Made by a program: the position numbers and the translations under genes. A DNA stretch of 64,000 nucleotides, from contig CM119373.1 of NCBI GenBank assembly GCA_051294905.1, forward strand, positions 29,388,001 to 29,452,000, given 5' to 3'. Positions 1 to 64,000 of this stretch are shown piece by piece; positions within the stretch are counted from its first letter, which is position 1, and every line of letters begins with the position of its first letter. A model generated the notes under the pieces. That model saw only the letters and a program-made list of their open reading frames with translations. It made no database searches and had not been told where the DNA came from. The DNA is from Botryllus schlosseri. Its lineage: Eukaryota.

Positions 1-1320
1 TTATTTTGAACCAAATTTCCGGGAGAGTCATTTTGATTGGAGTGCGAAATTGGACAGTGCCTTAATATGTACGCCTGAAAATTGGAATTAATTCACTCCT
101 TCAAAGGCTTTGCAACTGTTGATCGGGAATGCAGCAATCTAGTCCGATTTGGTGTTACAATGAGAAAACAGTTGCCGCGACGCAAGATACTGCACAATGT
201 GTGGCGAGAAATCGTGGTGTTCCAGAGATGCGACACCAACCGGTGGCTGGCTCCAGTCCGACCAAGGTCGAATCAAGTATAGACTGTTTATCTAGGCTCC
301 TCCTCATCCTCTGATCTGTGTCAATGGTGTCTTAAACAAGTCTAGAAATGGGCCATGCTACAAGTTGGCGGCTACGGAATCAAATTAAAGAATATTGGCC
401 TGGTGTAAATGACCATCGCAGTCGAATAATACCACAAAACAACAACGACGACGCACTGTGAGCTGAATTACGTTTCCGCTACTTGTAATATTTCATGGTA
501 GGTCGAAGGAAGGTTGAATGGAAAGTGGGTTACAGACTAAAAAGGGTTGGAAAGCACTGTTTAAGTTAAACACGAACATTTACTACGTAAGTCTTCACTA
601 TACTAAAGCAATGGCGCACTCCAATGATGTAACACCAACGGTTCCAAGGTTAAGTATACGACAAAGCCTATCTTGGGGATCCTTTCCGTAGTGTTCGATG
701 TTTCTCGAGTCCCCGCGGCGTCATTTGATATGCGTGATCGCATAGTCAATTAATCATACAGAATTCAATAACGAAAGTTCCCAATGTGCGCTCAGAAGTG
801 GTCAACAACGAAGTACTTTACCTTTTCGAAGTACTCAAGTAGATAATCCAATTTCTCAGGAAGGATTATTATATTCTACCGATTGGAGATAGACAGAATC
901 ACCAAAATGCAGAGCCTTTTTCGCGGAAAGTCCAGAATTTCCGTCATGCTTCGAGCATAATATATATGGAGTGACCAATCTGTTTCCATGAAAGTCTCAG
1001 TCCATTTAATTTGTATTTATGATCCATGATATATTAGTCCCAGTAAATAGAACTAAGCAAAGCGTTTGGAATTGTACTATCCACCATATTTTCAGTTCAG
1101 TTTCTGTATTCAGTTCAGGGTGACATACCGTTATGGTTTAAAAGAGGCATCGGGGAGAACAAAAGGTACAGAACCACCATATACGTCGAAACACCTTGAA
1201 AACTACACAACAGACCATATGACTGCCGGTGTCAAGGTTGCAATATGAATGTCTTAGTCTGCGTCTTAGTCATAATGGAAATAATGTTGTCCTATCCATG
1301 AGCATTAGTATCCTATATAA

Positions 1321-2126
1321 CAGGGGTTCTTAAAGTATGGGTCGCGAAGAGTTTAATTCTGGGACGCGACTGCATCAGAGAGATCTTTTACTATGCACGT
1401 AATATTGATTGAATATATTGCAACAAAAAAATTTCTTAGCACGAGTTCCTGTGAATAGTTAGTACAATCCGATGTCACTGTGTTTGGTACTATAGCTAAT
1501 GAGCGAGACGCGTAGAGAAAACGTTACTTGAACATGAAAATGGGCCGACCTTTGTATTACAAAAATTGGTTTGGTCCGAAGATTCGTCCAGCATTATTTT
1601 CTCTGGAAAACACACCGTCGGAAACCGTTGGGATGTTTTAGTGTGGGGTGTGCAACGAACGGTTACGGTAATATGGATAAACAGGCATTTGGTAAGCCAA
1701 CCATTTCCGCACTGGGACACGGAAAGTCATGATGATTTAGCCCACATACGACCGGGCCGAGTGTCGTTCCAGAAAGATCGGCAGCGATAAAACCTTGTTC
1801 AAAATTGACCGTCGCTGGTTAGCCAAAGCCTTCGATATATATATGTCCGTTTGTCAAAATGCTCGGCACTGAATATTCCCGTCCATGCAATCTGAGTAAT
1901 AGTCAGCGGTATAAATGCAGTATAAATGCGGCCCCCGGAGGAAAACAATGCGATCCAATTTCGAATCGCGTGCGTCAGGCATGTTTGCGTTGCGTACAAA
2001 TGTTGCTGCGTGTTTTACTATATACTAATTTCGAAAATGTATTCTTTTTGATGTGTGAAGCTTGGATCGCGTGATGTAATTAAAACTCATATTTGGGTCT
2101 CGGTCTTAAAAGAGTTAGAACCACCG
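1321..2126. mobile_element. Degenerate hAT-type non-autonomous element
   Basis: Begins CAGGGGTTCTT and ends AGAACCACCG; flanked by CTATATAA / CTCTATAA (7/8 match, 8-bp TSD-like). Confidence 0.55.
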
Positions 2127-2960
2127 CTCTATAATCTGGTCCGTTCGTAGAGTCACAGAAATCTTTCGTCTGAAACAGTATCGTCAGTATATACTGTGTG
2201 GTATCCCACAACACGACTGAAGTGGATACCGTGTCGTCTCGATGCCATTCGTTGCCACGATGTCCATCGATGACAAGCCCAACGTATAGTTAGGATGCGA
2301 AGAGAACTGATCACGTACGGCGTAAAATTTCTGCAGAACACGGTAGTTTTCCGGAAACGTTCACGGCTAAAAACAAATTTTCAAACAACGGGATTTCATA
2401 CAATTCGCGTGGCATTTTAAATGTTCGCTTTACGTTATCAAAGTTCGTGTCGATTGGAAAAATGATTTGCCGGACGAACGAATAACTCGACTCGTGATGC
2501 ACCGTTTATAGAGCAGTGTTTCCCGGGGTTTAAGATAATCGTTCCACATTTAAGCTATAACGATACAACTGACAAAGTTGGCGCGGGTAAAACCACCTAT
2601 GTCGGAACTACGAATATATTTCCGCCGTAGGCTAGAAAACAAGGTAAGCATGCGTCATATTAGCTCTCGGCGTCTATAACGCCGTGCTTAATGTTTATGC
2701 AAACTAATTCTTGGCACGTGATTCGAAAGGAAATGAATAAATTAAGGTTGCGATCCCCAGTTTAGTGTCTAAGGCCTTGATTTCACGGGGAGCGAGTGAG
2801 TCGGCCGAGCCGTAGCGAGAACGAGCCTTGCGTTTTCACTGATGCCGTGACAGTGATCGCTAGCACTGGCGCCACCACGCGGTTCGAGACAATGGTGCAG
2901 AATAGTCGAGAAAAGCGCGCGAGAAAGTTGTATTGCTACGAAGCTGCGACCTGAAGGAAG

Positions 2961-4160
2961 ATGGAGGAAGAGCAATTAATTGTGGAAATTAGGGCATATG
3001 AGTGTCTGTACAACATGGGCATCAGTGCGTATAGGGACACAGTTCGCAAGGATAATGCATGGAGAAACATAGCCGATTCATTAAAAACTACTGGTGAGTG
3101 CTTCTTTTATCGCACTACGGTACCGCCGTATGCATACAAAGTTTTGCTTCTTTCAGTGGAAGATTGCAAGAAAAGATGGCGGGCAGTACGGGATAAATAT
3201 CGAAGAGAGTTGGACAAAGAAAAGAAGAACAACCGGTCTGGATCGGGAAGAAACTGCTGCGCTGAGTGGGAGATGATGCCGCGGCTCGAGTTCCTGCGTC
3301 CGCATACGACAAATAGAAAGTGACTTTGCAAAAATGTCAATAATATCCATCGATATCATTTCATTTTTTTTTGTCAGAACTACTTCGAATTTCAGCAGTA
3401 AGCGAAGTGCCGTAGTGCTGAATTCAAGGTACAGTCGGAGTAAGATTGCAGCATTCGTTTGTAATACAACTCTCGAAATAATTTTAGTGCAATATCCGAC
3501 AATGAACATTCAGATGCGGGATGTTCAATTCTATCCGATGGCTTCCCAGGTTCGTAGTTTTCAAGCTCAGTAAAAATCAATTTGACGCGTCATATTTACT
3601 ACCCTATACCTATAGCTAACCCAGAATATACAACATTGGATTTTTCGGCACTGGGTCCTGATCAGAATGACGAGTTTCTGCTAGAGGGTACAGCTGAACC
3701 ACCACTCGCTGCTCCTGAGCCGTCAACCAAGAAGCGCAAGACAACTGATGACCAAGATTTGACACAAATTTTGGGAGCAATAAACAGTCTAAGTGAGTCT
3801 TCCAACTTATGCGTTCTCTATTCATCAGGAGTAGGCTACTTCTATCTTTTCAGAGTACTCAAGTAGTGCTATTTGTCACATATTTTCATTACTTATCCAA
3901 ACGGACTACTTCAACTTCAGCTTGAATAGCAACATTAACTACTTTTACCACATCGGTAAGTGCTCATCAAATCAAATGTTTCATTTTCCAGATCGTCCGC
4001 AACAATGTGAGCAGAATAGTGCTGCGATGGTCTTTTTACGGGGCTTGGCCAGCCCTCTATCCTCTTTGAGCCCTCAAAGGCAGATGAAATTTAAAGTTCA
4101 AGTATGAAAGCTCATGGTAGAGCTAATGGAGGGGGAGATTGAAGCGAACGACTAGACACG
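2961..4160 (+). pseudogene. Harbinger MADF/Myb-SANT-like DNA-binding protein, multi-exon, with an in-frame stop in the last exon
   Basis: LIVEIRAYECLYN...NAWRNIA...V/EDCKKRWRAVRDKYRRE after removing the GT-AG intron 3094-3156; second intron 3320-3377; KKRK NLS-like motif; TGA at 4105-4107 interrupts the C-terminal helix. 3' end approximate. Confidence 0.8.
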
Positions 4161-4325
4161 TCTGTCTCAATTAACTCTGAATAAATCTTGTGAAACTAAG
4201 AAACCAGTGTATTCGTAAATGTCAGGAACATGCAAGGCAACAATAAATTATAGTAAAAAACAACTGTAAGACTGAACAGCAACATAACACAAAACACGTG
4301 TTGCTCTCCTATATCAGCAGTCCCA

Positions 4326-6505
4326 TCAAGTTCTAAAGACATGATCTGACTGCCAAGGCACTGATCCTTCACTACCCACGAAGTAATCAGCATAGGCAGC
4401 GCGAACTCTTGCAGCTTCAGAACTGTATGGTCTCCCCACTATCCGGAGCCTAGTTAAGTCTGTAGCGAGGTTTGCTGATTCTTCATTGTCTGTAGGTTCA
4501 GGCAAACCAATTTTCTCATCGCATAAAAAATTATGAAGGACTGTGCTTGCTTTGACGATAGTGTCAACATGTTCAGGTGCTGCATCAATGCGTCCATACA
4601 GTACTTTAAATCGAGCAACCAATATGCCAAACGCCATTTCAACGACTCGACGCGCATGAGAAAGTCTGTAATTGAAAATCCTTTTCTTATCATCCAGATT
4701 AGAGCTGGAATAAGGATGGAGTAGATTCCGCTTTAAAGGGAACGCCTCGTCCCCAATAAGCACTGGTGGAACAGATTCAGTCTGACCAGCTAGAACTTTA
4801 TCTGAAGGCAAGTCCAACTCTTCATTAAAAAGCATTTTGCCAAATTTAGATGATTGTAAGATCCGAGAATCAGGACACTTTCCGAACCCACCAACATCTA
4901 CCACAACAAATTTACAGTTCGCATCGGCTACGCCAAGAAGTACGACACTGTAAGTTTTTTTGTAATTGAAATACATGGAGCCTGAATTTTTTGGTGCACG
5001 GATTTGGATGTGTTTTCCATCTACTGCTCCTAGGCAGCTGGGAAATTGACGTTTTCTTTCAAATTCCTTGGCAATCTTTGCCCATGATTCTTTGGTTGGC
5101 GATGGCATCACAATTGGCTGCAGAGCATCCCAAATGGCTTTGCAGGTTTCAGGAACAATTTTTGACAAAACTGTCTTGCTCATTCTATACCTTGTTGCAA
5201 GATTTGTATAGGATCCTCCGTGAGCTAGAAAGCTGTAAAATATAATTCAAATTTGAGGACTTGACATTTCAAAGCACGGCAAAAAATCGCGTTCACACGG
5301 CCATGATATGCAACAAGTAATGGAAAGGGATGAGCAAAATCGAATCACAGCCAATACAAATCAGTCTCATACAGGTCGGTTCCCAGTAAGAACTGTCATT
5401 GGAAGTTAGCAATGAAAAGCGCAACAGCAACAATGAGGTCATCCCGTTGATTCGATTCATACATGATGAAAAATCATTCAATTTAGGACAGTAGCCTACT
5501 AACGAACCTCAGTATCTCTTAAGCTAATCTGCAAGCTTTCAATAAACCACTCTGTCATAATAACAAAAATCTTGGCCTCTTGTCAAGTTACTCTGGTTCA
5601 AAATTAGTGATTCGTTTTACCCACCCTCACGACAATTTACAGAGAATCTTCCATCCAATTCCCAAAATAGAATTTCAATGATCACATCAATAATCAATAT
5701 ACTTACTGCAGGGTTACTCCCAGGCGCTCTTCGGCACTGATAGGCTTCCTCATGTTTGTTGTAATCTTGGTTATAGATTCTTTGACATGATCAAGGAGTT
5801 TATAGAATGTTTCAGCTGGCATTCTAAAATATGTCCGGTACTTTTCCGGTCGGTGTAATCTCAAGTCCGGCACTAATATATGATATTCACCTGTAAATCA
5901 AGAGAATATGTATATCAAGGTATTAATTCAAAATATGTTGTTACTACGCAATAGAAAGATACACTGATAGATACACTGATAGATACACTGAAAGATACAC
6001 TGGTCAACACGTTTTTTGTGTAAGATTTCACAGGAAATTGGCCACCAACGCTAATTTATATATTACCGGTATATTATACAAATTAATACACATTTATAGG
6101 TTGTGGGCAATATTTTACATATTTTTCTAATATTATTTGTTTGTAGCAGATCATTTAGCAATATTGACCAGCATCATTGCGAAGCCCATAATAGAATTCC
6201 ATATCGGAATGATTTCAGTTGACAATCATTGCCGATGCAACAACGAAAAAGTACCGGTAAGGTCAACAATTTAGATATACCTTTTTGTTCCCTGGTTCGA
6301 AGATCTTCACCAACCCAGAATCTCCTCTTCTGTCTTTTTTCAATTTAGATATACCTTTTTGTTCCCTGGTTCGAAGATCTTCACCAACCCAGAATCTCCT
6401 CTTCTGTCTTTTTTTATGTTTACAATAAACATACGCAGCTACTAGCACCAATACTTTCTCCTGGTATTCATTCCAGCAATGTTCGCAACTATATTCCACT
6501 TCCAT
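4326..6505 (-). pseudogene. Harbinger DDE transposase (DDE_Tnp_4/HARBI1-like), multi-exon
   Basis: GAVDGKHI, LIGDEAFPL and RRVVEMAFGIL catalytic motifs in 4326-5183; upstream exon about 5705-5890 reads YRTYFRM...MRKPISAEERLGVTL; first exon disrupted by a 74-bp tandem duplication. Confidence 0.9.
6267..6414 (+). repeat. Perfect 74-bp tandem duplication
   Basis: 6267-6340 is identical to 6341-6414. Confidence 0.95.
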
Positions 6506-6824
6506 AGCGGTCTAGAGGTCTGCTTGTCTAGCAACGCTCGCAAATTTCTCGTTGCGATACGTTCTCGAAACGCGCCAGGACCGTGCGGGAACGTGAAAAA
6601 GTGAGCGAGAACGAGCGAGTCAACGGAAATCTCCAGCGAGGCGTGAAGCAAAGAAATAAACAACGACATTCGCTCGCCGTGAGAATGCACGCTCCCCGTG
6701 AAAACAAAGCCTAACGCATGTGATCGATACCCAAGAATCAGTGCCGACAAATGACAGGAATGTAATACGCAATGCGATATTTGGTAGTCGAATTGGAACA
6801 ACGTAGCTTTTCTATTATGATAAC

Positions 6825-7356
6825 TAGGGCAAGTTTTTGCAACTTTTTGTACAGCTTCCGGCAGTTTCCTAAATGCTCAGAAGTTATGTAGGATGGTGTC
6901 TTAAGCTGTTTGGGGGAATCGTATATCGCAACTTTTTGCAACCTTTCTCCATTTTTTCATGCAACTTTGTGCAACTTTGTTTTCGGTTTTTCATGCAACT
7001 AACTTTTTACCGGAAATATTCGGCACTGTATATGAATATCTCGCTTGACTATTTTACTGTCGTCCAAATTTGAGGTCCTTTCTGATTTGACGTACATTGC
7101 GGCTAGACCGCCAAAGATTATATTGTCACTGGGTCAATTTTTTCAGGATATTCATTTTGTTGAAGCCGCAAACATCGAGTTTTGCTACAGTGCCTTGGTT
7201 TCGGATCGATTCGAGTATCTCATGCCCTAATTATTTCAAGGAACTTGTCCGTAAATGCAACTTTTCAGCACAACTTTCGTGAAAAATACATGCAACTTTT
7301 GTGAAAAATAAGTGCGCAACTTTCCACGGATCGGACTGCAACAAAAATTTGCCCTG
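6825..7356. mobile_element. hAT-type MITE with TGCAACTTT subterminal repeats
   Basis: Ends TAGGGCAAGTTTTTG / CAAAAATTTGCCCTG; perfect 8-bp TSD ATGATAAC. Confidence 0.85.
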
Positions 7357-7373
7357 ATGATAACTACATAATT

Positions 7374-7566
7374 CAATGTTTCCTCTAAGCTGCGCACTTG
7401 CGCAAATGCGCAGTGCTGACACCGTCTCTGCGCACAGAAAATCTAAGATGCACACAAAAAATCCGAAGTGGTGACCTTTTTTTAGTTGTTACGCACTGTT
7501 GCCCAAGGGTCTGCGCAGTGAGATTGTGAGTGTGCGCAGGCTCGTCAAAAATTAGAGGGAACATTG
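7374..7566. mobile_element. Short MITE
   Basis: 15-bp TIR CAATGTTTCCTCTAA vs TTAGAGGGAACATTG (14/15); TGCGCA motifs inside; TSD imperfect. Confidence 0.7.
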
Positions 7567-8208
7567 CTACATATGTAGGCTCTTCAACTTCATACTATAA
7601 TGACAAAAGGCTGCCAATGGTCCTAAGCGCCTCAATCGAAAACACGAGATCTGACGGTTGCAGAATTATCCAGTTACAATATTCAAATATATTTTAACGA
7701 AATCGTGTTTGAAGAGATCAAGTGCTATGGAAATAAAATCAGACTGCTTTAATACTGACCTTAATAACTTTCTGTTGGCTTTATTTATGTTTTCCATACA
7801 TTTGGGCGTATCCGTCAGATGCCGTGACACAGCTTTGCCGAATATATTACCACAATATATAATGTCGGTACACTGTACCGATAAACGCATACAACAGGGG
7901 CACAGATTAGGGTCTACGATTCTAGCCCTTTAATAAGGGTAACCTTACCCACTGACGTACATATATATCTGAACGGACTTTTATTTGGCACCAAAATCAG
8001 ATTTGAAACTTCTGCAATTATTATAATCACATTTGTAATATGGAAAGGTTGAGGGATTGAAGACTTGAAGTTGAAGATTGAAATTATATTTCGATCCGAT
8101 TTTAACTAAATTGAAAGAACCACCGAATTCAGGAAAGTCCCCTAATTTAAAAATCTTTTCTCCACAATCCTACTTTGTGGATACGTTACTTTGTGAGGCG
8201 CATCAGGT

Positions 8209-10040
8209 CATCATCATCATCATTGGTTTATTAGCAATTTTTATCAGATGAATACGCCACAAAATGCGATACAATGAAAAGACAGGAAGATGTCGAAGCA
8301 ACTTGGAGTAGTGTATGGAATCAGACTCCCACCTTGGGCTAGGCCAGGGGTTTTCAAAGAGTGGGCCATGGCCCACTGGTGGGCCACAGAGCATTTTGAG
8401 GTGGGCCACAGAGCCATTTAGAAAATTTCAGAATTCATGTAAGTTTAGTTATATTTCTTATGTTATTCGCGACAAAATATATTCGTATTATCTAATTATA
8501 CGTAGGCTACATAAAGCTTTTCATCCGACTCTGATCAGACGTAGTGGCACGCATGAAATCAGCATGTACAAATCGAAAACGTTAGGGAGAAACGGTTGCT
8601 TTTTCTACTGGCTATGACAACCTACGGCTATCAGCAACTAAAATAATTCCAAGTGTATAATAACTGGAAGATAATGCTGAAGTAACCAAGTATTCCGGCA
8701 TGGTCATAAGTCGTATTCCGTTGAAAGGGGTATACAATGAACTCGCAATGAAGTGCAATTGATGTACTGATTTACTGTACTTCGGCAGGCCGTATTATTG
8801 CAAGCTAAACATAGCCATAATTGCAAATTATTAACAACTTCTGGCGGAGGTATTCTGCACCACCGCAACAACGAATCTTAATGGATTGAGGAATTATCGG
8901 AGCGCATTAATATTTGAAGTCAGTTTAAACTGTCCGGCCTGGAAAACATCTACAAGTACATACTGAAAGAGTCACATGAATTCATTGTATCATTGGATTG
9001 AATATTTTGAAATCGCAACTTCAGTTGTTTTGGTACCAGACACGCAAAGTACATCATGCATATTGAAAAATATTTCTCTACTTCTCTGTAGTACCCCATT
9101 CACCAATGAATTGTTCGATGCTGGCCCAGAATGAATATAATATTCCTCACAATAGTATCACTAAAGTCCCAATCACACAGTGCGGGGATCTGATCATTGT
9201 GTTTCGCGACGCGAATGGAGCAGCGGACGAAAATAATCTACTTAGAAGTTTTACCTTATGATCTACCAGGGCCGTAACCGCCGCACCCACATCCTCAATT
9301 GGGGGAGCTCGAAGGGGCCCAAGATTATTTCGTTGGTCGATTGTTGAACGGTATTTATTCGACTTGAATTTTCTTTTTCGCGCTTTGCACGATTTCATAT
9401 CCCGGGAGATCGAGATTTAAATAGCATCAGTTAGAGCAAAAAGCGCATATTTTAGAGAAATATGCATATCGGCGGTGTCCATGCCAACGAATTAAACAGG
9501 ATTATGACTCCAAGATATCAGGTGGGCCAGAGCACATTTTTAAATCGGAAAATGGGCCACGGCCAAAAAAGAGCTGAGAACCCCTGGTCTAGGCGAAGTA
9601 AAGAGAAGGCATGCACACTGAATAAAAGTAAAGATAGTATAGAAAAAATAAAGAAAGAAATAGGGCGCCATGTCATGGGAAGCGAGATCGATAGGTCAGT
9701 CGTGGTCCAGTCATTTTGAGGATGGACTGTATTTATTTAGTAGTAATTGCTTGTATTTCGACTCGAATGTGGACATGCTCGTCGACTGTCGGATGGCTGG
9801 CGGGATACTGTTCCATACATCAGGTTCGGCATATTTGACAGAGCGATGATCTTTTCGGTCGATCATATGATATTTGGACGACGTGGACGCGCGTGTGTTG
9901 TACTTGTGCGCTTTTGATTCCGAGGTAAAGAAGTCATTGAAATATTCGGGGCAACGACCGCAGTGGAACTGATACATAAACTTGGCGATTTCTAGTTTCC
10001 GCATATCTTCTATGTTTAGGACGCCAGATATCTTCAGCAG
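8209..10040 (-). mobile_element. 5'-truncated LINE 3' end (CR1/L2-group-like), interrupted by a hAT element
   Basis: ORF2-like C-terminus LEIAKFMY...HKYNTR...WNSIP..IR at 9711-10004, 3' UTR and (ATG)n tail at 8209-8223; homologous to 13078-14730 in the opposite orientation. Confidence 0.75.
8345..9586. mobile_element. hAT-type non-autonomous element
   Basis: Ends CAGGGGTTTTCAA / TGAGAACCCCTG; TSD GGCTAGGC / GTCTAGGC (7/8). Confidence 0.8.
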
Positions 10041-10660
10041 CCACTTGTTGGATGGGCAGCCGGCCCCTTTGGGACCCTAGCTATGATTCGTATAATGTGA
10101 TTGAACTGGTATATCGGAAGGTTATTAAATCCCTAATTTGAGTACAGGCGTATATGTTCATTGTTCATGAAGGAAACCGCGAAGAAAGGATGGCTATAGG
10201 AGCGGTTGTGAATGAACGAATACGTGCTTAGCTGCTTTGATTTATTGAATGGTATTATGAGGCCTTATAGATGTCCTACACTGTAGGACGTACAGCATTG
10301 CGTAAATATGTTTACACAATACATACGGTACACCAATTTTCATGAAGAATTTGTCGCGGCGCAAACTTCAGCAAATACAAAGATCCATGTAGTAAATCTT
10401 GTATCGTGAATACTTTGCGTTCGCCGTAAAAGCGATGTCTCGTGTTGGAAGCGCGTCATATCTAAAACGATATCACGTGACGCTACGATAACGCAGTCTC
10501 CTACATCCTGTTGTATACATAAAGACCAGTATCGCACAGATCGCCACTTCGAATTTTTGAGCGCTGTCGATTCAATATACTGGCCGTCGTAATTATATAT
10601 TTCCCGTCTTATTAAGCAATAATTTCGTTGATATAGCAGAAGAATACTTATAATGGTGTT

Positions 10661-11464
10661 ATGGCGACTTCAGCAACTCCGCAACAGCCGGCAATGTCCC
10701 AGCACGTAACGCAGTTTATGGTTGAAAGCTGTGCTGAAAAAACATCACGAAGTATGATTGCAACTTCAATGCCGGAATCCAGCGGACCCGGAACTGAGAA
10801 TGATCCACGATTGAAAAAGAAAGCCGCGATATTTGGACTTGGCATAGCAGAAATACTGATGGGGGTATTTTCCGTTGTCTTAACCATAATCGCTCTGTCA
10901 ATCACGAAACGCGAACAATGGCGATACTCTGTCCACGCTTCGTACCGGGTCAGAAACCCGTTTCCATACTCATCGCCAGGCATATGGGGAGGGGTATTTG
11001 TCATTGTCGCCGGGAGTTTGGGTGTTCGCATCAAGTGTGACCCAGCTAGGTGCATGTACATTGGTAATCTGAGTATGGCGATTGTTACTGCGTGCGTCAC
11101 GTTTTCAGCGTCCTTCGTATCAGGCTTTTCGGCCGGTTTGTCTTATTATTCGCCTTGGCTGGTCGTGCTCCATGTGACTATAACGCTGCTGAATCTCGCA
11201 TCAATGATTATCACAATTATTCACGCCGCGTTTTGTGGCGGCGTGCTATGCTGCAACAGAAAATCGAGAGTTACCCAACCGGTTGCTTACGCGCCTGCGC
11301 ATTCAAACGCGTCTTACCCGCAGCCACCGCAGTATGTCCATGGTCTCGATGGTCCTGTCACGATGTCAAACTTGCAGCAGATATCGGTTCAGGGATATTC
11401 ACAAAGCAGCGGCCTAGCGCAAGTGTTCAGCCATCGACACCAATACAACAGCTTCACCGAATAA
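10661..11464 (+). CDS. MS4A/CD20-like four-transmembrane protein, intronless, paralogue 1; probably truncated by a premature stop
   Basis: Four hydrophobic segments, GIWGGVFVIVAGSLG motif, Cys-rich CCGGVLCC after TM4, Pro/Gln/Tyr tail; clearly homologous to 23145-24056. Confidence 0.8.
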   Translation: MATSATPQQPAMSQHVTQFMVESCAEKTSRSMIATSMPESSGPGTENDPRLKKKAAIFGLGIAEILMGVFSVVLTIIALSITKREQWRYSVHASYRVRNPFPYSSPGIWGGVFVIVAGSLGVRIKCDPARCMYIGNLSMAIVTACVTFSASFVSGFSAGLSYYSPWLVVLHVTITLLNLASMIITIIHAAFCGGVLCCNRKSRVTQPVAYAPAHSNASYPQPPQYVHGLDGPVTMSNLQQISVQGYSQSSGLAQVFSHRHQYNSFTE

Positions 11465-12084
11465 AAGGCGGAACCACCGTCTTACGACCATTCAAATGGG
11501 AATGCGGTGCAAATGGATGCAAACTCACCTACAATCCTCAACGCTTGATGCAGAAGGCATTTTGACAATCATATGCGTTGAAGTGATATTGTCATTGACC
11601 CGATTCCATATTTCAAAAGTGAAGTCAATTCACTGCAGAGAATATTTGACTCGGGATCATTTATAATGCCTTCGAAAACGTGTCTGGTACGCGTCGTATT
11701 GGTGGCGATAGCATAATATATACGTTTCAACCTTCTATCTAAACATTGATGTTCGGATGTTGAATTATTCATTAAACTCCTACAACTTATCACACATGTC
11801 AAGGCGTTGTAATCGATACTGGTCCTACATTATTCATACGAACAGCATACCTATACTGGATGCGAACTTGGACTTCGGCCTGATCCGCAAATATAGGGAT
11901 CATGTATAATGTTAACGCGAGTTACACGAGTGGAACAGGCTCAACTCTTTTTGTACTTGTGGCAGTACTTTGCCCTATAGGACATTATTATTTCTGATTT
12001 GGTTGCTCCATGAATACTACCTGCCATTAAATATTCGCTTTCGAGCGGTCACACGTTCTCCTGTATGTTGCTATAGTTTTAAAT

Positions 12085-12666
12085 CAGGGTTGTAATAACT
12101 CGAGTCCGACTCGAGTCACGATTTTCTGATGACGCGACTTGACTCGAGTCATTTTCTCAAAATACGGAAATGACTCGAATCGACACGAGTCAATCTGTGT
12201 ATTGACTCGACTTGGACTCGAGTCATTGCGCATGACTCGAACCAAGTCATATGACTCGAGACTCAAACGGACAAGACCGACATTTCATTGTAATTTCGAA
12301 GATTAGTAAAGTAGCCAAACTATTTGCATTTCGTATATTGGTACTGGTGCTTGAAAATGCGACCAGAAACTGTTAAAAGTGAGGAAAATGAGTATATTAT
12401 AAATGCGAACCATTCGATATCACTAAACAAAGTTATAAAAAGTGGGTCTAACAAGACTTTAACAGGTAACTGAGCAATCAACACAATGGCTTGGACTTGG
12501 ACTCGAGTCATAATACCATGACCCGGACTCGACCCTCTAGCCACTGACTTGGACTCGGACTTGACTCGGTGGTCAATTGAAAATGACTCGACTTGACTTT
12601 AGTCAAAACTATAAAAGTGAGATTGACTTGTGACTTGGATCCTTGTGACTTAGTATAACAACCCTG
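12085..12666. mobile_element. hAT-type MITE rich in GACTCGAG/GACTTG motifs
   Basis: TIR CAGGGTTGT / ACAACCCTG; perfect 8-bp TSD TTTTAAAT. Confidence 0.9.
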
Positions 12667-13235
12667 TTTTAAATATTTGCGATATGCAACCACCGTTTCT
12701 CGTATCCGCTTTCTGAATGGATTTGTTCAGTGGATGTTGCATAACGGTTCCGCATTTACGGTGTTAATTCTACATTTGACTCGATTGCTCATTTTCGTAA
12801 TTCATCTTCACAGTGATAATTATCGATGTAATTGAAAGCTTTGACAATTTTGATGGGGCCAAATGTGGCAACGCAAGCGAAGGCAAGCTTCAGTCGGTAT
12901 TTTTTGTTCGAAAACAATGTTAATCAATATGCAATACAGACGTATGACATCAATGCTATCCCAAATCCACAAGGCAAGTGCCAGAACTGATGTGTTTACG
13001 AGATATGGAATCCAAATACTGATTAAGGGTATTCTTAATAGAAAGTGACAATGGCAATATGGCAATACACATTTCTATTTCATTCCACGTCGTCCAAATA
13101 TCAAATGATCGACCGAACAGATCATCGCTCTATCAAATATGCCGGACCTGATGTGTGGAACAGTATCCCGCCGGTCATCCGACAGTCGACGAGCATGTCC
13201 ACATTCGAGTCGAAATACAAGCAATTAGCCTACTA

Positions 13236-14048
13236 CAGTGGTTCCCAAACGGTGGGGAATTCCCCACTAGTGGGGAATTTCGGGGTTTCTGGTGGGGAAT
13301 AGAATCACTTTTGCAAAAATCTTTATGTTAATATTTTCCTTTATTAAATGTCGTTTTGAAATGCCGATCGTATCTCGAATTTTTCTTAGCTCATTTGCAA
13401 TTCAGCGATTCATAATATCAGTGCATCCAACTAGCGAGAATCGCCTGGATAGCGACGAACGATCTCCAGCAAATGTTTTTATTCATTTGCACACCATCAT
13501 CGGTCTCGAACCATAGTGATAGAAAAATTCTGCTTCGTTGTAATAAGAGCTCATATTGCTGAACATGTATGCAAGGGAGATCATGGACTTGCTAATTGAT
13601 AGCACATCCTGACTCGTTACAAATGAAATTACATATTTATGATATTTCAAGTTTTTTTAGTACTGTGCGAAAGTGTAGTTTACGGCGGCTTATATATATA
13701 TCGCACGCACGAGTTCGTCAACATCAGGAAGTTTATCTGACCCATGTATTATTCGGCATTTACGTATGTAAATTGATGCTACCCCGCGCATTTGGAAGAT
13801 TTTCAAACCCCTACTATTTTTCTGCTGGCTGCGCGTCTGGGTATAGATACATATTTACGGGGTTGCGTTTACGGTTCCCTGCTATGTTGATTTTATTGTG
13901 TGCTGATCATTCCCGGGAATCCTAACAATTACCAATGTTATTGGAGGTAGCATTAGGGTGGATATGGATAAAAAGATTTTAGGTGGGGAATGAAGGCTCG
14001 GAATAATTCGGAAGTGGGGAATTAGCATAAAAAGGTTGGGAACCACTG
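13236..14048. mobile_element. hAT-type MITE with GTGGGGAAT repeats
   Basis: TIR CAGTGGTTCCCAA / TTGGGAACCACTG; perfect 8-bp TSD GCCTACTA. Confidence 0.92.
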
Positions 14049-14215
14049 GCCTACTACTAAAAAATACTAGTCCATCCTCAAGATTACCGGACCACGACTG
14101 ACCTATCGATCTCGCTTTCCATGCATGCCGCTCCATTTCTTGTCGCTTTATTTTTCTATACTATCTTCTTTACTTTTCATTCAGTGTGCATGCCTCCTCT
14201 TTACATTGCCTAGAC

Positions 14216-14594
14216 CAGTGGTTCTCAACCTTTTTCGACCCATCGCCCCCCTTATCAAGCTCAACAACGATCATCGCCCCCCAAATTTTGTGTACCGAAA
14301 AAAGAGCATACCAACTGTAATCACCGGCGGGTTGACTAAAAAAAAAGGTCAACTTTTTCGCTCGATGTCGAATTTTACACTTTTTTGCAACTAAATCTCC
14401 GTGGGTTGACTAAACAAAAAAAAGGTCAGCCGCTTTGACGCGTCATCGCCCCCCTATCGCTCTCTTCGCTATTTTCGCCCCCTGTCGCCCCCTTTGTCCA
14501 TTTTCGCCCCCTATCGCCCCCTTCGTCATTTTCGCCCCCCTGGACCGCCAAATCGCCCCCTGGGGGGCGATATCGCCCACGTTGGGAACCACTG
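14216..14594. mobile_element. hAT-type MITE with TCGCCCC repeats
   Basis: TIR CAGTGGTTCTCAAC / GTTGGGAACCACTG; TSD GCCTAGAC / GCGTAGAC (7/8). Confidence 0.88.
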
Positions 14595-14977
14595 GCGTAG
14601 ACCAAGGTGGGTGTCTGATTCCATGGACTACTCCAAGTCGCTTCGACACCTTCCCATCTTTTTATTTCATTTATGTGGTGTATTAAACTGATAAAAATTG
14701 CCAATAAACCAATGATGATGATGATGATGATTATGTTCAGAACGCTATAAATCAGGCGGTCAGTACTTCCTGGTATCGAATTTTGCACACACCGATTCCA
14801 TATCATACTCATAGGAAATAATGTAATTGACTCATTTAACTCATTGGGAGGGATGCGGTACCGGATTTATGTACCATACAGCTAGGGTTGTGTTCAAAAC
14901 AAAAATCAATTCAAAACGAACATGTTTATATCATGATCCTTGTTTAAAACACGTTCTTTTTATTTATTGTTCCAGGC

Positions 14978-16038
14978 CAGCGGTCGGGAACCTATGGCTC
15001 GCGAGCCATACATGGCTCTTCTGGATATAAGATATGGCTCTTCGACAAATGTTGAATTTTGTACCAAATTTATCAATATTTCAGCAACTTGTGAGTAAAT
15101 TTGCATGACGGCCAGAATAAATATTCTCATGGCAGCATAAACATGTATTTGGGGGGTCAAGACAGTGGGGCTTGTACCCCTTTATTCAAATTCCCCTGGT
15201 CTAAGTTGCTTTCGCGTCGGCGGTTAATTCCACTCGCGAATTATATCTGTCTTGAATGATCATGATGATAGACTCATAGATAATAGACAACATATGGCGA
15301 CGCTTGTGGGGCCATGCAGTTTTCCAATACACAGTGTCGTACTGATCTACACCGAGAGATAAACTGCCTTGGAAGTGACATTCACAATTACAAATTCAAA
15401 TTAAAAACAACGCCATAGCTATCCATGTTCCTGATTGGTGAGTATAGCTTTCTAGTACCACCGTAGAAATGTAGTTATGTTACGCCGAATGATTCAGAAG
15501 TCGATCAATATGTAGATTTTTGAATCAGCGCGACAATCACATTTGGTTACTCTCAGTGAATATAGATTAGATTTACGATGATTTGCACTATCACAGGCAA
15601 GGCTTGGCCCGTCTATGTTTCATATGTGTCTTACCTCTCGTTTCGCGATTTATTTTCGAACAATAAATATGAAAATCCCGTGATTGTGGGAATAATAATG
15701 TTCAAAATCTAGTCTTTCATAAGCATCGATAGACAATACCAATAATATTGAACGTTTTAAATTTTTCCTTCATTTATCCTTGGCGACATTTAAGGCACTG
15801 AACCCTGAAGGAGATATGTACTGCTGCAGTGACCATGTTTGGCTCCACGCCTCCACCTACGCATATTGGCAGAGAACATATGGCGCTCACTACGAATTCC
15901 ATATATTAGTGCCCCAAATACGTCACGAATTTTCAATTGTGACGTAGCAGTTGATTTACATGTATGGCTGTTTCGGAGTTACAGTTGAAAATATTGGGCC
16001 AATATGACTCTTCGGTCGAAAAAGGATCCCGACCGCTG
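14978..16038. mobile_element. hAT-type non-autonomous element, related to 18520-19391
   Basis: Ends CAGCGGTCGGGA / TCCCGACCGCTG; shares ATATGGCTC/GAGCCATAT motifs with the inverted copy; no TSD recognisable. Confidence 0.65.
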
Positions 16039-18519
16039 GGAAGCCATGAAGTCACGTATATTCAATTGTGACGTCATAGTGGATTGATATTCATAATTGA
16101 AAATGAAGGGTAAATATAGCTCCTTTGGCGAAATAGGCCAAACCCTTGTCATATACGGACCAAAAATATCTTTAACCAGGACTACAACTTTTTCGGTCGG
16201 CGTTCATCATCATCATTCCGTACCAATGACCTATATTTACGTACTATACCTGTTGAACCGACTATTTCGAGGTTTCCAACTATCCCATATCAACAATTTT
16301 CGGATAGTTTGTGCGAATGAAATTTATTGTACAAAAAATGTGCGAATGAAGCTCAAAAAAGTTGAAAAGCACTGCTCTAGATTATTGATAACAAAAGCGT
16401 CAATGAGCCTGCAATAAGCTCACAGAAAAAGTCGTTAGGATTTGGCTAAAAGCGTTCGGAAGTAGCTGGTGAAGAGTGGGTGTGCCAGCGACCATAGACC
16501 GGCGAGAAGACTTAGTCACGAAATCATGAATCGGAATGATACATGGATATTGGATATGGATCATTTTTGAGATTTTCCAAATTATGGACAACCCTAATGC
16601 ATATATATAACATTCCAGGACTTTTATAGTTTAAGATAGTCTTCCAATAAAGCTTACCGTTCAATGTTGCCGAATTGTAATCGAATCCGATGACTGCTAC
16701 ATCACTAAGCCCGTGGCTGTTACGTGAATGAAAATTCGGATACGGGAAGAACACAATACAGCAGATCAGGGGTGAAGTCATTGTTCATATATGTAATTGA
16801 CAACTTTGATAGGACACAGATGTCTCACTGACTCCAACAGCAACAGCCATTGATCGAAGTACATTACGTAGATAAATTCATTAAATGCTAATATTTGTCG
16901 CATTGCTTGAAACTAACAGTTTAAAATAAATACCATTGCACAGGTGGGTAAATACGCGATTAATGTATCAATTCAGTAATCCGCCGTTCAACTGCAGTAT
17001 AGACCAGTGGTCTCATACACGCGGTCCGCGAGGCTATTTGGTGCGGTCCGTGTCAGTATTTTGGGTTGTCAATTATGTGACAATGTTTGAGTTCCGCATA
17101 TCTTTTTTCTGATCTGAAAAGTTATAATTCACTCTTAAATCGCTGGAAAAACCGGAAGAATATTATTTATACTACACGAACGCATCCCTTTCAAAAGCAA
17201 CCATGCGGTGGAAGATCAGATACGATACATTGCCTATTAATTGTGATAAAACATGACAGGCAGGTGATTCATGACTGAAATTTGTGACTTGGTCTTGTAC
17301 TCGACCTTTCGTAATATTACTCAAACTTGAACAGGCTTGGCGATAAATTGAAGATGATTTGACTTTACTCCGAGTAACTTGGGTACAAACAATGGATGCA
17401 ACAAACTATTCGCGTGTCAAGGGGAATATAGAATAGCAATAATTCAGACAGCCGTAGCTTGGTATTTCGCTATATATAAGCAATTCGTTATGGCAACCAT
17501 TGTCATTCTGTAGCCCACTAAATGAGAAGTTATTCACATCTCAGGCCCCTTTATCCATGTTATTAACGCCACTTGATGGTGTCAAGTAACGTAGAGGTAC
17601 GCTCCAACGCTGAAACAACGATGGGTTGTTCGGCGATTGGACATTTCTATTACTATGACACATTGATTACTTTATTTATGTTGTTATTTAGTTGTTTCAA
17701 CATTTGAGGGGAAATATAACGCTGCTTTGATTTGACTCGGGTGATGACATGATCAATAGCCTATTTAACAGGTGTATGCTTAAAAAGCTGGATCACACTA
17801 CACTGCTCAAATGCTGTGATATCAGATCAATCATTGTAAAATTCTAAAATAATCTAACTATAGTTGTTGCACGTCAAATGTCCACTAGCCGCATAATCAT
17901 AATGCGACAGCTTTTTTGATGACATGATGCATTTGTCCTCTCGCATGATGTCTATATACCTGACAAGTTTGACAAATTATGCTCGTTCTCAACCAAGTAC
18001 AGCAAATCTTTTCAAAAACTTATAAATGTTTTTTTTTGGTGCCAGGCGTAAATGACTATAGTGGTAAAACGATGCGCGTGAAATGTTAGTCGGCTAGGTC
18101 GGCTTACTTTCCGTCGGACAATTTTGTCCCGTCAAATTAGGCTTACTGGGAACGGCATTGCATACCCATGCTGCGGCCCGCGGCTTCATCAAAGTGCGAA
18201 ATTGAACCGTGAACACATTTGAGTTTGAGACTGATGGTATAGACCATATGTCGTTTGCTAGCCTGACCGAGCGGTTGAGAAATATCTGAAAATACATTGG
18301 CAATTTGTAAATTATTCGGTAAAAATTAATATTATACATCAAAAAAGATTATCGTTTGTTATTTAAACAGGTTAAACTATGCATAATATACATTTGCATC
18401 AAACAGGCTAGGACTAATTTTAGCCGCAATTTACGCCATAATGCAGAGGAATGTGTGATATCCGGTGAGAGTGTCGAGATCGATCGTGCCCAACGCATCA
18501 GAAGCTATACGATATATTG

Positions 18520-19391
18520 CAGTGTTCGGGAACCTTTTTTACTCGAAGGGTCACATTGGCCCTATTTTTTCCATCTCAACTCCCTAAGAGCCATACATGC
18601 CAATCAACTGTTACGTCACAATTGAAAATTAGTGCCGTCATAGTAGCACTAATTCGAGCTAACTAAATGAGATTCCTCGTGTGCGCCATATTTTCTCTAA
18701 AGAACTGGTATTTATTGTTCGAAAATAATGCTCGAAACCGGAGGTAAGGAACAGACTGGCCAAACCTCACCATTGATAACGCAATTCATAGTAAGTAGCT
18801 TAGAATTTATTATAACTGATATTAATCGAAAGTGACTGTCACACTGATGCCGAAAATCTAAATGCTTATCGACTTCTCCATTCTCAAAGTATACAACGGT
18901 AACAAAACCTTGCGCTACACGCCTACATTTTATCGCCGGTACTACACAGAGCTACACTCATCAATCAAGAACGTGGATAGCTATGACGTTGTTTGTAATT
19001 CGTGTTTTCAGTTGTCACATCCACAACAGCTCGTGTCGCGCCGTGGATGCTATGCTCTTTGATTAATTAAGGTATCGCACAATTCAAGATTTCGAGTCGG
19101 GAACATAGAATTCGCGAGTGATATTGGCCGCCGGCGTGACAGTAACTTAAATTTGATGATTTTTAAAAGAGGGGGTCCGAGCCCCTAAACCCGAAGACGG
19201 CATTGTCTTTACCTCTCGAAAACATGTTAATACTGCGATCAGAATATGATTATTCTGGCCGTGATGAGAATTTACGAACAAGTCGCTGCAATATTGATCA
19301 ATTCTGTACAAAAGAAATATTTGTCAAATAGCCATATCTTATACCCAAAAGAGCCATATATGGCTGGCGAGCCATAGGTTACCGACCACTG
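18520..19391. mobile_element. hAT-type non-autonomous element
   Basis: Ends CAGTGTTCGGGAACC / GGTTACCGACCACTG; perfect 8-bp TSD ATATATTG. Confidence 0.88.
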
Positions 19392-22300
19392 ATATATTGT
19401 ATACGACATTCGCAGCGTTTCAATAACTCTCATCCATTCGTTCTCATGACACTTATGTTTGGTAGCTGCCAATAGCTTCTGCGTGTATTGCAGACAGTTG
19501 CGTGGACACACAGCCTGCTACTGCTAAGCGATTTCAATTTGGAGAACGTCGATCAATATGAAAGCAAGTACATTAGGTCCGTTATGCATTTTGGAGCTTT
19601 AGAATTTCTTTCTGATCGTAAATTATTCACCGCCTTTTCCAAAAGACGAATTTGTGCGTAGCATAATTTTGCCATACTGCAGCAGCTACTTCAGCGCGAC
19701 AGGGTTGCCTGGATTTGCAAGTGATTTGGTGAAATCAAGCGCGTGAGGTTCATTTTCAAATGCCGATAATACGTTCCTTTGAATGTTCTACTATGCCAAG
19801 CGTTTTACAAGCCAACATCCGCTCGCTTACGATGATATATAACTCCAAATATAGAGAGTCCATAGCAATTTAGATTTATCTTAGCGCAAGACTAGCATAC
19901 CAGATCAAGGCGCTGTAGCCAGGTAGCACAGCTCTACGTGAAAGATATCGATAGTTATAACATAAAATGTTCTAGTTTAAAGACTCAGATCGTAAGATAG
20001 CGTAGCATTGAGCCCGCCGAATAGTCTATGCAATATTTCCCGGAATAAGATAGCCTGAACCTTTTTGCATCCTGATAAGGGGGGAAGTAGTAGACTGGTT
20101 TTTGCCCTGTCACGGGTTTATCAGTATGCGGCAGCGCATTCAAGGTTGCCGTGCAACTAAAAAAATTACTGTAAAATTCACTTGTTTTCAAAAATCTTGA
20201 CGTTGACGAGACAAACAAGGGGATTTACTATAGAAGTCGCGTAGCGTTTTAATGTTAGCGTTACGGAGTCTTTCAAAATGTCTCGATATATAAAATGATT
20301 TGCCACATATAACCATAAGGCTGGGCAGTGCGCACAATGATTCGAGTAATCCAATTAGAATCGAGTTCTGTTTGTAAAGATTAATATTATAGCGGTTTAT
20401 TTACCTGAAAAACGGATGATTTGATCAAGAAAAAATCAAACTTTTGACATTTTTTGACGTAAAAAAACTTGACTTTGACATGCATGCATGCACATAATGT
20501 TAAAATTGTGCGACCCATCTTCATTTCTGGTTGGAACTGTTTGTCCATACGAAGTAATTTGGGCCGAAAAAATGTTTTTGACTTGGAAGCTAACAAATTT
20601 TTGCCTGAAAAAACTTGTCTTTTAACGAAATGACCCTATGAAGAATTCCAGTAGTTACATAACGTATTAGGGTAAAAATGATTAACATTGGTGTAGTACA
20701 CCGATAGATATTTTCTTACATTCTCGGGTAAAATGTGTCTGTCCTTACGAAGTAGCTTCGCTAGAATGTAGAAAGAACGTTCAACAGCAGCAGTTGTTGA
20801 CAACACTGAAGTTGTACGTAAAATGCTGGTGACACGCTTTGTTGCTTCATTTTGACAATATTGTCTACATCACAAGCTGTAAAATATCAAATGATGATAA
20901 GTTCACCGATAGTGCAAAATCTACGATACAAACGAAATGCAGAGGTCAGAAAAATTCTGACTTTGTAAACAATTTTGACAAACTTCTGACTGATTTTGAC
21001 ATGTCAAAAAAATTGCCCGAATTAATACCAATTATCATACATGATACCATTACAAGCGCACTGCAATGTAACCAGTTCGTTACCTTATCTAAAAGTGCAA
21101 TGAAATAGGTAAAGTCAAAAAACTCCAAATTATTCTCAATGTGATATGTAACTGGGATCATTTTGCTTGTTGTCGCTAACAGATTTGCTCAGTCTTTATA
21201 ATGACCTCATATATTATTCCAGTATCAATCCGCCGTGCATCATGACAGTATTTCCGAGGTATACAAAATCTTGAATAAAACGCCACACGATTTTCGGTAA
21301 AAGTACCAGCATGACAACTCGGATCAATATCGCCGTTAGCTATAACACATATAAGCGACCGTTTCACGTCTGCGATGACAAATATTATACTTGCCAGCGA
21401 TACGCTCGCGAAGATCTCACTGCTTCGAAACGAGAATAACAGCTGGTAGTCCTGTCGTCATAGTCGCATGCCAAGCGTACGCGATGGAATGAGCTGTAAG
21501 TTGTAGCAGGAAACGTATAGGCGACAGGCAACTTGTATTAGTCTGTGAGGTATTAAGCCATTCCATGGTAACAAATTGGCGTGGTTGTTATGCTATGACT
21601 TCCGTTGTTCGACAATTCTCCTTTATATGACAGTGTCACATGGAATACGATAAATCATGCACACCAACATCGAATGCAATAGTTGCTGTTGTTCGGCAGA
21701 TCATCGTATTCACTGTTAAGCGTTTATTCACGTTCAGAGCCACGTAATATCTGGTGTTAGCAGATGCAGACCAGCAGATAAGTGAGTTTCCCTGAACGTC
21801 GTTAGTTATTTTCACACTACGGGACCACAATATTCTGGCGCTATCATCTGATTGCTATTATCACGGCCCTGCTATTTTTCGGCATTTTTAGTGTAGTCAC
21901 AGCAGTTCGTTATATCTCAGTAAAATTGCTACCACAAGAATCTATCATGCACGATTCGCGAGACTTGCGATTCAATTATGAAATTAGAGATTCAAGCAAT
22001 TTCAGATCGTAGTTGCAATTACTGCAAAGCTTAATTGGACTGTATAGTGACTTATTTCATTTGATGCTGTTATACAGAGGTGGCGATAGATTTATATAAT
22101 CATTTGAATAGAATATATTAATATTTAAATGAACCTAAATGTTTGGGTTTATTTCAATATGAATATACTATTGAATTGTATATTGAAGTTCTGTACCTCC
22201 AAGAAGATGTTCAAATATAATCAATTAAGATCACAATACTGCATTTGTGTTCAAACAGTATGTGCCGTGTGGGTATTGCATAAATTTTCAGGCAGCATTA

Positions 22301-22544
22301 ATTCATCTCTAATAGGTGCAGTAACTCCGTAGGCAAGTCAGCGCCAAGCAGTGCGGTTTGAGTATAGATACCTAACCTATGTAGGTCAGTTAGTTATCTA
22401 TAGTTGAGAGAAACGTTATTCAAATTCGTGCGTCGAAATAAAATTCCCCTGGGCCATTATGTCCACGTGATTCGCTTGCACGTGATATACCATGATACCG
22501 AGGTATCAGAAATCCTGATAAATGGAACGTCTTGCACGAATAAC

Positions 22545-22996
22545 CAGGGTTGCCAGATTGGCGCTTTTTAGAAGCAGTTGGCAGACAATATCAAAACTAA
22601 AAAAAATAGGTAAATTAGTGAGATATGTTTCAAATTCTTAATAAAAAATCATAAAAATTTAACTCCCATTTATTATAACAAAGTTTATTTTACGATTTTA
22701 TATTCAGTAGGTAAAGGCTTGAAATAATTGCAGTTATTGAAGCTGGATTCGGTCTCCTACAATACTTTCAACAGTCGTAGTGGATTTGCTATTCAATAGT
22801 ATCAACGCTAGAAATCTGGCATTCCCGGTGACTGAGAGAAGGCGTAAGGGTAATATTGCTACGTTGTTGACGTTGTTAACATTATTATATATTATTAACA
22901 ACGTTGCTAGTAACGTTATTGAACAATTTGGCCTTTTTTTGGACATTGTTTCGACACTGTTTGGTCCTTTTTCTTAAAAACTGCCTGGCAATCCTG
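22545..22996. mobile_element. hAT-type MITE just upstream of the second MS4A-like gene
   Basis: TIR CAGGGTTGCCAG / CTGGCAATCCTG; TSD CGAATAAC / CGGATGAC (6/8). Confidence 0.75.
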
Positions 22997-23144
22997 CGGA
23001 TGACCGTGCTTGATGTAGCCTGATCGAAGTTTGGTGTATTTTCCATTTTTTCAAGTGCCTTGCTTCATGTTATATATATTTTAGTTAATAGAGTACATTT
23101 AAAAAATTTTGTCAAAGCTAGTAGAACAGCACTTCAGGTCGACG

Positions 23145-24056
23145 ATGGAGAATCCATCAATGTTGCAACAGCCAACACCGCCTCAGACGCAAACGCAGAA
23201 CTTCGGACAAACCTCCACAATTATGATTCCAGCCGGAGTGCCAGTTGCGCAAGGACAAGTGAGCGCTCCCGGGACTATCAAAGATCCACACTCGAATAAG
23301 AAAGCGATACATGGATTTGGTATCGCAGAACTAGTAATGGGGGGATTGTCTTTTCTCCTTACCATAATCCCGCTGTCCATCACTGAACGTGAACATGAAT
23401 GGTATTGGCGTAATTCTCCATACAGCCGTTGGCGCATTTACACCGGATTCACGTATGCATCGCCAGGAATATGGGGAGGAATATTTGTGATAGTGACGGG
23501 AATTCTAGCAGTACGTCTCAAATCGAATCCATCAAGATCAATGTACGTTGCAAATATGATTTTGGCAATAATCACCGCTTGCGCCACGTTGTCCTCGTCA
23601 GTCGTATCAGGCCTAGCGGCAGGCTTGTCCGGTAATTATTCATCGCTATTGGTCGCTATACATGTGATTATAACGTTGCTTAATTTCGTATCAATGATCG
23701 TAACAATTATTCACGCATGTTTCTGCTGTCGAGGGGTTTGCTGCAATAACCGTTCAAGACCTGCCCAACGCGTGGTGTACGTACCGACCCAACCAAATAT
23801 GATATACCCGCAGCAGACGCAGTACGTGCAGGGTCCGAACGGTCAAGTCATGCCGGTATACTTACAGCAGTTTCCAGCGCAACAGCAGTTTCCAGCGCAA
23901 CAATATCCGCAAAGCAGTGCTTCTAATACGGTTGTAAATACTGGATATCAGCCAAATAATATGACCGCGCAAACAGCGCAGCCACCGACTTACGACAATG
24001 TAAATCAGCCCGCTGTTCAAATTGAAACAAAACCCACTGGAGCCTTGAACGGTTAA
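23145..24056 (+). CDS. MS4A/CD20-like four-transmembrane protein, intronless, paralogue 2 (303 aa from ATG 23145)
   Basis: Four TM segments, SPGIWGGIFVIVTG, HACFCCRGVCC, Q/P/Y-rich tail with a PPTY (PPxY) motif. Confidence 0.85.
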   Translation: MENPSMLQQPTPPQTQTQNFGQTSTIMIPAGVPVAQGQVSAPGTIKDPHSNKKAIHGFGIAELVMGGLSFLLTIIPLSITEREHEWYWRNSPYSRWRIYTGFTYASPGIWGGIFVIVTGILAVRLKSNPSRSMYVANMILAIITACATLSSSVVSGLAAGLSGNYSSLLVAIHVIITLLNFVSMIVTIIHACFCCRGVCCNNRSRPAQRVVYVPTQPNMIYPQQTQYVQGPNGQVMPVYLQQFPAQQQFPAQQYPQSSASNTVVNTGYQPNNMTAQTAQPPTYDNVNQPAVQIETKPTGALNG

Positions 24057-24905
24057 AATGAAAGATGTAGTCGAATTGAGTCGTACATTCAAGTAACGAC
24101 TATTTTCTCACAATGTCAGTAAGAATGAATTAAAAAGTTAAAGAAATAATTTTGCCAGTTACGCGCCTTGCAAAAGTATTTCGTATTCCTGCAGCATGAC
24201 TTTTTCGTCACGACTTGTGAGCATTGCGTGCGTAGAGGACTATTTGATGGAAATGTCGTCTCATGAATATTCGTAGTCTTGTGCGACATGATTCACGACA
24301 CGTAGATACGGATAATGAAGGTTTCGAAGCTCCAACAGAGAAAATTAATAAAACTATAACTTACTAATAAACTATATTTCTGATTTACTCGTTTCGAGAA
24401 ATGTTCCTGTTTAATTTTTATCCGTATATTCTTACCCATTTTTCACCACATAATATTATCTAGTTTTTTAGTAGTATTATCTATTGGCAGCGATTGCTTT
24501 CATGACTTTTTCTAGTGTGTCTCTACTGGCAATTTACAGTATGCACGCAAAGAGACAGTAATTGCAGTGTACGTGTATTGATATTATCTTCTACCTTTCA
24601 AATATTCATTTTTATTTTCCATGTTCGTCTTGCTTTCTGCTATAGTATATGAGACCACAAATAAAACGTTCCCAACTCGATGTGGTCAATGTTTGGTACT
24701 TGTGAAATAAGTGCCCGGAGGTCTAGGCGGCATTAGTTATTTCATCATAAAGTGGGTGTGTTGTAGGATAGTAAGTGTTTTACATGTACCTTGAAATAAG
24801 GGTAAAAAAAGCACTAGGTCTGGTTAGGAACAAGTGAACAAAATAATCCCGCCATAAGAATAACACGGGATTAAAATATGAGAGAGTCAGTATACATGAA
24901 ACGCC

Positions 24906-24919
24906 AAGAAAAAGGGGGG
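24906..24919 (+). promoter_or_regulatory. Polypurine tract (candidate plus-strand primer)
   Basis: AAGAAAAAGGGGGG, closely resembling the lentiviral PPT AAAAGAAAAGGGGGG. Confidence 0.55.
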
Positions 24920-25006
24920 TTTGATCCGCTAAAGACGATGCGGAGTTGATCGACGCCACATGTCGTATTATTTACTTGCGCAGATACGCGGAAAAGAACA
25001 TACAAT

Positions 25007-25933
25007 GTGTTGAGTTTGGTCGAATCGGGTGCACTACTAAACACACGAGATTGTGTACTATTTCTGAGAAATCACGGGTTGTTGGTGCGAAGGATGAAAT
25101 GCAAGAGATGTAGAAAAATAATGAAAGAGGAAAATACGTCGACAGGCGACGATGGGTTTAGGTGGCGATGCAACCCCTGCGACACTACGGCGACTATACG
25201 AAAACACTCGATATTCGCAGGAAGCAAGGTAGAACTTCCCAAATTATTAATATTATTCTACTTTTGGGCCCATGACGCGTTGCAAACCCAAATTGCACAT
25301 GAAGCTGAAATTAGTCAGCGTTCAACGGTCACCTGGTGCGGCCGATTGCGAAAGCTTTGTACGGCCGAATTTCACAGGAATAAGCGACATCTGGGAAATG
25401 AAGGCGGCTGTGTGGTCATTGATGAAACGCACTTAGCTAAGCGCCGGGCTGCCTCAGACAAAGGACCAGCCGTTAAAGCCATTTGGGGGTTCGGTGGCAT
25501 AGATAAAGCTACCGGAGAAATGTTCATTGAGATTACTTCCGACAGGACTGCTGAAGTATTTCGAAAACTCATAGTAGAAAATGTGGCAGAGGGGTCCACA
25601 ATTTTAACCGATGCCTACCCTTCCTACAGGGGCATAGAGAGCTGGGGGAAGGGTTATATACACGGTGTAGTGGACCACTCCCAGTGGTTTAAGGACCCTC
25701 GGACATCTTTTTGTACTAATGAAATCGAGGGGGCCTGGGGCCAGCTTAAATATCATTTACATAGGTCTCGTGGGTTAGCACGTCACCTTTTGGCCGATTA
25801 TGTAGGGGAGTTTTTGTGGAAACGTCAATATCAAAAGACTGACCGATTTTTGGCACTCCTGCGTACCATACACAATGACCCACGGTATAATTTTGACAAA
25901 TTTGATGGGTCTCCTGTATTACCACAATTGTGA
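25007..25933 (+). CDS. IS1595/ISXO2-like (Merlin-type) DDE transposase 1; no in-frame ATG at the homologous N-terminus
   Basis: Zn-ribbon CKRC...WRCNPC, VVIDETHL, ILTDAYPSY, H.(V/I)VDHS, TNEIEGAWGQLK, Y..EF.W; frame is open from 24950. Confidence 0.88.
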   Translation: MLSLVESGALLNTRDCVLFLRNHGLLVRRMKCKRCRKIMKEENTSTGDDGFRWRCNPCDTTATIRKHSIFAGSKVELPKLLILFYFWAHDALQTQIAHEAEISQRSTVTWCGRLRKLCTAEFHRNKRHLGNEGGCVVIDETHLAKRRAASDKGPAVKAIWGFGGIDKATGEMFIEITSDRTAEVFRKLIVENVAEGSTILTDAYPSYRGIESWGKGYIHGVVDHSQWFKDPRTSFCTNEIEGAWGQLKYHLHRSRGLARHLLADYVGEFLWKRQYQKTDRFLALLRTIHNDPRYNFDKFDGSPVLPQL

Positions 25934-26062
25934 ACCCCGCTATAAGATTCCAGGACGGAAATGACGACATCTGTTATTTTGTGTTTTTACAGACGGTAGT
26001 CTAGGGCTAGTGCGCACTTATATTTAATTTATGACGTGGGGAAAACCACCACTGCCCGTACC

Positions 26063-28579
26063 ATGGACCTCCTTCCTCATTTTCTGTCTATCCTTGTTGG
26101 TATCATTTGTACATCTGATTTGTTGCTGCATACGGCGGCGAAAGGCATGCACGGACTCGCAGATCCTGTAACAGGTAGAGCACGATCTTTCACTCAGGGG
26201 ATGCTGGGTGAACTACGAGGACCCCTGCCTGATGAATGGATCACTTTAAATGATACACAATGGGAGGACTATCACTTGATGAGCATCTTCAATAAAACGG
26301 CGGAGCGACATGTATATAGACGGCCTGAGTTGTTTTACAGTAAGTCATTTGGTTACGTAGTGGCTGAGCGATTTTCATTACAACAAATGGCGTTTCCACA
26401 TGGAAGATATTGGAAAAATGTACCAGAATTTGAACGCACCTGTCTCTGTCAGCGACGCCTGGGCCAAATCACGCCCAATATTTCCTATGATGTCCTTAAA
26501 CAAACGAACATGTTCATTCGTCCAATAGGGGATTATAGGATCAGTTGGTTCTGGAGTGGGGACCAATACATGTCGTTTCATGACCTTGGCAAGAATTACA
26601 CTATGTTTGCTCTGACCAAATTTAAACTGATTATGATGAGACTATTCGAAAATTATTCAGCTGTTGAAGCTTCATGCCGTCAAAAGCCAATGACAGACCG
26701 GGACAGAGCCAAAATGAATGAATTGAATAAGTATAATGCCAGTAGCAATAGTTTTACACAATGCTGGCATCTAGTACAAAAAAGAGCCTACCGGGGCGAC
26801 TATTGGCAACAATTGTACTCCTGGAGGGAAAAAGGGGTCATAATAGGAATCTGTACAAGGTGTGATTTTAGAGGAGTTATCTCTGCCCTGGAACCAAATA
26901 AGGCAGATATAATCATCCAAGAAATAGTAATGACTACAGTAAATAACTGGCAGTATGTGCGCAGTCCGTTGATACCATGCCGGGCCCAGGGGGGATGGAT
27001 TAATCAGGACTGGTTTGAGCACTTATGGCCCGGGGGTGCTGTAATAGCCCATTCGTGCAACTTCTGGCCAGAAATGAATACCACTCTATGGGGCGATCTA
27101 CCAACGACAAATTTCCCTCCAAGAGTTAAATGGATACAACCGTCTTTTTCAAATCTAGATTATGGTTATTATGCTAATCGTGGCAATCAGGGCATGAGGT
27201 GGAATAACCTTTTTGATGGTGTACCGACTAGGTTTAGGGCATCTACATCAACATGGGTGCCTTTTCCCAGGCCTATGTGGAAACACTTCCCCTCTCTTAC
27301 TGCATCGGATGAAGCATGTAAAAATAGAATATCACGAAACCAGGATTTGTGTCGCGACCCGGTGGGCGGAACCGTTTTGAAGGCAGCTTTTTGGGACCAT
27401 ATTCATTTTGATCCAGAGCAAAACCGACCACGCTTTCCAGGGGGTCCAATAGAAATTAAAGGTGAATTGGTACCAGAAAATACCGCAAAACGGGGTACGC
27501 GTAGAAGGCGTAAAAGATTCCTAACTGGACTTATATGCCTTGTATTTGGTGTAATATCCGCGATTGCCGTCGTTGCAACAGTTTCAGCCCAGTTACATGA
27601 AGAGACGGTAGATCTTAGCCGACAAATCAATAATAGAATGATACAGGCCACGCAGAGGTCCACTGCACTGGGGAAAAAGATTAACGAACTCTCTCTACTC
27701 CAAACGGCTCAGCAACAGAAACTGGATCAAACGATCGCCACTATGGAAATGAGGGCATCACTAACAAATAGACGACTTGTACTAATGGAAAAGTACATAG
27801 AAAGAAACCGACAAATGATAATACGACAAGCCACAGCATCTCTGACCTCTTTTCAAAACTATAAGGAAATGAGTGATGCTGAACTAGCCATCGACCGATT
27901 AGTTTTGGACGAATTGGCTAATTTGACTGGCAAGTTAATATTTGACTCCAGCAAGGTGTACCTCACGAAAATCCGACAAGGAACGTTACGGATAAAGGAA
28001 CATGCTCAGCAGTTAACCGCCTATAGGGACGATTACATCAATGAGACAAATGACATTGGTGTAGAACTACGTGCTAACCGAATAAGCCTAGATCAAGCCC
28101 AACAGAGCGTGGATTTAGGCTTACAAGTTTGGAGAGAAGATCTGAATAAGAGTGTGTACATGAATATTTCTGACTGGCGATATGAGAATATTACAGTGAA
28201 GCCTTTCGAATTTGTTGGAGGGGAAGAATTTATGAAGAACTTTGGCCAAACGGTAGAAGAAATGACACACGGTGCCGGAAGCTTGATAAAATCAATAGGA
28301 GATAGCACAGGAAACCTACTACAAGACGGACTTGGCGCGGTCGGTGGTATATTTAGTAAAGGATTGAGCGGCCTTTTTTCTGGGTTGGGGTCTGTGTTAA
28401 TGCCAGTGATATTGATATTGGGGGCTGGGATCATCTTGTTTTGTTGCTGTCGCTATGGCAGTCTCTGCTGTCCTAAGTTGAAGTCTAAGGTACAGCAGCG
28501 TAACACGAATACTCAGTTGACAATGTACATATCATCGGTACCGACCCCCGTTAGAACAGCCAAATCGACCAGAATGTAG
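26063..28579 (+). CDS. env: Envelope fusion glycoprotein (class I-like), 838 aa from ATG 26063
   Basis: Signal peptide; furin site RRRRKR (27500-27517) followed by hydrophobic FLTGLICLVFGVISAIAVVATVS; heptad-repeat region; Gly-rich membrane-proximal region; TM helix; Cys-rich tail; many NxS/T sites. Confidence 0.85.
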   Translation: MDLLPHFLSILVGIICTSDLLLHTAAKGMHGLADPVTGRARSFTQGMLGELRGPLPDEWITLNDTQWEDYHLMSIFNKTAERHVYRRPELFYSKSFGYVVAERFSLQQMAFPHGRYWKNVPEFERTCLCQRRLGQITPNISYDVLKQTNMFIRPIGDYRISWFWSGDQYMSFHDLGKNYTMFALTKFKLIMMRLFENYSAVEASCRQKPMTDRDRAKMNELNKYNASSNSFTQCWHLVQKRAYRGDYWQQLYSWREKGVIIGICTRCDFRGVISALEPNKADIIIQEIVMTTVNNWQYVRSPLIPCRAQGGWINQDWFEHLWPGGAVIAHSCNFWPEMNTTLWGDLPTTNFPPRVKWIQPSFSNLDYGYYANRGNQGMRWNNLFDGVPTRFRASTSTWVPFPRPMWKHFPSLTASDEACKNRISRNQDLCRDPVGGTVLKAAFWDHIHFDPEQNRPRFPGGPIEIKGELVPENTAKRGTRRRRKRFLTGLICLVFGVISAIAVVATVSAQLHEETVDLSRQINNRMIQATQRSTALGKKINELSLLQTAQQQKLDQTIATMEMRASLTNRRLVLMEKYIERNRQMIIRQATASLTSFQNYKEMSDAELAIDRLVLDELANLTGKLIFDSSKVYLTKIRQGTLRIKEHAQQLTAYRDDYINETNDIGVELRANRISLDQAQQSVDLGLQVWREDLNKSVYMNISDWRYENITVKPFEFVGGEEFMKNFGQTVEEMTHGAGSLIKSIGDSTGNLLQDGLGAVGGIFSKGLSGLFSGLGSVLMPVILILGAGIILFCCCRYGSLCCPKLKSKVQQRNTNTQLTMYISSVPTPVRTAKSTRM

Positions 28580-28666
28580 TGCACGCATATGTACTCAAAG
28601 GATTTTACTTTTATAAAATTTAATTTTTTCATAAGTCCACAGATATACTAACTAATTTATAATAAT

Positions 28667-31600
28667 ATGAATCGTTACTTAAAAATATGGATTGTGCTGG
28701 CAGTAGCCTTAACACTACACCGAGGATATCTGCAAACTCATGGCCAATTATTGCCCCTATCTGATATGAGTGTGGTTCCCAGGATAGCATTTAATCTTAC
28801 AGGATGGACGACGTTCCGGTATCAAGGTCTCAGATACATCCGCCTTAATCAACTATTCAAATTAAACGAGAGTTGGCCAATAGGTGAAACGGAAAATAAT
28901 TTTCCAATATACAAAGAGACGCCCGAATTTGGTCCAACACGAGCTAGCCAAGATCAATTGTACAAGTTATTTGCACCCTCGGGGTCTGACAAGAGGTATT
29001 GGAATAATGTTAGACAATACGAAAGAGAATGCGGGTGCAATCGGAAACTATCAAGAATATCTCCCGATATTACGTTGGCAGCCTTTACCAGAACCACAAC
29101 ATATCGTCGAAAGAATAACTTCGGTTCAGTACATACATGGAAGTATGTGGTAGGAAGAGGAGCACATGGCACTATGGCTGTGCCAGGTCCGATCCTTCGG
29201 ATGATTTCTCCTAATGCTACTCCACAAGTTTCTATACACCAGCTATTGACGGTGTACAAGTTATCAGTGATGAATATCTTGGCACAATATGCAACAGTGA
29301 CAGCAAGGTGCCAGCAGCGTTTGGGAGAAATCGCGGGATGGAGAGTCAATAAAGGCGACTTTAACGTATGCGTGCACGGAGAAGACAACCAGATGCAATG
29401 CATAGGATGCTCATTTTATACAGACGATCTGGCAGTAAATATACTGTCCAGAGACTTTGTGGTCATGGAAATAGATAATAGCATCAGAGGATTAGGGACG
29501 AGAATGCAAGAAACTTATTCCTACAGTCAATGGCCAGCGGGAGTCAGATTACCCAGATTACATCACGACATCGTGTGGTTGAAGGCTCGAAATGAAACAG
29601 GCCCCAGGGAGAGGCCAGCAAACTTTGATGGTCATACTTGGTTTAGATTGAGGATTTACGCTCTTCGCGAACATCTAAATAATGATACTCAACGGATAAT
29701 GGGGAAGAAAAATTTTCCGACTATGTTGCAAGGCAGCATAGAATGTGAACGCAAGAAAAATAAGAAGGTTTGTCGCAATTCAATAGGAAGTTTGAAGACG
29801 GCCTTGGCCTTTAAGGAAGTGTTATATGATCCATATACAAATCAATCTGTGTATGCAGATCATAGCCATGGTCGATTACAAATTGCATCCCCAAGAACTG
29901 TAGGTCAGGAATCTCCACTTGAAGCGTGGCCTAAGAATCTACCCAATTGTAAACAACCCGGTAGATTAGGCAACCTTATCCTGACTGCATCATTCAAAAG
30001 CAATGGGCAAAACACAAGGAATATTGACTATTACCTAGCTCGCCTGGGAATGTTTTACGTAGAAGTAACGAAAAGGCGTTTACGCCAGTTATCTTTGCCC
30101 ATATATAAAATGCGAAAAACCCTGGGGAGATTGGACAGGTCCATAACTGGTGAAGAGATGGAGTCTCTAAGTCAGACGCTACGGTCAGCGTTGACACCTC
30201 AGAAACTGAGTAGGATAAATGAGGAGTTACTGAGCTATATGTCAACGCGCAAGCTCATAGAGGCGCAGCTTTATGATATGCGGATATTCCGACCTAGCGT
30301 TGCCTACAAAGCTATAATATGTGCGGGAATATTGGTGTATACACCTTATGCCTATAAGGAGAATATCCAACCGAAAACAAACTCCGCAAGGCCATCAAGC
30401 ATTGCAAAAGCATTAACAACAAGGCCTAGTAGTAAGGAAGGGACCACTCGAAGTGTGACTCCTAGCAGCGAGTCTAGTACAGTGTATAATTTCACTTCCT
30501 TCGAAATGGATCCAGAACCAACAGTGAAAATGGTGGAAACCATGATAACTGCTGGGGCAAGTATAAAAAGAACGGATCAGTACGATATTAATCGTTATAA
30601 CTATGATAATATAGAAGGTTATGAGGGATTTAGCTATGACGAAAATGACAACTATACCAGTTTACAAGAACCTGAAAATTACTACTATGACTATTATGAC
30701 GTAGATGGTGAATATGATAGTTCACTAAGAAGGAAGCCCATATCCGTTAGCGACACTACGACATCCACAAATATCATTGAAACTACAAATGCGTTATCCA
30801 CGAGTGGTACTCCAACCGCAATTACAGGGAGTCAATACACAATTAAGTCAACAATGGTTACCGCAACTTCTACGCCACGCCCGTCTGCATACACTCCGAA
30901 AAGTACTGCGGCTACATTAACAACTACTACAATCACGCCATATACTAGAAGGTTTACATCAACCATTATTACTTCTGGGACGACTTCATCGACACCACTT
31001 CCAGCCATGTCGATGACTGAGTATTCCTCACGCGAAGATAACACTAGCCCAAGACCGACTGCATCTATTATTACATTCTTAACTACAGTAAAAACTGTGA
31101 GTGAACAAGAAAGACGCAGGACGAGGCCCACAACTATCCTCACAACTGTGGAGCCGTCTACGGCTATATCAACAGAGATGGACACTCAGAAAAGCATTGG
31201 TATTGCTACGACAGGAGTCACCTTTTCTGAAAGAGGGTTAACAACTCGTGTACCAATGGAGAGAAGTGTAAACGCAAAGTTACAATGGAATACCATGACC
31301 GATCAAATACCCACAAAAAATGGTGAAATGATAGGCTCCTTATCCGTGCCAATAAAGAAAACACCCCAGATTACGCAGACACCTGAGTCTTATATTCAAT
31401 TGAGTTACCACACAAATCAACTCATGGACACAAAACCTCAAAGAGTGCATTTCAAAATGCTGTTTGATACAACCCAAGTAGCAACGACAGTCGAAACGCA
31501 CCAATGTTTCGTCACCGGCCATTCCCGCTCTAATACAGAACCAGATAATTTAAACAAAGAACAAGATCTACAGGTAAGAACTAAATCAACAACAATGCTT

Positions 31601-32068
31601 TCATCAGGGGACTATCAGAGCCAACCCACATCAGTAAGTAAAAATGATGTAATCAGAGGTTGGAAGAGTACTTCCAACAGTGCACTTTCTTCAATAACAC
31701 CCTCTATCGAAGAAGAAGGAAAAACTACACTCAGTATACCGCATACCTTACCTACGGCCAAATATGACAGACTGGACCGAATTACATTTGACTTTTATGG
31801 ACGACTGCACAAACTACAAGAAATGGAACAAGAATATGCAGCAGGTAAAATTATTGTTGATATTAACAATAGAAAAGATTTAGAAGAATCACTTAACAAT
31901 TATGTCTTGATTTTTGCGGTTAGCGTAACAACAATGGTAGGATGTATGTATTTATGTTATGCGAAATGCGGGAGAGTTGCAGCTAAAACTTATCTTAGAG
32001 AAGTTATTCGGCGGAATAACCGAAAGATGTATATTAACGTAGTAACATTGCATGAAAAACTGAGGTAG
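28667..32068 (+). CDS. Second type I membrane glycoprotein: Env-SU-like N-terminal domain plus Ser/Thr mucin-like stalk
   Basis: Signal peptide; RYWNNVRQYERECGCNRKL matches Env RYWKNVPEFERTCLCQRRL; long T/S-rich region; TM YVLIFAVSVTTMVGCMYLCYA. Confidence 0.82.
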   Translation: MNRYLKIWIVLAVALTLHRGYLQTHGQLLPLSDMSVVPRIAFNLTGWTTFRYQGLRYIRLNQLFKLNESWPIGETENNFPIYKETPEFGPTRASQDQLYKLFAPSGSDKRYWNNVRQYERECGCNRKLSRISPDITLAAFTRTTTYRRKNNFGSVHTWKYVVGRGAHGTMAVPGPILRMISPNATPQVSIHQLLTVYKLSVMNILAQYATVTARCQQRLGEIAGWRVNKGDFNVCVHGEDNQMQCIGCSFYTDDLAVNILSRDFVVMEIDNSIRGLGTRMQETYSYSQWPAGVRLPRLHHDIVWLKARNETGPRERPANFDGHTWFRLRIYALREHLNNDTQRIMGKKNFPTMLQGSIECERKKNKKVCRNSIGSLKTALAFKEVLYDPYTNQSVYADHSHGRLQIASPRTVGQESPLEAWPKNLPNCKQPGRLGNLILTASFKSNGQNTRNIDYYLARLGMFYVEVTKRRLRQLSLPIYKMRKTLGRLDRSITGEEMESLSQTLRSALTPQKLSRINEELLSYMSTRKLIEAQLYDMRIFRPSVAYKAIICAGILVYTPYAYKENIQPKTNSARPSSIAKALTTRPSSKEGTTRSVTPSSESSTVYNFTSFEMDPEPTVKMVETMITAGASIKRTDQYDINRYNYDNIEGYEGFSYDENDNYTSLQEPENYYYDYYDVDGEYDSSLRRKPISVSDTTTSTNIIETTNALSTSGTPTAITGSQYTIKSTMVTATSTPRPSAYTPKSTAATLTTTTITPYTRRFTSTIITSGTTSSTPLPAMSMTEYSSREDNTSPRPTASIITFLTTVKTVSEQERRRTRPTTILTTVEPSTAISTEMDTQKSIGIATTGVTFSERGLTTRVPMERSVNAKLQWNTMTDQIPTKNGEMIGSLSVPIKKTPQITQTPESYIQLSYHTNQLMDTKPQRVHFKMLFDTTQVATTVETHQCFVTGHSRSNTEPDNLNKEQDLQVRTKSTTMLSSGDYQSQPTSVSKNDVIRGWKSTSNSALSSITPSIEEEGKTTLSIPHTLPTAKYDRLDRITFDFYGRLHKLQEMEQEYAAGKIIVDINNRKDLEESLNNYVLIFAVSVTTMVGCMYLCYAKCGRVAAKTYLREVIRRNNRKMYINVVTLHEKLR

Positions 32069-35000
32069 ATATTGTAAAATAATTACTGGATTATTGTAAA
32101 GGTAGAAGTAAGGGTTATTATGTGTTTTGTTGTGTTCGGTCCGTTTTCACGGTTTAGAGTCCGTGTGAAATTAACCATTAACCTGAATTTAATTCCGTTG
32201 AAATAACATAATTTAAAAATTATGTTGTATTTGCCTATGGAAGCCTAAAAGTGTGCGGGATTTAAGAATGTACGAGGCAAATTCGCGGTATTAACGATGC
32301 TTATGCAACGAATACGATTGCGAAACACATAATTGCGAAATTTTCAGATGTTATTGCTAAGCCAAATCAGGATTGAGTAATACATCGGTTTGTAGTTCTG
32401 CTTCCCCGTCTAATGAAGCATCGGTTTGTAGTAATATGGGAGCAGATGGCGTGATCTTTGTAAAATGCAACTATAAATGACTGTGGGAATGTAAGTGTTG
32501 CAATAACATATTGACGCACAGGAAAGTATTAACTTTAGCAAAAACGACAGAATCCGACCTAAATTGGTGGTTTGATCACGCTATTGCAACACTCTTGCTC
32601 AATAAGGCCATAAAAGATGGTGAGAAAGGAAACGTTGCAGTGAGAGATGGACTCATAGGAAATAATTAACTGCAGAAAAATTGTGAAATTTGACTGCAAT
32701 TGGTGGTTTAATCACTCCGTAGTACGAATGATAGCGACAAAAATTTGCTTGATGAATGTTCGGATGTGCGTCAGTACCTACTATCCGAAATTAATTTATC
32801 GCTCGTAAAGATGGGGGGGCGGATGCAGGCATGTCAATGATCTTCCGCTCCTAACTGAATATAACTCGAAGCGCAGGGACAGAAAATTCAGTTCACTCTA
32901 CACAGAGCTGAAAGGCATGAAGAACCTAGGAAGCTGGCAGGGTTTGAAAAAAAACGTTACCTAAGACTGATGACGAGTTGTTCAAACCTTATGAACAATC
33001 GCATTAGGACGTTATGTAAACGTTAGATAGAGTCGTTGCTATATGAGACAATGACTCTAACAATAAGTGTCAACGTGGTAATTGACCAAAGATATTATCG
33101 GCCGTCACAAGATTGGGATCATTGTTTTGTAATAGTTGCCCTCCTCAGTGCTGCACTACTTGCAAAGAATGCGGTACTACTATGATATAAGTTCTCTATA
33201 TTGCACCAGTCTAATGTGACCTCATAGACCAAAGGAGATTGAAGATTATCTGAGCTAAACATAAAACGTCAGTGCTGTCCAATCGGGTGTTTCTTTGCAA
33301 ACTAAAAAGTACCATACTTATAAACAAGTTCAATTGTGGGACGGGAGACATAGTTAACACCATAATGGGGTTCTGTCTCACTAATTGAATCGCCAATATT
33401 GTTACGCTGAATATTACCAGGAGCATTGAGTCAAAAGGACGAAATGATATTATCTTCCCTGTTTCCGCATTAAATCAAGTAGCTACACTTGCATGGGGCT
33501 ATAAACTGAGAAATGGACTAGCAGTTCTTATCCAGAATACGGATATCACGGACTTCTAATTTTGTAACTAACAAATAGGTATATAGCCATGCTCTCCTGC
33601 TACATTTTCAAGAAACATTGGCTACCTTAGGCAAAGCAATTGGATATACGAGAGATAATGATACATTTTAAACAAATCGATGTCTAGGAAAATTTTGACA
33701 GTACAAAAAAGAAACTGATGCTCACTTTCCTATAAAGGGGAGAGAGTAAATCAACGAGGCATTCATAGCTATGATATGAAACATAATTATAGTCACCTGC
33801 TTCACTGGCATCTATAATATACAAAAATAAATCCTAAATACTCAGTACTAATTCAATATCGACGCTAAAAACTTGTCTGTAAAAATTAAAATGAGTCTTC
33901 GGAAATGCGAAGCGGTCGTATTAAATGACGAATATTTCACACGGAGCATATTGCAATAAAGAATACAATCTTGAAATCTATCTTTATCATATGACCAATA
34001 ATACAAAAGACACTATATTGAGTTTTAAGTAGTGTGTATACGCATTTGAGCAATAGCTTCGAACAATAAAATTTTAAAAGAACAAGTCAATATCACGAGG
34101 TTTGAAAGCCTATATGGAATATGGTATGACTCTTGCTTCACCTGGCTTATTGCCAGAAGTCGACTATTTTTCGTAAAGCAAGCTGCATTAATTGTTGCAT
34201 TCATTCTGCGTTGCTGAAGTACAAATGCTTGTGTTTTACGGTTAGAATAATTGATATTGTATCAGATAGCATAATATACTGATATAAGCAAAGAAATATA
34301 CCGCGAAATAAAATCGCGGCCCGCCCAACATGCATTCGCTCATAATGTTGCCTGTGATAAGAAGAGGTGCTGCTTATACCTGCTAAATACGACTACAAAT
34401 ATAATCATTTGCTGCACATAATGATAGTAGGTCTATAATTTTATGGTTTATGGTATAAGGTTGCTGTCAACGCTTTTTGCTACTATAGCTGTTATTTACA
34501 TATAAATTAAGAATGGCATCCCCATCGTATGACTTGGGCAACGGATTACAATGTCCTTTGAGAATTGCTTGCAATGGCATAATATGACGCATTTCGGCGT
34601 ATTGATTGACATGGCCATATTGGGGGATTCAAGTAGTTGAATGGCAAATTACTGAGTTGACAAACTGGTCTCATAAATTGATGGGACAGGTTCTATGTTC
34701 AATAAAATAAAAATTCAAAATAACTAAAATTTGATCGCAAAATCTATTCGCGGCCGAACAAGACGCCTTTAATAAAAATCGGCATCTATTTGGTGTCGGC
34801 CCCAAAGACAGCAGGACACTACGAACGAAGATCTAACCTAAATATAACAGTATTAGGTAGTATAAATAATTGCGGCAAAAGTTGTAATTTCAATCGGCGG
34901 AAACATGAGCAACAACCTATTGTGTATCAAGGCTGCCGCACGTAGTGTACTGCATATTGCACAAAACTGACAATAGCAACTAGGCTACAAGGAATGCCAA

Positions 35001-36797
35001 TAATTTCATATTGTATGTCGCTATACATAGGTCTAGGGTCTATCAAGTCACTGGTCTCAAGCGACTTGATTTGACCTGAATTGACTCGGTATATCAGATT
35101 TTTAACTCAGAGCAAAATTGGTGAGCTAATTTCAAGTTATCAAATAATCAATGTAAAACTGCAGTGACTCGAAATGACTCATGACTTGAATATTACAGTA
35201 TTGGAATCAAGACAACCAATCGGTATTTTAAATCAAAAAGTTTTTTTTATTTTCAAATATGGAAAGTGTTTCGGCCCTGGCCGGCTGCGTCGCTCCAATT
35301 GTTGCATTCACTACATTATGGTTTTTTTTTTTTACGACAAGCAGGGAATACCGCTTCAGGAAATGTAATCTATCGCATAAATGACTAGATTAAAACAATG
35401 TCTTCCAACTGTAGGTATTTTGTAGCATCTAACTAGACCAGTGAGTTAGTTTTACGACTAAAATAAATAACTTGCGATATTTCGGCTAAGCGGAATACAA
35501 TATTATATGTGAGACAACACTGTACAAATACCTACCTCGGTGATAGCGGACCGTAGGCTTAGGGTAATCCAGTCTGGTACATCCATATATATATATCCCG
35601 TTGAAAAGGTACGTTCCTTGCAACTTCTGGTATATCACAGGAATTATGGTTATCCCGGTTGAGAAACACTAACTTACAAACTCCAAAAATTAGCTATGCC
35701 TATACGCACAACTCGCCTCGTTGATCCAAAACCTAAAAATTGTGGCTAAGTAATTCGACAACGAGTGTCTGCCACAACGAAGACGAGTAGCATAGATAGT
35801 TTCCTGCACTGTCAAACTCATATTACGCTGCGAACCGGAAAATAGTTGAATAATAACAATTCTGCTCAAGACGCAAAGTGATTGATCCGCGTCGATGTTT
35901 TTAAGCTACTATGACTCTCGACTGTAAAATAGGTGCCGTTCTCAAAGCTCCCTTGGGTAAAGCATGGCTAATTTTAAGGAGGATATGGGCATGGTACCTA
36001 AATTTGTGTGACAAGAGCCACCCCAATTAAGGGGTCCTTCTAGAATGCCTGACAGGATGGAACGCTATTTGGGGTGATTCTAGTCATGCGCATTCGTATA
36101 TATATAAATAATAAAGGAAGTTCAAGTTATAGTGCGTCCCCATTAGCACAATGACCTGTATACTGAACATTGCCTTGTTTTTTTTTTAGTAAATAAGAAT
36201 CGTGCAAACGCTGGTTGTGTGCGCTCGGCGACTTGATATGGGAGTTTAAAAGATCGCAATGAAATGATGAGATTGATTTTGATTTAATATTGTGGTTTCT
36301 GTTTTAAAATAATCTATCCGCATACGCTCGACAATACTATTCAGTACTAGCAGAGGTGATTTCGACGCTGCACTCACCTAGCTGTGAGAGGGATACGCCT
36401 ATAATCTGGCTGCGAAATGCCGCGTACAACGAAGTAATTTTGTATAAATAAATAAGTGTATCAGAAGTAGACCACTTGCGTTTTGCTCTAGTTTGGTGAG
36501 ATTGGACGACTCGATAATTATGACATCAGATTTGCACTACACCACGCGCAAGTCCATCTTGGCATGTATGCTGTAAGAAGTATCAAGAATCTCACATCGT
36601 AGGTCGCGGTGCACTATTCTATTGTCATTAATTTACCATACTGATGAAGAAGTATCAAATTCTAATGCATGGGCGAAACTAAATTAAGAAATAGATAGTC
36701 TAAAAGAGATGTCAATTTCGATAAGAAAGCTATTGTAATCCGGGCCGACTGCGTTACTTTATTACTGCATTGCGTTTTACTAATGTAGGGTAAGAAG

Positions 36798-37328
36798 CAG
36801 TGTTGGGATGACTCGAGTCACTCGGGAAAAAAGTATTGACTCGTGTCTCGAGGCAAAATTTGCGAGTCAATATCAGGTCAATAAAATAAAAAGTGTCAAA
36901 TAAATTGCTGAAGCCTGCGCATACTCGAATTGTTTTGACAGATTATAAATAAATTAACCACAAATGAAACGATCGCGGCTTACGCTGTCGGGGTAGTTAT
37001 AAAGGATTATTCTAAATAACAACATCTTTCTGTCTCATTAGACAGCTCAATTCTTACGTTGTACAGTGCGTATCCTTCTGTATTTTGGTCAATAATGTCT
37101 GACTGTGGCATTTAGCTTTACAATTGTTCGCGTATTTGACTTGTGTGTGACCGATACAATAACTTTTTGCATGTATAGCTAACTACATATTTGTTGTTTA
37201 ATATAGATGCCAAAATTCAATTTGACTCGAATTGTGGTTTGACTCGTAATTTGACCTTGCTTGACTCGATTCTGGGTCTACCATGACTCGAGAAGACTAG
37301 TGACTCGAAGGAATTGATCCCAACACTA
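36798..37328. mobile_element. hAT-type MITE (GACTCG-rich) inside the ORF-free interval
   Basis: TIR CAGTGTTGGGAT / ATCCCAACACTA; TSD GTAAGAAG / GTACGAAG (7/8); motif content resembles 12085-12666. Confidence 0.85.
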
Positions 37329-40252
37329 GTACGAAGTATTTTTTCAAGAAAATCTGCGCTAACACGGCACGTCCTTCAAAATTAATTATATTTTTGAAAA
37401 CCAAACAGAACCGTTGACTTATCACCGACGAGTAGAGGAACAGGTGAAATATCTCAATCAAAAGGTATACAGTATCACACTAAAATAACATAATACCATG
37501 TTGCCTACGATCTAACTTATACCGAACCATAAACCTACATTTGCGAAAGCTGGTTTTCAGCTTATTGTATTACGGATTTGGTACATCCCTGTAAATACCG
37601 TTCGAAGGTTACACTATGTTGCAAGTTTTGACACATCTCATATTGCGCAGTAACCCTGTTTGAAGAACTCTGGTCTATAATTCTAAAACTAAATTGTGCT
37701 TTTGCGGACAACTCAGGTTGTCTTAGCTAAAACCTGATGCAATAATACGACGTCAAGCATGCAGTGAAGCAATGCCTAGTCGCATATAATGACTTCCTGA
37801 AATGGACTAACTCCCATTGCAGGGCGAGGCGAATATTATTGATTACTGACAATTGTGTGTTTTATAACACATAAGGGCTATGAAATTGTAAATCTACTGT
37901 AAGCCATGACAAACCTCGGCTTTGATAGACCGTACTGTTTTCAAACCTTTTTTGCGTACTGGATCACTAAACAGGGAAAAATGTGCTTGCTCGGGCTCTA
38001 TTAGGGACGTCCATTTCAAAACTGGTGCGTTATAGACTTCTACAATATCAACTCAAGTGTGTTCTAATTGTCAGGACATGATTGTAATTCACCAGAAATT
38101 GTTGTGTGGGTATGGTAATTTGTGTAATGATAGCTGCCTCCGTCAGCTGGTCTCTCCAAAATATTTGAAATAATGGAACAAGTGCTTGGGGCAGTTATAA
38201 GATTTTTTACGCTAGTCACCTTGTGATTAAATTAATCTAGGAGCACTAAAACTGAAATAGATGAAAATGATATTTACTCATATTACGCCTCAAATGTCAT
38301 GTAGTTACAAGTAAGTGAAATTAAGAGCAAGGTATCGGGTTTGTGCCAGTAATAGTGGTGGTCAGACTAGCTAGGTAGTCTTAAAAACAAAAGTAAAGTT
38401 GGCTAAATTTAAAAATACTCAAGTAAGTAGGTAGATTACAAAACATTGCTAAGTGAAACTTGGGTAGTGATAGATGTTTGTTTTCGATAATAGCCATTGG
38501 CATGTATGTAGCACAGGTATCTTATTCAAAAGTAACTATTGTTACGTGTCTGCATCTACAAAAGTAAGTTTTGCGTATTAGAGACGGCGCATAAATCGTA
38601 GATAATTCGGCAGCTAACAACGTTGGTTTACCAGTACTGGATAAGTTTACGCAGATATTGTTATAAAAAGAAACAAATGATACGATACTGAAGGAAGGGT
38701 TAGTTGACTTCTGAGGGTGAAAAGAACTACTTTTTGAATTTGTAGTTTGCAGAAGAAGTTACTCGGAACAGATTAGTTGCGAGAACATTGTTATATAGTT
38801 CGTTCAAAGTGTATTGACGTTGGTGACATAGCTATAGTAAAAAAGCCTAAAAAACGCGTACAGTTTTATAGCAAAACACAATAGTGTAGTAGTTAGCAGC
38901 GCAGGTGAGTTATTGAGCCTTCTGAATAAGGCCAAGAATGGCCGGCAGTTGCCTTGCCGATTGGAGCGGCTACGTGATGCCTTGAAATTATATAAGAAAT
39001 TCGATCCTTAAAATTTTTTTTGCCGAAAGTAGTAGGAAAATGGCAATTGATATATAAGTCACGTCATATTGGGATTGCATTTGGTGATGAGCTAAGCGAA
39101 TTGGTGATTAATTTTGCGATTCAAAATAAGTAAAAGCATGAGATTTGATTCGCAGGTTATGGGCGCCACCAAGCGGCTGGGTTAAACCAAGCAAGAATGT
39201 ATGTAATCAAAATGGCGAAAAATCGTACTTGTAAAAGGACGCATTACATACTACCACTTAATTGATGTCGCTTTTAGCTTTAATATCAAGTTTCGTAATT
39301 GAATGAGCGCTTAAGTTAATGTATGAGTTAAATTAAACCAATAAAAGTGAGAGAGACTAGGATACAAACCGTAGCCGTTTGTACAGTGCTCAGGTTGGCA
39401 ATGGACCAATAACAAGAATTATTGATGTATGAATGGCGTAGTTTATTGGTTACAGCCAAATACTCAGAAGGATACAGTAACTAATTAGCTAGGTAGTAAG
39501 AATGCATCTAATTAGAATTTCTCAATGGGCGTGCCACATAGAAGGTCATGAACCAAAAATTAGGTCCGATTTTTGGGATCCTTCGCGTTAAGATGGATCA
39601 AACGTGTCCATCCGAATCTGACTGTGATTCATGAGGATAAGGAAGTACACAGTGTTTAGAATGCGAGTTGGTAGACTGGTATTTGAAGGAGGTATGAGTG
39701 CACTATATTGATAACGGAGAAAGATGAATTGAGCAATGGAGGTATAAATCTCGAAAAATAGGTGTGTTAGGAAGGCGATGTTCCGTCACAAGATCCGGTA
39801 TATAATGGCCAATGGTCGCTCAAGTTCAGGTACAATTGCTGGACAATAAAAGAACTTGTACTAGATGAAGAAACAGGACATAAAATTGGTACAATCACCT
39901 ACAATTTTAATTCACCTGATTATAATTGATAGAAAGTTTTCGCTTTGAGCGCGGCCTCATATAAAATACGGATAATGTAGCAGTAAAAATGAACATCGAG
40001 ATTGATTTAGGATAAGGGATACCATGGCTATATCCTAGTGTGGCATATGTTAAAAAAAAAAAGGGGATGAATCGAAATAAGACGAATAGCATAATCACTG
40101 CGTACTGTGGTGCGAGCTCGCTAAGAAAAATGAAAGCTTCCAGTGGCATTCTTGGAAAATTTATGACACATAGACCTATTACATTTCCACAGACTTGGTA
40201 TAAATAGGGTCAAGAAACAGCAATACATCTCTTTGCTGGTATAACTGTAGCC

Positions 40253-40768
40253 ATGACAAGTGCTGATGCCATGGAGGCCTCTGTTCTGGATGAACAAATC
40301 TGGACCGGAAGGTGGATTGTTGTATTAAAAAATATAGATGAATTTCTCAAATCATGCCAAACATCGCCTGAAGCGGATGAAAATAAGGAAAATGAACAAG
40401 AAATTGACGAGGCCACCTTGGAAAGCTATTTTGAAAGAAACCCTTCGATTTGGGGAGATAGTACCGATTCGGAATTAGATCTAACCGACTCGGATGGAAG
40501 TTTGAGTATCTCGTCACATACTGATTCTGGACATGATGATATAGAGTCCTATTTTTACTCAGATAATGAGTCCGGGTCTTATTCTGATTCCGAGTCTAGT
40601 GATTTGACAGACTCGGACGAAAGTTTGAATACTCTACCCGATACTGACTCTGGGGTTAATAGTAGCGATTCCGATCTATCCTCAGATCATGAACAGTTAC
40701 GATCTCTTGACGAGGCAACTCTCAGGCGCCTTGATAGAATGTTTTGGCGCCCCTGGATGAACGAGTAA
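40253..40768 (+). CDS. Acidic Asp/Glu/Ser-rich protein with a near-terminal WRPW motif
   Basis: 171 aa, repeated DLTDSD/DTDSG units, ends RMFWRPWMNE. Confidence 0.65.
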   Translation: MTSADAMEASVLDEQIWTGRWIVVLKNIDEFLKSCQTSPEADENKENEQEIDEATLESYFERNPSIWGDSTDSELDLTDSDGSLSISSHTDSGHDDIESYFYSDNESGSYSDSESSDLTDSDESLNTLPDTDSGVNSSDSDLSSDHEQLRSLDEATLRRLDRMFWRPWMNE

Positions 40769-41567
40769 AATCGGAAAATTATGCGACCAAATGTACAAAT
40801 CCATAGGGACCATAATTTGTGGTGTGTGTATATTGACGATTTTGCATTATTACCAAAGATGTCGCGTTCTCTTATTATTTTGCAATGTTATTATGAAACA
40901 AGTTATACTGCGTGTATCTGGTTGTTGAAAGAGTTGAGCACCAAAATAACAACGTTAGTATATTCGACAGCTTTATGAAGTATAAGATAGATCGTTGGCT
41001 TGCATAAGATAGGAGATTAGTCATAGAGGCCTCAGACTCAAATGTGCACGCGGGACATTTCCTAGTTTAGGCAACACTGCGCGCCGTAGCACCAATAATC
41101 TGAGTATTTGATATGTGGGTTCTAGCTTGGTAGTACTTGATAGTTATTTACAGGCAGGCGCTCAACAAACAACGTTAAGTTGTAATTCACTATTACATTA
41201 TTCACGTTTAATTAAGATCATAACATTTTCGAAAAATTAGAATAAAAAAAAAAAAAAATTTTTTTTTTGGACCAAAGCATATCTTCTTTTAGTTAAAAGG
41301 TTATAAATTGTGGTGCCTGTGACACATTAGTTCTATCCTCAGGACTCTAATTGATTCTAACATCTGGTCCCGCTCAGCTGGTGTCGTTATTTTATGATCA
41401 TCTAATTAGTCTTAGAATAAGTAAGTTGATGTTGTAGCACCAAATTAATTTATAATTTTTAAGTCACGAATGATGGTAACAATATTAGACAATATCTTTG
41501 ACTAAAAGGAAATATTATTCTCTTTAGGTGTAAAAATAACAAGGACATAAATAAAATAAATAAAAGA

Positions 41568-42086
41568 ATGTCTGCCTCAATAACTAAAGAACAATTGTGG
41601 GAGTTATCTATTGAAAATATCGAACTATGGTACGAAGAACTTCGGGGGGTGAAAAAGACAGAGAGATTACAACGATGGAATGATTTTTTCGAGGACATTA
41701 AGAATGGAACTAGACATTATGCGGAGGCTTTCTTCGAAGGAATGGGAGCGAGTAATGAAAAGGTTAAAGAATGGCCGTGGCGAAATGACTATCGTAGAAA
41801 GCACTTAAAAAATCGAAGGGTAGCAAACATAAAACCATATTCACAAAGGAAATCGGCCTCAAACAAACAGAATAGAAATGAAGACATAGCGGCTAGCTCC
41901 TCAACATCGACAAGTAGTCCTCTTTTGACACCCATACTGACGTCGTCTTCAACAAGCCACGACTTGCCGCATACTGGCAATGTTATGACAGATGAGACGT
42001 ATGCATCTTTTGGCAGTATCATGTTTCGTCAACAACTGCCTATCGCTAGGTTTCAGCCTACAACATCACGTCATGCTGATGTTTAA
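41568..42086 (+). CDS. Hypothetical viral accessory protein (172 aa)
   Basis: ATG-started ORF on the element strand, preceded by a TCTTTAG acceptor-like site; no recognisable domain. Confidence 0.55.
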   Translation: MSASITKEQLWELSIENIELWYEELRGVKKTERLQRWNDFFEDIKNGTRHYAEAFFEGMGASNEKVKEWPWRNDYRRKHLKNRRVANIKPYSQRKSASNKQNRNEDIAASSSTSTSSPLLTPILTSSSTSHDLPHTGNVMTDETYASFGSIMFRQQLPIARFQPTTSRHADV

Positions 42087-42269
42087 TTCATTTCTCGCAT
42101 GTTATTTGACTAACATGATTGGTAGGGTTGTATTAATGAAGTTGAGCTAATGTATTTTATCTGCCTCGCATTGATGTACAATATGAACCAATATACTAAT
42201 GTTGCGTGAATAAAAAGGAAAACATTTTGTATTCTAGAAATATAAATAGTGAACTAATTAAAGAAGACA

Positions 42270-43130
42270 ATGTGTTACGGGTTATTATGTAATCCTGATA
42301 CGGACCATAAAGTTGTCCACGAATGGGCAATGCAGTTCACTCTGACGCATAGGCAGCAGATGGTAATGGAAGCCATAAAAACTGCGCCGGTTCGGGACCG
42401 ATTGATGAGCCTCTTGTTGGGTACTTGTGAAAGGGACAATCCAAGGGTACAATATTGGCAACAATGTATGTACACCAAAGAGGACTGGACAAAATTAAGA
42501 AAGCCTTTTCACCCGGTCGGGAACAGTGAATGCAAAAGCTGCTGGCTTACGACGAATGTTAAGCCATATTTCAAGAACACTTTGCAGGTTCTTGAACTTA
42601 TAAAAGTGTGCCATGTCTATTTATTAGAAGCCTGTAGTATGCACAAAGGACTAGATCAAAACACCGAAAAAGATAAAGGAAATATAGTGCTTTATGTATT
42701 ATATCCAGAAGCGATAATAACCGCCATAGCTCTCCTGTTGCAACAATATCGAGGGGCAAAAAACATGCGAACTTTTTGTTTTACGAGATGTCGAATGGAC
42801 GCAGAATTTGAGTTCCTATTTGGGGGGAACCCTGAACAATGGAAGTTTACATACGGGTCCACAACCACTTTTGGTTATGTGGGGGGCGTTTTTATTCTAC
42901 CGATTGACCAACTGTCGGAATCAGCTCTTGAAACCTCGTTAAAAAAAGAGGGAAACAAACAAATAGTCAAAAATACCAGTTCGGAAACTACATTGGTGTT
43001 TGACATTGAGCCTTCAACCAGTAGAGATGATAGGCTTACGAACAGACTAGAGGCTCCGACCCGAATGGTAGCTTTAGGGAGACCCAGTGCAGACGGAACC
43101 CATGGTGTTTCTAGTGTTAAAATGAGCTGA
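42270..43130 (+). CDS. Hypothetical viral accessory protein (286 aa)
   Basis: Long ATG-started ORF on the element strand with several Cys/His residues; no family recognised. Confidence 0.65.
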   Translation: MCYGLLCNPDTDHKVVHEWAMQFTLTHRQQMVMEAIKTAPVRDRLMSLLLGTCERDNPRVQYWQQCMYTKEDWTKLRKPFHPVGNSECKSCWLTTNVKPYFKNTLQVLELIKVCHVYLLEACSMHKGLDQNTEKDKGNIVLYVLYPEAIITAIALLLQQYRGAKNMRTFCFTRCRMDAEFEFLFGGNPEQWKFTYGSTTTFGYVGGVFILPIDQLSESALETSLKKEGNKQIVKNTSSETTLVFDIEPSTSRDDRLTNRLEAPTRMVALGRPSADGTHGVSSVKMS

Positions 43131-44605
43131 TTCTAAAATGAGCTACTAATAATTTGATCTAGAAATTGTCTTCAGAAATGCGGTAAAGACGTAATATGGA
43201 ATTGTAAGATAGGTTAATCTGGACTTTTAGGGCTAGCCTAAAAGATAAGCCATGATAACTGAATTATTTAGGACTGACTGGTAATGGTTTAGGACAAATT
43301 TACAAATTCGGCATCATTACCAAAAAGTCAAACTAAACGGAAAAAGTATAGAAGCCGGGTATAGCGAAGCCGGAGATTAGCAAAAGTGGAGACTATATCC
43401 CTGTATTTTACTATCTATATATATACTCAGATGATAATACAGTTTATATTTTTATTAAAAGATTCCGATACATTGATCAATCGCTGGGATAGTTCCCACT
43501 ATCACCTCCCCTAGAATAACAACCCGGGGACTATGAGAACTTGAGTACTTGAATGCAAGACCGACCTATCTTTATTGCAAAAACTTTTTTAAATTCGAGA
43601 AGAACTTGTTACTGTCAATTATGAAGAACTGTATGATGCTTGTTTCCTATAATATTGAATGTTATGTGCGTATTTTCGGCTGCAATTTTCGTGTTTAAAA
43701 TTGGTCTGTAACGGCCCCAGACTACCTACCCTATCACAAATCACCTCGTGTTCATACTTAAATGTTATGCTAATCGAATTATATTTTATAAAGGCTGACG
43801 TGAGCGTAATTTTTTCTGTTTTTGCCCGCAACTGTCGCTCTGCCAAAACCTCTTTGTATGAGCCCCACACCAAATTGACGCTATTTTGATTATTGCTGCT
43901 ATTACATTTTTCTGATTATGTAAATTCTTTATTGTACTATACATAAGATGCGTAAAGATTAGCTTAGCCCCTAGTCTTTTACCCAATACTCGATTATGTA
44001 AAATTTGTGTAAAGTAATATTTTGCAAATTGCTCACATTCCTGTCCTCATGGCACCCTTCCTAAAATAGTCTCTATGAGACGTGTTTGTGTAATACTTGT
44101 ATAAATGATCCTTGAATAAATTAGTTTCGCCATTCAGAGAAACTCGGGTCGAAACATTTCTTATGGAAGGGAAGGAAGGAATGATGAGTAATATTACCTT
44201 TTAAATTGATATGTTGTATTACTTTCCCCACTAAAAAAAATCTTCAAAAATATGAAATATCTAAATTTGTTTATAGATTATAAAAATTAATAAAAACGAC
44301 AGTCAAAACCAAAAGAGAAAAAGTCATATTCTAAGAAAATCTTCAAAGAAAAAAATTATATAAATTAAAACCAAAAGAAAAAATTTTCAAAACAATAAAA
44401 TCCCTTGTGGGGGGGAGAGATTTATTGCCCAATAAGTACTGGGTGATTAATAAATGAATAAATGTCTTTATGAGTATGGAGGATACTTTATATAAGTTCG
44501 GAATAAAAATTAAAGGCATTGTATGAATCTTGAAAATTACTATACCGAGAAAATGGAAAATTGTACATATTTTTAAGGTATTAATAAAAAATAAAAATAA
44601 AAGGA

Positions 44606-45175
44606 ATGTTGGAATTTGATTATATTGAAGGTCAAAACGACCTACCAAATTGGTTTCTTTTGTATGATGTATATGATGAATTGGATCTACTGAATCTGAA
44701 AGAATATGATAGCGAGGAGGAGAGATTCCAGTTAAAAGAAAGAGTGTGGGAATTGCTTACGGACCGAGAGGATTGGGTTAAACAAACAGACAATGGCCTA
44801 GAAGAGGCAGCCCTAGATGAGGAAATAACCTCAGAAATTTTTGATGTGTTCAATCATGTGGTAGAAGAGATATTTGAAATAAGAGCGAAAGAATACACCT
44901 CTTTTGGAAGAAGAGTCATGTTGTATGAATTGATTAGAGGACTTGTGATGAAACTTACAAACACTAATATAACAAAGAATGTGTACCAGGAGAGAGAATA
45001 TTGTAAAGATCCGCCACATATGGAACAATGGAATTGTCAAAATAATTTGGGAATAAAAGGTTATTCAAGTTCAATACATTGGCGAACAAAAAGGATAAGG
45101 CGTATAGAAATACATCCTTACCCCTATGAAGGGGAAAGTGTGAACATTGACTCTATAATACCGGAACAATCATGA
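44606..45175 (+). CDS. Hypothetical protein, orphan family B member 1
   Basis: RRVMLYELIRGLVM...WNCQNNLGIKGY matches the 48246 ORF. Confidence 0.7.
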   Translation: MLEFDYIEGQNDLPNWFLLYDVYDELDLLNLKEYDSEEERFQLKERVWELLTDREDWVKQTDNGLEEAALDEEITSEIFDVFNHVVEEIFEIRAKEYTSFGRRVMLYELIRGLVMKLTNTNITKNVYQEREYCKDPPHMEQWNCQNNLGIKGYSSSIHWRTKRIRRIEIHPYPYEGESVNIDSIIPEQS

Positions 45176-45270
45176 ATAATGACAACGAATGTAAATAAGA
45201 TTTTGACTTACAAAGGACACTTTTTCGAAGGTATAGAGGAACAGAGTGGGTTATCTAATTTAGGAGTAAA

Positions 45271-46311
45271 ATGAACCGAGTGGAACTACTAGTATTATGG
45301 CTGGGCATGTGTTATGCTATTTATCCGGAAACAATAGAACAAAAGAAATGTACAATTAATGAAAGACGAACCATGTTATACCCGGAATGCATGCAAGGAA
45401 GCAATTTGGTACTTTGGTGTGACCATTCGAGTTATACAAGGATTCCGGATCCTGACAAAATATACCTGGCAAAATCTTGTCGGAACACAGTAAAGATATT
45501 CATCAACGACAGCTGCCTACGGGAAATAACCAAAGGACAATTGGAAAAGTATAAAGAAGTAGAGGTGTTGCATTGTGGTTGGAATAAAATCCAAACAATA
45601 CCAGGAGGAGTCTTCTGCAAAAATGAAAAGCTCAAGGAGGTAAACTTGATGCGCAACTACATCACACGAATTGAAAAAGAAAGCTTTTCAGGCTTATACC
45701 AACTGGAAAGTCTGTACTTAAGCAGTAATTTGTTGGCAGAGGTGGAAGGATCGATATTTGCCAGTCTGGAGAATCTGCAAAAGCTATATCTGGACAATAA
45801 TGAGATAAAAAGATTGAGGAATGGAACATTTGTTCACTTGCGCCGTCTCAGGATACTGGATTTATCAAGAAATGCAATAAACGCTATAGAAAAAGGGGCG
45901 TTCCAAGGACTGAGGAAACTGGAAACGTTACACTTGGATGAAAATAGACTGGTTGAGTTTGATATGACAGTACTCGAATCTTTATGTAATTTAGAGAGAT
46001 TAACGTTGTACTATAATGAATTACAATATTTTTCCCTGTCCTCCAATATCTCGTTCAAATATCTACATACTATTGATCTTAGTTATAATCACGTTCAATT
46101 TCTTAGTGATTCTCTATTGAAAAAATTACCAGACTTGGAGGTGTTAAAATTAAATAGACATAATAATGGAACGCCTACCAAAAGACCCCATGTGCGTAAA
46201 CAATCGAGATTATATTATAATGAGATGAAAAATTTATCCCATTGTGTGACTATACTTTCGAAAGGTATATTTACCGTTATTGTATGGCTAGTCACTATTG
46301 AACTGATGTAA
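45271..46311 (+). CDS. Secreted or membrane-anchored leucine-rich repeat protein
   Basis: Signal peptide, Cys-containing N-cap, about 9 extracellular-type LxxLxLxxNxI/L repeats, hydrophobic C-terminus. Confidence 0.88.
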   Translation: MNRVELLVLWLGMCYAIYPETIEQKKCTINERRTMLYPECMQGSNLVLWCDHSSYTRIPDPDKIYLAKSCRNTVKIFINDSCLREITKGQLEKYKEVEVLHCGWNKIQTIPGGVFCKNEKLKEVNLMRNYITRIEKESFSGLYQLESLYLSSNLLAEVEGSIFASLENLQKLYLDNNEIKRLRNGTFVHLRRLRILDLSRNAINAIEKGAFQGLRKLETLHLDENRLVEFDMTVLESLCNLERLTLYYNELQYFSLSSNISFKYLHTIDLSYNHVQFLSDSLLKKLPDLEVLKLNRHNNGTPTKRPHVRKQSRLYYNEMKNLSHCVTILSKGIFTVIVWLVTIELM

Positions 46312-46375
46312 ATCTAAAGAAAATATAGAATCTTGAGGTATTGATTCAGTATCGTCCTGTTCAACTAATAATAAG

Positions 46376-46930
46376 ATGTTTAATATATTAGAATACGGTA
46401 AAAATATTACTAAAAGTATCAAAATGTGTTTGGGATTGCGTTGTGATGATCCGGAGATACAACATTTGACCTGGATACCCCAAAAGGAAACACTAATAGA
46501 CAACGGATTAAAGTCGCTGAAGTTTCTGTTGACAACATATTCACTGACGGATCACTTATGTGATATAATGTACGACGAATTAAATCCACGACTACTATAT
46601 TGGAAACAAAAGTATGGTGTCACAACATGCAACAATCATTGGCTGGGGAAACATCTGGTTGAAAATGAGTGGGAAGAAATTTATACAGGAAGCATTTACC
46701 CTGAAAAACCTATACAAATGGCTTTTGCAGAAATTTGCATAAACTGGGTAACAATTTTAAAAAGAGTAAATCCTGAAATAAGGGAATTTCTAAAAAAGGG
46801 AGATTCTGAAAGAGATCTCATAATGTGGATAATCTTTCCGGAAGTTCAAATTTATGCATTGGCAAAGACGCAGGAAATATCATTAAAGGAAGCCGATTGT
46901 AGATTTATGACTTTGAAAGTACCTGCATGA
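46376..46930 (+). CDS. Hypothetical viral accessory protein (184 aa)
   Basis: ATG-started ORF tightly packed between the LRR and DDE2 genes. Confidence 0.6.
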   Translation: MFNILEYGKNITKSIKMCLGLRCDDPEIQHLTWIPQKETLIDNGLKSLKFLLTTYSLTDHLCDIMYDELNPRLLYWKQKYGVTTCNNHWLGKHLVENEWEEIYTGSIYPEKPIQMAFAEICINWVTILKRVNPEIREFLKKGDSERDLIMWIIFPEVQIYALAKTQEISLKEADCRFMTLKVPA

Positions 46931-46998
46931 AACTTAACTTTCCGATGTTTATGTATACAGAAACTACTTTTGAAAAGACAATTAAGTTTTAAATAAAT

Positions 46999-47946
46999 AT
47001 GAAGACTAAAGAACCCAGAAAAAGAAGAAATCTATTCAATCTTGCTCGATGTGGTATAATATCAAGTGAACGAAAATGTATAAAGTTTTTGCGATCACGG
47101 AAACTTCTTGTTCAAAAGGAAACATGTTTTAAATGTGGACAACAAATGAATGAAGAAAAATGCAAAAGAACTATGGATGGATATAGATGGAGGTGTCTGG
47201 GTTCAAAGTGCCGGACTACCACGTCCATAAGGAAAAGATCGCTATTTGAAGGAAGCAAAATAAGACTCACCCAACTTGTAATGATGATTTATCTTTGGAC
47301 CATAGATGTATCTCAACGACAAATAGCTTTTGAAGCACACGTTAGCAAGAGAACAATGGTGAATTGGACCAAGAAACTTCGTAAGATATGCTCTGGGGAG
47401 ATGGAAAGAAGAGATACTCTAATAGGGGGAATATCACAAGGTAAATCACATGTAATTCAAATTGATGAGACGTTTGTGGCCAAAAGAAAATTTAATCGTG
47501 GAAGAATAATACGCCAACGCTGGGTTTTGGCTGGAATAGATATGAAAACGCGAGAAATGTTTGCAGAATTGGTACCTGAAGAAGGGAGAAGAACCTCTGT
47601 ATTATCAGAAATAATTATGAAACACGTAAAAGAGGGATCCACTATATGGACTGATTCATTTGCCAGTTACCGCAAGTTGGAAAGCCTGGGAATGAATTAT
47701 AAACATTCAATAGTTAATCATGATCGCGAATTTGTCACCCCAGAAGGCATAAATACACAATTGATCGAGGTGTCTTGGAATTTTTTCAAAGCTGCTATTA
47801 GAAGACTGAATGGGGTATCAAGATCACATATTCCCCATTACTTACAGGAGTGGCTCTGGAAGAGAAGAGTGGCCTTGGAAGAAAGATTTCAACGATTTCT
47901 GGATATAATTGTCCTTGATCCCAACTTTCGGACATTAGAACATTGA
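46999..47946 (+). CDS. IS1595/ISXO2-like (Merlin-type) DDE transposase 2
   Basis: CFKC...WRCLGSKC, IQIDETFV, KRKFNRGR, IWTDSFASY, HSIVNH, TQLIEVSWNFFK, YLQEWLW; no flanking TIRs. Confidence 0.9.
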   Translation: MKTKEPRKRRNLFNLARCGIISSERKCIKFLRSRKLLVQKETCFKCGQQMNEEKCKRTMDGYRWRCLGSKCRTTTSIRKRSLFEGSKIRLTQLVMMIYLWTIDVSQRQIAFEAHVSKRTMVNWTKKLRKICSGEMERRDTLIGGISQGKSHVIQIDETFVAKRKFNRGRIIRQRWVLAGIDMKTREMFAELVPEEGRRTSVLSEIIMKHVKEGSTIWTDSFASYRKLESLGMNYKHSIVNHDREFVTPEGINTQLIEVSWNFFKAAIRRLNGVSRSHIPHYLQEWLWKRRVALEERFQRFLDIIVLDPNFRTLEH

Positions 47947-48245
47947 AACAATGTTTGTCACTATGAGTAATATCATCCGACATGAGAGGTTGAATCTTCA
48001 GGGAAGCAATAGAGGCATGTATTATAATATACATGCTTAGAAAATCTATGAAATGTTTCTATTAAAGTACATATATGAGTCGAAATAATAATATAATTGC
48101 ATTATATTGTTGTTGTATCATAGTGAGGGAATGTATTATATATATGTCATGTGATGTATCAAATACCAGAATTAAATGCATTGAAGTCTTGAATTGAAAT
48201 CCTTTTATTGATATTGCATATTATTGTTATATTGACAGGGAAAAA

Positions 48246-48896
48246 ATGTATCTATCTGAAGTACAGGAGTATAATACTGCTATTTTTTGTAAATTGATGA
48301 GTCAATTAGATAAAGTGGATGTACAAAAAAATACTGGCTGTCTAAAATTGCTGATGGAGATGGTAAAAAATTTTTTTGAACAAGAACATAATTGGTACAA
48401 GAGACAACTTCCATGCGGTAACGAAATATCCAATGGTTGGATGTCGGAGGACGAAACGTCTAGTAATACGGACTCTGACGACTCCCAAGATTCTGCCATT
48501 GTGAAAGATTCATCACGACGACGACGACTTATAGTATGGAATAAACAGACAATACGACCCGATGAAAATACATGGACTATAATTACGGAAACCTTGATGG
48601 GAGTTGTCCGAAGAATACCTCCCCTATGTATGAGGCGAGTAATATATGAAGTAATACGAGGAGTAGTAATGGGCTATACAAGGTTGTTGATATGTTCAAA
48701 TAGCCTTGCTTATGTTACAGACGCAAATTGCAAGTGGATTTGGCACAGCCAAACCAATTTAGGAGTAAAAGGATATATGTTGTTGGATTCTGACACATCT
48801 GTTATGGATGCATATATATATATATACTCGAAGAAAGTAGATAAGAAAGCCCAGTCAATGAATCAATATCTGGAAAATTCCTATATTTTCGATTAA
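48246..48896 (+). CDS. Hypothetical protein, orphan family B member 2
   Basis: MRRVIYEVIRGVVM...WHSQTNLGVKGY matches the 44606 ORF. Confidence 0.7.
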   Translation: MYLSEVQEYNTAIFCKLMSQLDKVDVQKNTGCLKLLMEMVKNFFEQEHNWYKRQLPCGNEISNGWMSEDETSSNTDSDDSQDSAIVKDSSRRRRLIVWNKQTIRPDENTWTIITETLMGVVRRIPPLCMRRVIYEVIRGVVMGYTRLLICSNSLAYVTDANCKWIWHSQTNLGVKGYMLLDSDTSVMDAYIYIYSKKVDKKAQSMNQYLENSYIFD

Positions 48897-49145
48897 CATC
48901 TCCATCAATTGTTGTTGCATGTTGACGATTAAATAATGATTTCACACCTAATCCATGGAATTTATCGAACCAATGCTAATTTTGAACCTTGAGAAATTTC
49001 ATGTAATGATTTTTTTTAACAGAATGTTTGTGTATTATTACTAGAATGTTGGATTGGTATGGTTATATTTAGACATTTTGATCTGTAATATTGAACGCCT
49101 GTTCTATCAAAAGCAATTACACCGAGAAACGACCGAATTGAAACT

Positions 49146-58681: not shown

Positions 58682-61600
58682 AGACAAATTGATATTTCAA
58701 CACATAAAAACTTTACATAACTCTTCTTTACCTTTATTTACATTTCTTGATATGCCGGATGACCCTCTACAGCCCGATTTTACGGAATTGTTTGGTAGCC
58801 AATTGTTGTATTTGGTTGATACAGCAACTGGTACAAAATTCCTAGCTGACACGGGGAGCATCCCCAATTTAATAATGAAAAACGTAATTATAACTAAATA
58901 CCCACAAAGCTGGGAGGAACGTCAACCAATAGATATGGAATTGACTGGAATAGGCGGCTCGTCCCAAGTGGACTCCTTTGTAGTGATTGATTTTGATGGG
59001 CTGTCTGTTCCATTTGTGACCGGATCAGGAGTCCCACTTAATATCATAGGGCTGAAATGGATTGAGGAAGTCCAACAATTACCAGGCATCACTGCTGAAT
59101 TCAAAACCCCGTCTAACGCAAATGTGGAGTTGTCTTTAGTATCACTACTTGAAGAGAATCTTTGTGATCAGAGTAACGGAACCAAAGTCGGAAGCAGTAT
59201 TAGCTACACTGTAACCGACGATGGGTTGATGGATGCTGCAAATCAAAGTAGCGTGAAGCGGAAAATTGCCGCTGGCGCGAGTACCGAGATGGAAATGACC
59301 ACCGGTGCGAGTGACGAGTTGAAGTTAGCAACTAGCGTCACACATAACCCATGGGAATCTATAGGTGTTGAGACAGGAATTCCTGCTGACACCGTAAATG
59401 AAGACGTCGAGCGTGGAATCCCCGCTGGCGTAAAGTTGGACCTGCACGAGAAAACTGGTCCTAAATGCTTGCGTGGATGCACTTGTCCGAATAACCTTAA
59501 TGATTCGGCCCATAGCTGCATGACGACAGCCACAGTAATGAGTACTTTCCCAGAAGGTTCAAATGAAGCAGCAATTGCCGGTCAACCGGATACACATCCG
59601 GAGATGTCCGACAAGGAGTCTGGGGATTTTAGGATGCACGTCTCCCCAGAAAAAGGGTCCCCGGCGGAAAATGAGTCCGTCGGCGTGGCGGTAGGTGCGG
59701 GCACGCGCCGAGACCAGAGGCCTACATCGAAGGACCTCGCTCTCTCTCCACCAACACCAACAATCCGGTCATCACGAATCTCAAACCAGCCTATGGCTGG
59801 ACCAGTCACTACGTATGTTTTACAGAAAGACACTCACCCACGAGTCAAGACGGAGCTCGAAAATCTTTGCGCACAATCGGTAGCGTTGGCCAAACTCCCA
59901 TACAAACCTCCTGATCTGACGTCTCCAGAAAATACCATTATCTCTGATGATGTCTGGAAAGCCATCTACGCACCATTTGCGTCCGAGCTCGAGGACCTGC
60001 GGAGCCACCTTGGCGGCCCGCAAACCATGAAGTACAAATGCGACATCGAGCTTAAAGATCCTTCGACGAAACCATTTGTGTCTGGGCCTTATAATCTGAA
60101 GGGGGAGGGCCAGGCGAAAGCATTGAAAGAAGCAGTAGACAACTTCCTGGACTTGGGCGTTATCGAAAGAGGTTTTGCCGAATGGAAGTTGGCTATCTTT
60201 GTGGTCCCCCAGAAAATGAATGAGAGACAAAAACAGGAGGACGGATGGAAGCAAGCATGGAGAGTAGTACAGAATCTCCAACCCCTTAATGCGGCCATAA
60301 AATCGATAGAAGTACCTCCACCTCTTGTACCGGACGTAAAGCAGCTCGCCCAAGGCAGAGAAGTGCTTTCTCTCCTTGATTTGAAGAAGGCCTATTTCCA
60401 CATGGATGTAACGGAAAGATCTAAACAATATATGGGTATAGCCATCAAAGGGATGCATGTAAGATGGCGTAAAATGCCGATGGGGCTTAAAACCGCTGTG
60501 GCTCTTTGGAGCGCGAATATGCAGGAATGCGTGGTGAAACCTATCACGGAAAAATACCAACAACACATGAAACAGGTTGGCAGAGCAGACGAGGAAAATG
60601 CGACGCCTATGGAGGCCTACATAGACGATATTTTCCTCAGCACAAAAACTGTAGAAGACCACTTATTGCTGCTACGCATGGTATTTGAACAGCTTGCCAA
60701 AATGAAACTAACAGTTAGCATCAATAAATGTTTCATTGGAAAACGGAGGGTGAACCTTTTGGGGGCAACCTTGACGGGGAAGGAAATTGAGGTTCAGCCC
60801 GAAAGAATAAGGGCTTTACGCGAACTCTCACCACCCCATAATGTGTACGAGTTAAGGGGGTGGATTGGCGCGCTTCGCTATATCTCGGAGCATATACCTG
60901 AGTTAAGTTTGAAGCTGGCTAAATTCGATGCGCTAACAGGCAAGGTCCCTGCGACACAAGGACGAATGACGCCTGTGTTATGGACCGATGAATTACTGCA
61001 GGATTTCAAAATGGCACAAGCAGCCCTTGATGATACTAAGGTCTTGTACCATCTAGATCCAAATCTTCCCATTTTTGTGGAAACAGACGCCTCAGATGTT
61101 GGGTTTGGGTCAATCATTTTCCAGACGGAAAAAGGATGTAAACCGCCTTTCGAAAAGGTCTACCCAATTGCTTATTACAGCCAGAAATGGGTAACTCCAG
61201 CGGCAAAAGCCTATGATCCGTGCACAAAGGAATTGAAAGCCTTAAAGGATTCGGTCGAAAAATGGCAGTCAATGTTGAGAGCCTTACCCTTTACAATAAT
61301 TACTGACAATACTGGGGTATTTGGACTTCTCAAAAGAATGACGGACAAGGCAAAACACCCAAGCCCAAAACCCCTTATTCAGAGGTGGCTCAATCATCTC
61401 GCAGGATTCCAAATAAACGAGGTAATTCATTTAAGCACGATGCAAGTATTCACGTCAGATGGATTGTCTCGATCATATTGGATGGAAATGGCAGCGGGAG
61501 AAGAAGATCCACATGTTTGGGCGACGATTCCCAAGAAAAAAAGCGTTCAAGACCAGCAGAAAATGCCTCGACCGGAGAAAATACAGCACAAATTGATGGC

Positions 61601-62072
61601 CCATTGTCGACATGAGCCTTGTGACAAATCGGTGGATGGGTACCATCCCTGGGAAGATATTTGTGAAATCATTAAAATAAAGACCGGGGTGGAAATGAAA
61701 ATGGAAGAATTAAAAGACGTCATGAAAAGGTGCGACAGGGCAATTGTCTCAGAAAATGGATTGGCGGCTGCCCACGGGCATACACAAGGGAAGCCTCCTC
61801 AATATTGTAAATATGAAGGTAACGAGGTATTGTACCACATGACGACTGAAAACAATGCAAGACAGATAATGTCTAAAGGCATTGAACGAATGAAAAGGAG
61901 ATTCATTCATTTGAGCAAAACGATAACGAAGAAAAGCAAAAAACGTAATGTGGTAATTTGCATGAAAGCAGCAGAGATAAGAAATGAAGGGCTATTACTG
62001 CTGCAATCAAACGTGAAAAATGTGGTATTGTGTGAAGGCCCTATACCACCAACAGTCATACAAAAATTGTAA
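58653..62072 (+). CDS. pol: Pol polyprotein: aspartic protease, reverse transcriptase, RNase H and a Tpt1/KptA-like domain; no integrase
   Basis: FLADTGS (58848), LDLKKAYFH, MPMGLK, YIDD (60618-60629), TDASD (61083), ELKAL, TDN, DGLSR; then CRH...GHT...LYHMT...GIERMKRRFIHLS...IPP. Expressed by frameshift; the start shown is the ORF-track GTG. Confidence 0.93.
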   Translation: MLIDPVNQLPDKLIFQHIKTLHNSSLPLFTFLDMPDDPLQPDFTELFGSQLLYLVDTATGTKFLADTGSIPNLIMKNVIITKYPQSWEERQPIDMELTGIGGSSQVDSFVVIDFDGLSVPFVTGSGVPLNIIGLKWIEEVQQLPGITAEFKTPSNANVELSLVSLLEENLCDQSNGTKVGSSISYTVTDDGLMDAANQSSVKRKIAAGASTEMEMTTGASDELKLATSVTHNPWESIGVETGIPADTVNEDVERGIPAGVKLDLHEKTGPKCLRGCTCPNNLNDSAHSCMTTATVMSTFPEGSNEAAIAGQPDTHPEMSDKESGDFRMHVSPEKGSPAENESVGVAVGAGTRRDQRPTSKDLALSPPTPTIRSSRISNQPMAGPVTTYVLQKDTHPRVKTELENLCAQSVALAKLPYKPPDLTSPENTIISDDVWKAIYAPFASELEDLRSHLGGPQTMKYKCDIELKDPSTKPFVSGPYNLKGEGQAKALKEAVDNFLDLGVIERGFAEWKLAIFVVPQKMNERQKQEDGWKQAWRVVQNLQPLNAAIKSIEVPPPLVPDVKQLAQGREVLSLLDLKKAYFHMDVTERSKQYMGIAIKGMHVRWRKMPMGLKTAVALWSANMQECVVKPITEKYQQHMKQVGRADEENATPMEAYIDDIFLSTKTVEDHLLLLRMVFEQLAKMKLTVSINKCFIGKRRVNLLGATLTGKEIEVQPERIRALRELSPPHNVYELRGWIGALRYISEHIPELSLKLAKFDALTGKVPATQGRMTPVLWTDELLQDFKMAQAALDDTKVLYHLDPNLPIFVETDASDVGFGSIIFQTEKGCKPPFEKVYPIAYYSQKWVTPAAKAYDPCTKELKALKDSVEKWQSMLRALPFTIITDNTGVFGLLKRMTDKAKHPSPKPLIQRWLNHLAGFQINEVIHLSTMQVFTSDGLSRSYWMEMAAGEEDPHVWATIPKKKSVQDQQKMPRPEKIQHKLMAHCRHEPCDKSVDGYHPWEDICEIIKIKTGVEMKMEELKDVMKRCDRAIVSENGLAAAHGHTQGKPPQYCKYEGNEVLYHMTTENNARQIMSKGIERMKRRFIHLSKTITKKSKKRNVVICMKAAEIRNEGLLLLQSNVKNVVLCEGPIPPTVIQKL
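61575..62069 (+). other. RNA 2'-phosphotransferase (Tpt1/KptA, PTS_2-RNA)-like domain at the Pol C-terminus
   Basis: Tpt1 motifs in the expected order and spacing: RH (61608-61613), DGY, DRA, AHGHT, LYHMT (61830-61844), MKRRFIHLS (61890-61916), S-N...VVL...IPP. Confidence 0.8.
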
Positions 62073-62880
62073 ATACATATTGGCAGAGTGTAACTAAGTA
62101 TTATAAGACGGGTAAACGGACAAAAAAAAACCTATAATGGGAGTAAACGGAAAAAACCGAAACCTCGTAACTAGAAAAAATGCTGAGTCAGCACATTTTA
62201 AGCTCGTGTGGAAAAACGAGAGAAAAAGAAAAAAAAAGAAATAGGGGTTTAAGTGATAAAAGAAGGTAATTGAATTAAATGATCATGGGGAATCATGATG
62301 AATGACGTCAAGTATACACACGAGTAAAGCGGGCATATACTGCATTAGTTCCCAATGTTTTGTTGTTCGACCAATCTAGTCCCCAGTAAATTCCATGATA
62401 GTGTTCAGCGTTCGTGACCACATTTTCTTGAAGCGAATGCACACTTGTACCTGAAAGCATGAGGAATATGGATCGTCATTCATAAACATATGTCAATTAT
62501 GTGGTAGATGAAGGCGCCAATGGCTGCGACTATGTATGGGAGGTGACAGGGTGACTTCTAGGGGAGAAAATTCAGATACCTTTGACCTTAGTCGTAATTT
62601 TGTAGTAAAACTATGTTTAAAATTCATTCAATCCGAGCACCCATCCAACCATACGCCCCCAGTCTACAATACCGCAAACCATTTCAGCGCAATCGCTGCA
62701 AAGACGTAACTCGCTAAGTACATGATGTCTACAGATCACTATGTGATCATACTGAGAACCAGGACTACATGCCAGTACTGTATGGAGATATATACCAGCA
62801 AGGTGGTAGTGGATTATCTTCATGTGTACCACCTTCTTGTGCCTTCATGGAGTGGTACGCGAAAACAGTAAAGACCACAG

Positions 62881-63758
62881 CAGTGGTTCTCAACCAGGGG
62901 TCCGCGGACCCCTGGGGGTCCGTGAAGCATTTTCAGAAGGTCCGCGAAGCCTCAAAATATTTGATAACCTAATTTGTATTTTTTTTAATTCGGAAAATCA
63001 CAAGGCAGTTTCGCTTCATTACTAGTAAAACTTCCGAACTCACATACACAGAATGGCCGTCTGAGATGAAATATTCTACAGTACAGACTCATTTTAATTG
63101 CTAAATTGCCATTAGCCCACTGATTCAAACATTTTGCTGTTTAGAGATGTTTTGTTGGGGATTGTTGGAAAGAAAAGTTGGATGAGTAAGGTCAATCACG
63201 GCGACTTCGAAATATTTACAAAAATTCACTTTCTCCTGTGATACATAACCATTTTTTCATAATAACTTCAAGATAAGCTGCTAGATAAAAATGACCAGGC
63301 TTGACGTTATTTGATCATTAAAAAATTGTTTGTCAATTTTGGTGCCATATATTTGTTGCGATCATATACCCAAATGTGTCGTTGGAAGCGTTCCGCGTTA
63401 TAATTACATTCGCCACTATCTATATTTGTGGAAATGTATTTTTGGCACTCGTTCATGTAAAATCGAAGGCGCGGATTTTCAAGACACGACCACCTATTTC
63501 AAGAAATTGCAGAAGTCGCTTAGAAATAATAGAAGTCAACCCAGTTTCTACATGAATAGTATGATCTCATTTTCAAGAAAAGTGATTTTGGTGATGTTTA
63601 TCACTAAGGGTATACACTATACAGTTATCATTTTGCACAAGACAGATGACGATTGCACGATAATTGAGCTAAATTTGGACTAAAACTTCGTGGGGGGTCC
63701 GCGGAGTCCATGACGGTCCGAAAGGGGTCCGCGAACACAAAAAGGTTGAGAACCACTG
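62881..63758. mobile_element. hAT-type non-autonomous element with GGGGTCCGCG motifs
   Basis: TIR CAGTGGTTCTCAACC / GGTTGAGAACCACTG; TSD GACCACAG / CACTACAG (6/8). Confidence 0.85.
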
Positions 63759-64000
63759 CACTACAGCATATGGTATATCCCCATAATAATTAATGTACTA
63801 GACCTGCCTACCGGATCAAGCCAGACAACACAATTATGTGGGAAGTACCTCGATAGCTAGGAAGGAGAATTTCCAATGCGAAAGGCTATGATCGTTATAG
63901 CGTAGAATCGATCCCGTCGAGGAGGGTATATATTAGGATAGCGTATTTATCGATTTGCATCCTGATAAGGACGCCAGTGGAGGAACATTTTTTACTCTGT

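Follow-up and report, generated by a model that had tools for sequence, protein, structure and literature searches.

How does a retrovirus-like genome that carries neither an integrase nor paired long terminal repeats (LTRs) become inserted in an animal genome? This question is raised by a locus in the 64,000-nucleotide stretch of Botryllus schlosseri DNA analyzed here (the window), where an earlier note, made from the letters alone, had placed a recently inserted, enveloped reverse-transcribing virus of about 37.6 kb at 24700..62350. Coordinates refer to the window, and the genes and priming sites named below lie on its plus strand.

Ends and copies of the element

Comparison of copies fixed the element at 24,695-62,352 (37,658 bp), so that the size proposed earlier stood but the exact ends did not. 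The left end starts with GG (24695..24716, plus strand) and forms an imperfect terminal inverted repeat with the CC-terminal right end (62331..62352, minus strand), which lies 280 bp past the pol stop codon. An 8-bp target-site duplication, CAATGTTT, flanks the element at 24687..24694 and 62353..62360. Inverted GG...CC ends with an 8-bp duplication are the signature of Merlin/IS1595 elements, Merlin being defined in passages of PMC8101967 by 5'-GG ends and an 8/9-bp duplication. The two ends match at 15/22 positions, as against a Merlin criterion of 24 to 462 bp for terminal inverted repeats; one Merlin family with highly imperfect ends is reported in the same passages (PMC8101967). A 9-bp repeat near both ends was rejected as the target duplication because other copies place it inside the element. 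Searching the whole window for LTRs revealed no long direct repeat.

The host genome holds dozens of intact copies, with order and spacing alike on many contigs, and a search for sister copies of pol yielded 62, which were scored and range from 52 to 100% identity. Perfect 8/9-bp target duplications (9 bp once) were present in 16 of the 18 copies with paired ends, a matching duplication being absent from the other 2, and 12 of the 18 measured 37.6 to 40.4 kb, in agreement with the proposal of a single, recently inserted mobile unit. Copy lengths span 8 to 56 kb; internally deleted copies (8 to 23 kb) keep perfect duplications, indicating that they were either mobilized as such or deleted in place. 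A joint representing the empty site, with a single target copy, was seen in 4/4 sequencing runs. Insertion involves the entire element as a single unit, with GG...CC ends and duplications of 8 bp (9 bp once), and the family is polymorphic and recently active in this host.

Transposase genes

Two open reading frames (ORFs) match the ISXO2-type DDE family of Pfam (DDE_Tnp_IS1595), both with an intact D-D-E triad and both of the Merlin/IS1595 type. DDE1 (24984..25933) is an exon that begins at a splice acceptor kept in 30/30 left ends; a possible ATG mini-exon was found in 14/17 left ends scored, and DDE1 therefore need not depend on the end junction. DDE2 (46999..47946) has its own ATG, is 38% identical to DDE1, and is missing from some subfamilies. 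A co-oriented DDE1-type (Merlin-type) gene accompanies pol in 58/62 copies, and the divergence of the two genes is correlated (rho 0.94). Among 17 close copies the Mantel correlation was lower (rho 0.68) and some pairs were discordant, which suggests recombination. DDE1 is under purifying selection, with a dN/dS of 0.08 to 0.18 against the window copy (11 copies).

Coding layout and accessory genes

The interval 24,695-62,352 contains 20 ORFs that start with ATG, share one orientation, and reach 100 aa or more; a further ORF of 89 aa precedes gag, and all of these frames are uninterrupted. They are arranged as transposase, env, env, and accessory genes, followed by a spliced-leader copy, the primer-binding site (PBS), gag, and pol, at a coding density of 62%. 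Besides the DDE genes, Pfam matched LRR_8, three BIR repeats plus RING, UQ_con, zf-CCHC, RVT_1, and RT_RNaseH. The gene content announced by the earlier note was thereby recovered: about 20 co-oriented ORFs with almost no disabling mutations, two DDE genes, two membrane glycoproteins, IAP, E2, and LRR genes, a PBS, a -1 frameshift, and a protease-reverse transcriptase (RT)-RNase H pol without integrase. The Merlin-type ends, the target duplication, the Tpt1 domain, the spliced-leader copy, the copy number, and the permuted order had escaped that note.

A stretch of 8.2 kb without long ORFs (32,069-40,252) is partly homologous to the permuted subfamily and contains a host-repeat-like insert near 36,798-37,328. 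It is followed by four accessory ORFs with no assigned family (40253, 41568, 42270, and 44606; 40253..45175), an LRR protein encoded without introns and bearing a hydrophobic segment at its C terminus (45271..46311), and an ORF kept in permuted copies at 35 to 60% identity (46376..46930). Beyond DDE2 lie a paralog of ORF 44606 (48246..48896; E 1e-6), an intronless IAP with three BIR repeats and a RING (49146..50840), and six small ORFs (50967..54214), namely, a four-member paralog family (50967, 51452, 53129, and 53765), the separate ORF 52028, and the E2 ubiquitin-conjugating enzyme (52537-52992). The IAP, E2, and LRR genes were captured from a host, and their products probably promote the survival of infected cells. 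Rfam gave 0 matches over 24,600-62,500, and 0/13 proteins matched PHROGs.

Env1 (26063..28579; 838 aa) has a signal peptide, a basic cleavage site at 480, a hydrophobic stretch at 484-512, long helices, 12 sequons, and a transmembrane segment at 767-803, features that suggest a class I fusion-like protein. In the atlas it scored 0.89 to 0.90, with low recognition, against clusters of spike, F, and haemagglutinin proteins; a fold search with a single-sequence model (pLDDT 57) gave no match at E 0.001 or better, and a homolog search gave one match, probably from the same family. Env2 (28667..32068; 1133 aa), whose N-terminal part is homologous to Env1 (E 1e-9), has a Ser/Thr-rich stalk and a transmembrane segment at 1078-1099 and may be attachment-protein-like. 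Gag (55810..58659) comprises a coiled coil, a capsid-like helical region, and a CCHC knuckle, the zf-CCHC match being weak (E 5e-4). On a pLDDT-63 model, 10 of the best 18 VIA rows were of the Gag capsid type, all with Z <8, and the atlas lead was 0.90; Foldseek returned no match for the capsid region. The presence of Env and Gag genes suggests that the element may form infectious particles and so be a virus.

Pol without integrase and with a Tpt1 domain

The pol frame (58614..62072) is in -1 relative to gag, with a slippery site, A AAA AAC, at 58,638-58,644 and then a hairpin of -18 kcal/mol. It encodes a protease (DTG), an RT (YIDD), and an RNase H; the DTG motif occurs in the window and 5 relatives, and Pfam RVP matched in relative P0003. 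No Pfam integrase was found in the window or in the 8 relatives scanned. Where an integrase would be, the C terminus of Pol instead carries a Tpt1/KptA RNA 2'-phosphotransferase domain (61578..62039), with a Pfam match above cutoff and PDB alignments that agree with the fold family. In the rows that have the domain, the Arg-His of the Arg-His-Arg-Arg tetrad is present in 6/7 and the other two Arg in 7/7; this tetrad marks the Tpt1/KptA family. Pol is under purifying selection (dN/dS of 0.09 to 0.14 against the window copy, 10 copies), the Tpt1 domain gave values of 0.17 to 0.43 (10 copies), and 55/62 pol matches, down to 52% identity, are free of internal stops.

The best single-sequence PDB match of Pol was cauliflower mosaic virus (PDB 8r0s), and in a profile search with RT-RNase H, Ty3 (188 bits) and Caulimoviridae tied at the top. 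In a quick-search tree of 75/171 candidate rows (the best 16 plus every second row, all unnamed and 5 under half filled), the RT-RNase H grouped with integrase-less proteins from other assemblies, apart from all integrase-bearing matches sampled, 58 Gypsy-type rows among them. One relative, L079, has gag-pol-env with neither transposase nor Tpt1 in its 13.9-kb contig. No relatives were found among the viral contigs scanned.

Spliced-leader copy and priming sites

The tunicate spliced leader is reproduced without mismatch over 25 nt at 55235..55259 on the plus strand, 250 nt before the PBS. This copy matches the host spliced leader, its first base coincides with the start of host capped cDNAs, and two of the three permuted copies aligned retain it at 23/23 nt; we propose that it marks the 5' end of the genomic RNA. 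An ATTAAA after the leader copy is not conserved among copies, and folding of the leader-to-PBS region was not significant (z -1.77). The PBS (55,485-55,502) is complementary over its 18 nt to host tRNA-Ile(AAT) with CCA appended. In another subfamily it matches host tRNA-Thr, an Ile-to-Thr switch in which both versions match host tRNA genes; the PBS tracks host tRNAs. A candidate polypurine tract lies at 24906..24919, a purine-only run of at least 12 nt being present in 30/30 left ends. Between PBS and gag, the 89-aa ORF (55532..55801), with a hydrophobic N terminus, is kept in permuted copies.

Permuted copies and transcripts

Two circularly permuted gene orders exist: in 7/62 copies the order is gag-pol-transposase-env-end, a circular permutation of that in the window. 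Permuted copies carry the right end after env2. The left ends of these copies and their target duplications were not reached: in the C12 copy, about 20 kb ahead of gag were covered, and five further probes of 1.2 kb did not show the expected duplications.

Most RNA reads examined were host leader-bearing mRNAs or came from flanking repeats, and depth inside the element was 0 to 9x except near the leader. In a single-cell run, about 410 sense reads with about 80 starts fell at 55,070-55,190, just upstream of the leader, and almost none lay beyond 55,300; such reads may derive from mRNAs of accessory genes or from priming at A-rich sequence. Near the right end, a small group of sense reads (9x) follows pol directly and precedes an A-rich stretch. 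At this low RNA depth, no right-to-left end junction was present among the 15 read joints listed of 106. Passages of PMC5704250 report that an element of the IS1595 family forms a circular intermediate.

Proposed replication cycle and alternatives

We consider it probable that the element is a temperate, enveloped reverse-transcribing virus, with Gag, protease, RT, and RNase H of the Ortervirales type, in which a Merlin/IS1595 transposase and inverted ends replace integrase and LTRs. The transposase fills the gap left by the earlier note, namely, how integration occurs. In the proposed cycle, an integrated copy would give rise to a circle joining the right and left ends. Transcription of a terminally redundant RNA would begin at the spliced-leader site, proceed through gag-pol and over the joined ends into transposase, env, and accessory genes, and stop once the leader copy had been passed a second time but before the PBS. 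Gag would package this RNA, and Env1 and Env2 would envelop it. Reverse transcription would then be primed by tRNA and, for the plus strand, at the purine tract; the product, a circle resembling that of caulimoviruses and having only one U3-R-U5 region, would be cut by the transposase at the joined ends and inserted, yielding a permuted provirus. The weakest step of this scheme concerns the Tpt1 domain, whose probable role is to strip off 2'-phosphates or to cap the ends of nucleic acids within the particle.

The Merlin-like ends, duplications, and transposases would also suit a giant Merlin transposon that moves as DNA only and carries the integrase-less retroelement as captured cargo. Teratorn, a transposon-virus fusion described in PMC5601938, is a precedent for such an element, the internally deleted copies retain perfect duplications, and neither junction RNA nor a circle was seen among the read joints listed. 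Passive cargo should nevertheless decay, yet pol is under purifying selection and largely stop-free, and the PBS has changed to another real host tRNA. The leader copy, the purine tract, the intronless captured genes, and the circular permutation point to RNA-to-DNA cycles, and we regard movement as DNA only as rather unlikely. That separate elements are nested by chance, or that the locus is misassembled, hardly deserves credence: the non-coding middle of 8 kb does hold host-repeat-like inserts and copy lengths do vary from 8 to 56 kb, but the shared order and spacing on many contigs, the duplications matched across paired copies, and the empty-site joint in independent runs contradict this explanation and refute it in practice.

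The route to the circle could also differ. The RNA might run end to end along the linear insertion, the minus strand from the internal PBS reaching the 5' end and then passing to the 3' end through either a template jump or RNA ligation, with Tpt1 cleaning the junction, so that a circle would form without excision. This route accounts for Tpt1 in Pol, makes an excision step unnecessary, and is in line with the sense reads just after pol and the possible mini-exon in the left end. On the other hand, those reads precede an A-rich stretch, the ends have no terminal redundancy, a 31-kb strong-stop product would be required, and nothing in it explains why a perfect copy of the leader should stand 250 nt ahead of the PBS, where a 5' end would normally lie; we judge this route improbable.

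Relation to known elements

The element shares with Ortervirales homologous RT and RNase H, an aspartic protease in Pol, and a tRNA priming site, while the integrase in Pol and the paired LTRs with a 4- to 6-bp duplication of Metaviridae, Retroviridae, and Belpaoviridae are absent. Like Caulimoviridae, it has a protease-RT-RNase H Pol without integrase, a single internal PBS, and no paired LTRs; the circular DNA product and terminally redundant RNA of that family would be shared under the proposed cycle, to which the circular permutation lends indirect support. Caulimoviridae have a movement protein, no envelope, and genomes of about 8 kb, whereas the element has an animal host, two envelope glycoproteins, 37.7 kb, integration with target duplications, and Tpt1, and no movement protein was matched by Pfam. 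DIRS-type retrotransposons also have RT and RNase H without integrase and a circular DNA integrated by a nonretroviral enzyme, but this is a tyrosine recombinase, and they are not known to have protease, env, or tRNA priming, in contrast to the DDE transposase, protease, PBS, and env of the element. With env-bearing Metaviridae (Ty3/Gypsy) it has in common the RT-RNase H similarity to Ty3, gag -1 pol, a PBS, and env; it differs in lacking integrase and an LTR pair, in its 8-bp duplication with GG...CC, in having env upstream of gag, and in its RT clade, which is separate from the Gypsy-type rows in the tree of sampled candidates. The giant planarian Burro elements, also Metaviridae, share large size and an IAP; passages of PMC8532177 give no structure for them.

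Merlin/IS1595 (IS1016) elements share DDE_Tnp_IS1595, the D-D-E triad, 5'-GG ends, and the 8/9-bp duplication (passages of PMC8101967), but the element is about 38 kb, has a full retroviral gene set, and has up to two transposases; "reverse transcriptase" does not occur in the main text of PMC8101967. Teratorn, a piggyBac-alloherpesvirus fusion, likewise has a virus genome within DNA-transposon ends and its own DDE transposase but is a 180-kb DNA herpesvirus with piggyBac and no RNA or reverse-transcription step (PMC5601938). Kuafuorterviruses are, like the element, an invertebrate reverse-transcribing lineage, with LTRs, an integrase, a size of 5 to 6 kb, and IADD/VADD/LADD motifs (passages of PMC11673190); membership was rejected because the element has no LTRs, integrase, 5- to 6-kb size, or [ILV]ADD motif. 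The claim of the earlier note that the element fits none of the families it compared held as regards the missing integrase and LTR pair, the kuafuorterviruses, and the separate RT clade; the tree rows being unnamed, the RT may yet nest in a named family.

On balance, we lean toward a new family-level group of animal pararetroviruses of marine invertebrates, enveloped and integrase-less, whose genomes reach about 40 kb. Some of its members would behave like temperate phages, entering and leaving the chromosome by means of a Merlin transposase, and would have a genomic RNA that begins with the host spliced leader and Tpt1 in Pol. In the open-access literature searched, we found no description of this combination, in which an integrase-less retrovirus-like genome encodes the DNA-transposon enzyme that inserts it, the inserted form being most probably a DNA circle. 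LTR-based annotation misses such elements and would split them into "Merlin" and "Gypsy fragment" calls. The Tpt1/KptA family would gain a viral setting in which its role is testable. If the proposed cycle is true, class I and class II mobile elements would be joined in one life cycle, a retrovirus-type Pol copying and a DNA-transposon enzyme inserting; animals would gain an integrase-less, caulimovirus-like lineage; and a reverse-transcribed genome would reach about 40 kb with a DNA virus-like set of captured host genes. An unrelated DDE enzyme could then replace integrase, which would bear on the origin of retroviral integration.

Gene content of the element

Between 24.7 and 62.4 kb, the element (window 24,695 to 62,352, + strand) contains 20 ATG-initiated ORFs with a minimum length of 100 aa, all on the + strand and all uninterrupted, in agreement with the earlier note, which had described co-oriented genes almost free of disabling mutations. 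Pfam also recovered the genes named there: two ISXO2/IS1595 transposases, DDE1 and DDE2, both retaining D-D-E; an LRR protein, an IAP and an E2 enzyme; a gag with a weakly matching CCHC knuckle; and a reverse transcriptase (RT) with RNase H, no integrase being found by Pfam in the element. Overlooked at that stage was the C-terminus of Pol, a Tpt1/KptA RNA 2'-phosphotransferase domain (Pfam E 1.6e-11, above cut-off), an assignment borne out by comparison with solved structures. The same protease-RT-RNase H-Tpt1 order without integrase occurs in proteins of other assemblies at 36 to 47% identity; in one relative's Pol (P0011), an Exo_endo_phos domain follows Tpt1 at residues 882 to 955. The middle of Gag weakly resembles retroviral capsids (10 of the top 18 structure-comparison rows, all with Z < 8), and Env1, one of the two membrane glycoproteins, has its sequence features arranged like those of a class I fusion protein; a fold search with Env1 gave no match.

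Coding density is 62%, and an 8.2-kb stretch 3' of env2 lacks a long ORF. The non-coding middle contains a host-repeat-like insert with short inverted ends (window 36798 to 37328), similar sequence being present in host flank (locus L053). Accessory ORFs at window 42270 to 43130 and 46376 to 46930 gave weak, sub-cut-off matches to PWP3A-B_C. Outside the element, two single-ORF CD20/MS4A-like host genes (window 10661 to 11464 and 23145 to 24056; Pfam E 2e-9 and 3e-3), both surrounded by inverted repeats, probably form a small gene cluster, and a Harbinger/PIF-type DDE_Tnp_4 transposase ORF lies at window 4326 to 5183 on the - strand.

Ends, target duplications and copies

Merlin elements are defined by GG ends and 8- or 9-bp duplications, according to the part of PMC8101967 consulted. 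The window element has CAATGTTT at either flank, a GG motif opens 30/30 left ends, and a CC-terminal motif is shared by all 20 right ends fetched. Among 18 left-right pairs, 15 had perfect 8-bp target duplications, one a 9-bp duplication and two none; 12 of these copies measured 37.6 to 40.4 kb. A perfect duplication also borders an 8-kb deleted copy, whose empty site was seen in 4/4 sequencing runs, although the flank there is a host repeat. The subterminal motif was counted 172 times versus once for the control. Targets look like RAWWWTTY, and the short copy on contig C16 and the left flank of a C3 copy have an identical 8-bp flank sequence, by chance or target preference.

We scored 62 of 1,511 candidate pol matches in the host genome; they showed 52 to 100% identity, and 55 lacked an internal stop. 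A co-oriented DDE1-type gene accompanies 58 of the 62, Env1 and Env2 matches adjoin the pol/DDE1-type copies, and DDE1-type and pol identities to the window covary (rho 0.94, among copies of common ancestry, for which a p-value has no meaning). In divergent subfamilies (84% to 52% pol identity), a CC end follows soon after pol, as judged by eye from the ends alone. dN/dS relative to the window was 0.09 to 0.14 for pol, 0.08 to 0.18 for DDE1 and 0.17 to 0.43 for the Tpt1 domain. DDE1 and pol divergence were discordant in some close copies (0.9% against 8.9%), which suggests recombination. The family is real and recently active, and it is close to shown that the transposase inserted the whole unit. 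A chance nesting of separate elements is very improbable.

Signs of reverse transcription

The primer-binding site (PBS) and -1 frameshift proposed from the sequence both held up: window 55,485 to 55,502 complements host tRNA-Ile(AAT) plus CCA over 18 nt, and the slippery site was found again in two marine relatives. In two permuted copies, the aligned PBS position complements host tRNA-Thr(CGT). A tandem array on a host contig (G000:C12:26016839-26160051) holds at least 37 tRNA-Ile 3'-end matches at 2- to 3-kb spacing. The left-end purine tract is purine-only in 30/30 copies.

The tunicate spliced leader (sequence from Table 1 of PMC3795323, the portion consulted) is present as a perfect copy 250 nt upstream of the PBS, and its first base is the exact start of thousands of host cDNAs carrying a template-switch adaptor. 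In the position expected for a retroviral 5' end, such a DNA copy would be the trace of reverse transcription of leader-bearing RNA. One single-cell run showed a pile of about 410 sense reads with about 80 starts at 55,070 to 55,190, and beyond 55,300 coverage dropped almost to nothing. RNAs ending between leader and PBS would produce this pattern; the pile could alternatively stem from internal priming or from accessory mRNAs.

Circular permutation and mode of insertion

In the window copy, env lies 5' of the PBS and pol comes last in the element. Seven of the 62 copies are arranged differently: pol is followed, after 222 to 243 bp and without an intervening end, by a DDE1-type gene and env. 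Six of these seven (81 to 82% pol identity) terminate in the family right end, which lies about 480 bp 3' of env2 and has a different flank in each, and the seventh has a candidate right end. Sequences homologous to the non-coding middle and the accessory ORFs of the window element precede gag in the permuted copies; the permutation is read from the right side and internal order, the left ends lying beyond the regions searched. Both orders are a single circular map cut at two places, which requires a circle or head-to-tail dimer at some stage. A circular intermediate is on record for the IS1595-family element MTnSag1 (PMC5704250, in the portion consulted). A non-coding piece of the permuted copies (L071:1-1400 and L158:6180-6601) recurs at 82 to 94% identity at many other places without scored pol; these may be members of the family that are non-autonomous or escaped scoring. 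Directly beyond the right end of the C12 permuted copy lies a decayed Gypsy element that includes an integrase (L159:519-2490).

We consider it probable that the element is a caulimovirus-like virus with an envelope and that its reverse transcript, a circle, would be inserted by the virus's own Merlin transposase working on the joined ends, with genomic RNA transcribed from the circle; the circle, the junction-spanning RNA and the particles are what we infer. Two results count against this reading: no end-to-end junction was found among the 15 of 106 joints listed (depth 0 to 9x), and a possible ATG mini-exon in 14/17 left ends would allow DDE1 to be expressed from a linear copy. An RNA running from end to end and then closed, either by ligation or by a jump between templates, is the less likely of two further explanations and to us quite unlikely. 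The other, a giant Merlin moving only as DNA with viral genes as cargo, is also unlikely, and the leader copy upstream of the PBS speaks against it.

Placement and relatives

A profile of eight family proteins gave 188 bits for Ty3, 185 for cauliflower mosaic virus, 124 for foamy virus, 112 for MLV-type and about 30 for HIV. Among the 75 unnamed rows of a quick, midpoint-rooted ML tree, 17 integrase-less rows including the window formed a long-branch clade (SH-aLRT 99), apart from the remaining 58, which were mostly integrase-bearing and Gypsy-type.

No single element combining RT, env and a Merlin transposase was found in the openly accessible papers searched; the earlier suggestion of an undescribed lineage stands to that extent. 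Kuafuorterviruses, in the portion of their description consulted, differ in every defining feature. Teratorn, likewise from partial text, is the nearest idea but is a DNA herpesvirus.

A 13.9-kb marine contig, L079, has the order PBS-gag-pol-env, and its Env is homologous (E 4e-8); integrase, Tpt1, an LTR pair and transposase are all absent from the contig. Its primer site, which we take to match an initiator-Met-like tRNA, is directly preceded by a perfect 27-bp stem (L079:1713-1816). As this relative lacks a transposase, the lineage is wider than its transposase-bearing branch.

Follow-up and report, generated by a model that had tools for sequence, protein, structure and literature searches.

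Retrovirus-like elements are defined by an integrase and long terminal repeats (LTRs), whereas pararetroviruses have neither and do not integrate purposefully. In Metaviridae (Ty3/Gypsy) and Retroviridae, the integrase is encoded in pol, the LTRs are paired, and the target site duplication (TSD) is 4–6 bp long. The Caulimoviridae, plant pararetroviruses, have no active integration, encode a movement protein and form circular episomal DNA. DIRS elements (tyrosine recombinase), which use a circular intermediate, and Penelope elements (GIY-YIG) integrate by enzymes other than the retroviral integrase. Merlin/IS1595 DNA transposons, which move as DNA by cut-and-paste, are compact, with a single transposase gene, no reverse transcriptase (RT), terminal inverted repeats (TIRs) that begin with GG and measure at least 24 bp, and a TSD of 8 or 9 bp. 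PMC8101967 describes imperfect Merlin TIRs. Teratorn is a piggyBac element fused to an alloherpesvirus, for which excision and circle formation are proposed, not demonstrated, in PMC10175614.

The window analyzed here, a 64,000-nucleotide stretch of the Botryllus schlosseri genome, contains one copy of a many-copy element family of this host. An earlier note on this DNA had flagged two transposase ORFs, packed among virus-like genes, as a possible substitute for a retroviral integrase. We consider it likely that these ORFs are genes of giant reverse-transcribing elements, in which the integrase and LTR ends were replaced by a Merlin/IS1595 transposase and TIRs. No description of such an element was found among the papers listed in literature searches outside subscription journals and Repbase.

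Termini and insertion of the element

The element spans 24695–62352 (37,658 bp), encloses both flagged ORFs and contains about 21 ORFs, gag, pol and env included. Its boundaries and non-coding landmarks are as follows.

24687..24694, no strand: left copy of the TSD, 8 bp, CAATGTTT
24695..24717, + strand: left TIR, beginning with GG, identical to the right TIR at 16/23 positions
62330..62352, − strand: right TIR, CC at the end
62353..62360, no strand: right copy of the TSD, 8 bp
62135..62241, + strand: subterminal block that recurs at the right end in permuted family D, a purine tract following it
32069..40252, no strand: 8-kb stretch without long ORFs, parts of which are also found in short copies

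The imperfect GG...CC TIRs recur throughout the genome, with 47 matches to the left end and 49 to the right and none to the control for each (the left control being the reversed sequence). Inside the element, the only close TIR-like matches are its two ends. Of the 53 end pairings examined across the genome, 47 have a TSD of 8–9 bp (family A 33/37, B 7/7, C 1/2, D 4/5, E 1/1, F 1/1), and the TSDs are AT-rich and roughly palindromic; the exact duplication is missing in 4 of the 37 family-A pairings. The duplication length predicted in the earlier note was therefore found, flanking the whole RT element, and an empty-site joint agrees, with 8045 nt skipped (8037 + 8). The GG...CC ends and the 8-bp TSD indicate, at the level of sequence, that the unit was inserted whole in the Merlin manner, very probably by a Merlin enzyme. 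Near-identical copies with different TSDs lie on different chromosomes, and the element was apparently active recently.

The likeness to Merlin/IS1595 (PMC8101967) comprises the DDE_Tnp_IS1595 domain, GG-start TIRs, which may be imperfect, and the 8–9-bp TSD. The element differs in having gag, a protease–RT–RNase H, genes resembling env and a primer site for tRNA, in its size range of 14 to about 60 kb, and in carrying either one transposase or two, of which the constant one is ATG-less and apparently spliced; it also has no MITEs. Like Teratorn, it has a virus-like genome within TIRs, inserted by a captured cut-and-paste transposase, but in Teratorn (PMC10175614) the virus is a DNA virus, the enzyme is of the piggyBac type and the sites are TTAA, while the element is reverse-transcribing, with a Merlin enzyme in place of the lost integrase. 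DIRS and Penelope differ in enzyme class and have no protease, env or Merlin-type TIR/TSD signature.

The termini also suit a different reading, a Merlin DNA transposon of giant size that is cut and pasted as DNA, with no reverse-transcription step, the retroelement module being cargo, having a role of its own or copying only sub-genomic RNA. Its ends and TSD are plain Merlin (PMC8101967), and non-autonomous copies with a broken RT are still flanked by fresh TSDs. LTRs are lacking as well: no long direct repeat occurs within the element. A direct repeat at 20064/63954 was rejected as an LTR pair, since it falls outside the TSD-bounded unit. We regard this DNA-only reading as unlikely on evidence from the coding region and the primer sites, presented below.

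The two transposase genes

24984..25933, + strand: TnpA, Merlin/IS1595-type DDE transposase, open frame 25007–25933, 308 aa, the constant one
46999..47946, + strand: TnpB, second Merlin-type DDE transposase, 315 aa, with its own ATG

Both proteins match Pfam DDE_Tnp_IS1595 above cut-off (TnpA E 3.4e-10, TnpB E 6.5e-18) and share 38% identity over 302 aa, in agreement with their description in the earlier note as IS1595/Merlin paralogues. The D, D and E motifs, said to be intact, are invariant in an alignment of 13 sequences and present in 62/62 open-frame copies, which had been pre-selected for an open-frame length of 260 codons or more. As for the proposed Zn-ribbon, the CxxC..CxxC cysteines are likewise invariant; Pfam Zn_ribbon_IS1595 matched neither transposase, and stand-alone Merlin-like ORFs of the host share the cysteines. 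Both frames are open on the + strand, and the spacings reported for them, 129 nt to the env1 ATG at 26063 and 68 nt after 46930, were reproduced. For the first ORF, the frame is real, but its proposed start at 25007 is a GTG codon rather than an ATG, and a splice acceptor at 24982–24983 apparently marks the beginning of the gene.

As the earlier note had it, neither ORF has TIRs of its own: scans around each yielded no TIR/TSD pair. TnpA sits 312 nt inward of the left TIR, and the TIRs and TSD thus belong to the 37.7-kb unit. The phylogeny placed all element transposases outside the clade of host stand-alone Merlin-like ORFs (support 99/100). TnpA lies within 80 kb of pol and on the same strand at 40 of 42 pol loci (by chance, about 0.008), so that sister elements do carry the transposase. 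This association holds across families with pol identity down to about 55%, and in two families TnpA directly follows pol, which is the position of an integrase; TnpB is present at 26/42 loci. The Merlin-type integrase substitute is therefore supported for one gene rather than for two equivalent ones: TnpA is the likely substitute, and TnpB, from the same virus-associated clade, is a dispensable paralogue. Against the window copy, dN/dS is 0.08–0.15 for TnpA and 0.17–0.25 for TnpB.

These results weigh on a further alternative, in which the host has an episomal, pararetrovirus-like virus whose genome a Merlin transposase captures only occasionally, or each of the two ORFs arrived by a separate Merlin insertion into an RT element. 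Stand-alone Merlin-like ORFs do exist in the host, pol has no integrase, and among solved structures it is matched best by entry 8r0s ('Enzymatic polyprotein'), which we take to be the cauliflower mosaic virus RT. Yet precise ends and TSDs occur in every family tested, TnpA is under selection and pol-linked across families, and both ORFs lack TIRs and fall outside the stand-alone clade. Independent insertion is already largely refuted, and the alternative as a whole is very improbable.

Coding capacity and reverse-transcription signals

26063..28579, + strand: env1, with signal peptide, RRRRKR basic site, hydrophobic peptide, long heptad helices and C-terminal TM
28667..32068, + strand: env2, a membrane glycoprotein whose stalk is rich in Thr/Ser and whose N-terminal part is a homologue of env1
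40253..46930, + strand: first block of accessory ORFs (acidic ORF, unknowns, LRR protein at 45271–46311, ORF at 46376–46930)
48246..54214, + strand: second block of accessory ORFs, IAP and E2 among them
49146–50840, + strand: IAP with 3 BIR + RING, in the second block
52537–52992, + strand: E2 ubiquitin-conjugating enzyme, in the second block
55236..55259, + strand: spliced-leader exon of the host in exact copy, where the genomic RNA is predicted to begin (5' end, R start)
55485..55502, + strand: primer-binding site (PBS), 18/18 complementary to the 3' end of host tRNA-Ile(AAT), CCA included
55532..55801, + strand: small hydrophobic ORF upstream of gag
55810..58659, + strand: gag-like ORF, 949 aa, one CCHC knuckle
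58614..62072, + strand: pol, ordered aspartic protease (DTG), RT (YIDD), RNase H, Tpt1/KptA
58638..58644, + strand: candidate −1 frameshift heptamer A_AAA_AAC in the gag/pol overlap
24906..24919, + strand: purine tract, candidate plus-strand primer

Pol ends in Tpt1/KptA, with the TIR 280 nt beyond. It has no rve or H2C2 match, and no integrase was detected in the scanned members of its RT clade (support 100/99). The protease assignment is based on the DTG motif and a Pfam RVP match at E 0.12, and the zf-CCHC match of gag (E 5e-4) is just under the cut-off. The nearest database matches of pol are integrase-bearing Ty3/Gypsy-like pols, with 20–34% identity in the RT; in an RT tree that included no named caulimovirid sequences, the element RT occupies its own long branch.

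The likeness to Metaviridae and Retroviridae lies in gag-pol with its frameshift heptamer, the protease–RT–RNase H order, an env-like gene and an 18-nt tRNA PBS that follows the predicted start of the RNA by about 250 nt; families D and E are even ordered gag-pol-transposase-env. The element departs from them in lacking an integrase and an LTR pair, in the Tpt1/KptA that ends pol, and in a TSD of 8 bp as opposed to 4–6 bp. With the Caulimoviridae, it shares an RT–RNase H without integrase and a single internal promoter/primer region, and circular DNA and over-length RNA are predicted for it. Unlike them, it resides in an animal host, integrates actively and site-precisely with a TSD, has env-like genes, is primed by tRNA-Ile or -Thr and is four to eight times larger; no Pfam movement-protein match was found in the element.

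The architecture of env1 suggests a class I fusion-like protein, and the elements are probably enveloped. Feature matches to coronavirus S2, paramyxovirus F and HA scored 0.89–0.90 with low recognition, and the best PDB profile match was spike HR1 (E 0.089). Structure models from a single sequence and from an 11-row alignment were of low confidence (pLDDT 37–40), and fold searches with them returned generic coiled coils only. Among the accessory genes, the ORF at 46376–46930 is found ahead of TnpB in families D and E as well. Intron loss in the captured E2 gene was uninformative as an indicator of reverse transcription because the host holds many intronless E2 paralogues.

The leader and PBS are both ahead of gag. 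Base 18 of the PBS is C or A in 7/7 family-A copies, as in the two host isodecoders; in families E and F the equivalent position is 18/18 complementary to tRNA-Thr(AGT), and in family D it matches a third tRNA-like locus over 19 nt. Among ten short copies without a scored TnpA or pol match, eight keep the exact leader, and a ninth retains the PBS with a 2-mismatch leader. The smallest family-A end pair measures 4.7 kb, and there is therefore no MITE family. The purine tract at 24906, whose role as a primer is putative, is not obviously conserved beyond its own family; another candidate lies at 62218, and no conserved polypurine tract was found upstream of the leader.

Copies also differ in ancestry along their length. 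The TnpA and TnpB trees are separated by an RF distance of 26 out of 30 possible, each rejecting the other, and the mosaicism is on a kb scale. A point against the favored reading is that pol and TnpA trees, which agree at deep nodes, disagree among families A, D and F. Purifying selection on RT, RNase H, gag, env1 and both transposases is indicated by comparison of copies, dN/dS against the window copy being 0.02–0.085 for RT and 0.04–0.10 for RNase H. The RT values would be unexpected for cargo of a DNA transposon, and the switch of primer isotype between families, the kb-scale mosaics, and the short copies that hold on to leader and PBS without giving rise to MITEs argue against that reading too. 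With good confidence, then, we favor passage of the copies through reverse transcription.

The leader copy was rejected as a functional SL RNA gene, the bases after it not always being GT, and a true SL gene is absent from the six genome stretches examined. Template-switch-oligo reads at the leader are mostly host mRNAs, which confirms the leader's identity and not the start site of the element. RNA coverage across gag-pol is near zero, and no RNA dataset carrying the element was among the matches listed in a sequence index. Rfam gave 0 matches and ARAGORN 0 tRNAs on the 64-kb window.

Gene order, predicted splicing and a proposed cycle

24962..24983, + strand: predicted splice acceptor of TnpA, pyrimidine tract + CAG
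58069..58078, + strand: predicted phase-1 splice donor AAG|GTGAG in gag, upstream of the knuckle and in frame with the TnpA acceptor

The acceptor lies 17 nt upstream of conserved Y/H-N-V/I-L codons in 8/8 TnpA-clade copies shown. The gag donor, chosen after a scan of gag and pol that yielded two other phase-1 candidates, is kept in 14/14 copies of families A, D, E and F; it is weaker in family I, where the transposase has its own ATG. The Gag-TnpA splice is a prediction from these motifs. In the window element, the donor is 33 kb downstream of the acceptor, and gene order is circularly permuted in two families, D and E, that are not sister to each other. Because permuted orders and donor–acceptor geometry both point there, a circular intermediate is somewhat favored.

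Insertion by a Merlin enzyme after reverse transcription might also proceed without a unit circle, from linear or transiently joined DNA, with full-length RNA made from tandem or read-through templates or by an RT jump between RNA ends. The PBS, the selection and the mosaics fit this equally, as does locus C5, where one left end and two right ends share an identical TSD. No right-end-to-left-end joint was among the matches listed for one DNA contig set, in which rare forms are dropped, and two single-cell RNA runs, each searched over 3–4% of its extent; one RNA run gave 0 reads and carries no weight here. Across 15–21 copies, linkage of the two ends (rho 0.22–0.37) is no higher than that of distant segments, in a comparison of low power because linkage decays already within about 1 kb. 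Both results would also suit the DNA-transposon reading. Against a route without a circle, the internal PBS has the spacing of an R-U5 region behind the leader, and the first product would reach the TIRs only via a template joining them; moreover, nearly all copies are solitary, with left and right ends almost equal in number. This route is accordingly judged quite improbable.

In the cycle with a circle, the transposase would free the insert in circular form, its two ends joined, and an over-length RNA could be transcribed around this circle from the spliced leader. Gag would package this RNA, and tRNA-primed reverse transcription with a jump at the leader/R repeat would regenerate a circle, as in pararetroviruses. 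TnpA, probably brought in as a spliced Gag-TnpA fusion, would then open the circle at the joined TIRs and insert it with an 8-bp duplication; TnpB may be a spare paralogue. Env1 and env2 would permit spread between cells, and we give infectious particles an even chance.

In such a unit, reverse transcription primed by a tRNA is combined with the enzyme and TIR ends of a DNA transposon, which bridges the class I/class II divide. It illustrates that an integrase is replaceable, and chromosome entry of a reverse-transcribing element by a DNA-transposon enzyme would be new. The leader suggests that spliced-leader trans-splicing is used in viral replication. Operon-style trans-splicing was considered separately; predicted acceptors stand before 10/20 ORFs against a background of 0.30, too weak a signal for such a claim.

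Tentatively, and a little short of an even chance, the elements may represent a new lineage, at the rank of family, of animal viruses that are enveloped and reverse-transcribing, class I/II hybrids with genomes to 40–60 kb, circle replication, a trans-spliced leader as R repeat, a packaged spliced Gag-Merlin/IS1595 transposase that opens the circle at joined TIRs, and relatives in other marine hosts. No relative was found in viral_contigs, and two related metagenome contigs (2/3 loci) are below 5 kb, too short to show a transposase. If the reverse-transcription cycle is true, the reverse-transcribed genome would be several times the size of a retroviral one.

Ends and insertion of the element

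The element is a 37,658-bp unit of family A, its ends placed by comparison with sister copies, and its principal features are:

24695..62352, whole unit
25007..25933, + strand, TnpA, Merlin/IS1595-type DDE transposase
46999..47946, + strand, TnpB, second transposase of this type
55236..55259, copy of the host spliced-leader exon
55485..55502, tRNA primer-binding site (PBS)
61440..62072, Tpt1/KptA RNA 2'-phosphotransferase domain, at the end of pol in the integrase place

The termini are imperfect GG...CC inverted repeats (16/23), flanked on both sides by the same 8 bases; GG termini and target site duplications (TSDs) of 8–9 bp define Merlin (PMC8101967). Pol loci in this genome number at least 42 (78–100% identity), a lower bound with 42 of 1677 candidates scored. 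Genome-wide, 47 left and 49 right ends belong to family A, and since no pair is closer than 4.7 kb there is no MITE family. Of the 37 left-right pairings in this family, 32 have an exact 8-bp duplication and another has one of 9 bp; the other four have none, in one case through a single-base difference. A further three left and two right ends stayed unpaired. TSDs also flank 7/7 pairings in family B (two with common flanks, probably a duplication), 1/2 in C, 4/5 in D, 1/1 in E and 1/1 in F; left ends in D, E and F were found by searching for the duplication itself, those of D are mutually homologous, and F is one candidate. The 8–9-bp TSD anticipated in an earlier note on this DNA was thus found in 47/53 pairings, around the whole unit. 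That note had also proposed looking for an empty site: DNA contigs aligned to an 8,037-bp deleted copy gave a joint skipping 8,045 nt and leaving a single duplication copy, although these contigs probably come from other copies of the surrounding repeat. The unit has inserted as a whole, in Merlin style.

Transposases and gene content

TnpA and TnpB had been described as divergent paralogues with intact motifs and without terminal inverted repeats (TIRs) of their own, packed among viral genes, and this description holds. Each is an open frame with a Pfam DDE_Tnp_IS1595 match above cut-off; they are 38% identical; an alignment of 13 sequences shows no variation at four cysteines, D139, D202 and E241; neither has an individual TIR or TSD; and the env-like, accessory, gag and pol neighbours share their strand. 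The phylogeny suggested earlier (37-row tree, rooted at the midpoint only) places every element transposase outside a clade (99/100) made up of 17 database proteins and two stand-alone Merlin-like ORFs of the host; among the element transposases, TnpA and TnpB are each a well-supported group.

TnpA lies within 80 kb of pol, on the same strand, at 40/42 pol loci; of the remaining two, one is the deleted copy and the other sits at a contig edge. TnpB occurs near 26/42, TnpA accompanies 29/29 TnpB loci, and family B has clean TSDs with TnpB absent. From these counts, the family B duplications, the tree and the lack of individual TIRs or TSDs, TnpA emerges as the candidate integrase and TnpB as a dispensable paralogue. 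Purifying selection on TnpB persists: its dN/dS against the window copy is 0.17–0.25, versus 0.08–0.15 for TnpA. Selection extends to all core genes (RT 0.02–0.085, RNase H 0.04–0.10, gag 0.11–0.22, env1 0.11–0.16, for selected copies, saturated pairs yielding no value).

Pol contains a DTG protease motif, RT, RNase H and the Tpt1/KptA domain (dN/dS about 0.2–0.6), and no integrase was found in it; the relatives scanned terminate in Tpt1, alone or with an Exo_endo_phos fragment, in dUTPase or in no such domain. The gag-like ORF has a CCHC knuckle. Of the two membrane glycoproteins, env1 and env2, env1 has a class I fusion protein layout, and its features weakly resemble those of coronavirus S2, paramyxovirus F and haemagglutinin (both structure models are of low confidence). 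Accessory ORFs encode LRR, IAP and E2 ubiquitin-conjugating proteins and unknowns. All long ORFs of 24695–62352 lie on one strand, and the interval is strand-biased (AT skew 0.10, GC skew 0.09; left flank 0.004 and 0.006). Intronless genes resembling the element's E2 occur as dispersed sets of equal score, about 55–57% identical (G000 C2:36471331, C14:22578859, C1:20442796 and others), possibly the cargo of a different mobile element, and as a tandem cluster at C1:34.1–34.5 Mb, up to 83% identical, a possible donor.

Reverse transcription and a putative circular intermediate

The PBS is complementary over 18/18 positions to host tRNA-Ile(AAT) plus CCA. Retroviruses recopy the PBS from the primer tRNA. 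In the 7/7 family-A copies compared, base 18 is C or A, matching the two host isodecoders, as would be expected of recopying. At the PBS position the match is to tRNA-Thr(AGT) in families E and F (18 nt) and to a third, tRNA-like locus in D (19 nt); in H it covers just 15 nt and in I about 10 nt. Some 250 nt before the PBS there is an exact copy of the 'Chordata 1' spliced leader, as listed in Table 1 of PMC3795323. The leader is a true mRNA 5' end in this species (template-switch oligo adjacent in 262 and 653 reads), and its copy is kept in families whose flanks have ceased to align. The leader, of a type found in stolidobranch ascidians, indicates that the host is a tunicate. Leader, 250 nt, PBS and gag follow one another as in an R-U5-PBS layout. 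An SL gene was ruled out, since GT does not always come next.

The copies are mosaic. For 18 of them, trees built from TnpA and from TnpB disagree (RF 26/30), each rejecting the other (AU p 5e-4 and 5e-10 with 2000 replicates); within pol, copy pairs shift from 1% to 10% divergence. Gene conversion could be an alternative source. Among ten short copies on C1–C5 lacking a scored TnpA or pol match, eight have the exact leader and a ninth a leader with two mismatches plus the PBS; two mapped short copies lost RT-RNaseH and kept gag sequence.

Since the primer site is internal and LTRs are absent, the whole unit can be copied only from a template with joined ends. Transposase and env stand at the start in families A, B, C, F, G, H and I, whereas D and E, sisters in neither the transposase nor the RT tree, have the order accessory-gag-pol-TnpA-env, with TnpA about 130–160 nt behind pol, the integrase position. 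The two gene orders are circular permutations of each other, which counts for a circle. A predicted YAG acceptor stands exactly 17 nt ahead of the conserved homology start in the 8/8 TnpA-clade copies shown; most TnpA-clade genes lack an upstream in-frame ATG, whereas TnpB, H, I and stand-alone genes have their own. A phase-matched putative donor, AAG|GTGAG, precedes the gag knuckle in 14/14 A/D/E/F copies (weaker in I), retained despite saturated synonymous divergence between families; it was picked by a scan that also returned two weaker phase-1 candidates. In D and E the two sites give a plain predicted Gag-TnpA splice. In the window copy the donor lies 33 kb downstream of the acceptor, so the predicted splice would be usable only on RNA crossing joined ends, a further point for a circle.

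We infer a cycle in which the element would be released as a circle and transcribed, starting at the leader, into over-length RNA; inside a Gag particle this RNA would be reverse-transcribed from the tRNA primer, the leader serving for strand transfer, and TnpA, brought in as a Gag fusion, would re-insert the element, env driving its spread. Against a circle, no right-to-left joint was found in a set of DNA contigs or in either of two single-cell runs, a low-power test gave no excess linkage between the two ends, and no polypurine tract is conserved. The main rival, a giant DNA-only Merlin with the retroviral genes as cargo, would share the Merlin-style insertion and is judged improbable; ordinary Merlins differ from this element in size and in lacking its RT.

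Element-sense single-cell reads pile up just upstream of the leader (L159:8090–8260, an element stretch; window about 55060–55235; depth about 400, one run) and near the right end (L159:950–1440), with little gag-pol coverage, a pattern that would fit poly(A) sites at these places, provided that the libraries are of the 3'-tag type.

Relatives and genomic surroundings

The element RT and database proteins at 35–69% identity form a long-branched clade (100/99), with no integrase among members scanned; the sister protein P0165 has one. Marine metagenome contigs L181 and L182 carry gag-pol relatives (48–49% identity) with a similar gag/pol overlap and a donor-like site. Protein P0004 represents a cluster of 31 members, on contigs as long as 1.5 Mb, pointing to another genome with many copies. 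Teratorn (PMC10175614) likewise relies on a captured transposase, the present element being an RT element with a different enzyme. Lacking integrase and LTRs, it falls outside Metaviridae and Retroviridae; integrating actively in an animal host, it falls outside Caulimoviridae. No description of such an element was found in the titles and abstract openings of openly accessible papers. On the evidence available, the element is real and of a new kind.

The leader exon occurs at 393 places in G000, the genome searched, also heading a further gag-like family (L204), another repeat (L224–L227) and a long-ORF repeat (L210, L228, L229), apparently non-LTR-like; related elements may be far more numerous than those counted. 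A family-B copy is nested within a short family-A copy at G000 C5:18373634–18412484. Elsewhere the window contains:

2772..6712, PIF/Harbinger-type element with a MADF ORF, a DDE_Tnp_4 ORF and 23-nt inverted ends
10661..11464 and 23145..24056, two single-exon CD20/MS4A-like host genes
8208..19391 and 62880..63763, nested inverted-repeat pairs, plus a short TIR element whose terminal motif also occurs at 14211..14235

The last group are probably MITEs. The insertion site of the element is about 640 nt behind the second CD20/MS4A-like gene.

Follow-up and report, generated by a model that had tools for sequence, protein, structure and literature searches.

Two neighbouring, intact genes, inferred to belong to a retrovirus-like element, are true duplicates that have diverged in their layout. 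They lie in a 64,000-nucleotide stretch of Botryllus schlosseri DNA (GCA_051294905.1, contig CM119373.1, positions 29,388,001 to 29,452,000 of the forward strand), hereafter called the window. The first, Env1, looks like a cleavable membrane-fusion protein, whereas the second, Env2, keeps only the outer, receptor-type half on a long mucin-like stalk. Such a division of labour could not be found described for reverse-transcribing elements. An initial annotation, made from the sequence alone, had described a duplicated envelope gene split into a fusion protein and a mucin-stalk attachment-like protein, and the analysis presented here confirms that observation. Its interpretation, namely a two-component entry apparatus, or a glycan shield or decoy, arising by env duplication, is only partly supported. 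Duplication, the division of features and its conservation in relatives are borne out, but a known fusogen fold for Env1, a standard retroviral context and the proposed roles of Env2 are not. Table 1 lists the features of the region.

Table 1. Features of the env pair and of the surrounding element, with positions in the window
Positions	Strand	Feature	Residues	Observations
10661-11464		Paralogue of the CD20/MS4A-like ORF		Pfam CD20 E 2.2e-9; 53% identity to the ORF at 23109-24056
23109-24056	+	CD20/MS4A-like ORF upstream of DDE1		Pfam CD20 E 0.004
25007-25933	+	IS1595/ISXO2-like DDE transposase ORF (DDE1), directly upstream of Env1		Pfam PF12762 E 3.4e-10; NCBIfam IS1595 E 1.2e-17, below cut-off
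26063-28579	+	Env1, intact type I glycoprotein with class-I-like fusion-protein architecture	838 aa	First ATG of ORF 26036-28579
26270-27442	+	Env1 surface-subunit region paralogous to the Env2 head	70-460	AlphaFold2 pLDDT 80-95 for aa ~40-300 and 410-470
27500-27517	+	Polybasic furin-type cleavage motif, RRRRKR	480-485	Motif scan
27518-27598	+	Hydrophobic segment directly after the cleavage motif, putative fusion peptide	486-512	Kyte-Doolittle peak 2.69, mean 2.0
27692-28144	+	Predicted helical core of the C-terminal subunit, long helices with a small beta unit between them	544-694	AlphaFold2 H544-602, H605-620, E625-650, H652-694; heptad-type a/d hydrophobicity over 477-588 and 624-654
28361-28471	+	Env1 membrane anchor with Cys cluster	767-803	Hydrophobicity 2.8; Cys at 794-796, 802 and 803
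28667-32068	+	Env2, intact type I glycoprotein, surface-subunit-only paralogue on a mucin-like stalk	1133 aa	Orthologue P0030
28856-29860	+	Env2 head, homologous to the Env1 surface subunit	64-398	
29861-30361	+	Env2 segment conserved with P0030, heptad-rich	399-565	Heptad windows 455-502 and 511-558; no significant match in Env1
30362-31786	+	Env2 Ser/Thr/Pro-rich mucin-like region, including an acidic Tyr-rich patch at about aa 640-690	566-1040	Ser+Thr 22-48% and Pro 4-10% per 50 aa; no DNA tandem repeats
31898-31963	+	Env2 membrane anchor, followed by a 34-aa tail	1078-1099	Hydrophobicity 1.95
40253-54214	+	Dense block of same-strand intronless ORFs between the env pair and gag		LRR protein, IAP (3 BIR + RING), E2 ubiquitin-conjugating enzyme, two PWP3A-C-like ORFs, a second IS1595-like DDE, a four-member small family
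55810-58659	+	gag-like ORF with zinc knuckle	949 aa	Pfam zf-CCHC E 5e-4
58653-62072	+	pol ORF: protease-like N-terminus, RT, RNase H, C-terminal Tpt1/KptA-like domain; no integrase	1139 aa	Pfam RVT_1, RT_RNaseH and PTS_2-RNA

Homology and asymmetry of Env1 and Env2

Both ORFs are where the initial annotation had placed them, 87 nt apart on the same strand, with no stop or frameshift in 838 and 1133 codons, while the other frames carry 42-57 stops per 2 kb. Their N-terminal halves are homologous. BLASTP gives E 2e-10 for a first block and E 0.034 for a second, collinear block. Significance of the pairwise alignment had been named at the outset as a point on which the observation could fail, and it is far beyond chance: Smith-Waterman alignment of Env1 35-470 with Env2 30-400 scores 123 against a shuffled mean of 36.5 (z 18.2), and none of 300 shuffles reaches this score. 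Profile-profile comparison (hhalign) of an Env1-type alignment against an Env2-type alignment gives a probability of 99.8% and E 9.4e-29, pairing Env1 70-460 with Env2 64-398. The core cysteines are shared as well, since the columns of Env1 C127, C129, C205, C264, C267, C419 and C430 carry Cys in both Env2-type proteins, and hhalign also pairs C234 with Env2 C235.

The asymmetry between the two proteins is equally real. Only Env1 harbors the polybasic cleavage site, the hydrophobic segment that follows it and the long predicted helices. An R-x-K/R-R motif is present in 21 of the 23 Env1-type family members that span the site and is dibasic in the other two, whereas it is absent from both Env2-type proteins. 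Env2 carries instead a helical segment, about 475 Ser/Thr-rich residues (Ser+Thr is enriched from about aa 551 to 1050) and its own single anchor; this stretch has the composition of a mucin-like domain, although glycosylation itself, O-glycosylation included, was not measured here. No part of Env2 beyond aa ~400 is significantly similar to the C-terminal subunit of Env1 (z 2.0, 0.2 and 0.4, the first of these for the segment at aa 399-565).

Whether Env1 models as a viral fusogen had also been named in advance as a criterion, and it does not model as a known one. With a 43-sequence alignment, the AlphaFold2 model reaches pLDDT 64, with 80-95 in the N-terminal domain and only moderate confidence in the C-terminal subunit. 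Foldseek finds nothing at E below 0.1, the best values being 0.38 in PDB and 0.13 in BFVD, with TM-scores below 0.25. Sequence searches of Pfam, NCBIfam and PDB are empty, and profile hits to the long helix of HA2 have E 0.13-1. Env1 does display the sequence features of class I viral fusion glycoproteins, that is a signal peptide, an internal priming site, a hydrophobic segment at the new N-terminus and a C-terminal anchor. As for a trimeric coiled coil or helical hairpin, long helices and heptad patterns are predicted, but only a monomer was modelled, and these observations do not settle the matter in either direction. The designation "class I-like fusogen" therefore rests on sequence architecture and genomic position, and not on fold.

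Conservation of the pair and the surrounding element

Env1 belongs to a small family, with 41 proteins found in 1.8 billion representatives. The arrangement of the two genes is conserved in relatives. On a Logan contig, the Env1-type protein P0003 (769 aa; a relative at 31% identity) is followed after 97 nt by a 722-aa gene. P0030, which matches Env2 7-563 at E 1e-24, is 722 aa long and occurs on a single 5305-bp Logan contig, the same length as that of P0003. Two more Env1-type genes are followed after 82 and 89 nt by long ORFs cut by the contig ends. Env2 and P0030 cluster together with 94% bootstrap, apart from all Env1-type heads. The duplication is thus old and maintained, and Env2 is not a dying duplicate. 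The Env2-type heads have diverged faster (distance 0.81 for Env2 versus P0030, against 0.63 for their partners Env1 versus P0003), which fits an exposed binding protein.

Further related loci (designated L001 to L007) link the Env1 family to a particular pol lineage. Env1-family genes lie just downstream of protease-RT-RNase H-Tpt1 pol genes in L002, L003, L005 and L006. The pol and gag of the window are 38% and 28-29% identical to those of L003 and L005, relatives carry 38-46% identical pols with the same layout, and the gag-like ORF is homologous to the ORF upstream of pol in L003, L005 and L007. A DDE ORF sits directly upstream of Env1-type genes in L001 and in a Logan contig, and upstream with one ORF between in L004, a decayed relative that carries DDE, PWP3A-like, Env1-type and pol sequence in that order on one strand. 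In the window, however, the env pair lies 24 kb upstream of gag-pol, not downstream, and no element ends were found, so that its membership in the same unit as that gag-pol is inferred from relatives. L003 and L005, which are more distant, manage with one env, and Env2 is therefore not essential to the lineage.

The element is not a standard retrovirus. Its RT and RNase H are of the Ty3/gypsy-retrovirus kind, as indicated by Pfam, by PDB hits to caulimovirus-type, Ty3 and foamy virus enzymes, and by about 25% identity to many gypsy pols. By contrast, no rve/integrase family appears in pol or in any other ORF scanned, and a Tpt1/KptA-like domain, also matched in PDB, occupies the C-terminus of pol, as it does in L003, L005, L006 and L007. 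No LTR pair was seen: the window contains no direct repeat of 60 nt or more apart from one 74-nt tandem, there is none around the single copy in L006, and L003 is flanked by inverted rather than direct repeats. Since the window may not contain the ends of the element, these observations leave the presence of LTRs undecided. Relatives lie in tandem arrays, and the window carries a large block of captured-looking genes.

Comparison with other envelope systems

Among the closest known systems are the envelope-carrying Ty3/gypsy elements of metazoans, or errantiviruses, with F-type or herpesvirus gB-type Env (Chary and Hayashi, eLife 2026, PMC13524379). They too are gag-pol-env reverse-transcribing elements of invertebrate-type genomes, with a Ty3/gypsy kind of RT/RNase H and an Env carrying a conserved furin site, a hydrophobic fusion peptide and a C-terminal anchor. 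However, they have integrase, LTRs and a single env of F or gB fold. The Env1 model matches neither F nor gB in PDB, neither Fusion_gly nor Baculo_F appears in Pfam searches for Env1 or any of the 43 aligned sequences, and the cleavage site, at aa 485 of 838, lies after a ~460-aa surface subunit rather than a short F2-like piece.

The nearest precedent for a fusogen with a divergent paralogue next door is provided by the G and G_NS genes of ephemeroviruses (Rhabdoviridae), in which the entry glycoprotein gene is duplicated in tandem (Walker et al. 2015, PMC4334499). These are negative-strand RNA viruses with an unrelated fusion fold, and G_NS is a full-length copy, whereas Env2 keeps only the surface half and adds a mucin stalk. 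Paramyxoviruses and pneumoviruses offer a layout similar to that proposed here, with a cleaved class I fusogen beside a separate attachment protein, which is mucin-like in the case of pneumovirus G. This likeness is an analogy of layout and not homology: F and G are not paralogues and G is a type II protein, whereas Env2, with an N-terminal signal-like segment and a C-terminal anchor, is type I and homologous to the surface subunit of Env1, which also keeps a full surface subunit of its own. No sequence or fold match to F was found.

Filovirus GP and retroviral Env proteins share the furin-cleaved surface plus transmembrane subunit design, with a heavily O-glycosylated Ser/Thr-rich region carried by an entry glycoprotein, but there a single gene does everything. 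Env1 does not fit the gamma-type retroviral Env (TLV_coat): a CxxC is present in its surface part (aa 264-267, also in Env2), but its C-terminal ectodomain has no CX6CC or immunosuppressive-domain-type motif, has no cysteine apart from one in the hydrophobic segment, and gives no Pfam hit to retroviral Env families. Nor is there a Foamy_virus_ENV match for Env1; one distant family member (P0036) has a 60-residue sub-threshold hit (23.8 bits against a cut-off of 27) in the membrane-spanning end only. Finally, Caulimoviridae and other pararetroviruses also have protease-RT-RNase H without integrase (PMC11363490 for caulimoviruses), and the best solved-structure match of the window's pol is an "Enzymatic polyprotein" RT (8r0s). 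Endogenous plant pararetroviruses often lie in tandem arrays, like L005. The present element differs by its animal-type gene content, envelope module, Tpt1-like domain, IS1595-like DDE genes and much larger size, and episomal replication was not demonstrated.

Possible roles of the two glycoproteins

The explanation considered best, with moderate confidence, is that Env1 and Env2 are tandem paralogues forming the envelope module of a retrovirus-like element from an apparently undescribed, integrase-less lineage related to Ty3/gypsy-type elements. In this view, Env1 is the fusion glycoprotein, in which a conserved furin-type site frees a hydrophobic N-terminus on a helix-rich, membrane-anchored subunit from a ~460-aa cysteine-bonded surface subunit. 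Env2 would descend from a copy of the same gene that kept the surface-subunit fold with its core cysteines, but lost the cleavage site and the whole fusion subunit. The homology, the asymmetry of features, the conservation of the gene pair and the linkage of the Env1 family to this pol lineage are demonstrated by the analysis. That Env1 mediates fusion, and that Env2 is a non-fusogenic, heavily O-glycosylated, receptor-engaging partner held far from the membrane, are inferences, and no data on expression, virion incorporation or receptor binding were obtained. Env2 would most likely serve attachment beside Env1, so that binding and fusion are split between two proteins.

A possible, though less favoured, alternative is that Env2 is not an entry protein but an element-encoded masking or shielding factor. 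Its head would bind the element's own receptor in or on the producing cell, resulting in superinfection exclusion or easier release, or its stalk would sterically shield surface molecules or act as a decoy. Env2 indeed keeps the fold and cysteines of the receptor-type half but none of the fusion machinery, and the mucin-like length differs greatly between orthologues (about 475 versus about 100 residues in P0030), which fits a spacer or shield rather than a precise machine. Fusion-dead env derivatives that block receptors are well known for vertebrate endogenous retroviruses, and mucin domains of filovirus GP shield surface proteins. Those receptor blockers are host-co-opted copies, however, whereas here the gene stays linked to Env1 within the element in several lineages. 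The data do not separate this reading from the attachment reading, and the attachment, shield and decoy roles are all untested inferences.

It is unlikely that the two genes are instead glycoproteins of an integrated large DNA virus-like element or of the host, with gag-pol as an unrelated insertion. The 24 kb of other genes separating the pair from gag-pol, the difference in G+C (46-48% for gag/pol, 34-43% for the accessory block), and the dense one-strand packing and multigene families, which resemble large DNA viruses, would be consistent with this. Against it, Env1-family genes follow homologous pol genes directly in four independent loci, gene linkage recurs in L004, and the head-to-tail arrays of relatives would place an env module upstream of the next unit's gag, as seen here. 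Least likely of all is that Env2 is a functionless duplicate whose long ORF is only young: although the Env2-type heads are the longest branches in the tree and a word-indexed search found no homologue beyond P0030, Env2 is an open 1133-codon frame in 41% G+C DNA, and an orthologue at only 26% identity is still open, keeps the signal peptide, shared cysteines, helical segment, a Ser/Thr stretch and the anchor, and holds the same position after its Env1 partner.

A more far-reaching and only tentative reading is that the pair is the entry module of a previously undescribed lineage of large (over 40 kb here), enveloped, integrase-less reverse-transcribing virus-like elements of animals, whose pol carries an RNA 2'-phosphotransferase-like domain and which carry IS1595-type DDE genes and captured host genes (IAP, E2, LRR, CD20-like). 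Within this lineage, a two-glycoprotein entry system would have evolved by env duplication and loss of the fusion half in one copy, converging on the fusion-plus-attachment design of negative-strand RNA viruses.

Reverse-transcribing elements are textbook one-env systems, in which binding and fusion sit in one precursor. The conserved, intact pair described here, with one copy that kept the whole machine and another that kept only the binding-type half on a mucin stalk, shows a route by which a two-protein entry apparatus, or an element-encoded receptor-masking protein, can arise from a single fusogen. The Env1 family matches neither of the two env types recently catalogued for metazoan gypsy-like elements (F-type and gB-type), and so adds a third, structurally unassigned envelope type. 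The surrounding element is unusual in its own right, with no integrase found, a Tpt1-like pol domain, tandem arrays in relatives and a large captured-gene block, and it bears on how far retroelement genomes can grow and how they integrate.

The Env1 and Env2 genes and their similarity

Env1 and Env2 are two intact ORFs on the + strand, separated by 87 nt. Env1 encodes 838 aa, counted from the first ATG of ORF 26036-28579, and Env2 encodes 1133 aa. Between 26 and 32 kb their frame contains 0-2 stops per 2 kb, whereas the other two frames contain 42-57. The positions of both genes, of their main features and of the neighbouring elements are listed in the table. Env1 carries ten cysteines in its first 430 residues, and its membrane anchor, which harbors a Cys cluster, is followed by a short tail. 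By contrast, Env2 has a cysteine-containing head and no R-x-K/R-R motif anywhere in its sequence, and no tandem DNA repeat underlies its Ser/Thr-rich region. An acidic, tyrosine-rich patch lies inside this mucin-like region, with a composition reminiscent of the tyrosine-sulfation sites of mucin-type adhesion receptors.

The initial annotation had described the two adjacent glycoproteins as sharing collinear blocks, with cleavage and fusion features in Env1 only, and this observation holds. The significance of the alignment had been set out in advance as a point on which the reading could fail, and it proved to be far from chance. BLASTP gave an E value of 2e-10 for the first of these blocks and of 0.034 for a second collinear block. 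A local alignment of Env1 35-470 with Env2 30-400 scored 123, against 36.5 +/- 4.8 for 300 shuffles (z 18.2), so that chance similarity is rejected. Profile-profile comparison of six Env1-type sequences with the two Env2-type sequences gave a probability of 99.8% and an E value of 9.4e-29 over Env1 70-460 and Env2 64-398, which corresponds to the whole part of Env1 in front of the cleavage site. The cysteine columns conserved across the family (Env1 C127, C129, C205, C267, C419, and C430) carry Cys in both Env2-type proteins. However, Env2 beyond aa 400 shows no significant similarity to the C-terminal subunit of Env1 (z 2.0, 0.2, and 0.4). The idea that Env2 is the remnant of a whole env with a degraded fusion half was rejected on this basis.

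Positions of features in the window and in the loci of relatives (L003, L005, L006, and L007)
Sequence	Position	Strand	Feature
Window	4326-5183	-	Harbinger/PIF-type DDE_Tnp_4 transposase ORF
Window	6267-6414		Perfect 74-nt tandem duplication
Window	8208-9887 / 13084-14727		Decayed inverted repeats (79-95% complementary)
Window	10661-11464		CD20/MS4A-like paralogue, inside the inverted repeats
Window	23109-24056	+	CD20/MS4A-like ORF (53% identical to the other paralogue)
Window	25007-25933	+	IS1595/ISXO2-like DDE transposase ORF, intact
Window	26063-28579	+	Env1
Env1	N-terminus		Hydrophobic segment
Env1	aa 480-485		RRRRKR
Env1	aa 486-512		Strongly hydrophobic segment, directly after RRRRKR
Env1	aa 767-803		Hydrophobic anchor
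Window	28667-32068	+	Env2
Env2	N-terminus		Signal-like segment
Env2	about aa 551 to 1050		Ser+Thr at 22-48% per 50-residue window
Env2	aa ~640-690 (window about 30585-30735)		Acidic, tyrosine-rich patch
Env2	aa 1078-1099		Single anchor
Window	32069-40252		8-kb A+T-rich stretch (37% G+C) with almost no ORFs on either strand
Window	40253-54214	+	Dense block of intronless ORFs
Window	45271-46311	+	LRR protein
Window	46999-47946	+	Second IS1595/ISXO2-like DDE transposase ORF, intact (38% identical to the first)
Window	49146-50840	+	IAP with three BIR domains and a RING
Window	50967, 51452, 53129, 53729	+	Four-member family of 131-161-aa proteins
Window	52537-52992	+	E2 ubiquitin-conjugating enzyme
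Window	55485-55501		TGG-started 17-mer, about 320 nt upstream of gag
Window		+	gag
Window	58653-62072	+	pol
Window	about 61578-62039	+	Tpt1/KptA-like domain of pol
L003	6573-9308		Pol ending in a Tpt1/KptA-like domain
L005	10001-13243		Pol ending in a Tpt1/KptA-like domain
L007	1497-4508		Pol ending in a Tpt1/KptA-like domain
L005	366-23243		Head-to-tail array
L003	1-3963 and 17910-21868		Inverted repeats (~4 kb, 99% identical)
L005	6062-7075 and 13264-14043		CUB-domain ORF between pol and env
L006	13041-13745		CUB-domain ORF between pol and env

Relatives of the pair and the predicted fold of Env1

A word-indexed protein search found one Env1 relative and no Env2 relative, whereas an exhaustive search of 1.84 billion representatives found 41 homologues, nine of them at E below 1e-30. 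All of them come from Logan or ENA assemblies. IMG/VR and two JGI metagenome scans found no relatives, and exact look-ups of ten window proteins found none in the collection. Among the 23 Env1-type proteins that span the cleavage site, 21 have R-x-K/R-R and two have a dibasic motif. One protein of 722 aa, P0030, is an Env2 orthologue, which matches Env2 7-563 at E 1e-24 and Env1 93-458 at E 1e-18. It shares the signal segment, the cysteines, and the helical segment, and it has a short Ser/Thr stretch (34% over about 50-100 residues) and a C-terminal anchor. P0030 occurs on a single 5305-bp Logan contig, the same size as the one on which the Env1-type protein P0003 is followed after 97 nt by a 722-aa gene. 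Two further Env1-type genes (P0001 and P0002) are followed after 82 and 89 nt by long ORFs cut by the contig end.

In a neighbour-joining tree of the head domain, with distances computed after removal of gap-rich alignment columns, Env2 and P0030 group together (94% bootstrap), as do Env1, P0002, and P0003 (100%). The Env2-type pair is more divergent (distance 0.81) than their partners Env1 and P0003 (0.63), although the tree does not resolve the point of attachment of the Env2 branch. The duplication therefore predates the split of these elements, both copies have been kept, and the Env2 head evolves faster.

The nature of Env1 is indicated by its position. Env1-family genes lie directly downstream of pol in four loci of relatives (L002, L003, L005, and L006), and those pols are 38-46% identical to the pol of the window and share its layout, with a protease-like N-terminus, RT, RNase H, and a C-terminal Tpt1/KptA-like domain. 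The gag-like ORFs are homologous too. Env1 is therefore the env gene of this retroelement lineage.

Its fold, however, is unassigned. Whether Env1 would model as a viral fusogen was the other condition named at the outset, and no match to a known fusogen was obtained. A single-sequence AlphaFold2 model was useless (pLDDT 37), whereas a 43-row alignment gave a usable model with a pLDDT of 64 overall, 80-95 for aa ~40-300 and 410-470, and 60-90 for parts of 560-690. This model shows helices at 544-602, 605-620, and 652-694, with a small beta unit between them. Foldseek searches with it found nothing below E 0.1 in PDB or BFVD, and the weak coronavirus HE/spike and influenza HEF rows, with probabilities of 0.08 or less and TM-scores below 0.2, were not used. 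A family profile gave only weak hits to the long helix of influenza HA2 (E 0.13-1). Pfam, PHROGs, NCBIfam, and PDB sequence or profile searches of Env1, Env2, and their alignments gave no family, and none of the 41 family members gave a meaningful Pfam hit. The sub-threshold Lipase_GDSL (P0014) and torovirus-spike (P0003) hits fall in the helical region and are treated as composition effects. Calling Env1 a class-I-like fusogen thus rests on its conserved cleavage site, the hydrophobic segment that follows, the helices, the anchor, and its genomic position. It is neither the F-type nor the gB-type env catalogued for metazoan gypsy-like elements (PMC13524379).

The surrounding element

The element is not a canonical retrovirus. 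No integrase family was found in pol or in the other ORFs scanned, and pol ends in a Tpt1/KptA-like RNA 2'-phosphotransferase domain where an integrase would be expected. An R-H...R...R set of residues is invariant across five copies of this domain. Five further loci recovered with a Tpt1 pattern (L008-L012) are only 23-26% identical; they were judged to be cellular Tpt1 genes and were not examined further. Literature searches for Tpt1-bearing or integrase-less animal retroelements and for duplicated env genes found no description, within the library searched, of such a gene pair or of a Tpt1-bearing pol, which is absence of evidence only.

No LTR-size direct repeat was found in the window, where the 74-nt tandem duplication is the only direct repeat of 60 nt or more, and no LTR pair was seen around any copy, including the single copy in L006. 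L005 shows head-to-tail arrays of 99% identical units (shifts of 7.2 and 13.8 kb), and L003 is flanked by inverted repeats. The boundaries of the element in the window were sought without success: the 62-64 kb tail resembles nothing upstream, and the ORF-poor stretch between Env2 and the accessory block resembles nothing else in the window or in the loci fetched. The TGG-started 17-mer upstream of gag is in the place where a tRNA primer-binding site would lie, but it has no exact match in the relatives' loci, and the matching tRNA was not identified. Rfam and tRNA scans of the window found nothing, and a bacterial promoter/terminator scan and a count of TATA and poly(A) signals per gene were uninformative.

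On the + strand of the window, the order is a CD20-like ORF, an IS1595-like DDE, Env1, Env2, the ORF-poor 8 kb, the dense block of intronless ORFs, gag, and pol. Besides the LRR protein, the IAP, the E2 enzyme, the second DDE, and the four-member small family, this block holds two PWP3A-C-like ORFs, and these genes other than the DDE look like captured host genes. A DDE ORF upstream of env recurs in two loci of relatives (L001 and L004) and in a Logan contig. L004 also has a PWP3A-like ORF between the two and carries pol sequence further downstream on the same strand; the tblastn matches on relatives' loci include decayed copies. This DDE family is a candidate substitute for the missing integrase, a role that was not tested. 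The Harbinger/PIF-type ORF in the left part of the window is probably an unrelated transposon. By analogy with the arrays in L005, the env pair probably belongs to a unit whose tail runs into the gag of the next unit, or to one very large unit, but since the ends were not found, this is an inference. All four core genes (gag, pol, Env1, and Env2) are unbroken in the window.

Interpretation of the gene pair

What the analysis demonstrates is a conserved gene pair, in which one member has every sequence hallmark of a primed fusion protein and still keeps its own surface subunit, whereas the other has the same head fold but neither a priming site nor a fusion subunit, and is held on a helical segment and a long mucin-like stalk with its own anchor. 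That Env1 fuses membranes, and that Env2 is a non-fusogenic, heavily glycosylated, receptor-engaging protein, is inferred from this anatomy. The initial annotation had proposed that a two-component entry apparatus, or a glycan shield or decoy, arose by env duplication, an interpretation that is partly supported, since the duplication is well founded and the roles are not demonstrated. An attachment partner for Env1 is favoured, and the whole picture is considered somewhat more likely than not, with the attachment role as its weakest part. A receptor-masking or shielding role fits the same anatomy and, although regarded as less likely, is not excluded by these data. A non-retroelement origin and, least likely, a decaying duplicate are both disfavoured by the conserved orthologue and by the pol-env linkage in four loci.

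Among known systems, the closest precedent for a tandem duplicate of an entry glycoprotein with a divergent second copy is G/G_NS of ephemeroviruses (PMC4334499). The closest functional layout is that of F plus a mucin-like G in pneumoviruses, but those two proteins are not paralogues. The closest elements are the env-carrying gypsy-like elements of metazoans, from which this one differs in env fold, in lacking integrase, and in having two env genes.

More distant relatives (L003, L005, and L006) have a single env. Some of them have a 280-360-aa N-terminal extension, or a separate secreted CUB-domain ORF between pol and env, with a signal peptide in the L005 copy that was examined (6062-7075). 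This ORF is another way in which this lineage adds an extracellular binding module next to its env.

What the first reader, a model, noticed from the sequence alone, without database searches (positions are those of the whole stretch)
61575..62069. Pol ends in a Tpt1/KptA-like ADP-ribosyltransferase-fold domain where integrase should be
Seen: after RNase H (DGLSR) there is no HHCC or D-D35-E integrase. The last ~165 aa read LMAHCRH..SVDGY..EELKDVMKRCDRA..AAHGHT..LYHMT..IMSKGIERMKRRFIHLS..GLLLLQSNVKNVVL..PIPP, matching the Tpt1 pattern LRH..DGW..RF..QGHS..LYHGT..GL..M.R..HLS..G..S.N.V.L..IPP. Candidates for the Arg-His-Arg-Arg catalytic tetrad appear to be retained. Established: Tpt1 transfers RNA 2'-phosphate to NAD+, and some homologues ADP-ribose-cap 5'-phosphorylated DNA or RNA ends. 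Inference: a virion-packaged Pol domain could cap or protect cDNA ends or gaps, or repair tRNA primer or genomic RNA damaged by host nucleases. I know of no characterised retroviral Pol with this fusion.
Basis: partly seen in the sequence, partly recalled or inferred. Interest (0 to 1): 0.95.

Follow-up and report, generated by a model that had tools for sequence, protein, structure and literature searches.

The report
Retroelement polymerase carrying a Tpt1 phosphotransferase
An uninterrupted gag-pol mobile element in a sea-squirt-like genome carries a well-preserved Tpt1 enzyme (NAD+-dependent removal or tagging of phosphates on RNA and DNA) where the DNA-inserting integrase normally sits; a small, apparently undescribed family of elements shares this layout.

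Summary
ORF2 (58653-62072, 1139 aa) reads protease-like, reverse transcriptase, RNase H, then a Tpt1/KptA domain at aa 976-1129. That domain passes Pfam's cut-off (PF01885, 45 bits against 26). Its AlphaFold model (pLDDT 92) matches solved Tpt1/KptA structures only (TM about 0.8). The Arg-His-Arg-Arg tetrad (R986, H987, R1029, R1082) and the NAD+ contacts are present.

There is no integrase in any frame of the window. There are no terminal repeats and no env-like ORF, so "retroviral" is not supported. The element is about 7 kb. It has a gag-like ORF1 with a CCHC knuckle and a -1 frameshift signal (A AAA AAC plus hairpin).

It belongs to a distinct family: at least 14 database clusters have Tpt1 in the same place and keep the tetrad at only about 28% domain identity. 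One sub-lineage adds a full ExoIII/APE1 domain after Tpt1. The reverse transcriptase is nearest to caulimovirus and Ty3 enzymes. Neighbouring genes point to a tunicate-like host. I found no paper describing this fusion.

The substrate is inferred, not shown. I slightly favour 5'-phosphate ADP-ribosylation of replication intermediates over classical 2'-phosphate removal. I did not fetch the DNA of relatives.

The parts
55230..62300 (+). Approximate extent of the retroelement (about 7 kb); both ends are uncertain by tens to about 100 nt
   Evidence: GC rises from 0.30-0.35 to 0.43-0.56 at about 55300 and falls again at about 61900-62250. An 81-nt motif that also occurs at 53636-53716 ends at 55229, so it belongs to the flank. 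No ORF of note lies after 62072. No direct or inverted terminal repeats were found. The shared 10-mer at 55163/62296 is not significant, with 188 of 500 shuffles matching it.
55483..55500 (+). Candidate primer-binding site (starts TGG), 310 nt upstream of ORF1; untested
   Evidence: Read directly. No tRNA gene lies in the window to compare it with.
55810..58659 (+). ORF1, 949 aa, uninterrupted, gag-like by position
   Evidence: The only family signal is a CCHC knuckle. There is no PDB sequence match.
58159..58203 (+). CCHC zinc knuckle (ORF1 aa 784-798)
   Evidence: PF00098, E 5e-4, 20.5 bits against a cut-off of 20.8, so just below threshold.
58638..58644 (+). Heptamer A AAA AAC in the ORF1 zero frame: a candidate -1 programmed frameshift site for gag-pol expression
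   Evidence: The ORF2 frame is open from 58614 and is the -1 frame relative to ORF1.
58649..58682 (+). Hairpin 4 nt downstream of the heptamer
   Evidence: MFE -18.1 kcal/mol, z -2.43, and 1 of 200 shuffles folds as well.
58653..62072 (+). ORF2 (pol), 1139 aa, uninterrupted: protease-like, linker, RT, RNase H, Tpt1
58833..59075 (+). Retropepsin-like protease (ORF2 aa 61-141)
   Evidence: RVP PF00077, E 0.013, below threshold. The D-T-G-S, G-x-G-G and I-G positions are invariant in 7 family sequences. The AlphaFold model has pLDDT 74, and all its best PDB matches are retroviral proteases, at E about 4e-4 and TM about 0.5.
60249..60773 (+). Reverse transcriptase (aa 533-707)
   Evidence: RVT_1, E 8.9e-18. 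PDB best hits are 8r0s 3.1e-19 and Ty3 4ol8 9.8e-14.
60981..61409 (+). RNase H (aa 777-919)
   Evidence: RT_RNaseH_2 E 8.8e-19 and RT_RNaseH E 6.9e-17.
61578..62039 (+). Tpt1/KptA domain (aa 976-1129). Tetrad codons: R986 at 61608-61610, H987 at 61611-61613, R1029 at 61737-61739, R1082 at 61896-61898
62200..62260 (+). A-rich polypurine tract (80% purine) after pol: either a plus-strand primer tract or an A-rich 3' tail; undecided

Best explanation
SHOWN: this is an uninterrupted copy (no stops or frameshifts in either ORF) of an undescribed lineage of integrase-less gag-pol retroelements without terminal repeats. Its Pol reads protease-like, RT, RNase H, Tpt1, and is probably made by -1 frameshifting from a gag-like ORF1. 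The Tpt1 domain has the full two-lobe fold, the Arg-His-Arg-Arg tetrad and the NAD+ contacts. These are kept across relatives that share only about 28% identity in this domain. INFERRED: the domain is therefore an active NAD+-dependent phosphotransferase under selection, working within the Pol polyprotein on the element's own nucleic acids. FAVOURED MECHANISM, inferred at about 0.35-0.4: it acts on 5'-phosphate ends, which the neighbouring RNase H creates on RNA fragments and exposes on cDNA after primer removal. It tags them with ADP-ribose from NAD+, or strips the phosphate, and so controls whether those ends can be ligated or degraded. In this reading it replaces integrase as the end-handling enzyme. 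The sub-lineage that adds an ExoIII/APE1 domain would then have a 3'-end and nick enzyme for the same job. My confidence is about 0.9 for identity and anatomy, about 0.75 for catalytic competence, and 0.4 for the whole statement including the substrate.
For: Domain identity: PF01885 at 45 bits against a cut-off of 26; NF002013 E 7.9e-16; PDB phmmer hits are Tpt1 only; AlphaFold pLDDT 92 and pTM 0.81; the top 22 Foldseek hits are all Tpt1/KptA, best E 3.7e-12 and TM 0.81. Catalytic residues: R986/H987/R1029/R1082 align to RslTpt1 R16/H17/R64/R119 (PMC8464070). The tetrad, H1062, T1064, H1086 and the G-H linker are kept in 14 of 15 family sequences. Of 11 columns invariant in the family, 10 are also conserved in canonical Tpt1. 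Family: P0001-P0006 match at E 1e-105 to 1e-163 in RT-RNase H, against 1e-25 for the next-best proteins. The closest Tpt1-domain hits are Pol fragments that carry the RNase H end. Several 997-aa copies lie on different contigs of 0.6-1.5 Mb. No integrase or repeated ends. Frameshift signal. For 5'-phosphate ends: several Tpt1 enzymes, including the closest solved sequence relative (P. horikoshii, 8tfi), cap 5'-phosphates of RNA and DNA (PMC12678800). The same tetrad serves that reaction. The family lacks the Lys two residues before the third Arg (0 of 15, against 10 of 13 canonical), and in TkoTpt1 its Ala mutant stalls at the 5'-phospho-ADP-ribosyl-DNA stage. P0161 carries a complete ExoIII/APE1-type domain straight after Tpt1 (PF03372, positions 1-225 of 225; PDB E 3.3e-41). 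[quoted passage not shown]
Against: No substrate evidence exists for this protein. Tetrad conservation does not discriminate between 2'- and 5'-phosphate chemistry. The equivalent Lys-to-Ala mutants of the Runella, yeast and mammalian enzymes remain functional, so loss of the Lys is a weak pointer. The biological use of 5'-ADP-ribose caps is unknown in any system. The element's ends are not defined, and the primer-binding and polypurine candidates are untested. ORF1's gag identity rests on position, a marginal knuckle and the frameshift signal. The window holds one copy, and I did not inspect the DNA of relatives. The ExoIII/APE1 domain occurs in only one sub-lineage. The domain scores far below canonical Tpt1 (21-45 bits against 120-160 on PF01885) and far below the NCBIfam equivalog cut-offs.
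Confidence: 0.4

Rival explanations
1. Classical Tpt1 role. The domain removes internal or terminal 2'-phosphates from the RNA that the RT copies or uses as primer, for example after ligation or repair of cleaved RNA by a 2'-phosphate-leaving ligase. This would let reverse transcription and RNase H proceed.
For: Removal of RNA 2'-phosphate is the activity found in every Tpt1 orthologue tested, including those from taxa with no known 2'-phosphorylated RNA (PMC12621583). R986 and R1029 correspond to the arginines that drive step 2 of that reaction, and they are invariant in the family. Both lobes, including the RNA lobe, are modelled with confidence. The fusion next to RT-RNase H puts the domain on the RNA template.
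Against: No source of 2'-phosphorylated RNA is known in animals, and the host presumably has its own TRPT1. No ribozyme, tRNA-like or other processing RNA family was found in or around the element. Two residues conserved in canonical enzymes are absent from all 15 family members: the Lys two residues before the third Arg, and the Arg four residues before the G-H linker.
Confidence: 0.3
2. The element is an endogenous copy of an episomal, caulimovirus-style pararetrovirus of an animal. Such a virus needs no integrase or LTRs. In this reading Tpt1, and ExoIII/APE1 in one lineage, are packaged genome-repair enzymes that finish the gapped DNA. This concerns the type of element and is compatible with either substrate above.
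For: The best solved relative of the RT-RNase H core is 8r0s 'Enzymatic polyprotein' (E 3.1e-19, against 1e-13 for Ty3 and foamy virus). It matches the cauliflower mosaic virus RT paper listed (PMC11363490). There is no integrase and there are no repeated ends. The layout is a CCHC-bearing structural ORF followed by protease-RT-RNase H, with a TGG-initiated site upstream and a polypurine tract downstream.
Against: The copy is colinear and unpermuted, with both ORFs intact. A -1 frameshift between gag and pol is a retrotransposon or retrovirus habit. Many near-identical full-length copies sit on different large contigs, which looks like transposition. There is no evidence of an episome. The E-value gap to Ty3 is modest.
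Confidence: 0.2
3. The domain is used against the host rather than on the element's own nucleic acids. It might modify host RNA, DNA or protein with ADP-ribose, or consume NAD+, to blunt a defence.
For: The domain has an ADP-ribosyltransferase fold with an intact NAD+ site. ADP-ribosylation is a common weapon in genetic conflicts (general knowledge).
Against: The phosphate-binding tetrad of the nucleic-acid lobe is fully kept. Protein-directed transferases do not need it. No such role is known for any Tpt1.
Confidence: 0.07
4. The Tpt1 part is a passenger: a captured host exon or a chance read-through with no function in the element.
For: None positive; this is the default sceptical reading of a single locus.
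Against: The same position and the same catalytic residues occur in at least 14 clusters that share only 20-54% identity in the domain. The domain is closer to compact prokaryote-type Tpt1 than to human or mouse TRPT1. It lies in one uninterrupted 1139-codon ORF.
Confidence: 0.03
5. The C-terminal region is a degenerate integrase.
For: Only its position after RNase H.
Against: No integrase family was found at E <= 0.1. There were no integrase hits from 11 integrase-bearing Pols. All fold and sequence matches are to Tpt1.
Confidence: 0.01

Closest known systems
Tpt1/KptA/TRPT1 RNA 2'-phosphotransferases (solved examples: P. horikoshii 8tfi, T. kodakarensis 9ldc, Runella 7kw8, C. thermocellum 6e3a)
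   Same: Two-lobe fold (TM 0.74-0.81), the Arg-His-Arg-Arg tetrad, the H-x-T and H-L-S NAD+ contacts, the G-H linker, and a size of about 170 aa.
   Different: It is embedded at the C-terminus of a retroelement Pol rather than free-standing. It shares only 21-31% identity with canonical members. It scores 21-45 bits on PF01885 against 120-160 for canonical proteins. It lacks two otherwise conserved basic residues. It falls far below the NCBIfam equivalog cut-offs.
Ty3/gypsy (Metaviridae) gag-pol elements
   Same: A gag-like ORF with a CCHC knuckle, a retropepsin-like protease, RVT_1 plus RT_RNaseH_2, and pol in the -1 frame. The nearest non-family proteins in the 5.8-billion-sequence search are Ty3/gypsy Pols.
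   Different: No integrase, no LTRs, and at most 27% identity in RT-RNase H. Tpt1 sits where integrase would be.
Caulimoviridae Pol (solved RT 8r0s)
   Same: It is the best solved sequence relative of the RT-RNase H core (E 3.1e-19). The order is protease, RT, RNase H with no integrase, and the structural protein carries a zinc knuckle.
   Different: The host context is animal (tunicate-like). There is no movement protein. Gag-pol expression is by frameshift. The copy is chromosomal and colinear. There is an extra Tpt1 domain.
Retroviridae / endogenous retroviruses
   Same: The gag, protease, RT, RNase H order; a slippery heptamer with a hairpin; protease-model matches to retroviral proteases.
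   Different: No LTR, integrase or env.
Non-LTR (LINE-like) elements with an APE-type endonuclease
   Same: One sub-lineage (P0161) carries an endonuclease/exonuclease/phosphatase domain, and the window copy has an A-rich 3' region.
   Different: The domain is C-terminal rather than N-terminal. It is a close ExoIII/APE1 repair-type relative (E 3e-41). The RT is of the Ty3/caulimovirus type, and protease and RNase H are present. The window copy has no such domain.
DIRS/Ngaro tyrosine-recombinase retroelements
   Same: Integrase-less elements with a Ty3-like RT-RNase H.
   Different: No tyrosine recombinase domain or characteristic terminal repeats were found. A protease is present.

Membership tests
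Tpt1/KptA (PF01885) | Profile match above the curated Pfam threshold over the whole domain | tested here: met
   45.0 bits against a cut-off of 26, profile positions 5-177 of 177.
Tpt1/KptA (PF01885) | Two-lobe fold (winged-helix RNA lobe plus ADP-ribosyltransferase-type NAD+ lobe) | tested here: met
   AlphaFold pLDDT 92. Foldseek TM 0.74-0.81 to 20 or more Tpt1/KptA entries and to nothing else below E 0.08.
Tpt1/KptA (PF01885) | [quoted passage not shown] | tested here: met
   R986, H987, R1029 and R1082 align with RslTpt1 R16/H17/R64/R119.
Tpt1/KptA (PF01885) | NAD+ contacts (His and Thr of the H-G-T motif; His of the H-L-S strand) | tested here: met
   H1062, T1064 and H1086 are conserved in all family and canonical sequences aligned.
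Tpt1/KptA (PF01885) | Orthologue-level similarity (NCBIfam equivalog cut-off) | tested here: not met
   58 bits against a cut-off of 231 for NF002013. It is a divergent homologue, not an equivalog.
Tpt1/KptA (PF01885) | NAD+-dependent phosphotransfer activity | not testable with these tools
   No biochemical data.
Retroviridae / ERV | Long terminal repeats | tested here: not met
   No similarity between 52000-55810 and 62070-64000; no repeat families. The window ends 1.9 kb after pol.
Retroviridae / ERV | Integrase (HHCC plus DDE) | tested here: not met
Retroviridae / ERV | env gene | tested here: not met
   No ORF longer than 117 aa in 62073-64000.
Ty3/gypsy (Metaviridae) | RT-RNase H of Ty3 type together with integrase and LTRs | tested here: not met
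   The RT-RNase H type is met; integrase and LTRs are absent.
Caulimoviridae-like pararetrovirus | Protease-RT-RNase H without integrase, and RT similarity | tested here: met
Caulimoviridae-like pararetrovirus | Episomal circular DNA genome; permuted or tandem endogenous copies; movement protein | tested here: inconclusive
   No movement protein was found, and the single copy is colinear. Episomes cannot be assessed from one window.
Non-LTR retrotransposon | LINE-type RT with N-terminal APE or a restriction-like endonuclease | tested here: not met
   The RT is RVT_1 of Ty3/caulimovirus type, and no endonuclease lies in the window.
DIRS-like | Tyrosine recombinase and inverted or split terminal repeats | tested here: not met

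The most novel reading that the evidence does not exclude
Tpt1 has functionally replaced integrase. NAD+-driven ADP-ribosylation of a 5'-phosphate would be the element's way of entering the chromosome. It could act on the cDNA end, turning it into an activated end for joining. Or it could act on the 5' side of a chromosomal nick, blocking resealing so that the 3'-OH can be used. In one lineage the ExoIII/APE1 domain would supply the nick. That would be an insertion chemistry not known for any mobile element, and the first natural substrate context for Tpt1 in animals.
Probability: 0.07. Interest if true: 0.97.

Novelty: new variant of a known kind. Interest (0 to 1): 0.8.

Why it matters
Integrase is the defining end-handling enzyme of Ty3-like and retroviral Pols. 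Here a whole lineage has none and instead keeps an enzyme otherwise known from tRNA splicing. What Tpt1 does in animals, bacteria and archaea that lack 2'-phosphate splice junctions is a long-standing open question. A retroelement that has kept the catalytic site through deep divergence points to a concrete class of substrates: reverse-transcription intermediates. These can be looked for. The family also widens the known range of accessory enzymes in Pol proteins. Together with the ExoIII/APE1-bearing sub-lineage, it suggests retroelements that carry nucleic-acid end-repair modules instead of an integrase.

Tried and rejected
- Degenerate integrase: rejected.
- LTRs, inverted repeats or target-site duplication: none found. 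The only shared 10-mer is a chance-level match.
- A second copy in the window: the 847-aa and 1133-aa ORF pair at 26-32 kb is unrelated. tblastn with six family Pols finds only this locus.
- An APE-like domain in the window: none.
- Ribozymes, tRNA-like or other RNA families that could explain a 2'-phosphate junction: none at gathering score over 64 kb, and none relevant at E <= 5 over 54-64 kb. No tRNA genes.
- A word-indexed search for long proteins through the Tpt1 part alone found nothing. The family surfaced only through the RT-RNase H part and the exhaustive search.
- ORF1: no PDB or capsid-family match.
- Exact look-ups: ORF2 and the neighbouring IAP gene are not in the collections, so the source organism is inferred only from IAP homologues.
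- Names for the nearest free-standing Tpt1 proteins: almost none, with one Korarchaeota cluster.
- Literature: five full-text searches found no RT-Tpt1 fusion. This covers only the held library.
- A paralogue-based attempt to pin down the insertion point failed.


Full report
OBSERVATION. The window has no N. Two long + strand ORFs lie at its 3' end: ORF1 at 55810-58659 (949 aa) and ORF2 at 58653-62072 (1139 aa). Pfam finds RVT_1 at aa 533-707, the RNase H models at aa 777-919, and PF01885 (Tpt1/KptA) at aa 976-1129. The PF01885 match has E 1.6e-11 and 45 bits against a cut-off of 26, and it spans the whole profile. No integrase family appears. Eleven integrase-bearing Ty3/gypsy-type Pols match the window only across RT-RNase H, in any frame.

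IS IT REALLY Tpt1? Four independent lines say yes.
- Sequence against solved structures: ten Tpt1 chains, the best being P. horikoshii 8tfi (1.2e-8) and Runella 7kw8 (3.7e-8).
- NCBIfam RNA 2'-phosphotransferase models give E 7.9e-16, although the score is far below the equivalog cut-offs (58 against 231 bits). It is therefore a divergent homologue, not an orthologue.
- An AlphaFold model built on 38 sequences has pLDDT 92 and pTM 0.81. Its 22 best PDB matches are all Tpt1/KptA (best E 3.7e-12, TM 0.81). The human and mouse enzymes rank lower.
- Catalytic residues: the RslTpt1 tetrad R16/H17/R64/R119 (PMC8464070) aligns with R986, H987, R1029 and R1082. The NAD+ contacts H1062, T1064 and H1086 and the G-H linker are present.

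ANATOMY OF THE ELEMENT.
- Expression signal. ORF2 is in the -1 frame relative to ORF1 and is open from 58614. The heptamer A AAA AAC lies in the ORF1 zero frame at 58638-58644. A hairpin follows 4 nt later (-18.1 kcal/mol, z -2.43). This is the usual gag-pol expression signal, not a break. Both ORFs are uninterrupted.
- ORF1. It has only a marginal CCHC knuckle and no solved relative. I call it gag-like because of its position, the knuckle and the frameshift signal.
- Protease. The ORF2 N-terminus has a retropepsin signature that is invariant in seven family sequences, a sub-threshold RVP match, and a moderate-confidence model whose best matches are all retroviral proteases.
- Position of Tpt1. 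Tpt1 starts about 45 residues after the conserved end of RNase H, where Ty3-type Pols begin their integrase.
- Ends. There are no direct or inverted terminal repeats, no ORF of note after pol, and no significant target-site duplication. GC content and a flank motif put the element at roughly 55230-62300.
- Untested features. A TGG-initiated candidate primer-binding site lies at 55483-55500, and an 80%-purine tract at 62200-62260.

FAMILY.
- Searching with RT-RNase H finds six Pols at E 1e-105 to 1e-163 (41-52% identity). All end in the same Tpt1-like domain. The next-best proteins, integrase-bearing Ty3/gypsy Pols, are at E 1e-25.
- The exhaustive search with the Tpt1 part gives 54 proteins. 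The closest are Pol fragments that still carry the RNase H end, and ordinary free-standing Tpt1 proteins of about 180 aa follow at E 1e-8 or weaker.
- Within the family the domain is only 20-54% identical (median 28%). The tetrad is nonetheless kept in all but one of the sequences that cover it (P0114 has Gln for the first Arg), and the NAD+ contacts in all 15. That indicates selection for catalysis.
- Two basic residues conserved in canonical enzymes are absent from all 15.
- One cluster has 31 members, with several 997-aa copies on different contigs of 0.6-1.5 Mb.
- One sub-lineage (P0161) adds a complete ExoIII/APE1-type domain directly after Tpt1 in the same ORF (PF03372, positions 1-225 of 225; PDB E 3.3e-41). 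The window has no such sequence.

CONTEXT. The neighbouring IAP gene is most similar to ascidian IAPs (Styela 44-45%, then Ciona, Phallusia and Clavelina). The host is therefore most likely a tunicate or a close relative. The element is GC-richer than its flanks, as expected for an insertion.

WHAT KIND OF RETROELEMENT. Among solved structures the RT-RNase H core is nearest to 8r0s 'Enzymatic polyprotein' (3.1e-19), then Ty3 (1e-13) and foamy virus (4e-13). 8r0s matches the cauliflower mosaic virus RT paper listed. The element fails the defining tests for Retroviridae, Metaviridae, DIRS and LINE-like elements. It shares the integrase-less protease-RT-RNase H layout of pararetroviruses, but it is a colinear chromosomal copy with a frameshifted gag-pol. 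I treat it as a new integrase-less lineage of the Ty3/caulimovirus RT group. An endogenous pararetrovirus-like origin remains a live rival (0.2).

HOW IT MAY WORK.
- Shown: a catalytically equipped Tpt1 is fused next to RNase H and conserved across the family.
- Inferred: it acts on phosphates of the element's own replication intermediates.
- Known chemistry. Tpt1 enzymes remove RNA 2'-phosphates. Several of them, including the closest solved relative, also ADP-ribosylate 5'-phosphates of RNA and DNA. TkoTpt1 even removes DNA 5'-phosphates with the same tetrad (PMC12678800).
- Why I favour 5'-end chemistry (about 0.35-0.4). RNase H makes such ends next door. The domain sits in the place of a DNA-end enzyme. 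One lineage adds a DNA 3'-end and nick enzyme. The family lacks the Lys whose loss stalls TkoTpt1 at the capped intermediate. Animals have no known internal 2'-phosphate RNA.
- The rival (about 0.3). The classical 2'-phosphate role is almost as likely, because it is the universal activity of the family, and because the Lys is dispensable in the Runella (in vitro and in yeast), yeast and mammalian enzymes.
- I found no ribozyme or tRNA-like feature that would create a 2'-phosphate junction.

NOVELTY. Five full-text searches found no report of a Tpt1 domain in a retroelement Pol. Absence from that library is not proof. I rate it a new variant of a known kind: a gag-pol retroelement with a new accessory enzyme and without integrase.

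STEPS LEFT OUT AND A SLIP.
- I did not fetch the DNA of the relatives' loci by look-up or by related-locus scans. The host appears to be an animal and the element is virus-like, so I could not tell whether the bar on fetching a virus of animals applies. As a result, the ends, neighbouring genes and host species of the relatives are unknown.
- Slip. While judging the candidate primer-binding site I recalled 3'-end sequences of cellular tRNAs from memory, in my reasoning only. I draw no conclusion from them, so the site is reported as untested.

Noticed in passing
window 40253-54214 (+): More than 15 back-to-back single-exon ORFs, all on the + strand, with gaps of 5-150 nt, low GC (0.34-0.38) and positive skews. 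They include an LRR protein (45271-46311), an IS1595/ISXO2-like DDE transposase (46999-47946), an IAP with three BIR domains and a RING (49146-50840), and an E2 ubiquitin-conjugating enzyme (52537-52992). No viral hallmark gene was seen. This could be an operon-like tunicate cluster or the cargo of a large mobile or viral element; it is unresolved.
   Followed up: partly
window 50967-51446, 51452-51847, 53129-53587, 53729-54214 (+): A tandem family of small paralogous ORFs (22-31% identity) with no Pfam match.
   Followed up: partly
window 53636-53716 and 55149-55229: An 81-nt motif repeated at 75% identity. The first copy precedes one of the small paralogous ORFs. The second lies immediately 5' of the retroelement, which suggests the element inserted just downstream of such an intergenic motif.
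   Followed up: partly
window 25007-32068 (+): A second IS1595-like DDE ORF with a FYVE-like finger (25007-25933), followed by two large ORFs of 847 aa and 1133 aa. Neither has a Pfam or PDB sequence match, and neither is related to the retroelement's ORFs.
   Followed up: partly
window 4326-5183 (-): A Harbinger/PIF-type DDE_Tnp_4 transposase ORF (E 3e-31).
   Followed up: no
window 10661-11464 and 23109-24056 (+): ORFs with CD20/MS4A-like membrane domains: the first at E 2e-9, the second weak.
   Followed up: no
protein P0161 (relative, not in the window): In one sub-lineage the Pol continues after Tpt1 into a complete ExoIII/APE1-type repair nuclease domain. This domain is much closer to cellular repair enzymes (E 3e-41) than a LINE-type endonuclease would be expected to be.
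   Followed up: yes
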